64,000 bases of DNA, taken from the NCBI GenBank assembly GCA_965285935.1, contig OZ260661.1:61814001-61878000 (forward strand). The letters are read 5' to 3'. Position 1 is the first letter of the stretch; each line of letters begins with the position of its first letter. This stretch comes from Ophelia neglecta (Eukaryota). The notes beneath the pieces were generated by a model that saw only the letters and a program-made list of their open reading frames with translations, was not told the DNA's origin and ran no database searches. This document shows, piece by piece, positions 1 to 64,000 of the stretch. The position numbers and the translations under genes were made by a program.

Positions 1-3000
1 AGCACCCTCTGAACTGTTATTTTTTATTTGTACAACATGCAAAGGGGTGTTGTGTAGTAATTGTTTAATGAGTTGATATCTGCCCGGTGCAGAAGCATTG
101 GTCTGGTGTCTGGGAAAGTGTGCGTCCTTCCCAGATTGCGTGTCATGCCATTGTCATTTTAATGCTGCATGTGCTGGGGTTCATTTACATGGAGGTATGT
201 TTTAGTTACCTTAGCAGGTTTAATCGCCCATGCAAGTCTGTGGGATGCTGATAGGAGCTGCCAACAAAAGATTGACGTGTGCCTATTGTCAATATTTTGT
301 GACCGTGATCTCAGAGATTTGCCGAGGGCAGCATGCCGAATGGCATGATAATATCCAATGTAATACACTGAACACCTTCTGGAACTACTGCCACAGAATT
401 TCTTTTGTACTGGGCCTTATTGCCTGGGTAACTGTTAATGAACTTGATAAAAATGCAATCTTGAGACTAAAATATTACCATTCAAATTCATGCCACACAA
501 TGATGCTTTGCCTGTCTACTCTTCAAGTCCAACAGTATAATACCACCTTAAGCCTAACACAGGTATCTGACACACACACAAATGCAAGAGTTCTTTACAA
601 GGATAAAAAAAACCAAAGCAGATTTGTGTTTGTTTTTGCTGCAGAGTTGGGTAGATTTGGCCCATATAAGGCAGCGATGCCATTGATAGGTGCTGCCCTA
701 GAGACCTGATCGAAGGCTGCATCCAGCCAAGATCCAATCTTCAATCAAGGTACCAGATGTCAACCTAGGCCATGTGGCTCTGCCCACTAATTAAATATTC
801 TGCATTCAGTCCTTCTAATCAAGTTTTCTGTGAAAAGCTACTGTTTTTGATGAAATTCACAGGTCTAGCTGGTCATTTGCCTAATTGGAAAAACTAAAAG
901 AAACCACAATTGAAAATGCAGCAGGGGTTATTGGAACAGTTAAGCCCAGGGTGAGACATGGATTGTGTCTTCCTGACATCTCCAGATCATTTGAATGTGT
1001 GTGAGAGAAATTGTCTGATCGGTGGATCAATAACTTTATATTAAAAATTAATCAAATGTATCAAAATACAAATTGATGTTGCTTTGTCTGTTTGGCGGGA
1101 TAATCTTCAGAGTATTAGACAGGGATTTCTGAAACTGACCAGGTTCATAGCAGACTGAATTTGTTATTAACATCCAATATCATACTTGTCACTGTAGATG
1201 TAGGTGACTAATCACAGTTTGTCATGTTTAAAGGCTAAGGGGCATCTACCCAATAGGCTCTACAGAGTAAACTCACCTCCTAAATTGTTTGAATGGTGAA
1301 TCACCTATCACAAGATTTCTCTAACTACATCAAATGCAGTATCCAATGAAGAAATTCTTGAACAGTTTGTACCTTTGTTTTGGCTTTGATTCATGATATC
1401 ACCTTTATTGCTGCATATTTATCATAAAATGCTGGGTGGCTGGTTCCATTAGTGGTTCCCCAAAGTGTTTAGAACATTTACCTATTCAGGCAGAAGTGAT
1501 GCAGGGACCCCATATGGGAGGCCCCATCTGTGAGGTAGATTACCAGGCTGGCTGGTCAGTCAGCCTGTCAACTTGTGACACATATTGTCAGATGAAATTA
1601 GAATCTAATAAGATTTTGGTCACTTTTCCCAGATATTTGTTAAGGTGTGTTTCTGTTGGCAAGCCAGGTTGCAGCAATTTAAGGCATCTACATTTCTCCA
1701 TTAAGCATGGTCGTTAAATTTATGCAGCCCCGATCAGAAGAAATCTGATCTAGTTTGCAGCAAACCCTTGGGTTCTCCATAATATGGTGTTATATGGACA
1801 TTTATCATTTTTATGTCCTACCAAATTTAGAAGGTGTTTGGTTAACATAGGGATTTATAAGAAAGGTTTTTTCAGGTACTTAATTTTACACGCCCATAAA
1901 CTCGAATGTATTACATTTTATTTCTGTAAAAATTTAGTGGTACATGCATATACTGACGTTATTAAAGCTAAAGGTGTGGAATTTTATTGAACATAAGAAA
2001 TATAAAATCCCATCAGCTTGGCATATTGCTTGGGATGACAAAATGAACTGATGCCATTCCATTTATTCCACATCAGTGTGTCGCTGGTTTGATATAAGTT
2101 TGACGCCAGACATTAGGCGTAGAATCGACTATGACATAATCTGTGTAATCTGTGGCATTTGCTATGGTACTGCTAGCACTGATAAACTGCCAACCTGCCA
2201 AATTTTCTGATTGGCTATGGTTTACATGGCATGGCTATAGGTATCAATAGAGTAACATAATCAGTGTATGGCATATCTCTGTATGGCACATGTGCTCCAG
2301 ATTAAGTCCTGTTCCATCCACTGTGGTGTTTTGTTTATTTTTGTCTGAGGTGTCTAATATGCATTGATTGCACAAATGCATTAATCCTGCTCTCATCTGG
2401 GTAAAGTAAAGTGAAGATGTCAGCCCTTGTGAGTCAGGCTGGCTGATATCAACACTCTGTGTGACCTTTAGTAAACTACATTGTACTCGTGTTTTAACAA
2501 AAAGAGATAAATTGAAAGTATGAATAGAGTCAGGGTCCTCATCACAGCCATGGCTTTGATCATATAAGAGGCTTTTAGATGTATATATATATAGGTATTT
2601 TCATTCTGATAATTTTGCTGATAATAAGTCAGTATGTTTACTAAGTAAGTTGTGAAATTGCTCATAAATAGAAAAAAAAAATTCCATGGATAGGATTACA
2701 GAAATGACTGCGTAGGACTCTTGACACTTACTTGTGGTTAATGCTTGGGTGTGTGTAGTAGCATACTAATATTCAATATCAAATTATTGGTTGATTTACA
2801 TGTATACACAATATTGGTGTATGTGTACATGTACATATTCATGTATTGAGTCATGATTCAAGTATTGGGTTTGTGTATTGATGACAAACAGGTGGAGACT
2901 GTCAACTAGACACAAACATATTATTTTCACAAAACTAACTAGTATTTTCGCTTTATCAAGGCCACCAGCTTTATGAACACATAAACCATGGAATTCAGTA

Positions 3001-3845
3001 CCTTAAATTGCTAGTGCTATAATCATGGCATTATTATAGGTGATGATAAAGTTCAAATTTTATCTGATGAATTCATTGTACTTGTCAACCGTGGTATGGT
3101 TCGGCAATCATCTTTGTGCTAGCTCCGGAAACAGCGAGGTAATTTTGTTGGAATAGTGGTAGTATAATTTGTGTAACTGCAAGATAGATAAATGCAAACT
3201 ATGTGATCATCATGTGATAAATGACAATTTGCAAAATTGTACTCCCGCATCACTCTACCTTATCGTAATACCCCTTGGTAAAACACTGCCCATGCAGTAC
3301 ATGCGAGCTGTCCAGTGTCCATGGCAAACTCGCGCTGACCACAGCACCACCATACATGTATTTGTGTACTTTGATCTTTAAAACCTGTTTATGTATTCTG
3401 GTTGATTTATATTATGATTGAAAATATTGTACAGTATGATCTTAAAATTAATTTATGCATCCAGTTGAACTACTTTCATCTGCATATAAAATTTTTATTA
3501 CCTTGATCAATGTTACACTAGTGAATAGTCTGCTGGAAGTGACTACAAACTCGCTTCTATACTGCGATGATATTGTTGTAATCCACATAGCTTTTAATCT
3601 GGAAAAGCCCAATATAATTAACAAGAATTTTGAAGTTGATACACGTTGTTTCTTGCGAGTACATGTACATTAATAAAGAATATTGTCACAACTACAGTGT
3701 AAGTGTGTCTGTCATTTACCGTTTACTCTTTGATCTGGTTTAAAGGTATTTCCTCTTCAGTCTATTGATTAGTATCATCAACCACCATGTATTGTGGTTA
3801 CTTTTATGAAGTGGAATAATTGTCCCCATTTGATTGCCTTTCATT

Positions 3846-4233
3846 CAGGTAGTCACGCAGCCCTCATCATGACAATTTCCAGGTAAACGATCAAACACTC
3901 ATTGCCTTAATTGGGTATTTATTATCCGCCCCGCCTAATCCTATTAACTGCGTTACCTGAGCAAATAGTCCTTTGTTCTCAGGTGTGTGTAATGACAATC
4001 ACTAAACAAATGATTGTTGTTGAGGTGGCAGTTCTACACGGACTGATAAGCGTATCATATCGGCATGCAATCGATGTCACACTGGGCGGAGATTGGACCC
4101 AGGTGAGGCGCTGATTGATTCTGATTGGCTCGCCAGGTGTACTGATTGATGGGCGTGATGTGTGCGGCCACATCAGCAGGTGAGAGACAGGTTAGAGTGG
4201 AGGAATGAGAATGTCGCAGGTGACAGATACCTG
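3846..4233. promoter_or_regulatory. Dense cis-regulatory module (ZEB E2-boxes, GC boxes, CCAAT, Pbx/Meis-type sites)
   Basis: Nine CAGGTR/YACCTG hexamers, GC boxes at 3926 and 4084, ATTGG at 4092 and 4124, TGATTGAT at 4112 and 4143, TGACAG at 4221; CpGs are locally retained. Confidence 0.55.
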
Positions 4234-5512
4234 CTCTCATTCGCCTCCTTCATCTTTTAACCTTTCAGCCATGTTGTGCCTGTGATCATGTTTATCTTAA
4301 TAGAGTTATATGTATACTTAGTTTTAATTCATCTGTATACTTTTTAAAGAAGATTTCAGTTTAGATTTTCTTTGTACTATACCACTGATTGATTTATTTT
4401 TAAAATGCTGTCAAGATAACTAGTATATATTTTTCTTATGGACAGGTACTGCTTTATTAATGAAGGCTTGAATCAAAAAAAATCTTTTGTTTTGTAACAA
4501 TAGTTAGTTACGGGTGTTGTGTTATCTGCGAAAGATAATATTGCAGCATAATTTTATCAGGTTAATGATTGTCAATTTATGCCTGCATGTATTTTAAAAT
4601 TGGCTTATGAGGTATATTGGACAGCAAGTATATAATTTTGTGCTTGTCAAGCACTCAGATCACCAGAGTGAGATGGGCCATCCTGTGAGGAGGGATAAGG
4701 TTGAGATGGTGTCAGTGTGGGAGGGGTCAGGCAGGGGTCACCTTGTAGTAGGCTGGTTCATGTACTATGGGTCTCTGACTAGCAGACAATGCAGTATTGT
4801 TTTAGATTTGCATGCAGGTCCCAATCCGGCTTTGGCTGCCTATCTTCTATCAACAATGGCTGGAAGTGCAGCTTTTTATCTACCGTTGTGCATGCTTCTT
4901 ATGTGTTTTAACTGCGTGTTCATATAATTTCTATTCATTGAATGATTAATTCCATAGAGTGGTAAACTAAAACAGGAAATAAATTTTACAGAGTAAATAT
5001 TTACTCAACACTCATGAGCCAAAAATTGGCATATTAACTAGTACAATTTTTTGTTAGATGGCTAAAAATTCAACTTATTCTTGGAAAAAAATGCTCTGCA
5101 ACACAGTATTAATCATCATCAATTTAATTTGAGGTGACATTAAACCTGAAATGTTCATTTTCATTTAAATAGCATGATCTTACATGGTTTATTTCATGCC
5201 CTGACGAAACTGGTGGTATTAAGGGTGTGAGTGTTATTCTGACTATAAAAGTAATTGCCAAATTCAGAATTACATCAGCTACTTTTGTGGATAACATCTA
5301 CCTAAATTATTGTGGCTTCATTATATGGTATTCATCCCTGTGTAACATTTGACATGACTCACAGACTTAATTCTCTTCCAACCTGGCCATGATGAGGAAA
5401 TAGTTTTGTGCTTGCAAATTTGTGCTGAAACAGCCAAATTGGAGCACAGAGGTCTAATAACTTAATTTAGTTGCCAGGACAGTTTATAGAGGATGTACAC
5501 ACGATTACCTAT

Positions 5513-5735
5513 TGTCTCGATGGCTGAATGGTAATGTGCTTGGCCTGTTCAGCAGTAGCAAGGTCTGTCTATACCCATGTGTAGCTGATAACAAGGCAGT
5601 TATCTACCCGCCTAAATAGTATAGAACAAACACTTCACCTAGTATGTAAATAGTGGCAACCACATCACTCAAGAGAGTAGGCACATTTGATATGAAAAGA
5701 ATATGTGACTTAAACAGTTAAAGTAACCAACTCAA
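5513..5735 (+). mobile_element. Possible degenerate tRNA-derived SINE
   Basis: Begins with a Pol III A-box-like TGGCTGAATGG and ends in an A/C-rich tail; no clear B-box. Confidence 0.25.
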
Positions 5736-7999
5736 GATAGATTTAACACAATGTGCTCAGTAGTAGCAAATGACTTTAAGGAGCATTAAAGTGGGAAAAT
5801 CAGTTTGGAAATGGGCGACAGTCATTTTTAATGAGCTTGTGGTTAGTTTCAATGACTTAAACAATCTACAGTAGTTTAAATTTCAATTGTGGTCCCCAAT
5901 TTAAGGCTAATTACGGTGATTAGGCACTATCAGTAATATCTACCAGGTAACACAAAGGTAATACGTCTTGTGGTCACAAGAAGATCGTGTGCCAGTGAAG
6001 CCTGACCGCCTGTCGTAGCCGCTCTCAATTGGCGCTCGGCTACAATTGCATGATGAGTCCCATTGTTAGTTGTACAAATGACACCTTTGGAATATCTCAT
6101 TATGTACCAATCATGTTCTTACTCTAGAGAATTATAGCATGCACAACTAGTGTGAGTAATTTATGGTATTCACTTAAAGTGGTTAATTGTGTGATGGAAA
6201 ATTGCTTCAATTATTGCCAAATTGCATTTTGAAGCATCTCAAAACTGTAATATACTGGTCTTGGTGTTTGATTGTCGCTAAAAATTCATTACCTAACTAG
6301 CTGATGGTATGACAGATATACATGTAAATATCAAGTTCAGATATTTTTTCCTATGATTCATGAGGGATGATATCTCAATTCTTTATTTTTAGACAGTTGC
6401 AGTATTTTATTAGTAACCATAGACCTAACTAAATACTAAGGCTAGCGAATAACACCGACTCAGCTGCGACTACGAAAACAAAATAAAAGGAATTTTTGGT
6501 TTTCTTACTGATTTCCCTGTTGATGTGATTTCCAATTAAGGAAGTAATGTTATTTGATAATTTCACTATATTCAGGTCTATATGGTATTAGAACAAGGAT
6601 GGTAAGTGATAACATGGGATGTGACAGTGAAACTGAAACTTTGTATCACATGAATGGTATGCCCAATATAACACAATACTCCTCCTTGACTTCAAATATA
6701 TTTTATCAAAGAAAACACCACGATATGGTATTGCAAACATTAGGATACTCTTATTTGTTTTTTTGGCAGACATGATGAATTAGGTTGCCAGAAAGACTAA
6801 CACACAGGAGTGCTCAATAAAGCATTTTGTTTTGGCTAATCAGATAATCAGATACAAATTTTTGTTTAGTCTCTGTGTCTACTTCTCTCCTGGTGCCCTG
6901 CCTTAGTCACGTAGGCTGAGAGCAAGTCACGGTGGAATACTGTGATAAGCTCCGGCAGGTGGATATTCATGTTTGCCACCAATAATCCCTCACTCCCCTG
7001 TCTCACAGTAATATGAACCGCAGCCTTTCTTGTGCTGAAAGTATTTCCAATTATGCACATATGCAGTATATATTCTCCAGCCCAGGTCGATGCAGCTGTC
7101 CTGTGTCCCCACCGGACCTCTACCTTTCCACCTTAGGTATGTGACTGCCTGGTACAAGACCCTCCCTCAGCTCAACCCTGGGTACAATGTGTGATATCAG
7201 CTCGGCAGGGGACCTGAGGTAGAAATGACTGAAACAGTTGACATTCTTGTTTACAAATATCTGATTTAATCATAACTCTTTGAACAGTTGATAGAGGACT
7301 GCCGAATGGTAGAGTTAAACAGGTGGCTCTGGATACATCTCTTTTCACTTAGTCACATACTCACTAGTTTGGAAAGTAATTTGTTTTATAAGTAGATGAA
7401 ACATCCATGTCCTTGTAGCTGAATCATGTCTCAACTGAGAAGTCATTAATTATGTTCAGTACGGTTAAGAGTGAAAGCTGAGACTTTAGAACCAGGTGGA
7501 ACATTCAAGTTTAAATGTATGAGAGGCAGGTCTAATCTTCTAGAACGTAGACTTCAAGATATATTAGATGTGGCCTGGTACTTTGAAACCATTGACATGA
7601 GTGTGGCATATATGAAAAGTTTATATAGTGCCAAATGAAGGAGTGCACGTTTTGTTGAAAGAATCCTTCTAATGGTGTGAACCGTGCAGAACTTATGAGT
7701 CATTGTATATCCATAGCCTAAAAGAGGGAAAAAATATATCTGAACAGTATTTTTTATTCCATAAATATTTAGTTATATGCATTGATCAACCACAAACACA
7801 TGCAAGTTTCCCACTTTTATAGGAGTGGCGATATCCCGTGTGACATGCCCACATTGCCCGGGTGTTTGTGTTACAAATGGGGGGAAGAGAGTTGGTTGAC
7901 AACAAGAACATCCTCTGAGTAGCTGTAGCACCCCTATAACCCACATGTACACAAGTGCTTACAGCATCCTGCTATTGCTCGGCTCTTGGATGCTTGGGG

Positions 8000-8013
8000 G
8001 TTGCCATGGAAAC
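8000..8013. promoter_or_regulatory. RFX X-box GTTGCCATGGAAAC
   Basis: 14-bp match to the RFX consensus GTNRCC-N(0-3)-RGYAAC family palindrome. Confidence 0.5.
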
Positions 8014-11000
8014 AGAATAAATCCTCAGCCTGCAGCTGCCCTCTGCTTGTGCTTGCAGAAAAGATGATCCTGAGCTTACCATTGCCTTAGCTGCATTACA
8101 AATATACGCTCTTTTACTGGATCAGTATCAGATCTAGGAACTTTATAATTATCTTAATTCAGGATGTTAGATAGAAATGTCTTTGATTACCAAGCCTAAG
8201 TTAGTTGATGAGGTTTAAATACTTCCTTAAATCACACTTCTAATGTACATACATGTACATGTTTATTTATGCTTGTGCCTTCTACACTTCTGATAAATAA
8301 TCTGTCCACTCACCAGCTTACAAACAGTGCATTGAGATCAGTTTTGGTATAAAAGTAGTCCTCCTTCAATGTCTTTGTCATATTTGTTTTAAACAAACAC
8401 GCTTTAAACTTATTTAAAATTGTTTTCTTAACAATGGCTTGCTGGGCTGACCATTTAAAGTGTTTGTATTAAATTCAGGATATGTTGATGTAGTTTATCA
8501 GATTGATATATTCCTTTGAATATCAATGTACACCATTGACAGAACACAGTAGGCAGGCAAACACACATATCATGATCTCAGAGCAGGTTTGGTTAGTCCA
8601 GGGTGATTGTTTACATAGGTAAGCAGATTACCTGGGAAGGTGGGCTTTGATTGTTTCAATTGGACAGGCAGATCAAATAGCAGGACCCCCTCCAGAGGTT
8701 GAAATGGATGCAGTACAGCCTTGGCACATGGCAGACAGGTGGGGAAGTTAGCAAACAGATGTAATCACACAGGGGGCTTAGTGAGGGGATGTGTTCAAGG
8801 TAGCCAAGAAGGAAGGCAGACAGATCACTGCTTATCAAAGCGGGAAGACCCTGATCTGTCTTTTGAAGATTTGGGACACAAGAAGCAATGTGGACAGAAG
8901 GGCCTGGAGGATGCTCTGAGGGAAGTCCGAGGACCCTAGTGAGACTACACTCCAAAACCAATGAATTGTGTGGACAACAAGGACCAGACATGGTTGACTG
9001 TACTCAGATCAATATTGATAGGTATGAGTCACTATGGAGCCAAATTGGATGCAACCAAATGTGTCTGGATAAAGATCACAGTATTCAGTCACTGGCAATT
9101 CTCTAAGAAGGAACTTTCAGATCTTGATATGGGCTAAGGTGATTTGTCAGACGTGTAATTGTGGCCGCTCCACTCTGACTAAGCTGAGTTATTATCCAAA
9201 ATTAGTCGCATTGATCCCGATACATCCCTTTGAGTCTTTACTTCAAATTTGTCCAAATTTGTGGCAGTTTGGTATTGTCAATGATAAATATGAGGCACGT
9301 TATGAGGCATGTTTGCGATTTTGGAGTCCTGTACTGGAGCAATTATATTGGAGCACTTCCTGGCATTGGAGTGTGTCTGTCTGCTTAATTAGGGCTGTGG
9401 GTGATAAACGAGCCTCACAGTACAATACACCTAGGCAATTCAGACTCCTATTATGGCCACCATTGCTTACTTTCAATAGGTACTTCATACCTCCTAAATT
9501 GCTGCATGGGGGCTTATGTAATTACAGAGTCAGCCAGCAAAGTAAATTTATTTTTGATTGTCAGTGAAATTGATTATGAATATAGGGGAAATGTTATCAG
9601 AACCCTTGTTATATCAATGTCTGAATATTGGTGCCACCTTTGTAATTCATTGATGCAGTTTTTGCTCAAAAAAAGTTCCACTAATTTCAAACCACATTGT
9701 TGAAGAATGAGATTACACTTGATTGATTTTGTTGTTTCATTAGATTAGGTAGGTACTTTAGTCTGATGAGATGGATATAAGTAAACATGGAAATATTCAT
9801 GTTTCATAAATCAGTGTGAAAATTGATTAAATGCCTTTCACCTGCTGCAATGAAAGTGATTTTCTGCCACATGTGAGGTCCCAATGGGAGTATATCATGT
9901 CGGCACCAAATGGTCTGCAGCCTCGATTTACCTCAACAGTTATCTCATCTAAAACACCTTGCACTCATTAAAATTTGCATTAATTCTGACTGGCTCTGAC
10001 ATTTTGACAATGTTATCAGGATCGCCATCCTGTTTATCTGAGCGGATATCAGGGTATTAAACTCAGGGAGAATTAAGGAGCCATCATATTTGGTGTCATG
10101 AGTAGTCAACCTGTATTTCCTACACACAAACCTGATAGCACCAGCATATCAACCATGTTGGTAGACAATTTACTTTGCAATTAAGTCCCTCTGCCACTCT
10201 GTGATAATTATTCATTCTGTCTTTCTTTGAAGAGCTTTGTCAGTTGTTTTTGACAGAAAGTGTTTGTAGGGTAGCCATTTCCTGTGTTATAAGTTGGCAT
10301 AATACATCCTCATCCTATTTGCACACCTATCTCTGTGGATGGATTTGACAACTCTCAGGAAATAGAACATGTAACATTTGTGAAGAGGGGTGGAAGGTAG
10401 TAACTCTCTACCAGGTTGACAGAAGTTTGGCTGGTGGTTGGCTTTTTAACTAATTTGTGAGAAAAAAAATCTGGCAATGAATTTACCCTCTTTCGAAACA
10501 ATAATCAAAAGCATCATTTGCGATGTTTCAGAATTTAAGTGACTAAAAGTGGACTATTCTTAATCCTTGTGCCCGAGCATTGTAAGTTCCTGGAAAGCTG
10601 CCACCCCTTTTGTAAATGGGCTGGCTCAAGGTGTGTGACATAAAGGGGCCTAGGTGTGCCAGACTGAGCATCACTTTCCAGGTGGACACACACTGCCTAA
10701 GTCAAACTTTGCTGCAGATATCCCACTCCTCCCATGTCAGCATCAGCAGCTGATTCTAAGAGCAGTCAAGTCTTTTTACCAAGGGACTGGCACAGAAGTG
10801 ATTCATGCATGTTTGTTAGTTTTGTTTTCTTTATAACTTGGGGTAATTTGAAGTCAAGTGGTTGAGTGAAGTTTTCGAGCAGCTCATCTCGGAGGGGAGA
10901 GAGATCTTCAGCATGGTTGAATGGCATTTTGTTTTAGGTGAGTTGTATGTTTTTTTTCAACAATATTGGTCTTCTTGCTTTATTTGTTGTTACTTTTGAA

Positions 11001-14000
11001 GGAAGCACCTTTATTTTTGGTGCACACAGGTGGAAATGCAGGAAATTAAACTGTCATGTAATAAGTGACAGAAATGATAGCCAGACTGGTATGAAAATAC
11101 AGGGGCTTTTGATATTCTGTTCATGTGCTGTTGTTGCAAATATGACATCAGTCAATTAGAGCTGCCTGTTGCATGTATAAATTCCACCTGAGTGTGCTTC
11201 TGGTTCTGTCGTATAAAAGCCTTTTGGTGGTGTGTGAATGCCACTTGTTCTAACAACACCAGTATAAATGATGGATGATGGATCACCCAAATTCACCTGG
11301 TTCTGTGTGCAAAACACTCCAATCTTGTGATATATGGGGCCAAATATGACATTCTGTAAATTGAGTTTTGTCTTTTTTATGGAGAATTATCCTCATACGA
11401 CCTTTTCTATCCTGGCTGTGGACGGTGGTTTGATTTGAAATTTCAGATCCACTTGCATTGCTGTAGTATTCATTTTTTATTGGACAAATATGTTGCCATT
11501 TCACATTCTGAACATATATTTATTGTACTATACAGATAGTTTGCTCTCACAAAATGTGAAAGGTAAACCAGTTTATTAGATTCTGTATTTGATTTCTTTG
11601 ACATAACCTCTGGCATCTGAGAGGTGGTTCCACTCTTGCCATGTAAAGACTTGAGCAGTCATTGGGAAAAAATGCTGTAAAAAGAGACCCACTGATTTTT
11701 ATCATCAGACATGAAGTGGGCTTATTGTGACCATAAAAGCTATCGTAAGATGAACATGATTAAGTTAAGCTGAAAAGAAATCCTGGTGCAGCATTATAAG
11801 AGTCGGCATTTATTACTAATATTTGGATAATTGGAAAATATTTAAGATTTCTTGTATAGATTGTGCTCTCCCTTAGTCTGATAATAGCATCTTGATTTTA
11901 CTATTATATAAAGCTAGATTGTCAGTCACCTCACTCATAGTATAAGGCAAGGCATGTTCTAGGGCTTCAATGAGAAAAATTACCTCTTTTGAATGTTTCA
12001 ACTTGACAACTTAACGATTCTTTTCAATGGTGTAATCCCAAGTTAAAGGCCATTTCTAATCAATTTAATATTCCTATTATTTACTTTTCTATAAGCCATT
12101 CTCATTATTATAATTTGGGTGACTAGGCCAACTGGTCAGTTATGTGAACACATGGCGTGGTCAGCTGGTGGTGGTCATCTGGCCACTGTCCAGTTCTTTC
12201 ACTTGGTCAACTTTCATCTCCCTCCATGGCGTTGACTTACCTAGCCAGCCACTAACACTTCACACAGGAATAATGACAAGATCTTTCATTCACAGGTGTT
12301 TAGAACTGCTAGCTTTTGTTCCTACCAGCACTGAGGTTTACAGGTTCACTAGCCTTGTGAAAGTGTGGCACACCACTCAGAGCCTCTATTATGCCGCACC
12401 CCTGGGGGTATGTTTGGCGAGGGAAAAACTTTATTAAAGGTTACAATCCCACTCTGCGGGTGAAAGTTGTAGTTTGACCTCAGGTGAAATCAGCTTGTCA
12501 ACTACAGACCACATGCTGCTCTTATAATCTGGCAATTCCCTTGTATCACATGAATTGTGACAATTGTCCTTGTCTGTCTCATGTGAAATTGTTTACCATC
12601 AACATATAAAGCATGGCGCGGTTTAAAACTCATGTTGGTAAATAAATAAAACAAAACTAGAAATCTAGCAGAAAGTGCTGTCTCTATTGTTCGGAGTCGA
12701 TGTCTTGTTCAATAAATGTCCAGATGGGTAGACACTGAGCCAGGTAATAGGATCCTCACCGAGTGCCCAAGGAGGTCCTTATAGGCAGATGTGGGTATCA
12801 CTCTTTATACCTTGTTCCAACCTCTTAATTGTCAGGAGCAATGATCTCATTATGCATAAAACCCCAGGTATTCTGTATCAAGTAAATCTGGCCGTGTATT
12901 TCAGTCCACTTACCAAAAGAGTGCCATCTTCAGTGTGTAATTGATACTATTCAGAGCAACAAAATTTTTGACATGAAGGAGATTTTTTTTTATTCTGTGG
13001 TGAAAAAAATTGTATCCCAATTCCCACTTTGGGTTTTGCTTGTCATTTTGTTGTATTGGTTTTGTTGTTTGATAGGAGACAAAGAGCCATTTGATATGAA
13101 GGTGCAAGGGGATTATAGGCTGAGGCCTAATCCCATGAAGAGGTAATCCCCTGAGTGCCGTATTGACAGGGTTTGCAGAGGTGTCCCATAGGTGTTTAGT
13201 ACTATCAGAAACTAGTGGACTAATGTCCCATCTTGTCATTCACTTTGTTTGGTGAGCTCTAGAACAAATGGCCTCTGCTTTGTACATGCCATTTGTCCTT
13301 TGTGATCATAACACATCATTTACATAATTTTCATAATTTCTGACCATTGCTTTGGCAGTATGATTGTCATAAATTTCCCCAAAGGTCCTGTAGATCACAG
13401 AACTGTGCAATACGATCCCTTGAGGAACTCCTCAATCCTGCTGCCTTCAACTGCAGAATGAATTCCACCTGTCTGAGATTTGCATATTTTTCTCATTTCA
13501 AGGTGATTTCAGAGGGAATTAGAAAAAAAATCTCTGCCAAGAACAAACAATAACCTCTCAAATAATTGGGGTTAGTCCATCCCATTGTTGATTCAATTGT
13601 TTGATCTAGAATTTGTAAGCAATCGTGTTAAATGATAATATCGGGGATGAGGTGGGATGAGTACAAAGCATTGTAGTCATTATTCTCAGAATAGGATCAA
13701 AACAAACGTTATTTAAGTGCAAGTTTGGCCCTAGGGAAGGCAGGTAATAAACATTTTTCCTTTCATGTTTTACCTATCGGATAATTATAACCAGAGGATA
13801 TGGCGGTGAGGCGGGGCAGGCGGCTAAAAATGACCACCTGCCCAACCACCATACGCCATAATGATAAATGATGTCCCTCAAAAACAAAGACAATCAGGTG
13901 ACTTCAGACAATGAGTGATAATGAATCATCTATTCATGTGAGGTAAGAACAAAGTTGGCTGGGAAAAAAAGACTATTTATTAGGATGGATGTAATTTGGG

Positions 14001-17000
14001 AATGCTAATAAGGATATCTGAGAATAATGCCAGTTGCTCAATTTTCTTGTCGCTGCATGGCTTTGTAGTGGTTGAAGATGATTTCTGGAGCTGAGCTACT
14101 CAGGTTTTCTGACTTCATTATGGAAATAGAAAGAACTAGATGAAGATATTGTGTTGAAGTTGAATGCAAATGAAACGTCTAAATAAACGGTTATGGTTGA
14201 ATTGAAAAATTAGCTGCTCGAGTGGATACCTGTCAGGCACGCTCCACTCTGGAGCCACTGAACTTACTGCCAGAAGTGCTCTGTTTGAATTACTAATTCT
14301 CATTAAATTAAATTGCTGATTGTTACTAGACAATAGCTCATCATTCAGATGATAAACTTTATCTCATATTTCGTGTGTCAATATAGACATGTGATTTTCT
14401 GGTACTCCAAGCCCATTCTGTAGAGTTGGCCACCAATATTTATCAACCAAACAATGGAAGGATATAAAATAAGGAAAACTAATATTATGAGTGATTTATT
14501 CACCTGGTGTTTATTTTTCTGGGCTACATCTCTGTTCATTGTGAAATAGATCTCGTGGTGCTTTCAGTCTAATTTGGAAATCTATTTGGTGTCCAAACAT
14601 GAAGACAATTCAGGTATTCTTGGCACTTCTGGGAAGTTTGCATGGATAGCTACCGGCTCTGTGGAAAAGTTAATTGTTGTTATCAATGTCAACATTTAAT
14701 CATTTTGTCCACTTGCGTACGCTCTACTGCCATTTCAGGCTTTTTGCCAGTGATAATTTGAAGTCATAATGTGAAGAGGGCGCTCCTTGTGTCACTTGGA
14801 TTGCTGCGGCAAACAATGGGAATGGTGGCCGAGAAACTATTACTCCACAGCTACCTGGTCATTGAGATTGCAATAAAAAGACGATAAATCACCTCTGATG
14901 TTTATAAATTTCTTGCCAGAGTATTACCTGTTCCGCTCAACATGAGTACATGATAAATCATTCTCATTTGCTGTCATGCTCTAAACTTAATGTGAGGCCT
15001 CGACAGGACCATTTTCTGTCAGGTAGCACGCTCCCCTCAAGTATGCATAATGTAGAACCATCATTGGTTCATAAGAAAATAGGGGCAGGCCGTCAGATTT
15101 TCTCATGTCACTGCTTAATGAATAGTGGCCATTGTGTGCTTGATATGGACAAAATAATCTAAATTTTCTCACCCATGGATTATCCTGCAGTCATGTGTGG
15201 GAAATAGATTGGTGCATTTCATCAATTCCAAGTGTCACTCCATTGCATTTAATCAAAGTAGAATCACTTTTGCTGAGAAGAAGCCAAAGGTACAAATTCG
15301 GGAATCAAGAATGTCTTATTAAACCATATCGAAGATTGTTTGCACAATTTTTGAATTGAATTGAGCATGCCATGTGATGCACTCTTCTATAAATCATGCC
15401 TGCCAGCTTGAAATGGAAAGATTTGATGGGATTGTAAATAATGGTTGGTGTTGGTTGGACGCGTGTGAGGCACAGGTCGGTCGGCTGCCTGTCGCATGGT
15501 CTGTCCTTCTACCTTCCCAGAAAGTAATCCTCGCTCAAAAGCTTGTTGTTTGCACTGAAGCACGATCCGACCAATCGCACCTGATCGCAACAAATGAAAA
15601 CACACAGACTGTTTAGTCGCACAGGAAATGAAGAACTTGATTCATCCCTGCAAATATTTGCCAGAAAATCCTACCCCCAGGTTAATAAAGATGATGGAAA
15701 ATCGTAGATCTCTGCCGAGATTGGTATGCATAAAATGCCACTCTGATTGAATGGACCACTGCAATACCCTAAGTAGTAGGTATTTTGTACATAAAAGCTT
15801 CATTATGGAGCAATGTTTATTCATGTGTGGCGCAATCCAGGCGAAATAAGACCAGATTGAATGAACGTCTCTGCCTGATATTGCAATATTTTAATCATAT
15901 CTTAAAAGATAAATACACTGTTGTCATATTCTGATCACTAAATATGTTGGTTCTGGCAGCCAGTAACTATTATGGCTAGAGACTTATGGTAATAAAAATC
16001 CTTTTTATTGTTTTTTGAAAATGTCCAGTCCCAAAACCATGTACTGTGGGGAAATTTTAAACCCATTTAATGTACCACTGTTTTCTTCTGCAAGAGGCCA
16101 GGACAAAGACTTTGAAGACAAAGAAAGGAAAACAGTTATGTGGTACCTTTATGTGAAGGTGGTGGCATTAATCTCCCTTGGTGTGACAGTTTTTATTAAC
16201 CATTAATGGTGCTGTCATGGCCTTTCTGGTTGAGCTGACCGGTAGGCTGGTCAGAGATACTGTTACTGGGCTCTGATACCGTGCAAGTGACAGGAGCCCA
16301 GATGGACCGGTGATCTAACACTGACCACGATGATCACTTAAACCATTTCTCACCTGGAAGTGTCCCTTCCAGAATGGCTTCATTATTTGACAGCAGTCAG
16401 GTGGAAAATCATCCCTGTAGCGTTGTCGTAGTCAGCCCATCAAGGTGTACACTAGCGAACAAAGCCTGGCACGGGCAGCACGTGTCTATTGTAAGTCTGC
16501 ACCACATAAGTGGACTTCTCAGCCATATGAGGTTGTCACACGTTTTACAAATGTCATCACCCGATGGGAGATCAAGTGGGATGTCTCCTGTGCTCTACGT
16601 AAGCAGTCATTGTTGTCAAAAACAGCGCACCTTGGCTTGGCAATGAGAAACAATTCTGAACCAAACCAGCCATGCATTGAGTGGCTTTACACGGTGCTTT
16701 AGGGATGTGACTTTTGAGAAACATTGATTTGTTCATCAAAGGTTAGCTAGGTGTGAAATGGGAATCTGAGCCCAGGATTTGCAGATGCCATTCAGCCAGG
16801 TTATTTTGCTGTGCCAAATTACTAGAAGACCAGTACAGCAAGAGTGGATTTAACCAGCCTATTGGCCCATGAGTTCCTTCAGCAAATGGGCCTTGCATTC
16901 CTATTCACATCATTTAAAACTCAGCAATTGAATTATTATTTTCTCTTTTTACATGTATGGCTGGGATTTTCCAAAGGATAGATTAACCAGTCCACTGCTA

Positions 17001-20000
17001 CAGTCAATGATTACGGCTCTAACCTTTTTTTATGGGTTTATAGCAGCTTGGAAAATCTGATTGACTTGTAGTTGGAAATAGATCCTTACGGCTCTCGCGT
17101 CTTTCATCCATTTTAAGTCTGAACTATTAATATAATGAGGGCTCTGCATCACCTTGTAACATTGCTGAAATATTGGCAAGGGATAATGTATGCAATTAAT
17201 TTCTGATTCCCAAAGTAGAAGTTGAATGTGACAGAATTTTGATAAATGTCCTGACATTATCTTGCCTATCAGGCCCTTGCATGTGGCACTGCTATTACCT
17301 CTGCATGCAATACCTAGGCCCCCTACATTTGCCTCCTGACTGTCCACAGAATTAATATAAGAAGGTGGGCTAGTTTACTTGCCTCATTGGCCCCCAACTG
17401 CAGTGCATGCTTCCCAAGTGGATCAATATCCTTGGTAATTAAAGTGAGCAATGCGTTTGGTTGCTCTCCATTGTGTAGTACCTGCTTGTTAATTGTCTAA
17501 TTGGATGATTGATATCATTAAGGTGTTCAGTGTGCAGGTATTTGATAAGCACCTAGGAGCACCTGACTGGGAGAGGCAGAGCTGGCTGCCGCTTGGCTTC
17601 CGTGACGAAGGAGCCCATTTCCCAATGCCTGCATCAAGATTTCCCAGGCGGCCTAGGGGGGTGGTTTAATGCAATAAGGGTGCTGCAACCTAATGGAATG
17701 CCACAAACAAACATTAACAACCTCCATGAGAGAGAAAGGAAATATAGCAATGCAATATATATTCTAAAACCTCCCACTGTTTGAGGTATATTATTTTTAT
17801 ATCAAATAGAGAGCTGTAGTCGCTCATTGTTTGTGTTGAGGTGTGTCACTGCATTAACTAGAAAACATGTCCCAATGTGTATTGACTGGTTTGTACATTA
17901 CACAAAATTCAAAATTTAACTTATTAATACTATTTCCATTACACTTCCACTATGGCACTAAGGATAATTCTATTAATTTATTTATTTTTACATTTTAACA
18001 AATTACAGCCTGTTAACAAATGCAGAGTAAATAGTAGAGATTATCATTTTTGAAAGTTAATTAATGAAACTAATTAATTTGACATTTGTTGTTTCATGAG
18101 GCCATTCATAAAAACCCCAAAACATTTAATATGAAAGAAATATGTCAGCAAGTATATGTATATGGACATTTTGGTTGGTGATCCTCTGGAGATGACCAAC
18201 TCCATACACATATACAACCGGAGCCCTTATTAAATAAAGTCACCAATAGGTAATTAGATTTTCTACCTTGTAAATTCTATGGCTGGAATGCATACATAGT
18301 ATTACCATAATGTTGATGACCACATTCATTGTCCAACAAGTGCTTTTTTGGTGATGCCAGGTATAATTCTTCAGTATGAATAAGGTGTAGATGTAACAGA
18401 TAAAATGTGTCACTCAAGGATAGAGCATTGCATGCACAAGAATTTGTGGCTTGATAATAAACTGATAGGTCCATTGCATGACAACTCCTTAGTGATTAGA
18501 ATGATAAAGTAGGGACATAATTTTGTAGATATTGTATTGATATTATTTCAGGTACAGCTCTGGCACAGAGCAATTTCTATACCCTGACAAATTTTGCAAA
18601 TTGCACCGAAGTGATGGGCAATAAATCACATTATGATATCCTGGTAGCCCACCGTTGGCCAGTTCATTACAAGGGCAAATTACACATAATAGACTTGTAA
18701 TTCTGTGCATCACATCTATTCAGTGGGTCATTATAATATCCGACTCCTTCATAATTTGCCAGGTCTAACCTGAACTACATCAGAAATTCATGACTTTATT
18801 AAATTGTTCTACCACATATATCATTTTGGGTCTTTCAGAGTTTAGTGTATGGGGAAAGGTATTGGACCTTTACAACCACGATGAATAAGTGAGATTCAGT
18901 ATTAATATAAAAAACACTTTTCCATCAAATTTGCACACCGCACCAGGAAAAGAATGAGGCGAACATGTGTTTGCTCACATTTTACAGAATATTTGCTACT
19001 TGTCAAGGTTCACCTTGATAAGTTGGCAGCGTACGGGTTAAATAATGAAGCATTATTTTATGTAAATGTCAGTTTTATGAATGTGACACTTCTGACCAAA
19101 GTCCTTCTGTTCTCTTGTTTCACAAATGAAGTGAATCTTCCTGGTAATAAATAAAACAGACCAGAATGACATTCTGGTGACAGTAACAACTATGTGCTTG
19201 TTACAGATGAGTCAGTCGGTGGGTATTTGTGTGGCTAGGTGATTTTTTATAAGAACTTGCATCTTTTGCCTGTGAACTGAACTGATATGGCCCTGATTTT
19301 GTTTCAATTTGTTCCTAACTATTTAGTTAGGATCACCCTACAGCTAAAACATGTAGACTGTGACATTTCTTTTTTTACTCCCTTGCCTGTTTCTTATTGC
19401 CTCTATAACTGAAAAAGTGCCATACAAAAATATGTTCAAATGCTTGGTTATGCTGGTTCTCCTGTACTAATATGTTGTTAAATTTCTAGCAATATAAATA
19501 TGCTTTTCAAGCTGTGAAGCTGACCACATTCTTATTTTGTCTTGTATCAGGTTTCCTATTTGCCACCATAGTGGTGGAGTCAAATCTCCGAGAGTGCCGA
19601 GAGTGCCGTGTGGATGCTATAAAGTGCGTTAGAGGTAGATGTAAGACCTGCTCTGAGCTAGGTGAAGGATGACATTTGCCAGGTGGTTGTGTGTAGATCA
19701 CAACATGATGGGGTTACAGACAAGAGACATGGTTTACCCATAGTCAAAGTCACAAGTATTCCAACTATCCTCATGATGAATTGGTTTCTGTGACTAAGGT
19801 GAACAGTACAAGTATTGGGGTACATCATCAAATTGCACTCGGGCTGATAAGTTGGCGCCAAACTGTTTAGATTTACCCTATTATGGAGAAATCTTATCAT
19901 TCCTCGAGACCTAGGCGTTACTTTGAAAAAATTGCAGTGGCTGAGGTATGTTAGTTACCTTTGGAGTCTCTTGGTGCTCAGCGAGTGAGAAAGTTTTATT

Positions 20001-23000
20001 GTGGCAAGGTGCCACCAGACAAAAAACTCTGTCCTAGCTGCCTCTCAGCTTTCATATTGAAGTAATTGGACGAGGTGGCATTCTTCATGCAGATGATTAT
20101 TTTTAAATTCAGTTTAGGTGGCATACTGCACAGAATGTTCAGAGATATGTGTTATGATCTGTCTGATTCAAGTTTTGTTTGGAATTCTGAAGATTCACCA
20201 AAGCACATTTTAGTGATCATCCGTACATGTTTACATTTTGTATTTTTTTTAGTCAGTGTAGACTTAATGACACAAACTATGGAAACCACAGTGTGAAATT
20301 TGACTAAAGAATTATCAGTACAAAATTTCCTGTTCAGGTTGGTAAGAATGTGGATAAAGTTCATGTTATCAATTTAGAAATTACTCAGTGCCAAATTTAG
20401 AGATAAAGTAAAATGGAAAGGGCCCATTTGCATCAAGCTTGGGAAAAAAAATCATATGAAATCTGTGTCCCTTCTCCAGACTAATCAATCTTTACTGTCT
20501 GCTTCAAAACTGCCATCACCTGATCTCCCAATATATTTCCAACTAAAGAAAAATTATTTACTAAAAAACTTTAATTTGCTAGAAATCCAGACAGAATTTT
20601 GGTAAGGTAGAAAGAGTGACATTTTTCAATTAAGATAATGCAGGACTTCGTTTTGCCATTGTGCTAAAAAGTACAAGGCTGTGTGCAGTCAGTTTTAAAT
20701 TATTTTGGTGAAAAGGCACAAAGTGTAGTTATCCATTTTACTGAAATTAATTGGAACTGTATTCATAGAATTATTACAGTTGCCTATATTCAAGTGGTTT
20801 AGTGGCTCATAAATCTTGTGTAGTAGTTTCCATCCACAAAGTGATTCCACTCATGGTTTGTGAAGCACCTAAATGATGCAGCCATCCATGTAGTGAATAT
20901 TTGACATCCATAATGTGCCTCTTTCCGCTGAGCCGGGCAAGTCTAAGAGAGAGCCAGGTATCTTTTGGCAAATACACTATTGATCCACTGGGCACATTTG
21001 ATGCGGGGCTCGCTTCTTGTCGCTGGGACAAAATGCAGGTATCGGTCATTTCACGCCAGAGAGAAGTCCCAAGCGATTTCATTTATCTCGGAATTAATCG
21101 ATCATGCGGTGCCACATGAATATTGTTCTGAGAGTATTCAATCCCAGGCATGGCATATCATATCATAACTTGTATGCTCTCGGCCTATGATAATGAAGCA
21201 AATCACATTCATAGGATGGGGAGTTATTGTAATGCAGTCGATTACAATCAGATAGCAAAGGTACTGCTCGTTCTTTATAGCCTCTGCTGACTCAATTTAA
21301 GGCAATTCAGCTTGATATGGCAATGTGATGTTATTGGCTGTTCTGTTTGGCAAATTTTAAGCTAGGCTCCTCTTGTACAATCAATGCTTTAATAGAAAGC
21401 TTTCTCATTCATAAAGCAACAAGATAAATCACTGTTTATTTGCATGGCTCTTACGAAACAACCTTAATTGCTATGTCCCTAAATATGGTGCTCTTGTTTT
21501 GTCATCCACTTTTACTGATAAAGGCAATTTCTTTTCAAGAATGGAAGTGTTTTCTGCCCTGTTTGACTGTCTGAATGTGAAGGAAACGAATGAAGAGGGT
21601 CTTCTGTCAATTTCCATCAGACATCTTTCCCAGGAAATGAAATGGATACCCATCCAGTGTCATTGAGGCATCCTCCCTCTCACTATTGTTACAAATCAAT
21701 ACCCTAACCTCAGCTCAGCGTATCGGCCAATCCAGGTGTCTAACCATGTTCCTGGCCAATGGCATTTGTCAATAAATTCCTAAACATGAATCACAGGGTT
21801 CCTGCCGAGTAAAGGTTATTGCAAATATTGCTCAAGAACACGAAGCAGAGCACACCAAAAATCTATGGGCATGAACATTTTTATTCAATGTTTACCAGCA
21901 AATACATCCAAAGGATGTTTTTTATGCCTTTGAAGGTATTGGAGGGATGAAAACAAAATCATTGATTGTGATATGTTGTGCCCTGCCCTTGCCAGGCAGT
22001 CCATTACAGCACCTATTAGGTGTTCCATTGAGTGTGGGGCGCCTAAATGTGGCTCCCAGAAGAGAGCTCTTCCGAATTTGGACATATTCATTGGAATGTC
22101 CTCCAGGGAAGTTTTCCGGGAATCCTTGCAGCTTAGGCATTTGTCTAAAAATCTTAGCTGTTGTCGCCACAGCGAAGTACCTTGCTACAGTGGGAACGGA
22201 GTCCGCTGTGCCCTAATGCCGCCCTCCTCTCCATTATGACAGTGTGGGCCAGGGGTGGCGTGTCAATAAAACAGGGGATTATAGATCTATACATAGATAT
22301 CAATGCAGCAAATACCCTAAATGGCTGCAGCAAATAGTTGTCTTTCAACCAGTTAGGGAATTAATTCAGCTGAAATCGTGTCGAAGTAATTGCATTCAAG
22401 TGCGCAGTTGACTCTTTCTGAGATACCCTAGGTGTTGGGCACAATTTCCCTGAGCCACCTGAGGATTTTGGCACTGACATTCTTGGCAAATCTCTCCCCT
22501 AAGTATTGCTTCCAATTTGGCCTGTCCACCTTTCTCAATAAAGGTGCCTTAGTAAATGGATTGGAAAATTTCTCAATTAGAGCATTGCTAAGAAATTGCA
22601 CCAAAAGAAACTGAAAATTAATCTCAGTCCTAGCATTCCACTGATACCAGCTGTGTTATCGAACTAGATTCTCACATGGGAAATATGATGATTCAAGGCT
22701 CGTGATTAATCTTAAAAAGAAATAAAGTAAGTGTACATAATCATAAAAAGTCAACTAGGAGTATTCAAAACACCTCACCCGTGGGAACGCCACTTGAAGA
22801 TTTGAAGTGATTCCTATTACTTAGATTAGACAAGTGGATGAGAGCCTGTTTTGATCAAAAAGTGGGAAGAATTTCCACTAATAGTAGTTTTGATTCTGTG
22901 ACCTTGCGTCTGCTATCACCAATAGTTTATAGAACCTTGACAGTTTTCCACTCGGAAGGATTATTTGCCACCTCCTGGGGCAAGTGATACCTATGAGAAA

Positions 23001-23620
23001 CTTCCAAACAAGGCCACCTTGTTTGAACAACTTCAGCACCTCAGCAACCCCATATATCTAGCACAGATTAACTATTAACGAACATTGAAATCTTGCCTTC
23101 TATAGTTACCTTTAAATGTCTAGGTACTGATTGAAGGAGGATGTAATTCACAAAATCTCTGTTTGTTTGGCCTTAATACAAGGCCACATATAGAATATCT
23201 TTGTTTTCTCTGTAGATTGTTGCATTTCCCTAATTCATTTAACTAGACAAAAAAAGACAACACTCCTTTCGAGATCTCATGTGTGGATTGAGTATCTTAT
23301 GCTAGGGATTCGCAATTAATGGAAATGTTTTTTTGGAGATTGTTTTATGTCTGAATCGTAATAAACTAGGATTGTGTTTGAATAACAATTTGAATTTGCC
23401 AATGCTCCCTTTATCATCCTAAAACAAATACACAGGATAGCACAATTTTGCTAGATGCCTACAGTTGAGCTTACACTATCTTTAAATGAAAATGTAACAT
23501 CTGAGTATTATTTGGAGCCAGAATGCACACACCAGTATTATTTTCTTCCAATCCTTATGCTTCTGATTCGTGTTGCTATAACACTCATTTCATGAGCCCA
23601 GCTGTTGATGCTGTACCTGT

Positions 23621-23634
23621 GTTGCCATGGTAAC
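23621..23634. promoter_or_regulatory. RFX X-box GTTGCCATGGTAAC
   Basis: Near-perfect 14-bp RFX palindrome. Confidence 0.55.
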
Positions 23635-26600
23635 CAGAATAGCAGGACTGAATTGTGGGTTCCATAATGACAGATAGTGTTTAGCCCACTACTTGGGACC
23701 TTGCTATCATGACATAGAACAGGCACTGAGGATGGCGGCTAGCAGCTAGATCACTCTGGGATTGGTGTAAGCCTTCTGAAACCAGGTGGGGCTAACGAAA
23801 CAACAGAATGATTGTCTTGAAGGGTAGTTCTTGGGATACATCAGGTAATTACATTTTGGTATTAACTGTCTCACCAGAGCATGAACATCTAAAATGATCC
23901 AACACGGATATCAGAGATGGTTCCACCAACAGTGTCTACTTGTCTAGTTGTTGTCATGGGCATGCTGATTGATCAGTGTCAGGAAGGATGTGCATTGCTT
24001 TACCACATCCTCTGATGTGATTCTCTACTAAGGTTCATAAAAATTCCTCCATGAACCTTAGTTTGGTCAAATTTGCCCAAGGTTAATTAACTCTGTTTTC
24101 TCCATTTCAGGTATGTATTGATTTCTCTAATTAGCTGGATTGAAAGAAAAATTAGAGTGTAGGGTAAAACGACAGGGGTGGGCGTGGTCATGTTTAAATG
24201 TATTCTTCTCGCATCTGAATGTATGCCACTGACAAACTAAACGGTAAGGTGCATTGGCTTAGAACAAGAAAAGCCACTAGTACAACTTTTGACTTATATT
24301 AAAATGCAATACAGCAGAAAACTGTACAGATCTGGAGTAGCAGGTGCTTAACGGGGTAATGTTTGACTTGAATCTGTTGAATCTGTTATGCCTATTTATC
24401 TAGATACCACGTACAGAGTGATACAACAGGTGTATTGAGGGTAAATATTCCTAAGTATGGGAGTGATGGATACTCAAACAGTACTGCCTAGCCCTAAGGT
24501 ACGTGATTCCCCTAGGCTCAAAAAATGAGCAAGTAGGTCATCAAAGATTGTGACAATCATTTTTTTAAGTTTTGGCAATTTGCCTGACATTAAAAGATAA
24601 CATTGAGTATCTCTTGTAGTTATTTATACAAGCAAGTGGTTGATTCCGCTGTCGAAACTAGCAAAAAAATATTTGAAGATAAATATACACTGCTTCATGG
24701 ATATGTGTTTATCCAGCAATATGGGGCCAGAAAAAGGCCAATTGAAATTCCATGTGGCTAGGTAATGCCCAACCTGTGGAATTCCTAGCCAGCTTGTGAG
24801 GGATTCCCCTCAGCTCAATAAATATACACACCCATCAACATGCAAACATTATGTCATAATGGAATCTTTCAGTGAGGTAGGAGCAAATTTTGAAGCAGTC
24901 ACTCTGTGGGCATCACTCAGAGTAATACAGATAATTAAGATTATGTAAAAATGCACCGGGTCTGGTCTTGACATGATTATGTAAATAGGTTTTGTGTCAG
25001 GTATCTGGCGACATCTCTGAACTGGACCTGGAGGTTTTTCAGCCATATCAGTAATGTTTATAAACATTTCTAACTCTGAACAGGAGTCCTTTCTACTGGA
25101 GAAATGCAGTCTTGCATCTCGTGAGACACACTTGAAAGTGAATGTTCTCAGGCAATGTTGACAATAGGGAGGATGTGTATTTTTAGGAGAATTCCCTTTG
25201 GTGTGTATAGGTACGCTTGGGCCAGATTTGTGGTAGCTGTTATAGAATCTCTTACATGCACAATATAAGCTTATGTAGATTGAGATTATTTGGTAGTCCT
25301 GTCTGGCCCTGTTTAAATGGGTCATGGACTATTAATTGCCAGATAACCCAATGCTAAGCCATGCTTGTGGCTGCATGTCAACACGCCATGGAGATGTCCC
25401 CTGGGTTCTAAATTGGAACCACTCTCTGTGGCTCCAGCTTCAAATTGGCTAGATCAGGTACTGACGTTTTGCAGCTTAGCATGGTAAAGGGGTATACCTT
25501 TCAAATTTTCATCACATTTTACTCTTATCATATAACACTGACTCCTTGGGCATAGGCCGTAAAATTATGAGAGCTCATGTAGCTGAATACTAGCATAGTT
25601 CTTCATGCATTTAAATCATAGCTCAAGTTTGGACTGCATCAAAGGAAAAACAAACATCCTGCTAGATTGTACAGACTTTTGTAATGGTGTTTTTACAAAG
25701 TGTGCAGTTCCTGCATGGTCATGACAGCATTGAACAGTCTTAATTAAAACTTATATTTATCAATTAGCTATTACATTTGGGATCAAAATCTATTTGAAGT
25801 AGGCCTGTGGCCATTCATCAGGTGGAGCAGTTTAGTGTTTATTTAGGCATGTGAAGACACACCTTTTTGTTGTTGACCAGAGAATGTCAGGCGGGTGGAT
25901 GGATGGCAGTTTGAGACTTTGGATGTGATGGCCCAGTGGCATTCAACTGATAGAGACTCATTATTCAGGGTGTAACCTAAGCCGTTGGCCTGCCACCTTT
26001 GGTATGTCCCTGGCCCCCTACCAGATAGGTGACCTGTAAGGTGTTTGGATTAGCATCCTTTTTCCCACACCCCCAGGGCTCAGGCAGAGCTGGGGGTTTT
26101 ACCTTTCCAGTGGCTGACCCTCTGTAGTTGGTGACAGATAGGTGGTTAGGTGTGAGTGTCAGGCCAAGTGTTTAGATTAATCACAAAGTTCAGCCGGCCA
26201 CTGCCATCCCCGGGGCGGCTGGATTTAGGCTTACCTTTCCTCTGGCAACATGTGGCATGCAAAGATAAACCAAATCCTCCAAATTAACCTAGTCAGATTT
26301 AAAATTAGCTTGCCCATTGATAATTGATGCTGACACCTCTGATGCTTATCGATGCCATCTTTTCTCTGTGCCATATTTACTCACACCAAGATGATTATCT
26401 CATATTGTGTAAATGGTCTTAATTAAAACAAAAACATTCATTATATGCTAATTTAATGTTCTAATAATCCTTGACCACTTTGCCTTCAATTCGTCACCAT
26501 TTCGAAACAAAAGATAATGTTTGATTAAAATTGTCAATTTGCTTATTGAATCCTACAAAATGGCTCTTTAAGACTGTAGGAAATTATTATCTGCCCTGGC

Positions 26601-28117
26601 CTGACAGATCCACATGAATCATTATTAAAAAGAAGTGTGATTTGGTAGCATCGTGATAACCCTGGCGTCATTCCAGTGGTTGAGGTAAGCTGGTTTTATT
26701 GGTTATTGTGGTAGTTGCCCAGGTCTGATATAAGTAATGTGATGTGGTTTGTGTTACCTGGTGATCAAGTCTGGGACCAGGCGGCTCTGTCAGCGGCTAA
26801 AGGTGGCTTGTGTCACTGGCGGTTTCTGGCATACCTCTCTCAGACATATGACAAACACATGTGATGAATGGAGGAAACAAAGGAACCTGGATAGGTCATC
26901 CGAACCCAAAACACAGTGCATGTGTGCTAGAACTTACTAGTTCAAAGATTCCCTGATATCAGTTCCAACGTGCAGGATGTGCAGTTGATGTGTGGCAGTC
27001 CTAAAACGGGTAGATGAAGTCATTTTCCAAGCTGTCAAAATTCAAACCAGGTGCAGCATCATCACCTGAGGGTGACTGAAGTTTTGGGGATGGGAGGAAA
27101 CAGAAAGTGTTTAAAAGAAATATGTGCTTCAGTATTTGATTGGGATGGAAGGTTACAGGGTGGGTGGCCTAACCTGGAATATATAATTCAGAATTAAAAC
27201 AAGGTACAATCATGATGAATTAAGGTGATTTTCCAGTCACAGGGGTCAGGTAGCAGTGGGTACAAGAGAAATAAACAGGCGTGGCTAAGAGCATTGATAG
27301 CTAAGTAAGGTGCCACTTGAGATAAACACTGGTGGATTAAAAGGTACACTGGTGCCAGTGTGCCATCCACCAGAAACAGCAGCCATTATGCTAGGTACAC
27401 TACTGCCATTATGCTGCCAGATAAACCATTCAACTCCTTAGGTAAGACTTGTACTTTTCTCCGAGTTGACTTGCTCTCAACCTTCTTGCTATCTCGGCTT
27501 AAAAAGAATGTTATCCCTATTGGTGTTGGAGGAGAAACTTTTTTATTTCACCAGGATTCTTTGACAAGTGCCCTTGTCTTGGAGCAAGCTCGACATGGAA
27601 AAGGTTTTATCAGGTGCAGCTTCAGGTTGCTTTGATGTTTGGCACTCCTGGATGTCAGAATAATTTGCTATCAGCAAGCAGTTTAGGATGCAGATGATTT
27701 GTTTAGTAAACATAGGTAGGAAGATAAGGCTTATTTATAGGTGGAGTAGGTTTTATTTAAAACATAGGTATTAGCAATTCTTGAAATTAGGCAGGTGTGC
27801 CTAGCTGGAAAAAGTGTAATCATTAACTAGATACTGCACTTTGTAACTGGTGATCTGGACTCTGCTTCAAGCCAGGTGATGTATAAAGCCTGTCCAAATG
27901 TACCCTAAGTCAGTGGCTGAGTTGTCATAGAAACACAATTACCTGGTAGAGCGGCCATCCACTGCATCATGTGAGTAACACAAGGCTTACTCATGTACAG
28001 ATTGGATTATCTCCCACCTCAATAGTGCAGCCATGACACAGATGTGCAGCTTATTAGTTTATCAGATATAGAACTTGGACCAGGCTGCTTGCTTTCTTAG
28101 CAGGATTGTCAGCCAGA

Positions 28118-28141
28118 GGGGGGGGGGGGGAGGGGGAGGGG
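28118..28141. repeat. G-tract (G13 A G5 A G4)
   Basis: Read directly; G-quadruplex-capable. Confidence 0.9.
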
Positions 28142-31100
28142 CAGGTATTTAGGACTTTGAATGAATCTCACTAAATGAGCAAGAAATGTGATAGCTATGA
28201 TACACAAGCGTCTCTTGTGACAGCTTCTAAGATTGGCTTTTGATTCCCAGAGAGATTGTCCCTAGTATATGACAGTCGGCTGTCTATGTAAGATGATCCA
28301 CCATTAGGTGCCTAGGAAAAATGCCGCACTCATGCATAGCAATGCCAGGCGATGAGATAAACTTCCAGATCCTTGTTGCAGTAAGAAGGTAGAAAAGTGT
28401 AGATTACAGAGTTGGCTGGGAATGTGAGTCATGGTGCAGTCTTTGACTCAGATGTAGTTTTGTCACACGCTCCACACAGGTCAGGTGATGTACACCGTTA
28501 GGTGTTCCCATTTCCTGGCTGGCACACACCGCTTGGAGCTCTAACCGGCACCTAGCGCTGGCAACATTTCCATTTACAAATCCAGTTGACTTGACTGGTA
28601 TTGTTATCATCACTGTTCCCCTATTTTATGTTTCCTGGCTGCTGTTTGGTTCCAGGAGCACTGAGACATGCTTTTGATTGGTTACCTAGGTGAGTTTTGC
28701 TTTGATCAGACTTCTTTACACTGCTATGTCATTATCATTTGAATGAGCCAAATACAAACAGGGGTTCTCTTCTAACCTGTACCCTTTTATCAGAGGTTAT
28801 AGGAAACTGAAGAGGCAAAGCCCTTCCTGAACTATTGATGTAGGGCCCACCTGGTAGGTGGGCTGTAGTACACAATAAGGGTTCTTGATTCTTGGCTTTG
28901 TTCTTGTCATTTCTCAGCAGGGATGAAGGATTAATGGAATCTCCTAGGCACACCTCTCACTGCCCACCTGCAGGTTACCATGACAAGGGGGGTCAGAGCT
29001 ACAGGTATCCCATTCAGGTGTCACATGGCCAGGTGGGCTCATCGCCACATCAAACGCTCAACGCAGAATTCGCCTTTGACAATAGCGATATTTCATTGAA
29101 AGAAAGCCAAATTTTCAGCACATCCTTCTGTTGCAATGTGTGAATTTAAAATTTCTTTCAAGTCAGAAACAACTTTTAAATGAGTGTGGTTGAGTCATCA
29201 ATGAGTTGGTTGTATTTACCAATGGATAGGTAAATAAATACAGCTAGGTTCCAGTCAGTTGCAGCTTACACAATCCTTTTGGACCTCTTGTCAAATCAGG
29301 ATTAGAAGTTTGTGAGTATTTGAGCAGATTTTGTAGTCACTTTGTAGATTGATATACTTTTCATGTTTAACATTCAATTCATCATTCTGTCAGGGTGGCC
29401 TGTTTGATTGTACAAGCTGATCTGACAAGAGATCCTATTACAGTTGAGTGACACTTAGAGTTTTCGTCATTGACTTATCATTAATATCACTGGTCTTGCT
29501 TTTTGTACCAGACAAATGTTCTCGTCTCTTGGACTATCCAAGAGGTGGCCATTCAGCATGCTGCCACTAATAAGGCCTGACAGTCCACTTGCTACACTGC
29601 TAGAGATATATCTCCCATGTCATTCTATACAAAACAAACATTGTCTTATATTGACTCATTCCTTAATGGGGATAATGTTTTAATAAAAACAATTTTTTAT
29701 ATTAATTCATAGTTTTCACTTAAGTAAAAGTTATTTTACATTTGCATAATTTTACATGTTTACGGCTAGTAGCAGTCCCAGCAAACACGTCATGGAGTTA
29801 GCAGATGTCTTTGACTTTGATTTATTCCAAGAATACCTCTGAACCCACCTTGGAATTTTACTCAACTGTAAGCTGATAAGTCGCTAATAGCCTGCAGTGT
29901 TGACAGGAAAGTAGGGCAGGTTAGAGGTCAAATTCTGTCTCTATCATACCCCCAGCTTGCAATGTTCATGACTCATTACAAGGCTGATTTTGAATTTTTG
30001 TTTGCTATATCCTGCAAATAAAATGTCTCTTCATTTTAACATCTTGATTCTATTCTTTAATTGTGCATCCAAGAGATCTGTTTTCAATATTTATTATTGT
30101 TTTTTTCTCTACATGACATCAAAGTCAATTTTTAATACCAAGATAAGTGAAGAATACAATCCCAGGGTACAGTATATGTTTGAAAATAAGTCGCTTATTT
30201 CATGTGACATAGCCCAATGTTTTTCTTCAAAGATATCTGAAAAACAATGAGGCATGATCTCACGAAGTGCCTCCTTGAACAATTCCCTCTGTTCAGTGAG
30301 TTTTAATAATAAAAAATCAGTCTAATGTCACTTGTAGCTAACTTCATCTCATGCTTCAGCTGCCTGTGGTTCCTGAGCCATACTAAGGTAGAGCCATTTT
30401 GTGTATCATTTTCATTCTGGTCCTCTTACTTCATGTATGTCACCAGCTGACGCAGCACATTCAGATGTGACCGACTACAGCCGTCTGCTGGTGTGTAGCT
30501 TGCTCCTAATTCTGTCAGAGCTTGTTTTCCACGAGCAGCTTCCCACTGGAACCGTGTACCTCCATCCCAACCTGCACTCTCCTGCATGACAAAGAGGATC
30601 CATTTAATTGTTCTGCGACCCTTCCTTAATTAATTTGGGCTCTGAGTAAAGCTCCCTAACATTTGTTTTACCTCCTTTAATCATTGCCCGCAATTTAGTT
30701 TAAGCCAAGAGCAACAAAGAACCTGTGAAGACTGGGCAAACGGCATTTCGGGTGGAATTTGCAGAGTGATAAATCACCAAGCAATGAGGAGAAACACTGC
30801 CACTTTACAGAGTGGCCATATTGGAAACTGTGCCACACGTCTGCATTCTTCATTGGGGTGGGGCCTCTCATTTCACTTGCCACAATTCGACCAAACCTTA
30901 ATGCCTGGCGTTGTTTTATCAACAGCCTCACCTTGATTATTTATGGGGACAATGGCAGTATGTGCACAGAATCCACAGTGGCTCTGGTGCTGCTGCTAAG
31001 CAATTCCAACCACCTTGGGAACTTCAAATCATTCTTCACAAGCTCAACAGCAAGACCTGAATCTCACCTTTGTATTGTGGGCCATAGCGCTTAGCACTTA

Positions 31101-31931
31101 GTGTTCAACTATGGCATTGTGTAAATGGAAAGCTTGCAGGGCCTGACATTCATCCCATGCTATGTTTATAAAACCCGTCCTTCTATTTAAACATTAGCAT
31201 TTCGTGTGATATTTAAGTCACATTCAAGGCAAAATTTTGGTTTTTTGGTAAAGGTAACTATAGTGTCAAGCAGTCATTTGTATACAAATAACCAGCCAGG
31301 CAAAATAATTGCTAATCTGATAATTTTGTAAATGTTGAGCCTGTGTAATAATTTATGTCGACTGTCATTCAGAGGTGAGTGTTTCTTGAGTCCACTCCCA
31401 AGGCAACCTTGTAGCATATTTACCCCAAATGGGAGTTCCAATCGAGGACAGAAGTCATAGATTTGAAACCTAATACTTGGTAGGACAGGATGATATATTG
31501 AAGGTTGCTGCTTTTATTCTCTCCCCGGTGACAATGATACAATAATACCATTTACCGCAGGGATTGTAAGATGGGTGGCAAATACCTCTGTCAAATATAT
31601 GCCTGATACACAAAGTGCAAAAGTGCATTTGTTTTATTTATTTAACGTCAACCCCAAACAATGCTCACTGTTCTATGGAAATGATATATGATCAGCACTG
31701 AATTAGTTGATAGCAATTTTTTTCTTTCATGGAACAGACCACTATGGGTTCAGAAATTATCTGTTTGTTGAGAGGATAAGAACTAACAATTAATCATTTT
31801 TACTACTTCTTTATTTTGATTTATATTTTGTTTCTTTCACTTTTTTCTTCTGTCAGACCTTGTCCTGTCTTTTAAAATATCATGAGATAAATTATAAATA
31901 TATTTCACCAGATATATTTGATGTTTTCCAG

Positions 31932-32198
31932 AAGAAGACCCAGCTGTGGAACAGGGCATGAACACCTTAGATTCCCAGATTGACCCTGAGTCAAGTGTCC
32001 AAAGCTGCCAAACAAACCATAAAGCTGCAAACAGTACTTGCCCTGAAGAATTGAAGCCACTAGATGTGAAACCCCTGGAAGAAAGCTGCCATGACAGCTC
32101 CCTGGATGCACTGGAGTCCCCTACTTGTATGACTCGAACAGAGGAAGGCCTTAGCCAGGAATCCGATATGGAACAGAGTAGTCTGACTGGCGATAAAG
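31932..32198 (+). CDS. ZEB: ZEB coding exon (acidic N-terminal region)
   Basis: Acceptor ttttccag|AAGAAG and donor AAAG|gtaaaa; open frame [16 protein letters not shown]...GDK, phase 1 at both ends. No family motif in this exon, so assignment rests on splicing and adjacency. Confidence 0.75.
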
Positions 32199-35100
32199 GT
32201 AAAAATCCTTTCAAAAATTGAACCATCCTAAGACAGGATCATAATTACCAAAACCTCTGGAAGAAAGTGTGTAATTAAAATTTTATTTTTGTTCTTACAG
32301 ATGACGAAGAGTCTAATGTGACTGGTGACGGCAATAAATCAGAAGATGAATCGACAAATAGTTTAGAAGAGAAAAAGGAAGGAAGTGAAGAAAAGGCAGA
32401 GGAGAGTGAAGAAGAGAAGATCCAGGAGTTGATGAATCGCAGTGACACCGCAGTGATCTTCCCTGAGCCTGTCAGCGACCAAGAAGACAACCTAGAAAAT
32501 GAGGATGAAAACGATGGTAAGAAGTTATTTTTACATTTATAGATATTCCCAAAAAAAATGTAAAATATTGGGGAACCTTCGTTACAGACTATTAAAACAT
32601 GGATAAGATTGTAACATCACTTCATATTAAATTAAAAATATCCTATCAGCAGTATTGTCTATTAAAAACCAATTTCTGAGCAGTAAATTTGGCAGCTTTT
32701 ATTCAGGCTGTGCTCTGAGACTAAGCTTTTATCCATTTTCTTTCCATTTGATTGTCGATAGTCAATAAAATGTGCTATAAGCTGGAATATATATTATTGC
32801 ACTCAACCACAAATGGTCAAACTGACTTAAAATGAATTCATACTCCCGTACACAAGTTCCTTTATTGTTCACTATCTTTGTATTTGAAATCCACAGTGAA
32901 AGCTTCATTTTCTTTAAAACATATAATGTGGCTATTCAATTTTAGCCGGTCAGGATGTATAGTGTAAAATGCAGGTATATTTGGTCTGTGACATTTTAGA
33001 AATATTGGTGGAAGTGGCCAGGCATGTAGGGCCTGTCATCTGGGAGAAACGACAATGTCTAGATCACATCGCAGTCCCAAAAGTCACATGATTATCTTTG
33101 CTAGCGCCTTTGACAATTTCCATGTTGATCCATGCATGGCAGTCTGGGGACTTGATGATATTGATCGCTATAATTAAGAATTGCATGAAAATATAGGCTC
33201 AGCCACCTGCACTATTACAAAATTAGATGTTGTATCCATAAACATGTACATGTACATGCTTGTTGGCCAAAATATATGGTACATGTTAAACATCTTCTTT
33301 TGTTATTGGCCATAGAATTAGTTAAAGAAATGTCTCTGTTAAGAACAAGGGAACTTCTATTATGAGAAATATAACCAATCATTATTTGAAATGAATAAGC
33401 AAAATCGTTGATTGAATCATAAAGCTGTTAAATTTATATAAAATGCTAATACTAATATGTTTATTAAAACTGATTAACTTATTGATATTGATTTCACCCA
33501 ACTAATCAACTGATGTTTAATTTGTGTTATGCTGTTGGATTGATCCTTTTTTTGGACTTGGCCGAAATTATCATTAGAATGTAATTTCTTCTTGATATTT
33601 CATTTCTATCTATTTGGCCAATTTGACAAGGTTGAGGGATCGCACCTCGTAGGAGGGTCCATGATTTGCATAGGGTTGAAGCAGAAAGCCTCCCTGAGGA
33701 GTCCTGCTCTCGTGTAGCTGCCGTAAACATCATCCGCATCATCAGCACTGTATGACCGGCTCCCATCAGCCTGGCGTCGTAATATCACTCGTTTCATGCA
33801 TCTCTGTTTCAACATGCTTAAAATCCCAGAAAATGTCCAGATTTCTTTGGCTGAGTGCACTTGAGGGAATTGGGCCTAGGTGTGTGCAGTTTGCAGATCT
33901 GTGATTGCAGCCCAAGAGCGGGGATATTAAACAAAGCATGTGACATGTCCTAACCACTGGGGTGACTTTTGTTGTGCGATGGCCCATCCATTCATCATTC
34001 CATCACAATGCATAGAGAATATCTAATCAGATACGTATCAAAGGATTAGTTCCTTGTGCGCTTTCTTTGGCTCAAATGGCATTATTATGCATGACGGGGG
34101 TGTACAGTCTGGCATTCGATGTGAAAGCATACAGCAAATATAAGCAGGTGATCTGTTCTCCTCACATCTCCCAGCACTGGGGTCAGGCTTGACTCACTGC
34201 CTGAAAGATTGAACATTACTTGGCAATGTCAATAGTTGTTATCAAACAAAATCTCTCTTGCACAACAACTCCTGCTTAATTTCTCCTGTCTCCTGAACAC
34301 AGCCTAATTGGAAAATGTCAACTTATCTGTGAAAGAATGACCGATGTCTCATTTTCCGTGGGGGATGGGTAATGTCATTGAAACGCATTTGATTGGATGC
34401 CCACTCTGAATGACTATAATCTCTGCGGAGCAATAACTTTTTGTTGTCAGTGAACGTGTTTCTTGCTTTTCCTCTTGTCTTTTTATGGTATTTCGATAAA
34501 TCAAAAATCTTATCACGTCTAGTTCTTCTGATTATGTAATAGCATAACATCCAATCTAGCTGCTAATTTATTTGACAAAGGACATTTTATCCTTCAGGTA
34601 GATTGTTGGTTAAACACCTCAGGTGTTGAATTAACCTTGGCTGTCTTGAACAGTTTACTAATTAAGGCAGTTCCCATTGTCTGGCTGGGTGAGGATGAGA
34701 GGGCCAGATATTGGAGCATCTTGTCAAATTGATTTTACTCTACAATTACATGATTACATCAATTGTGTTTGCCTTCTATTTACCTGCAGGCTCACTGTTC
34801 TATTGCTTAACACCAAGACGCTGCCCCAGGGTGTGTGATGGCAATTCCTCACACTGGTAAACTGGCCTTGTATGATTAAATAATGCATTTTATAGTTGTC
34901 TACCTTGGAGAATCCACTATGCGTGCAATCTGGGACTTAGCAAAACTTGCACAAACCTTCAGAGGTTTTTTTTTCGTAATAAAGGCGAATTATTTGATTG
35001 TTTTGTTTTTTTACAAATGAATCATGATAATTCATCTTCCAACCTTGATGTCAAATTCCTATCTAAAATTACTGTGATTGCCTTTTTTATTTTTTCTGGA

Positions 35101-38100
35101 GATGGTATTTCCATTCATTTAGCTATGCCTGGCATTTGAAGCACATCCAAACCTGGCAACCTGAGTTGTTGAGACTTGGAATTGAGAAAACAAGTGTCAT
35201 AAAATTTGTATGCCTGACAGGATATTCCACTTGGCATTGGAAAGGTACACCTTGAGGCCGTCAGATTGCTCATTGAGTCACACCTTCTCATCTCCAAACC
35301 TACCTGGCAACGAGCATTAAATCAAACAATTGCTTTTATTGGACAACAGCTGCTTTGGAGTTTTTTGGCAGATTTGTCAGGAGTTTTGAGCAGGGCAAGC
35401 AGGATGAGTTTATTTGTATGCTGTATGGCGTGTGTTGCGTCTAAATCACAAGGGAGCTTGTCATTCTTTTGTCATGCGGCTGAGAGGAGATGCAGGTATT
35501 GTTGAGAAGCTACCTGGCAACGTGTGGCCTTGTCTCCTCTCTCAGACAGGGAATCACCAGGAGGGAACTGACTCCAATTTAGTCCTGACTAACACATTCA
35601 AGGCATTTACAGTGTCAAATCCTTTGGCTTAAGTCCTGCCATCAGCACTGTGTAGCCAATCTGCAGGCTGTGTTTGACGCTAGTTTGCCCCTCCATTTGA
35701 GAGAGCTAGGGGACTGGGTCCTTAATGTATATTGGCTCTCAGGTGCAGGCCATGTCGCTATTCTCATCAGGTGTTGTTATTGCCAGTGCGTCCTTTAGTG
35801 TACAGGTATCTGGCACATGCCCCGCAAGCTTAATGTGCTGCTTAAAGTGATCGTCTTCACTTATGGATTCAAAGCACTGTTCTCCGATGGCCAGTAAATG
35901 TCAGTGCAGTGAAGAAATGCTGAGTCAGGACCGGCACTGTGCACCTGGCGATGGGACTTGCCATGTTGGAGACTGCCAAGTGGCTCACAACACTCAAGTC
36001 TCCTTCCATCTTTGAAGTGGCCAGTTTAGCCCAGAACACCTGGTATATTTATTTATACATGAGCCTTACATCAAAATGAGCAGAAGACTGTTTTACCTTG
36101 GCCGTCTGTCAAACCCAGATCAGCCCCGCCAGTGTATACCTTACGGAAAATACTGTCAACCACTGCACCTCCTAGAATAGAAGGTCTCATTTAGGACTCA
36201 CTGGAAGCTCAGTGTCTCTGCTCCATTTATATAAGTATGTATACATTTTCATCCACCCTGTAGCATTTTGAGGAGTCTTATTGTCCTGTTAAAGTAAAAT
36301 TCAAATACAAGAAAAAAAATCAGGAATTCTACCAACTCAATTTTGTGAGTATTTGCCTTTTGAATGTCTTGTAAGTTGCTGTTAGGTAAGACAGCTAAGT
36401 TTTGGCCACAACAATTCGTCAAAAAATGGTTAAAATCTGTTCTTTCATGACGGTTTGTCCTGGTTTGCTCATTCACAGTGATTAATGTAAAGGAAACAAA
36501 TATACTTTAAAGTCTTTATTTAGTTCCTAGTGTTTTATTTGATGTAGCATGGTAATTCCGCCCCAGGACCACTGAGCCCCAGGCTGCTGATCATGTATGT
36601 ATTGATTAGGCCTGAAATCCACCTTGAAGGGATACCATGTTGGCAATCAGTTACTCCCCAGGTAAATCAGGAGGCACTGTTCCCCTTTAGCCTCCAGCAA
36701 AACACTAACTATGAATTTCAAACAAAATTCTACACAGGAGCCATTTTATCAGATTGCATTGATTCAACTTGTAGTTTTTTACCCCTACAACCCTTCACAT
36801 GGAATTATTGTGTCTGACAACTTTCTCTGTGCTTTACCTCCATTGGAGCCAATATGTAGGCAGTGCCCTTGGACATGTTCACTTACAGTCAGAATCAGCT
36901 GATACCAAAGCAAATTTAAGGCTCTCCACACAATATGAAGTGAATCAAGTGGTGTTTTACCTTGCTCTTAGTCAGCAAAAACCTCTGATGTATTGAAATT
37001 CCAGCAGTTGGCTTTGAGAATTCCATCCTAATCAAGGCAGACGGAGCACCTGGGTGCCACATTACTTAATTACCTGTGGAAGCAAACACTGCACTGTGGC
37101 CCATTGCTTGCTGGGGGTTGTGATGAAAACATGCCCCGTCACACTTCAAGGTGAGGACACGCTCCCTAAATAGGTTGTATTAACAAGAGAGTGCTGCCAG
37201 GAAGCTGTTGCTTTCTCCACCATGTCATACCTGCTCATCTGATTAATTATTTAGCCAACAACTAATCTATGGTCTACGGGTTTTTTTTCTAACCAATGAG
37301 CGTGTAGTCATGAGATGCATTGGTAAGTAGATTTAATTCTACTACATGGTTTTAAACCTGAGTATAGGTGGTAGGTGGCATGTCAGGTTTTAACTACATA
37401 GAACAATATCCTGTGGTGTAAATCTGATAAGCATAGGTATTACAAAACCTCCAGCTTCATACCCAAAGGTGAAAATACCTTCAAACTGAGAGTTTTATTT
37501 GTGTACACCAGTTTATTCTATCCGCCTGCTCTTTGTTGACCATGTTTCTATTGTTTTTTTCTTCTGTTTTTTTTGTTGCACTATCTTTTGGATTATATCT
37601 TCATGTATTCATGCTTTTACAGAATAAAGTCTATCTCTTGTGCCGTTTGAAGAATCTTAATTGATTTCATATTTGAACTACTGTCGCTTCATTCTATTGC
37701 CAAAATGCAAAATTTTTTAGATTCCTGGCCAAATTATAAGGCACTGGTTTTTTGTATACTAGACAAGAAACCTGAACAAATCTTCTGAGAAACTTGTGTG
37801 AAAATAAATGCCAAGATATTTATTAGTCAATTTACTAGTTGGTTGAAAGTAACTAAGGGAGACAAATTCCCCTTCTAAAGTTTTGTTTATCTGAACACCT
37901 TAGTTGTGTTATTGACAGGTTCCTGGTTCTTATCTCTAAGGTGCTCTAATGTGACTCCAGAGTCGTTAGTGTTGCTCAGTAATATGTTTACGGCTATTCT
38001 TCAATTGTTCATTTCGATAAGGTTTTTTTATGTTGGAAGTTTATGCCAGGCAAGTGAGAGGTAGGGCCGCAGATCCCGGTGAGCCAACACCTGCTTGGCT

Positions 38101-41100
38101 TAGAAACGGGGAATATTCTACTAGGCAGTTTTGTGTGTTAGTTAGAGTTTCCTGTGATAAGGACAGTTTTAATCCTAATGAGTGTAATTTAACAAATGAC
38201 CAAGGTAACAGTTGCAGCAGGATCTGACTTGTAATGAAGTTAACCAGGAAGGCACAAATCATGCTGAACCGAAGTTGTGAAGGAAGTACAGGTCATCAGA
38301 AGACCAATTTAAACATGGGAGGTGGTGCTGCCCACCTGTTCTTCCTGGCTCTCTGCAAACCCGTTCAGAAAGAATTCATGTTTACCTTGGCTTTGGATAA
38401 TCTTATAATGATGATATTGCATTGTTCTAAAGAGTTATTTTATAGAATGGCACCAATTGCAATGCAGTTATTGGTCTGTTTCTCTAAACGCACTGAGTCA
38501 GCTGATTTATGGAAGATTAACAGTTTCCTGACCAAGATTCTATTGCAGCCAAGGTCTGTTTTCGCTGAGCACACAAGGTTTGATTTATCCCAGGTAGATA
38601 ATGGAAATCTCAGGGCTGAGCATCTTGCCGTCACACCTGGAGATGCAACTGTTTATTATCAACACTACCTGGACCTAGTCAGGGGTGCACTGCTGCAATT
38701 CATGTGGCTAACAAACAGCCACATGTGATAGTCTCTTTGTATTTCAAGTTTGTCAAGTTTTTTGTAGATCATTTTTCAAGTGCACATCTGTTGGACAGGT
38801 ATTTTGCCTGGTACATTGACAAATTCTTTTTCTGTTATATTGTCATTTAATTTAATAAACTTGCTGTTTAGTGAATTGGGTCTTTCTCTATATTCAGTAC
38901 CAGTACCTGTCCAAAGGATATGTAACTGCATGTTTTTCAGTAAGTTCTGGTACTTCAATTGTTCTGTAATTTAGCAGCCTCAACCGTCTGCCTCTTATCC
39001 AGTGGTGGTGTTTGTCAGAACATATCAGTACTTGGTTAATAGATTCTCTGCAGGTTAACTTCTCCCAGGACCTTCGCCGTATTTACTCACTGTTTTTATT
39101 GTTGCTGTGGCTACACTTTAAATAGTTATCTAACTTGATAAACAAAGGGAGTAAAAAGCAGGAAGACAAAGACTACCTGGTTGCTAGCTGCCTCGAGCAT
39201 TTTACAGAGAGGAGTGCCATTTATTTAGCTGCCTCTCATTCTGAAACCAGATAAGCTATTTCTTGGTGCACCTGTTCTACAGGTAGTCTTTTTCAAAACA
39301 TAACTATGTTGTTAAAGGTGTGTTGGTACAAAACTCTGTTTTTCGATGCCTGCTTAAACTTAATTTTAAGGTTGGGTGCGATGTACCAAGAAAAACATAC
39401 ACCCAGTTGGTGAATTACTGCAAATTACTTTCCACCTTGATCTCGGGGCAGAATTCAGGGAATTCCAATTGCATCACTTGTAACAGGATTTGTTTTCATT
39501 CTGTCAATTATAAATTTCATTCTATTTCCTAAGGCAAGGAATACAGACCAGGGTATTATGTGTAGTTGCTCAGTACTGGTCTCAACTTAGGAGAAAAGTG
39601 TAGGATTTATCATACCGTTGAAATATTGCTCAGTTAAATATAAAATGTTTAGTCATTTATAATTGGCATCTGGCATATTTGAATGCCTTGCTCTGTGTCT
39701 CAGTGCATTGTAAAATGAAGAGATCTGGTGATAACATCACACTTGTACATGTATGTTTTGTACCTGTTGGAGTAAAACCTGTGCTTGGTGCCATCTTCCA
39801 CTTAAATATTCATTGATACCTGAATGCAGCATAGAGTATATTACAGATGCCTCAAACCCATGGAATTCGAGACAAGGTCGATTGCCATTTAATCATTGGG
39901 GATTGTGCTGTGATGGGAGGGTATATTGAGGGAATGGCATCTGAGTGGGGCGCTGGAGGCGAGAGTTTCACCTCCAATTTGTATTCTGACATCACAGCCA
40001 CCATTGCTGTCCAATCTCCATCTCTGCTGTATTTATGAGTCATGGCGCCCGTTTTCCACCCTCTGCAACTCGAAAGCTGGATTCTATGGCCAGACTTTCA
40101 CAGATAACTTAGTTTACCTGTTTGTATTATTGTGCGATAAACCAATTACCAAGACCAATCTCGGCTTGTTAGGGTTGCTTGCTGGTTCTATTGAGAAGGT
40201 GAATACTCATCATTATGCTGACAAATTCACATCATTTTCACCTGAAAGGTGTCAGGCAGAAGAGGCGGACATATTTGCTTCGTCACATCTCCCAGATTTC
40301 CCCTGCCATTGTGCCTGCTGTGCCAGAAATGGACTTGATTGTCAAGCAAGTCTGAGACCGGGACCCTGCAGAAGGTGTATTGCATAAGCTATCAGCATAT
40401 TTTTGCTGTCCAGATGTATACACAGATGGCAGACTGTTTATTTCCAGCTAGGCACAGGGCATAACTAGCTGTAACACCTCAGTTATTCACATGGTAAAAT
40501 TATTACTTCCTAATGATAATCCTTGGACAGGTTTCACCACTTGCTTTTAGTGTTATTACCAACTGTATACTAATTAAATCACCTACATGTACCTATGTGA
40601 TGGTGGACCCTTTATCATTAAAACTTAGCAGTTAATAAATATATACATGTAGTACCAGAAAGAGAGAAACTTATAAGCTTCATGTACATGTAGGTATGTA
40701 AGAGAAGATCTCCTGCTGTCTTCATGTCAGTGAGAGGTCCTGGTTTGCCTGCTACACAGATGGAGTCATTATTCAGAGGAAATGAATTGATATGAAATCG
40801 AATTAATACCACTTTTCATTGAATTAGCACGCATTTGGCATTTGATTGCCTCATCAGCGTGGGCTGTACCTTTGTAATGTACTGTGGATATTGTTCTCCA
40901 AACTATTTCATTACCGATTTTACTGGCAAAGTCTGGCTAAAATCACCTCCCTACAGGCGCTTGTAAAATCAAATTATACCACTTCGGTAACAGTGAGCTA
41001 CTATATACCAGTCAGACATTTCATAAAATAAACAGTTAATTTCAGAAATACTTATTCCAAATAATCAGTTTGGTTTGTTTAGTATTTTAATTTTTTATAT

Positions 41101-44100
41101 AAAGGTATTGCTTTTATTAAATTGAAAAAAAAAAATTTCTAATAATGCAGTTGAGGTCTATTGAGTTTCAATTTAGTTCAGTGTGTGTCAGCATTTCGTT
41201 TGCTTTGAAAATTATTTAAATCTGTACATTAATAAAATGTATGATAATCTTATCAAGTGAAAGGAAAATGCTAGACAAATACTAGAGGATACCTCTTCTT
41301 ATCGTAGAGGGGGATGACCTGGCATGAAGGGCTACCTATTCAATCTGTATTCATTATTTTAATGCAAGTCCACAATCACATTATCTATCTGTGTGGGATG
41401 TAGGTAAACAGGCTGTTTGCTTGGATTGGCTGGGCAGATTAAGTGGGCATGGAAATGTAGCCTCCACCTGAGAGAGTATCCATTAGCAACATTGAGCTGC
41501 GTGGCCGCTCATTTCCGCATGACGTCCAAATATTAAATGGCTAATCGGGCTCATGTGCAGAGATGCGAATACCAAATGGGGGCAAGTGATTGAAACTGAC
41601 TTTCAAGTAACGATATTTTGCCATGGCTAGGCAAGGCACTGGTCATCAAAGCAGCATGATGCTGTCCCATATATATGTGATGGAGCAAATACTGGTATTG
41701 CTTTTACCAATATTGGCCTAACTGTAGGCTACCTTGTAATACATATTTGTGAATGCTGACTTCTAGTGGCCAGACTAGTAACTAAATGTTTCTTCTGCCT
41801 GCTCTGTACAGTTTAAACTTCTGTATGCCAAGCACTCTTGAATGGGTCATAATGGACCTTTGGTCGTAATTAAAGCGAGTAATTGTGTAAGCCTCATTAT
41901 GATATTTGTGGATGACTTGGAACATTTACTTGGTTCATTTTGGCTGACCTTGTTATAAGTAATATATAAGTGCACACTGATTGATTTTGGTATAAACTGG
42001 TAGCTAAATTTAATAACAGCAGGACAAGGTGAAGTGAAGTGTGATGGGAAATGCTCTCTGCTGATGAGCTCGGAGAGTTGACAAGATATTGACAGTGCCT
42101 GCCTATCTTCCTTCTGATTAATGAAGCAAACTGCATGGTCAAAGAAATAAACTCATTATAGCGAAGTACCCACACAATTTACATGACAAAGGGGGATGAT
42201 TGCGTTATGGTGTTGGGGTATATCGATTTTGTGCTGGCAAGGTAGAGCAGGGACGTTCATCATGGGGCGCTGAATGGGTACGTTATCGTTTCTTTTGCTC
42301 GACTGAATCAGTCCGAGGAAGTAGGTACTTTTGACAGCTAACAAGGTGTACAAAGGAAAGCCTGAATAGACCTAAATAACCTGGAATTTCTTGGGAATTT
42401 CTATGGCTGCTGGCCCACTCTGCTCATTTTCCCCATCAAAATAAATTCCCTCTAGGTTGTTCAGAATGAAAATATCTCAAGACTTTTATTGACTCGGCCT
42501 GTCTTAAACTAGACAAGCCTGTCACAAAAATGATGGGATTTAATTTGCAACTTCGTTTATAGTTTTGTCATGTTGTTCGTCCATACAACTGACACATCAT
42601 TGCACAAATCATAAAGGTACAAAGCATTTCCTTATTTGGCCTGTGTATATTTGGATTTCTGGGGACAATTTTTATTGGAATTAATTTCATACCTCTACAG
42701 TCAAACTAAATTTGTTGATTTCATAGATGAGCAGAGTGATCATATTATATACTTCTCTTTATTAGAATGCTGGTAGTATTTGTCTTTTTATTTTCCCTGA
42801 CGGGTTGCCAGTGTCCATATGCTCGGAGCAGATGTCCTTTTCGGCCAGCACGTGTGACAGGTGACCAGGCAATCATTATGGCACTTTTGAGCTTGCCTAA
42901 CTCAATTGTAGTCCATTGGCAACCAAACACCCTTTTTCTAAATTGAATATTTATGATAAATGTCATTGTTTTTCTGCCAACGTGATCAGCAGACTGTTGA
43001 TATATAGAGTGGAATTGGATCACCTTGATGGCCTTTCTTTTGTCCAGTCATGATAAACGGGCATATCTTCAGCTACCTAGGTAGTTTCCAGGCAAAAGTG
43101 TTGCCATGCATATTTCACGGCAAGCTTTTAGGTGTTATGACTGCCTAAAGCATAGTGCCTGAATGTCAATAACTAAGGGAGATTCTATAACAAGAACCTG
43201 TTAAATTGCTTTTGGTACAGGTTCTGGGCATACATGTACATGGTAGTGAATAAAACAATCAAATATGTACTGCATTCCTTTCCTCAGTCAGCAAGAGAGG
43301 CGATAGTTTCATTTCAGATTGCATTATTAATATTTGAGATTTATAAAACTACATGCTAAATATGTTATTAAGGAATTTATAGTGATGTTATGTTGGCTTG
43401 CTGTCACACACATTTCTGTATTTAATGTTGAAGGACTGTGTAATTAATTTCATTGAAATAACCCTAGTTTCTGTTGCTTTCAGAAGATGGTGACTCTGAT
43501 GAGAAGCATTCCTGTCCACAGTGTGGGGTGGCCTTTGTGCTGAAAGTCCAACTGGAGAAGCATATGGCTCTACACTCTCCCACCTCCCAGTCCTGCAAGA
43601 TTTGTATGAAGACTTTTGCCAATGTCTATCGACTGCAGCGACACATGATCAGCCACGAGGAAAGCTCTGATCTACGTAAATTCAAGTGCATTGAGTGTGG
43701 CAAGGCCTTTAAGTTCAAACATCACCTGAAGGAGCACACTCGTATCCACTCGGGTGAAAAACCATTTGAATGTCCTAACTGTGGGAAACGCTTCAGCCAT
43801 TCAGGCTCCTACAGCAGTCATATGACCAGCAAGAAATGCTGGGTGGTCAATCTGAAGATGAGAGGCCGAGGAGATAAAACACCAGAGAAACAGGAAGGGA
43901 TACTCCGTCCTCTGGTTCCCAAGGCAGGCGAGAACGGCATTGAGATGGGAAACTCTCCTATGTATTCCATGTATCCACAGCAATTCATTCCTTTTGATCC
44001 TTCCACAGCCGCCAGTCTGCAGTCTCATCTGATCGCCCATTCATGTATGAACGGCAATCGTCCATTCCTTCCTCATGTACCATTCAATGTTGGTCAAATG

Positions 44101-47100
44101 ATCAATCCCATGATGCCTGGCCTTCCTGTTCTTCCTCATGGCTTCCCAGCCATACCAGACATAAGGGACCTGAAAGCCTTTCATCACAAACTCCAGCAGC
44201 AACAGTATCAGCTTCAGAGGGCATCCAAAGATGAAGACAATCAAGAATCCAAAGAGAATTCTACAATGGAACCGAGTGAGAAAACTCTTGATGTGAATCA
44301 AAATAAAGACATTGTTAATAAAGACAGTATATCTGACACTTCTCACGATGACCAAGTTGAAAAAACTAATGAGGTCAGGGAAGAAAAGTCAGATGCTGAA
44401 TCTCTCACCAAGGATGAGAGTGTGGAGGAGAAAATGGAGGTTGATGAAGACAAAGCCAGGGTGGAACAGGATAACCATTTAAATGCTGTGAAAAAGGTAC
44501 TGGAAATTGTTGGAGCCACTGTTTCTCAGCAGCAGAAAAACAGCGAGGACAAAGCAGCATTGAGTAAATTGACACCACCTTTAGCTGGACCAGAAGCAAA
44601 CACAAGTAGTCTGAATGCCCTGGCTGCTGCCGCTGAGAAGATGCAACAGCAGATGCAATTGGAACAAGATAGAAGACAAGAACAGAAGAGTGAGAACAGA
44701 AACAACACTAGTTCACAGCAGAAGTGCAGGTTCTGTTCAGCCACGTTCTGTAGCCCCATAGACTTGCACCAGCATGAGAGGTACCTATGCAAGTTAAATC
44801 AAGACATCCAGATAAATCAGCAAGGAGAAGTACATTCCCGAAATGGAGCTCTTACCCCCTCAAGTATTTGCACTGACAGAACTGATGAAGATAATTCAGA
44901 AGTTTCCTCGGCCATGGAAGGAGTCGAACAGCGCAAGTGCCGGGGCCGCTCCATGATCAATGAGGAGCAGCAGCAGCTGTTGAAGTCTTTCTACTGTACT
45001 AATCCACGTCCCACCAAAATTGATCTGGAGAGGCTTGCAGCCCAGATTGGCTTTCCTAAACGTGTAGTCCAGGTGTGGTTTCAGAATATGCGTGCCCGAG
45101 ATCGTAGGAAGGGCCGGCAGATCCCTGATGGTCCCCATCCTGATGTTCCATCCACTTCCACCACTTCTGCCTATATACCTGTAGTGCCCCAATACTCGGT
45201 CGCGGGCAACATATTCTATGCCTCGCCCAAGACCAACTGTCATCCTGCCAGTACTGTCTCCAATGGTCCGAACCCTTCACAAAATGCCTCCCCTATGCAA
45301 TCGGAGCAGCCACTAGACCTATCAAAAAAGAAAGAGGAACCACAGCAAGCTCATTTGAACCAGTCATTCCGCAGAAGTCTCTCTCCGCAGGCTGAAAATG
45401 GTGAGGTTCTCAATCTCAGCCTGAAAGACAAACCTGACAGTGCCTCCAATATCAAGGTGGAGGAGTCTGCCATATTTAAGTACATGAAGCAGGAGGGAAT
45501 GTTTGGCGCAGAGAAGACAAGTCCTGTTGGCCACGGCCGCCCCAGTCCAGTACCTACAGCAGGAACCTCTCCACCAGCGATCAACACCACTCCAGCCCAC
45601 AGCAAGATCTACACCTCCATGTATGAGCGCGCCTGCCGTGAGCACTCTTCTACCCCTCCCCACATCGCCCTGCCTCCACAGTCTCCTAGCCTGGTCTCCT
45701 CCGCATTCTCCCCACCGCCTAGCTCCCTGGACACCAGCTTCCACTCCACACACTCCCTGGACAGCCTCGATCTACAACTCAATGGCAAAGCAAAGCGCGC
45801 CAGGAAAAAGTCCTGGCGGCAGGTAGGTCTGGATGTAAGTAATCTGTCAGCATGGGCTGCTGCTTTCTATATTTACCATCCTTTATAGTCAAACTCATTG
45901 AAGTGTTCAGGGAGGGGTCCCTTTTTCTGATATTGAATACAAACATAGTGGAATAATGAATTTTATTTAATATTTTCTCAGATCCTAAAAGTGGTTACCA
46001 GTCTATGAAAATTTCATAGGTGCTTAACATATATATTGATATTTTCATCACTTTTAATTTGAGGGAAATAAAAAAGATTATAATAATAATTAACCAGCCA
46101 CTACTAGTTTTATAAGCTAGTACAGTCATATGAAATACTATTCAATGAGTTTGGTGTCATATACCCTGCACAGCAGTGTATTCAGTTACCAAGTTAGACC
46201 AGTTTTGTCACTACCACTAATATGTTACTCTTTAAGTACTAAACATGCAAAACGTGTTTGTGGTTCATTTAGTTTCATAACAATACTTTCATTATGAGGC
46301 TGGCACCGCAATTTATTAATATTGTTAAAAGTGTCGGTGAAATATTGTCTTGTGGTGGATAGTTGTGATATAGTGGAGATTTATCTGTTTTGTCATGTTA
46401 AAAAGCATCCACTAAAGCAGTCACATTGCACCCTCCCAGATTTGCACATAACTGTCCACATGTATATATAGTAACATTGATATTGTACCCTGTGAATGGC
46501 TGGTGTAGTGCTGTAAACGTGTCCATGATCCACAGAACCTTTTTTCCATATTAAAGTATCTTAATATTATGCCTAAAATTGCTCTCCAATGAAACTTAAG
46601 TTTCAAATAAGTAGCCCAATTACTGATAAATTGAGATAGCGGTTGGATCATTTGCATAAATCAATTTGCTAAGATTTATTTTTTGGAATTTGTAGGTGGA
46701 ATCAGAAGAACTACAGATGGACTTTGAGGATGGTATGGACGGCGAAGAAGATAGTCTATTCCGCAAAAAGCGTCGCTCTTGGAAGCATCACAAGGTGGAT
46801 TCTGGTGAGGGAATGTATGCCTGTGACCAGTGTGACAAGATGTTCAACAAACAGAGCTCGCTTGCAAGACACAAGTATGAACATTCAGGTAAGTTCAGTT
46901 TTTCTGTTCAGCTTTATCAGATTCATGGTTAAAAATCAACTGCTTATTTTATGGATGAGAAGGAATTGATTACTTCATGGTTAAGGAACATCTGATTTTT
47001 GGTCTTATTGGCAAACATTTTTAATGGAAATTCTTTATTAGTGTAATAGAACTAATGATTTACATGGCAGAAAGTGCACATTCTTATGAAGAATCCTTTT

Positions 47101-47596
47101 TATAGTGTTTTATTTTTCTTTGTTCAGTACAATGCATATCAGCCATCCTATCCATTTCATGATAATTTAATTTCGCATTTCAAGAAGCAGACGCATAGTA
47201 AAGCCAAGTAAACATTTGCCCTGCTACATTAATTATGTTAAATTGTCTCCTCATGTGTGTTTAAATATATATATTTTGCAATAATAAGTATGTATGGTGT
47301 TGATGTTTGCAGGCCAGCGTCCATTCCCCTGTGACATCTGTGGCAAGGCTTTCAAACACAAGCACCACCTGACTGAGCACAAGCGGCTCCACAGCGGAGA
47401 AAAACCTTTTATCTGCAAGAAATGTGGCAAGCGTTTCAGTCACTCTGGATCATTCAGCCAGCATATGAACCACCGCTACAAGTACTGTAAGCCTCTGAGA
47501 CTGGGCCTGGACTGCGAGATGGATGCAGACGACACTCTGGACGAGGAGGACGAGTTCCCCAGGTCGACCCCAGAGGACGCCTCAGTCCCAGAGTAA
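31932..47596 (+). CDS. ZEB: ZEB/Zfh1 zinc finger E-box-binding homeobox gene (spliced; 5' end probably outside the window)
   Basis: Five exons with GT-AG boundaries and matching phases (1,1,0,1) give about 1099 codons. The protein has the DTAVIFPEP motif, an N-terminal C2H2 cluster ([14 protein letters not shown]...[10 protein letters not shown]...[12 protein letters not shown]), a central C2HC finger (LHQHERYLC), a homeodomain, a PLDLS CtBP motif and a C-terminal 3-finger cluster ([10 protein letters not shown]...[15 protein letters not shown]). This is the diagnostic ZEB1/ZEB2/zfh1/zag-1 architecture. Confidence 0.95.
32301..32516 (+). CDS. ZEB: ZEB coding exon with conserved DTAVIFPE motif
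   Basis: Acceptor gttcttacag|AT and donor GATG|gtaaga; encodes [13 protein letters not shown], matching the DTAVIFPE motif N-terminal to the first finger cluster of vertebrate ZEB1. Confidence 0.9.
43484..45822 (+). CDS. ZEB: ZEB large central exon: N-terminal zinc fingers, Smad-binding-like segment, C2HC finger, homeodomain, CtBP motifs
   Basis: Lies within the 804-aa ORF 43474-45888; acceptor ttgctttcag|AA and donor CAG|gtaggt. Fingers 43513-43839, central finger 44725-44790, homeodomain about 44932-45111, PLDLS 45310-45324. Confidence 0.96.
46696..46888 (+). CDS. ZEB: ZEB exon, first finger of the C-terminal cluster
   Basis: Acceptor tttgtag|GTG and donor TCAG|gtaagt; encodes [27 protein letters not shown]. 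Confidence 0.95.
47313..47596 (+). CDS. ZEB: ZEB last coding exon, two C-terminal fingers and acidic tail
   Basis: Acceptor tgtttgcag|GC; encodes [58 protein letters not shown]; TAA at 47594-47596. Confidence 0.96.
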
Positions 47597-50500
47597 TATA
47601 CTCGGCCGCTACGGGGCCTAGGCTTGTATTGTGGTTCAACAGTGCTGTCTGTAGCTGCAGAGTGCTGTCAGTTTCCTTGGCTCTACTTAGCAGTGGTGTT
47701 TCAATCACTTAATTCTTGACATAATCTTTAAAATTGTGCATACTTAAAACTGTAAATATGCAAAGGTAAATTGTAATTTTTTTAACCTTTCATATGCAAT
47801 CTTACCTTATGACCAACTTATTCCATGTCCATTTCTCTAGAGAAATTTCATATTTACTCTACTGTAAATATTCTAGAAAGATGACTTATATATATTGTTG
47901 TGTTCAGCTTTGACATACTGACTTTGTTGTGTTAAGCTTTGATATACTGACTATGTGTGGAGCTACTATGTAGTATAATGTATATTACTGTGTTTGGTTC
48001 ATCATCCAACAATAGGGCAGCAGTGTGTTCAAAAATTTGTGTTGTACTAAAAATTTACTTTAACCTGTGGCGATTCTTCCACTTTGGAGGGGCCAATTTC
48101 ATATCCTGAAAAGATGTGATGTATGTGTATAGAATTCCTATGAAATTCCATTGTCCTTCTCTTCATTCTTTGAATTTGCTCTGTGATGACATGAGAATTC
48201 TTCTCCAAAAAGCACATTTACAGTCTCACTGTACATGTATTATTAACTTGAAGCATGCATGCATGATGAATTACCCCTCTGTAATTGAAGGCACACAGCT
48301 GAATTTGTATGATATTTGCATGGGTGTTTTTCTTTCTCTAAGGTATTCCTGTATGTTCCGGTGTAACCATTATCACCAGCTATTCCACTTTGAAGAACAA
48401 CACATTCCATGTTCATTGTGTGTTTTGTTCCTCCACCCAGAAGTATATATATATTTTTTTAAGGCTCACCGGTAGTCATATACAGATCTGTAGAGAAGAT
48501 ATTTTGACATGACATTAAGCATTGTGTCATGTACTTTTATTAGAATTATTCTTTTTGCTCTTCATGTACTAAAACACACTTTTTATTTCTCGCTACACCG
48601 TTAACATTCATTTATCATCAGTTCTTTATTTCATTTGGTGCTCTATTAAGGTTTCATCGTGATTCTATGACAACCAAGCGTAGTCTAACGATTACATTGA
48701 TGTATAGTTTATCTTCGGAAATCAACACGTGCAATATACTTATTTATTGTTTTTATTTTGTCGCCTACTGCTTCCTTAGCCAGTCGGTGTATTTCCGATT
48801 TCTCCCCTTTGTCTGGTAGTGTGCTTCTAGTTTACTCTAACTGGATAAAAGCTGGAAGTGAAAATGACATGATGTGCTACTATAAGGTCACAGGTTTCAT
48901 CATGTGTCATGTAGACTTTGTTCATGAAATATACTGATATTGCGGCAATATGTACTTACCGCTTTGTAAAATTGCAAGTGTTAGTAGGAACAAGCTGATT
49001 AGAAAACTTCCATTTTCTTAAAATAACTTTTCTGCACTTGTTGCATTAATCGCAAATCACTCTTTGTAATTAGTTAGGTATTTTAAACTTGTTAGTGGTA
49101 CACTGTTAACTTGTGTATTAAAGAATTGACAGACTCAGTTCAGGCATTGATTTCAGGACCTGGTGCTAGCCAAATATTTGCATGTGTTAGTTCAACACTC
49201 TGGTGCTTTATTTGTAATAGTCAAGTGAAACTGTTCAAAATGAAACTTACATCTCTGTCTAAATTTCATTCTAGTCCCAAAGGCAGGAAAAAATTCATTA
49301 AGTATATACTCGGAGCCAAATATCATTTGACCATTTCTCTAAAATGGCAAGATCTGGATGGATGAGTCTATCTAGTCACATTGCGACCCGTCTGTTTTGT
49401 TATTTGCCAAAATATTCAGGAGTTTCACCTTTTGTTTTTGCTTGGTGGAAGTTATCAGTCATGAATACAGGTAGCTACTTCTCCATTTATTTCTACATCT
49501 CATAATATTATACACTTGCATTATGTGTCTCAATTTCAAGATCACACTTGGGCTCAATGATAACAGCTAAACAGAGCTTAAATAAATATCTGACTGTGGA
49601 GAAAATCTCAAATTTTGTAAAATGTATTGGTTGTATATCCAGTATGTCTTTGTGCTTATGTGCATTTTAGAATCTCAATGAAGCAAGCATAATGTTTATG
49701 ATTTTGTTAGGCATTATATTGTACCAACCAGCATCACTAGCCATTTTTGATTGACTTGTGTACACATGTTTAAAATTAATCAGATGTAATCTAGCCAAAA
49801 ATTACATGTTTCAATTTATTGCCATGAGCATATGTTGCCAATGTCAATATGGCTCATACTTATTTTTACTTCCTGTTGCTTCCACAGATTTGGTGTACTT
49901 ACATGTACCTCAAAGTATTATTTTAGTGTGCATATTCTCTGAAGGGGAAAGTACCAGAAATGCTCATTTGTCTTCCTTTATTATTGACTGTTTTATCTGC
50001 TAGTTGTTAATTAGTCTGAACAGATAATTTCTGTGGCATTTATTTTCTATATTACACAAGTTGTTGGTGTGTAGATTATATGCTGTCTTCCAGATTTTAT
50101 TCCATAACTCATGACAATTCAGACTTGCCCAACAATTTAGCTAACTGTGCTTCCATAATGTTTCATGCTGTTTACTTGATATTATTAATATTCATTTGAG
50201 CACATTTTCATTATCCCTGGTTCTAAAAAAAAGTATTAAAACGCTACTTAATTTAAAGTCTCAAATCCAATTCTTCCAGAACGGCGGCATATACATGTAT
50301 GAAAATAATATGGAGTGCAGTATCAGTATTCAGGTATGCGTTCTTAAAAGAGCTCATGACCTGTCTGAAGCGTTCAAAAGTTGCCAAAGACTTAAAAGTC
50401 ACCAAAACAACAAAATTCAGAGCTTCCCAGATTGTAAAATGGTAGATTAGTGTATTATCTAGTAGTTGATTGTGTAGTTTAATATCAGTGTTCACTTAGA

Positions 50501-52390
50501 TGTACCTGCGTTCAAAAAAAAAAGTATTACTTGGGAAAGTCGCACATTCATTGTGTTTGAATTCCCGGCATCGACCCATTGGAGTATTAGCGTATTATTA
50601 TGTAGTCAACATTACTGCATATTGCCAAAGATGTAAGCAACTTGTAAGTATTCCATATTTCCTATATGCCAAAGGGGTACCTGCTCCTTGACTTACAGTG
50701 CCATCAACACCTCTCCCCAAAACAGACTTAGAATATGGTGCTTGTCAAAAACACATGACTTCCAAAAAAAAGCCTGGATAGGTAAAGCCTACTCTATGTA
50801 GAGAACTAAAAACATCTTCATATTATTTTAGTCATATGTACACATGATTATCCCATAATGATATTATTTACAATATTCAGATATCATATTTGATAAAACA
50901 CAACATCCCTTATACATAATACTTATTATTTTTTTCACCAGTTTTTAGATGGCACCTTACAAATTTGCATGTATGATGTAGTTGCACAAGGGACCTTGGC
51001 TTGCCAAATGTAAATTGAAATGTAACTTTGTGTAATGAGTGTTGTTAACTGACTTGAGTCTGTAGGTAGAATAAATGTTGTGTGTAATGAGTCACCTCAA
51101 AAGAATATAAAAGAGAATTATAGTTACAATTCTATTTTAATCTGCTAGCTTTAAAAATATATGTGTATTAACATGTGTATATATCTTACATTTAACTGTG
51201 TATAAAGTTTGATATAAACTGTTGCAATTGTATGTTACTTGATAATCAGACAATGATCACAAAAAGTATGCAGACTGATAATGTAATATAAAAATAGTAG
51301 CCTAGATTATGAATGTGTAGTGCAAAATATACAGTCATAGAGGAGAAATGAGAATGTCAGTATGAGCATTATTTCTTTATTAAAAGCTGAATGTTGACAT
51401 GCAACTTAATGATTGATTACCTTATCTTAGCAACAATATACTGCTGCTGCAAAAGGTTCACAATGTCAGATTATATAATAAAAAAAAACCCATGACATGT
51501 GTTAAATGAAGTGTCCTCGGCTTCTGTCTTCAAGGAAACACAAAAATTTGAGATGGCATGACATAGCATTAGATCAGACAAAAACCACTGTTTAGTAAAT
51601 GTAGAAGTAATTGTACAGAAGATTTTGAAGCGGACTTGTAGATAAGGGTTTTTTTATGCATTTTCAATTATTACAAATATTTCTAAGTCATAAATGTTGT
51701 TGTATGTTTGTTTGAATGAGAATACTTACAATTATCATGTGATGTATTCAAGATGACTTGATTTTATTTGTGCAATATCCTGACCTGCTTCAGTGCAAGA
51801 AATGTTAGACGTTCACATGATTCTGAATTCAAGTGCAAGTGAAGAATATGCAGGTTAAGCAATTCTTGCTACAGTTCAATTTGATGTGTCTTTACATTGA
51901 TGAAGATTGCATGTATCGCCTGTTTTTTGTTTGTGAAATGTCTGATTTTTTTTTTTTTTTGGCTTACATTTCCATGTCTGAAAAAAACAGTATGATGTTC
52001 TTATGACCACTGTTCACAATTATACTATGATATTCAAATGTATGGAACTGAACAAATAAGTCAGAAATATAATATTAAGAATTCTGCAGCTGCTATTTAG
52101 TTATTATGAAGTGGTCTTTTGACAACAATGAACACAACTTATTCTCTACCATGTTGCTCGATAATTATACATACATATGTACTATTTTCATCACTGTTTT
52201 ATGTTAATTCTACATTTCCACAAATATTAAAATTAGCTAGAAACTTAGAAGCCATGAAATTAATAAATTCATAATTGTAGCAATAACATGTTAAACAGAT
52301 TATTAACATGTGGAAATATATGCAGATTTCAATGTACCTGTTTATTAAAGATTGTAGTTTAAAATAAATTCAATTTTCAAATATGAATAG
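47597..52390 (+). other. ZEB: Putative long ZEB 3' UTR
   Basis: AU-rich, no credible ORF, many miRNA seed matches and Pumilio elements. AATAAA occurs at 49581, 51070, 52262 and 52363, the last followed by a U/GU-rich tract at about 52392. The true 3' end is inferred. Confidence 0.55.
47895..47952. repeat. Imperfect tandem duplication of about 29 bp
   Basis: ttgttgtgttcagctttgacatactgact followed by ttgttgtgttaagctttgatatactgact. Confidence 0.85.
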
Positions 52391-53159
52391 AGTTTGTTTT
52401 TTTCAATTCACTGTGCTTTATTCGATTGATAGCAAACTTATTTAGTTTTCATGATTACAAACTAAATTTGGCCTATTGCTGAATTATCTAAAGTTTAACA
52501 CTGCAGACATTTTTTCTTTGTTAGTTTTTGGCCTGCTTTACCTTCTGTTCAATTTTAGAATTGAACAATGACAATTACATTTATTGCACAATAACACAGG
52601 TGCTTGAATTGCCCACAAAATATCAGTTTAATCCCACTAATTATATACACATGTATCACACTGCATGCTACATGTATAGCACACTGCCTACATTGGGTAG
52701 TGTACTATTATATATGAAGAGTAACACATATTATTTGTGCCTGAAGACATTAATTAAAAGGTAGGAGAAAATCAAAATAGCCAAGTTGTAAAGAAATATG
52801 ATGATCAATTCCTTAGTAGTATTACTCATTCATGTAGAAAAAAATAAATCAATATTTCCATGTTTGCCCACTAGCATATTACATTACAAGTGCATTGAAA
52901 CGAAGCACATGTAAGTATGTTTTATTTGATATATAATATCGAACAGATCATAACATTCAATCATAATTTTAATATTTCAGTTTTTGCACTGTTTAAATAT
53001 GAATTTGCACAGTCACTATAGGAATGGAAATGTTCTCCTCAAAATGAAGATGCTTATTGTTCGTCAAACCAACCGATATTAAACTGCTGATTTTAACAAA
53101 AATATCTTAAACACATTGTTTTGAGTTATACAGGAACATTAGAGATGTTTTGCTACTAC

Positions 53160-53303
53160 TGTAATCGGCTGAATACTACTACTTATTGGCTAGCCATCGT
53201 AAAGCAAATACTCGTTGTGCCATCTGGCGAGTGAGATTTGCTTATCAGCTCATCAATCCACATGTCAGTCATGTGACTGATTAAGACTACTACGATTTCC
53301 AAA
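53160..53303 (+). promoter_or_regulatory. PECR promoter / 5' UTR
   Basis: CpG-retaining stretch just upstream of the ATG, with ATTGG at about 53185, a CTCF-like GTGCCATCTGGCGA at 53217-53230, an M-box/CLEAR-like GTCATGTGAC at 53268-53277 and a YY1-like AAAATGGC overlapping the start codon. Confidence 0.55.
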
Positions 53304-53424
53304 ATGGCATCGCGTCAAGTATCCAGTGTTTTCCGTCCGGCACTTTTTGCTGGAAAATCAGCCATCGTCACCGGTGGAGGTACCGGAATAGGAATGGCTA
53401 TTACACAAGAATTGCTAAATTTAG
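53304..53424 (+). CDS. PECR: PECR exon 1
   Basis: [41 protein letters not shown]; donor TTAG|gtttga. Confidence 0.92.
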
Positions 53425-56400
53425 GTTTGATAATCGTTATTCGTTTTGGTTTGCCTTTTTTGCCTTAAGCTATGTTTGCAAATGTGTCGTCTGCACAAAT
53501 TGTGCATGTACATGTATTCAGGCCATGCCAGTTGTACCTGCAAGAAATGAGTTGTTCTCTGGCCAAATAAAAGATCAATATTACACATTTTAGAAGTAGT
53601 GTTAAAAATCAATTGTAGGAGGGGGGAAGGTTATTAAATGCTTTCGTTCAGTACATCTGTACAGCCAAATCTATATGAAAACTAAGTTCTATCTTCTGAC
53701 ATAAACATGCTCTACATGCAATGGTAAAGGTCAATGACTGCTATTTCAAAGTCCAATCAATGTTCAACAAGATGGGCTTGCAAGACCCTCATTCTCTGTT
53801 TTCTACCATCTAATGTGCCTGGGCCATCTCTGTCCATGCAGTATCCTTCATCACACTGTATGAACACTTGTAAACCCCCCCCCCCCTCCCTCCCTAACCC
53901 CTCCCCCCCCCCCCCCATCAATGCAGAAGGGCGGTTAGCGGGGTCTACATTCCTGCGACACAGTTTGAAAAAGGGGCAATTCTTGATTCACAGACTTTAA
54001 AGTCTAGATTTTTCTTATCATAAGAAATAAGATAGTCCCCGTTTCCCAATAATTTGAAAAAGTGAATTGCAATCACTGGTTCACTGGAAACTAAACAGAA
54101 CATTCTCAGCTCACAGTGGTTAAAAAAAACTTAATCCCGAAAAACAAAGAAATGTCAAATCCCAAATCAGGATAAATTGATAAACTCTATTCCCGGATAT
54201 TGGCTATTTAAAAAGGCTGTTCCTGAGGGTCAAAAATACCCACAACTCCCTTCCAATGAAGCCACCTGTCCCCTCATTTTGTCTTGTCACAAAAACATTG
54301 TTTCATATAGAATTTCCCTGAATTTGTGATATAAAAATTACCCATAAATATGGAAATGTGATGATCTGGAGGTTAAGTTGATCATGAATCTGCACCATAT
54401 ATATTGCCTAACCCACCAGAAAAATAACTGATGAAAACAGCAGAAATTTGAATGGCACTTAAGTTCCAGTAGTAACACTTCTGAACTGACTTTTAATCAG
54501 GCATTTAATGTGCAGATATTTGAAATACCTATGACCAGCGATGGTGTAACCATTTCAATACAGTAACTGCCCCAGTATTGTGTACATGTACACCCAGTGT
54601 TAATTAAACTACTCTCTTCCAGGTTGTAAAGTAATGATTGCATCAAGAAAATATGATAGATTGTCAGCGTCGGCTGAGGAAATGAAAAAAGTTATCCCTG
54701 AAGGCGGACCGGCAAGATTGGAGTATATGCAGTGCAACATACGTAACGAGGAATCGGTAAACTGATATTTATATTTTGATTGTTTCTTTTCATTTTAAAT
54801 TTGTTCACAGAAAAGAAAATTGACTACATGGCCAAGACAAAGCAAATATTTTCTATCAACACTACAGTAACATTTGCTCCTCGTCCCCTGAGCTGCAAGG
54901 TTTTAACGCATAATTTCGATAAGCATAGTCTGTAATTCAACAGGTTGCCAAGCTTGTGGACACCACCCTAGAGAAGTTTGGTAAGATAGACTATTTAGTG
55001 AACAATGCCGGTGGTCAGTTTCCCATGGCTGTTGGAAACATCCCTTTGAAAGGATGGAATGCAGTAGTAGAGACTAACCTAACAGGAACATTCCTCATGT
55101 GCAGAGAAGGTGGGCACTTTTTTAGTTTAATTCTAACCTGTTTCCGTTGGCTCCATCAAGACTTGTGGGACCCATTGATCATGGTATGTTGTGGATGGAC
55201 AGTATACATACTGCAACATTGTTTATGGGGAACTCCATAGTGTTGTGGCCCTAAAACACACTGGACGAGGGAAGGTGAGGTTGTAATCTTTAGCAAGGTC
55301 CTTTGCTCCTGATATCTACACCTCAACTGTGATCTCATTGGTTCCTGCAAAGACAATGACGCTGGCACTGTAGAATGTGCAGTAGCTGATCTCATGGGAT
55401 TATAGTCCCTAGTTGTATTGCTGTATGCTCCCCAGGATGTCAAGATATTAAACAATTGAGTCTGATGAACAGGCTGCGAAAACACTTACAACCCAAACCT
55501 TTATCCCTTTTTTTTGTAAATGTGGTAGTGGCATTTTTCTACCTAGCAGAAATACTCAAAATTATTTTAATATATTTAATGTGTATAAATTTGCTAGTTT
55601 TAACTCTTTCACTGCTGAGATTATCAAAGCTGCCAGAGATGTCTATACATGTACATGGTATGGACATCCCTGATCTAACAAACCATGTAAATGTGTTTCA
55701 AATTAGTCTCCATGCTAAGGAAATGCTTGGCTTAGGCATATTGAGTTTACTTGTAGCATACTTTAAATTTATGTAGTAAAATACAGGTTTCACTGCCTGT
55801 AATGCTGTCTTTAAATAGTGAGGCACCAGCTTGTCAACAGAAAAATGATATTGACAGAAAAGGGTAATGTTGTAATTTGCATCAATAAAATAAGAAATAT
55901 CTTTTAATATTGGTGCACTTCCCTCCCGCAGTGTATCAAAAGTGGATGAGTGATCATGGTGGATCAATTGTCAATATTATTGCTGATATGTGGAAGGGAT
56001 TCCCAGGCATGAGGTGACCATTTTTTCTCCTATGTTCTCAATAAATAGAAAATAATTACCTTCAAGTGAAAAAAGTAAAATGATTAATCAAACATTTTGA
56101 TTTGTAAATATTTTAGCCACACAGGGGCAGCCCGAGCTGCTGTAGACAACCTGACTAAGTCTATGGCCGTTGAGTGGGCACCTCATGGAATCCGAGTGAA
56201 CGCAGTGGCTCCTGTGAGTTCTTATCAACTAATATATGTTCAAGACTGCTTTATAAGTGTGTAATATACATTTTAAGAGGCAATCAGAGACAAGGAATAC
56301 AAGCCCATACAAGACAAAAATTATCTACCTTAACACTCTGTCTAATTTCACATACACATTTTAGCTTGAAATTTTCTCATCGTGAATAATCAATTAACAT

Positions 56401-57781
56401 TGGCTATAGATGTAAATTATGTATACAGTTCTTTACTTTGTGAGACTGACATTAGAATGTGAAACTTTTTTTTATTTCAGGGAAGCTCCATTTTTTCAGA
56501 AACAGCTGCTAAGAACTACGATCAAAGTGCCAATGTATTTAATCTGCAGATAGACAGAATACCAGCCAAGAGGCTTGGAAAAACAGAGGAGGTAAGAACC
56601 AAGCCATACTGTCATGTTCACCATTACAGTCACACTGTTGACACCATTGAGTACAAAGTTTGGACACTGGCAAAACTCATATTCAAGTCCTTTTCCTATC
56701 ATACTAGTTTTAGATTTAAAAATATATACAAACACAAGCAAACTGCATTCATGCATTCATGATACACTATGAGCTTTAAAGAAATCACAGCAAAGTAATT
56801 ATTCTAGCATGTGTGCAAAGATGCAAAAGTTTCAGTCAGTTTTGGATAAGAATAAATTACTGACAAGCAAAGTATTACATGAAATAACACATTCACATTT
56901 AGCCTGTTTGAGTTATATTTTAAAAAATCAGAATAAAAACCATTTATATCCTTCCTTTGTACTTTTTTTCTCAAAAATATAAAAGCTACTATTGAGTGGA
57001 ATTGTGCATCACTGGTTTCTAAAGTGTAATCCCCGGTACGGTAATTGGCTGTAGTGGTGAGAAGGTTTCAATGATTCAGAACACAACAGCCTATTACTAA
57101 ACATAAATTGTTTATGTCATTAATTATAAAAAGTGGTTTATTGTAATGAGTTAAAGCCAAACATAAACGCATTATTTCTTTGCCATCTAGGTTTCAGCTG
57201 GAGTGTGTTTTCTTTTGAGTCCAGCTGCAGCCTTTATATCCGGAGAGACCATGATCATTGATGGGGCTCACAGACTGGTACACACCTCGGGCTTCTGGGA
57301 GGTTGAAGGTATTTCTCTTATATATTTCATACTTTTAGCTTCCAGATAAATTCTCGTTATATTTAAAGGTGTCAGATCAATGATATACAATTCTATGCAA
57401 ATAAACCAAGGAAATGTTTTTGACCAAAAGTGTTTGCTACAATTCTTCTTCAGTTAGTAGTGTCTGCATTTGACTTTCCTACCTTCCCTATTTAGTCATG
57501 CTTTCAATGCAAATATAATATATGTAAGATCCACAATATATAAAATAGTCACTTTTTAATAATGGCATGTAGTAACACTCCCCCCCCCCCCCCCTCCCTC
57601 CAAACACTGCATGGAAGAGAATAGGTGAGCACATATTACATATGTACATGGCAGTTTGACTAAATATTGACTTTTGTTTTTAGATCACCAAAAACTGCCA
57701 CCTTACACTTGGGAAAAGGATTTGGAAGAGAGAAAGAATCAAGAAAGTTCAGAAATAAACAATCCCAAGTCAAAACTTTGA
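53304..57781 (+). CDS. PECR: Peroxisomal trans-2-enoyl-CoA reductase (SDR family), 8 exons, 308 aa
   Basis: Exons 53304-53424, 54623-54756, 54944-55109, 55932-56013, 56117-56213, 56481-56591, 57191-57308 and 57684-57781 join in frame (927 nt). Motifs: TGGGTGIG Rossmann fold, CNIRNEE, NNAGGQF, HTGAARA (PECR-type, replacing YxxxK), [15 protein letters not shown] and C-terminal PTS1 SKL. Confidence 0.95.
53875..53916. repeat. C-rich tract in PECR intron 1
   Basis: Interrupted poly-C; a similar tract is at 57579-57601. Confidence 0.85.
54623..54756 (+). CDS. PECR: PECR exon 2
   Basis: ttccag|GT...; CKVMIASRK...QCNIRNEES; donor |gtaaac. Confidence 0.92.
54944..55109 (+). CDS. PECR: PECR exon 3
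   Basis: caacag|GTT; [15 protein letters not shown]...[12 protein letters not shown]; donor G|gtgggc. Confidence 0.93.
55932..56013 (+). CDS. PECR: PECR exon 4
   Basis: cccgcag|TG; [27 protein letters not shown]; donor AG|gtgacc. Confidence 0.92.
56117..56213 (+). CDS. PECR: PECR exon 5
   Basis: ttttag|C; [32 protein letters not shown]; donor |gtgagt. Confidence 0.93.
56481..56591 (+). CDS. PECR: PECR exon 6
   Basis: tttcag|GGA; [13 protein letters not shown]...[11 protein letters not shown]; donor |gtaaga. Confidence 0.92.
57191..57308 (+). CDS. PECR: PECR exon 7
   Basis: atctag|GTT; [25 protein letters not shown]...FWEVE; donor G|gtattt. Confidence 0.92.
57684..57781 (+). CDS. PECR: PECR exon 8 (ends in SKL peroxisomal targeting signal)
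   Basis: gtttttag|AT; [13 protein letters not shown]...NPKSKL followed by TGA TGA. Confidence 0.9.
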
Positions 57782-58371
57782 TGAAACTATGTGCTATTAT
57801 AAAATAATTTGTGTAAGGTGTATCTTCAGCTGGCTTAGGTTGTCAAAGCACTGTTTGACTTTTGGATGTCCGTCCGCCTACTGTTCTAAATATACAGTAC
57901 CCTTCTTTACATCTAATTCAACAGCCGCTCTCTTGTCTTGAAAACTAAAACACATGTTACGAAATATATTGCACCAAGTAGTGCCCCGGGTCACCGTGTT
58001 TTGCAGGGCATGCCATCTTGACTGCACGGTTTTGACATGGGGCTGTCACATGTCAAATGCAGGGTGGACAGTTCTTGCTGTTTATTTTGAACCGAGATCA
58101 AGAAAGCCATACAGAGTCCCCAATTTCCACTTTATTGTCCCAAATTTTTATGCTGTTGACGGTATCGACTCTGGGGTTCCACTTTAGAGCTTTAAAACAG
58201 GTTTTATTTAGCCAATATTGTCAAATATTTTGCATTCTATAGGGAGAGAAATAAATATTTTTATACCAGCTTAGCTACTTAAGATGAAAGATTTAGCTAT
58301 GATAGGGAATGAACGTTTAATTATAAAATACACTCTGCCCAGATTTTGGAACACATTTTGTATTGTCCCCT

Positions 58372-58483
58372 TTTCAGTATTCCTGTATTTCAGTATTCCC
58401 GTATTTCAGTATGCCCGTATTTCAGTATGCCCGTTTTTCAGTATGCCCGTTTTTCAGTATGCTCGTTTTTCAGTATGCCTGTT
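58372..58483. repeat. 16-bp minisatellite, 7 copies of TTTCAGTATKCYYGTW
   Basis: Read directly: units start at 58372, 58388, 58404, 58420, 58436, 58452 and 58468. Confidence 0.95.
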
Positions 58484-59987
58484 TTTCTCTTCATGAATAT
58501 GTTAGTAAGTTTTACTGCATGTTCTGATGGAGACCCGGGCCACTGCTTGGTGAAACATGCGCAGAATTGACTGGCATCACTTTATATACTTACACCTGAT
58601 CACCATATGAGTATTAATGTTATCATATCATAGTCAATTAATGAAGGACTGTAAATGTTCTAAACTTACCATAATGGCTGTAGTAGGTCCTCAGGTCAGA
58701 TGAAGTGCCAAGCCCACATGTGTAGGTAAAATGTTCTCTGTAAAGAATGAACACACTGTTATTGTATGATTCTGGCATACATCAAATTAGTACATGTAGT
58801 ACAGAAATGAAGTTCTAAAGTTTATTAGAACAATGTGCACCCTTTGCACTGATTTACATGGCTTTTTATGCAAACATCATGTATTTCAAGCTAAACCACA
58901 AAATTTTGACACAAAATTTGACTTTTTGTGTCAACATTATATTAACCTGGAAGCTACCAAATCCCTTAAACCAGAAGCTCAATTTGACACAAAATTATAC
59001 TTCTTGTGTTAACATTATATATTTACATGAAAACTGCCTGGTAAATACCGTTAGATATTTTGCACCAGATTTGTGAATATCTTCATCAGTATTCACTGGA
59101 CTTAAAGGCCAGAGTCATTTTATATACCGGGATATATAGAGAATTGTTTCCAATATATGTGTATTATTCCTGCACCTTAGAGGAGGATGGTGAATGAAGT
59201 GTGTATAGTTTATAGTGTATAGATCTACTTGTACCTTGAAGTTTATAATATGTGCATCAGTTGTACATCACAGTGTACAACTTCAGAGAGCCAATGCTTC
59301 ATTGAGATAGAACGTACCTAAATGTCTTGGGCATGAAAAAGTACAGTTAATGTTGGAAATTTTCCATGACTTATTAACACTACTTACACTACCAACATAT
59401 GAAAGAAATCCTGCCTCTAAGGCGTATAATTATATATGATTATTAATTGTATTTTTTACATTAAAATCCATGACAGATTTAATGAAAAAAAAATGTATAA
59501 ATAAACATTGGTTTACAATGTGGATGCTACAAAATTAATGATCTTTCTCTTCTTTATTTGTTTTATATACCGGTAAATCTTAGTTAATAGGTTACTTATA
59601 ATACTAGGTACATGTACTCAGATAAATCATGCAGCTTTGTAAACTAGTTCATGTGAATAAGATCCTTCTTTTAGTTCAGAGTATATATATATACATGCTA
59701 GTAGTTTTGGTAGTTCCCTGGCTGGAATGTCCCCCAAACTACAAAAACTAAACCCAGTCCTGTCTTAAAACTCTAGTATTAATTTTAGGTCCACCGGTCT
59801 AGAGAGCCTAGTATATCAGGCACCTGGACCGGCAGGCCTGGTTTAATAAATCCACTGGTCAAAAAGCACCGTTTTCTTTCGATGGTTTGAAGTTGGGGGG
59901 ACCTATCGACCACTGGACCTATTCATCTAATACACCGGCATTCTTTAACTTTAAATCAAAATTTGAAATGGATAACCGCCATTAGTT

Positions 59988-60324
59988 GGGCCAATTAGGC
60001 TTAAAATGAATTCCAGTGGCCCTACATGATTTAAGTCACTGACTGTCACCGGAAATGGCCTAGTTGGCCAGTTGCCCTTTACTTGGTCAAAATTAGGGGT
60101 ATAAAATCACTGTACATAATTTGGGCAAATTCGGCTTGAAATGAGATCTAGTGGTCCAAGTGATTTGTTTGAGTAATTGTTAATGTTCTTACAGCAACTC
60201 TTTGAATTGGCAACTGAGACAACCTTCAGCTGCCAATACAATTTTTGAACTTAAATTAGAAATTGTGGTTAATAATCTCCTAAATTAGGGCTAATTAGTC
60301 TTGAAATGAGTTCTAGTGGTCCCA
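59988..60324. repeat. Three diverged copies of a motif of about 37 bp (GGGCxAATTxGGCTTGAAATGAGxTCTAGTGGTCC), probable repeat-element relic
   Basis: Copies at about 59988, 60123 and 60288. Confidence 0.6.
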
Positions 60325-61201
60325 ATGATGGTCATTGTTCATTGTTAATTAATGTTCTTTTAGCATTTTTTTGATTCGTCAACGAAAAGCTGGAATTGGC
60401 AACCTACTATGTTAGCTGACGGTTGACAGTGGCCTCTTCGAATCGTCAACTACAATGAAGTTAGCAGATTATTCAGTTGACAATTCGAGTTGATATGATG
60501 ATTCATTGACAATACAATCTGCATCACAAATGTGGCCGGGGCGCGGGCGCCTTTGCGGCAGCAGATTTGAGTATCGGCCTCCCTAGCTCCAGGGAATTTT
60601 TTTAAGATCTCGTAGATATTTGCAGAGCGGAAAAACGCATAATAAACGTCTCAAATATAAGTATGTCATCTGGGAGAATGAAAAGATAAAATATGTCTTG
60701 AGACTGAATTGTTTGAAAGATAAATTTACATGTAAATGTTGGCACAAAACATTTTTTCTTTAATATTGACACAATATCATGACATTGGCAATTCCTCTAA
60801 TATCGACTTGATACATGCATTTTCTTAAATACTGACACACGATATTGGCATTTCCATATACATATATATTTATATTTGACACTCAAGACATCGTCTACAT
60901 TCTGCGCACCCGTGTATACTTATATTCTTACAGTTAATCGAATTTTTGTCACAATAAGAATATAAGCAAATCATGAATAACCTTTCAACCACATTACACT
61001 ACATTGGGATCTATTAAAATTCAGCCACGAAAGAACAGTGTCCTGAACAAGTCTATGTATACAACCATTTTTCCATTTTACGCATGTATTATCATATATT
61101 CATGAGCACAGCATACCGGGCTTATACATTTATGTAGTAGACACTTTTAAGTCATACAGCTTTAAACTCTCTTGATAGCACACGAGTCATCTTGGAACAA
61201 A

Positions 61202-61405
61202 ATGAGCGGAGAAAAAGCAATTGTTCGTTCTTGGCCAGTTTTCATCATAGTTTCGATATCTTTTGGTGTACAAGTGGTGATTTTTTTGATGATATGGGGA
61301 CAAATACCTACGGAAATGAACCAAACTTTGGGGAAAGTTGGTGAAAAAATTCAGCAAGTGGTAAAAGAAATGGAAACTCGAGGTCCCTCCGCTGTTTGCT
61401 CTAAG
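61202..61405 (+). CDS. GALM: Putative first exon of GALM-like gene encoding a signal anchor and stem
   Basis: AAAATGAGC start; 68 open codons with hydrophobic WPVFIIVSISFGVQVVIFLMIW; donor AAG|gttcgt in phase 0, matching the phase-0 acceptor at 62965. Confidence 0.6.
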
Positions 61406-63266
61406 GTTCGTAACAATTTAAGGTCTGCAAATTTGAACATAAGTTCGTTTCGTTACTTATCACAGTTGTTATTTGCTTCTATGATGGCAAGGTCTCTAAA
61501 TAGGGTGACATTTGAGTTGAAAATAAAAGTGAAATCGCCCGACTATAAGTTAACATTCCACTACTTCAAAAGTAAGTTTATTTAGGACACTTTTGTTTAC
61601 GCTAGTTAATACATTTCAAAATGGCAAAAACAACCCATTTTAATGACTAGTCTGCTAAATATATTGCATGATTAAACTCTTTGTTCTTCTTCCTTTATAA
61701 ATCCTATATGAAAAATGTGAGAAGTGTTGTGATATGCTTAAGACACACAAACGCCAACGAAGGAATAAATATCCAGTCTCGAGCTGACCCAAACTCATTG
61801 GCATATTTCTTCTTGAATTTTTCAAATCTTTAAGCCATTTTCTTACAATTTTGGAGTTTTAAAGATACTTCTAGTTCTTAACCAACTCCTATGGCGAATG
61901 ATAGAAATTTCTACAGTTAACAACCAAGCTAGTGAATTCAGGGCCACATTTTGCATTCCGCGGCGAGACGCAAAATTCAAACAGCTCGACCACAGAAGCG
62001 TTCACAAACTATAGACCCTACACAATAAATTGATAAAAAAAAGGAAAAGGACTTCGTAATATGTGATAATACTTGTCCCTTTCTTTGGTTGATTTCTAAA
62101 ACTTCCTACTACCACTTTGTCATGTACTTAGACCATGTTTTTTTCACCTTTGCCGGTTGTGTAAACAAATTCCTCCTTTCCTTCCGCCTTAACGATGATA
62201 ATTCAAATGACAGTTTCATAATAAATAAGAGGAACACCGCTAATGTACAGAATGAGATGTATGATTCATTTGGTTTCAGTCCAATTGTGATAATCGTTAG
62301 TCCCTAAATTCACAATGAATTAATGAATGAATCTTTTATCACCAAGTTAGTATAATTTACAATCGTATATCATTATTACATTCAAAACACAAATATACAA
62401 TATACAATAGCATTTTGTAAATAATAATAAATATGGTGAGTATACTGACAATTAGTAAATGTTAAGAGACAGAGTGAAATACACACGTGCTTATATGCCA
62501 CACATTTAGTCAGATAATAAACCAAGCATGGTGCAAAAGGAGCAAAAGTAACTCAATGATTAATTGTAGTTAATTTACAAAATAATAATGCTTAATGACT
62601 CATGAAACATTCAGTGTCATCAGGGTGCATTCCGGAAGGCATGGCTTTTTTAATGAAATTCATCACTGTCCAGGAAAAGAGCAAATCACACACGTATACA
62701 AGGCGCTGAAAGAACCACCAGCGAGCTCGTACAATATGGAAATGAAAAAGTCGGTAAATGCCCAGCACATATTACAGGCTTTAGGATAGCATAGCTGGCA
62801 GCTTGTTGATCTCGGTGAGAGATCATATTCCAGTACACACTTTAATAGTATGAGGAGGAAGGGTGGGATTTGTATGTTTTGACACGGCATTGGTAATGCT
62901 TTTTAAACGATGCAACGGTATATATATATATATTTAATCAGATGTCTTTTTTTATACTTCATAGGTGAAAATAATAAAAGATGGCGTGGGCCATACCAGA
63001 GATGGCCAAGAAGTTTTCAGGTGAATAGATACGTACTTCAGATTACATGTCGCCTGAAAACCTGTCTCTCTTTTATCAAATTCGGTATTTGTAAACCTAA
63101 TTGTCATATTATACAGCGAACACATGTCTTTCTAGATACACATTTAGAAATGAGAACGATTTGGAGCTGCAGATATTGACCTACGGCGGCATAATTTCCT
63201 CAATAAAGGTACCTGATAAAGACGGTAAATTTGTCGATGTTGTTTTGGGATACGACTCTCTTCTAG
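61202..63266 (+). CDS. GALM: Aldose 1-epimerase / galactose mutarotase-like, 5' part (continues past the window)
   Basis: Exons 62965-63020 and 63136-63266 give VKIIKDGVGHTRDGQEVFRYTFRNENDLELQILTYGGIISSIKVPDKDGKFVDVVLGYDSLL, the typical mutarotase N-terminus (YG..I.S..VPD..G...DVVLG.D). Putative first exon 61202-61405 joins in phase 0. Confidence 0.85.
62965..63020 (+). CDS. GALM: GALM-like exon
   Basis: ttttatacttcatag|GTG...TTCAG|gtgaat; VKIIKDGVGHTRDGQEVF(R). Confidence 0.8.
63136..63266 (+). CDS. GALM: GALM-like exon
   Basis: ctttctag|A...CTAG|gtgagc; YTFRNENDLELQILTYGGIISSIKVPDKDGKFVDVVLGYDSLL. Confidence 0.9.
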
Positions 63267-63341
63267 GTGAGCAAATTATAAAAACTTTATTTTCCAATTC
63301 AGTATTTTCCATCTTGCTATTTCAAACGGTCGCATGTGTAA

Positions 63342-63475
63342 TACGGTGAAACCTGTCTATGTAGTCACCAGTGTTATAAGGTCACTTGCCAAATAAGGTC
63401 ACTAAATAACAATCCGGTCTCATTTGAACCTTTGTCAATTGACCTGTTTATTAATGCCACCTACATAATGTGGTA
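63342..63475. mobile_element. Possible Tc1/mariner-pogo-type MITE end
   Basis: TA-CGGTGAAACCTGTCTAT resembles TA-CAGTGAAACCTG-type terminal repeats and is followed by short internal repeats (AAGGTCAC x2). No matching second terminus was found. Confidence 0.3.
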
Positions 63476-63749
63476 AGTTTTTCCAACAACCCTTTAAGGA
63501 GGAGTTGATTTCGTGGCGCTGGTGTTTCCTTCTACTGTGTCTACACGACAACGATAGGTTACTGCAGCATATTTGTTTGGGAATTTGCTTCTAACTATTA
63601 TTTATTTACTCTTCCATAAACCTTAATACATACAACTTGAATCATATATTAAACTAAGATACGACGAAACTTCAAGGCTGTTTGCCCAATGTACCATTTT
63701 GCCCCATGTCTCGTTTTGCTCGCTCAGTGCATAGGAGAATTGACGAGGA

Positions 63750-63890
63750 GCGGTAGATTCGTGCAGTCGAATCAACGGGGCGCGACATCACCAATATATT
63801 TGCATGGTCATATAGTGTGGCTTGAGACAATGAGCAGTAGATTCGAGACAATGAGCAGTAGATTCGTGCTTCCGAATCTACTGCCCTCTG
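63750..63890. mobile_element. Probable non-autonomous transposon (MITE-like) fragment with direct and inverted repeats
   Basis: 21-bp direct repeat GAGACAATGAGCAGTAGATTC at 63824-63844 and 63845-63865; perfect 12-bp inverted repeat 63855-63866 / 63873-63884; GTAGATTCGTGC also at about 63753. Family not determined. Confidence 0.45.
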
Positions 63891-64000
63891 AATAGAGAGA
63901 CGTCACAAGAATATTTTAATTCCTTATAAAACATGGTCTGTGAGTCTATTGAGTAAACTGTATCTTTGTTAGAATATGAAGAGAACCATAACTATTTTGG

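Follow-up and report, generated by a model that had tools for sequence, protein, structure and literature searches.

A twofold excess of AGGT(A/G) words across an annelid ZEB locus, consistent with spread-out autoregulation

Does the ZEB gene of an annelid carry binding sites for its own product in its own non-coding DNA? The question was raised by an initial annotation of a 64-kb stretch of the 762 Mb genome, on contig C1 from 61,814,001 to 61,878,000 (hereafter the window), which saw CAGGTG and CAGGTA in dense clusters throughout the ZEB introns and proposed autoregulation through many intronic modules of preferably paired sites, or control by Snail, Scratch or bHLH factors. The open reading frame at 43468-45888 encodes C2H2 fingers and a homeodomain and has an annelid ZEB as its closest named relative, homologues carry the names ZEB, zfh1 and zag-1, and in the product the homeodomain lies between two C2H2 clusters, the arrangement that marks a ZEB/Zfh1 gene. 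The word KFKHHLK was present in 118 of 120 protostome homologues, and the recognition helices were near-invariant across the 120; we take them to be identical to those of vertebrate, fly and worm proteins with measured specificity. No solved ZEB finger structure was among 28 PDB matches. The gene is single copy, the only matches above 50% over the cluster being its own two clusters (150 scored of 1596 candidates). The upstream neighbour lies on the opposite strand, encodes PDZ and PTB domains and is presumably RGS12-like, and Rfam gave no match anywhere in the window. The features of the locus are listed below, with putative exon borders placed by reading frame, homology and the splice consensus.

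about -6362 to -6305, outside the window: putative ZEB coding exon 1, matching mollusc ZEB N-termini
1..31931, no strand: portion of ZEB intron 1 inside the window (the intron is ~38.2 kb in all and starts at -6304); AGGTR about twofold on both strands
3846..4233, no strand: densest cluster, 9 CAGGTR in 388 bp (P = 0.0005 against the locus-wide rate)
26755..29035, no strand: dense stretch, 15 CAGGTR and 35 AGGTR
31932..32198, + strand: putative ZEB coding exon 2, acidic
32301..32516, + strand: ZEB coding exon 3, a conserved stretch common to mollusc, nemertean and annelid ZEBs (tblastn E down to 3e-13)
32517..43483, no strand: ZEB intron 3 (~11 kb); AGGTR 1.93x sense, 2.46x antisense
38088..40244, no strand: further group in intron 3, 14 sites
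43484..45822, + strand: ZEB large exon with the N-terminal C2H2 cluster, the homeodomain and a PLDLS CtBP-type motif at ~45310
46696..46888, + strand: ZEB exon with finger 1 of the C-terminal cluster
47313..47596, + strand: last ZEB coding exon, with two C-terminal fingers
53300..64000, no strand: control region of the initial annotation, with short-chain dehydrogenase and aldose 1-epimerase exons; unenriched

Because coding exon 1 lies 6.3 kb to the left of the window, the region singled out earlier corresponds to introns 1 and 3. Its counts of CAGGTR or YACCTG were reproduced exactly (9 in 3846-4233, 15 in 26755-29035 and 8 in 35301-36042), and the control region was nearly as poor as had been stated, with 6 sites in place of about 5. 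Against 200 dinucleotide-preserving shuffles in 1-kb blocks, the 107 CAGGTR of positions 3846-43100 stood well above the expected 39.1 +/- 6.1 (maximum 56), and the control region held 6 vs 8.5 +/- 2.8 for CAGGTR and 35 vs 37.4 for AGGTR. Among strand-merged hexamers of positions 1-43400, CAGGTG ranked first and CAGGTA third under a dinucleotide model; the hexamer excess fell to 1.10-1.13 under a tetranucleotide model, since the underlying word, AGGT(A/G), is shorter. The two AGGT(A/G) words ranked 1 and 2 of 512 pentamers under both di- and trinucleotide models, and AGGTR reached 305 in 3846-43100 compared with 147.6 in the shuffles. The enriched word at ZEB is AGGT(A/G), shorter than the hexamer originally claimed.

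For comparison within the same genome, we used 10-kb tiles in which tandem and shared repeats were masked, and tiles with less than 3 kb unmasked were dropped, so that 170 of 179 non-ZEB tiles were kept and 9 lost. Four of the large contigs (C1, C2, C5 and C7) supplied all the random tiles (35/40 kept). A first set of transcription factor (TF) loci, named by us with the help of Pfam matches, comprised 40 tiles at COE, Meis, Zfh2, Hox, Sox, Irx, NK and a PRD-class cluster; tiles at Snail, Scratch, Insm, FoxP, NFI, Runx, Pbx, Cux and Onecut, and further ones at Zfh2, were added later. The pooled observed/expected ratio of AGGTR was 1.94 at ZEB (492/253), 0.98 in random tiles, 0.95 in the first TF set and 1.02 in the flanks (16/19 tiles kept). 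The seven ZEB tiles, whose borders were set after the profile had been inspected, scored 1.56, 1.72, 2.17, 1.84, 2.07, 1.96 and 2.23, and six of them exceeded the maximum of 1.63 in the 170 non-ZEB tiles (mean 0.98, sd 0.20). That maximum belongs to an isolated tile with transposon-like ORFs (L052), whose neighbours scored 0.94 and 0.89. In raw density, ZEB held 7.07 AGGTR per kb and 54 GC/CpG-matched tiles 3.87 per kb (maximum 5.59). For the CAGGTR hexamer, 5/170 tiles scored at least 2.10, the minimum among the ZEB tiles, and Snail or Insm loci account for three of the five. Where random tiles scored high, and likewise between -145 and -105 kb, the cause proved to be tandem repeats, and after masking these tiles dropped out or fell to ~1. 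The sampled tiles cover ~0.2% of the genome, and a few loci elsewhere may be as rich as ZEB. The twofold excess of AGGT(A/G), amounting to ~240 extra words on both strands over 70 kb, is real.

In 2.5-kb bins, the enriched block that fitted best spanned -12.5 to +45 kb on the window's scale (431 vs 211), with a weaker shoulder of ~1.4-1.5x further upstream, out to the RGS12-like neighbour; the enrichment ended at the large exon and returned to ~1 downstream. Introns 1 and 3 are thus rich in the motif, as the initial annotation held, and the excess is not confined to introns, as it starts upstream of coding exon 1. Over the whole of intron 1, observed/expected AGGTR was 176/77.1 on the sense and 115/65.7 on the antisense strand (1.75), a mild sense bias (P = 0.03 after composition) that did not recur in intron 3, and upstream DNA was symmetric (1.63/1.68).

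Along the locus the words lay close to a random scatter, with a mean of 7.1 and a variance of 9.1 per kb, and no 400- or 750-bp AGGTR window beat uniform scatter. Only one clear cluster, 3846-4233, remains of the proposed dense clusters and many intronic modules, the rest being near-Poisson and mostly diffuse. CCAAT and GC boxes lie in it as well, along with two TGATTGAT words, its CpG is raised, and two of its sites (4100 and 4177) double as possible splice donors. This cluster is likely an intronic enhancer or an alternative promoter. Set against the locus-wide rate, the stretch 26755-29035 gave P = 0.08 for CAGGTR (best 2.3-kb window) and P = 0.0095 for AGGTR, and the group at 35301-36042 in intron 3 (8 in 750 bp) fell below the best 750-bp window of 10. 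Across the locus AGGTR density was uncorrelated with CpG-rich spots (rho 0.03). On a paired-site arrangement the counts were mixed: AGGTR words showed no preferred spacing, with 155 pairs at 16-60 bp vs 158 expected, and CAGGTR pairs at 6-60 bp were modestly up (33 vs 20). At 7 words per kb, chance alone gives many half-sites a neighbour. The arrangement is a diffuse field with a few denser spots.

Which protein could read such words? ZEB proteins bind bipartite, spaced CACCT half-sites, often CACCTG (PMC10048071), and ZEB1 binds CAGGTA Z-boxes (PMC2396950, PMC11422717). Relative to background, the ZEB locus was enriched for CAGGTA (2.25), CAGGTG (2.14), AAGGTA (2.35), AAGGTG (2.23), TAGGTA (2.21) and TAGGTG (1.79), with GAGGTR at 1.2-1.4, CAGGTT at 1.74 and AGGTC flat, so that the excess words share C, A or T in front and an equal final A and G. 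One-base changes within AGGT abolished most of the excess, the exception being CAGGCG (1.72, few counts, 14 sites). A Zelda-type CAGGTAG was rejected, there being no preference at the seventh base. The match of the AGGTA/AGGTG doubling to ZEB-bound sites suggests that ZEB probably occupies sites all along its own gene, and the most likely reading of the locus, to which we give fairly good though not strong odds, is that ZEB protein binds AGGTR half-sites across it and feeds back on its own transcription.

The initial annotation had also offered control by Snail, Scratch or bHLH factors sharing CAGGTG and CAGGTA, with ZEB as their target and not its own. Three Snail genes and two Scratch genes are present in the genome, the Snail protein of the fly makes no difference between CAGGTA and CAGGTG and sits on regulatory DNA of zfh1 (PMC3909790), CAGGTT is up at both ZEB and Snail loci (1.74 and 1.85), and the tight cluster 3846-4233 is built of full CAGGTR hexamers. 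However, about two-thirds of the excess words at ZEB (158/245) lack the 5' C, and words not starting with C, which numbered 332 vs 174 at ZEB (1.90x), were flat at the Snail, Scratch and Insm loci (0.90-0.94x), where the rise was limited to C-starting words. Purine-CAGGTG was also the weaker form at ZEB, with 31 sites vs 49 of pyrimidine-CAGGTG. E-box input would need an excess limited to CAGGT-starting words or to CANNTG, which was not the pattern found, and no other E-box was clearly enriched (CATATG 0.42, CAGCTG 0.66, CAGATG 1.14, CAAGTG 1.16). The bHLH part of the proposal is thus not supported, and Snail and Scratch fit the profile less well than ZEB half-sites, making them unlikely as the main cause; given the fly precedent, Snail may supply part of the C-starting third. 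That some other DNA-binding protein with an HAGGTR preference controls ZEB through these words appears improbable: the profile, with TAGGTA at 2.2x and AAGGTA at 2.35x, is indeed broader than the ZEB consensus documented in papers, and no documentation of ZEB binding to AAGGTA or TAGGTA was found in the passages of the literature searched, but such a protein would have to match the ZEB half-site by coincidence and spare ~17 other sampled TF loci, and Cux, FoxP, Runx and Scratch, whose loci show their own motifs as described below, point to self-binding as the general cause.

The words might instead act in the pre-mRNA of long introns, as splice-donor-like, recursive-splicing (AG|GTR) or U1 sites, since AGGTR is the core of the exon-intron junction, the sense strand of intron 1 is favoured and a few sense sites, e.g., near 24108, have a pyrimidine tract. 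Yet the antisense strand was enriched in both introns, the upstream DNA showed no strand preference, splice extensions stayed near background (GTRAG 0.96, GGTRAG 1.17, acceptor words 0.91), pyrimidine content before sense YAGGTR equalled background (mean 0.50 vs 0.51), and nothing comparable occurred in other long introns. The antisense excess and the background splice extensions largely refute this origin for the bulk of the words, and we consider it very improbable. A neutral origin is hardly more probable, whether by decay of CpG or of repeats, by a local bias in mutation or by post-hoc choice of the word. The locus is CpG-depleted (o/e about 0.3), allelic differences do not significantly avoid the sites and the tile borders were chosen post hoc; but 70 CpG-depleted control tiles, put to the test named in the initial annotation, showed no enrichment (2515/2504), the top word AGGTA contains neither CA nor TG, and the best pentamer at ZEB reached P 1e-25, compared with 1e-2 to 1e-7 at the other loci except Cux (1e-12) and Zfh2 (1e-28). 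Repeats were rejected as a source, with 0-2% of the ZEB tiles repeat-masked and a self-BLAST free of internal repeats.

Binding of ZEB to its own locus would then proceed through its two finger clusters, which presumably read AGGT(A/G) words; the sites, numerous, weak and loosely spaced, would act jointly and not as fixed-spacing pairs, with 3846-4233 among a few denser spots, and ZEB would damp its own transcription. That the feedback is negative is probable by a small margin, judging from the CtBP-type motif, whose role is our assumption, and from a nematode precedent; the mouse Zeb2 precedent runs positive. Of the autoregulation originally proposed, self-binding remains the likely reading, as CpG-depleted TF genes with long introns were unenriched and the profile fits ZEB half-sites better than Snail, Scratch or bHLH sites; the many modules find partial support and the paired sites no clear support.

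Loci of other animals were taken from one metagenome scan of 79 loci, from which 13 redundant loci and segments with less than 1.2 kb unmasked were dropped. Upstream of the finger exon, AGGTR was 227/157 (1.44) pooled over 13 ZEB segments, compared with 0.78 in 7 ZEB downstream segments and 0.90-0.94 in 30 segments of other homeobox loci (rank test P = 0.003, on loci that are not independent; several of the 13 are related). Ten of the 13 upstream segments were above 1, clearest at L123 (2.07), L114 (1.74) and L139 (3.09), so that the expected repetition at related ZEB loci was seen in part, with L107, L117, L127 and L141 at 0.72-1.07. In L123, a divergent ZEB, AGGTA was rank 1 of 512; three compact loci were biased to the plus strand, and one non-ZEB locus (L143) scored 2.2-2.8. 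CAGGTR alone separated poorly (ZEB 1.64 vs 1.44 in other homeobox upstream segments). This suggests that the AGGTR excess is a recurrent, not a universal, trait of ZEB loci. Allelic differences (~5 per kb) were drawn from the contigs of three sequencing runs of one sample; among those listed (40 of 193 in one set, 38/38 in another), 3 of 78 single-base differences altered AGGTR vs 4.7 expected (P = 0.30); the 3 become 2 when an adjacent double change counts as one.

An unbiased word ranking at other TF loci brought up the factors' own motifs: ATCAAT at Cux (1.97x, P 1e-15.6), TAATT/TTAAT at Zfh2 (P 1e-28), RTAAAC at FoxP, TGTGGT among the top words at Runx, GCAGGT/ACAGGT at Snail and CAACAG/GCAACA at Scratch. 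TAATT is common to many homeodomains. In a 17 x 17 locus-by-motif matrix, with own motifs set to what we take to be the consensus words, 6 motifs had their own locus at the top and another 5 had it in second place; the mean-rank permutation gave P = 1e-4, and 7e-4 without ZEB and Zfh2, values that are optimistic because the motifs were fixed after the word rankings were known. The signature was absent at Pbx, NFI, Onecut, Irx, NK and Insm and weak at Meis, COE and Hox. It is conceivable, though somewhat less than an even bet, that several developmental TF genes of this annelid genome, mostly of repressors (ZEB, Cux, Zfh2, FoxP, Runx, Scratch, Snail), bear a locus-wide self-signature under weak selection, a whole-locus sensor of their own protein level. 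The factor's own core motif would then be 1.7-3 times as frequent over tens of kilobases of non-coding DNA, and the selection that maintains it would act weakly on hundreds of low-affinity sites scattered there.

ZEB autoregulation itself is already known, activating in mouse and repressing in C. elegans. Mouse Zeb2 binds its own promoter as an activator (Birkhoff et al. 2023, PMC10048071), likewise a ZEB-family gene directly targeted by its own product through CACCT(G) half-sites; in contrast to the diffuse sequence excess over 60-70 kb at the annelid locus, it has one dominant, activating promoter-proximal ChIP peak proven by deletion. The peak tables of that paper could show intronic Zeb2 peaks. 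C. elegans ZAG-1 represses its own promoter, as stated in PMC4256384, and is thus an invertebrate ZEB acting on its own expression, but at the promoter of a compact locus, with no locus-wide word excess described in the passages drawn on. Autoregulatory loops have been predicted for TF genes of vertebrates, near which own binding sites are over-represented (Kielbasa and Vingron 2008, PMC2527657); those predictions use conserved sites no further than 3 kb from the start and pool many genes, with ZEB unnamed in the parts used here, whereas annelid ZEB gives a single-locus signal over tens of kilobases without a conservation filter. Negative autoregulation of fly snail (PMC12135202) and of worm unc-3/COE, via promoter and intronic sites (PMC13192591), resembles the proposed feedback in self-repression via own sites, intronic ones included, but concerns other TF families and discrete enhancers or a handful of sites. 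The Snail locus of the annelid genome also tops out on RCAGGT. Conserved non-coding elements flank ZEB genes in worm, fly and human (PMC1852409). A locus-wide own-motif excess was not found in the open-access literature searched.

ZEB genes are dosage-sensitive, and the self-regulation known for them has been mapped to a single site or a handful. A five-base word doubled over 60-70 kb indicates that feedback may instead be spread over the whole locus, where it would escape single-enhancer deletions and conservation scans. Because other TF loci show their own motifs likewise, selection on, and function of, scattered weak sites becomes testable by word counts in any well-assembled invertebrate genome. 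If the self-signature is true, the specificity of a factor and its autoregulation would be readable from plain word counts at its own gene, with HAGGTR predicted for annelid ZEB and TAATT/TTAAT for Zfh2, and such counts would give motif predictions for animals without binding data.

Short words were scored as observed/expected ratios in repeat-masked 10-kb tiles (L-numbers) of the same genome (G000), and CAGGTG was enriched at both the Snail and the Scratch loci, each in its own context type, and reached 3.26x at the Insm locus (L211-L213). The Snail and Scratch loci, and two loci with other top words, have these coordinates:

G000:C5:47.70-47.77 Mb (L204-L210), Snail cluster of three genes
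G000:C5:66.89-66.97 Mb (L196-L203), Scratch pair, head-to-head
G000:C5:76,120,001-76,180,000 (L077-L082), Zfh2/ZFHX locus
G000:C12:15,840,001-15,910,000 (L241-L247), Cux locus

All six tiles of the Zfh2/ZFHX locus carried TAATT/TTAAT at 1.61-2.04x; the maximum among the other tiles seen was 1.66; farther 5′ the excess dropped to ~1.2-1.4. At the Cux locus ATCRAT (2.05x) led all words by a wide margin, RTAAACA stood at 1.89x at the FoxP locus (L216-L222), and TGYGGT was at 1.66x at the Runx locus (L230-L235), with its peak close to the Runt exons.

Within G000:C1:60.5-62.1 Mb, FoxP is located 0.2 Mb from ZEB, and ~0.7 Mb from ZEB there is a series of homeobox genes resembling the Hox cluster. 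We also noticed, in L003-L007 (about -141,000 to -108,000 in window coordinates), an array of a satellite with a 483-bp unit and high CpG.

Downstream of the ZEB large exon we considered one further feature:

window 49640-51993, putative ZEB 3′ UTR

It contains miR-8/miR-200-type seed matches, with 7-mers at 50324 and 50486 as well as five 6-mers, which could represent the conserved ZEB/miR-200 loop, although these matches are near chance level. Positions 3846-4233 in ZEB intron 1 contain CCAAT and GC boxes, with donor-like sites at 4100 and 4177; an alternative promoter or a first exon may therefore lie here. The two alleles differ by a 41-bp insertion/deletion polymorphism at window 34820-34862. 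Related ZEBs have an extra first finger ahead of the large exon; no exon encoding it was found at 32517-43483 (intron 3), and this finger may have been lost from the O. neglecta ZEB.
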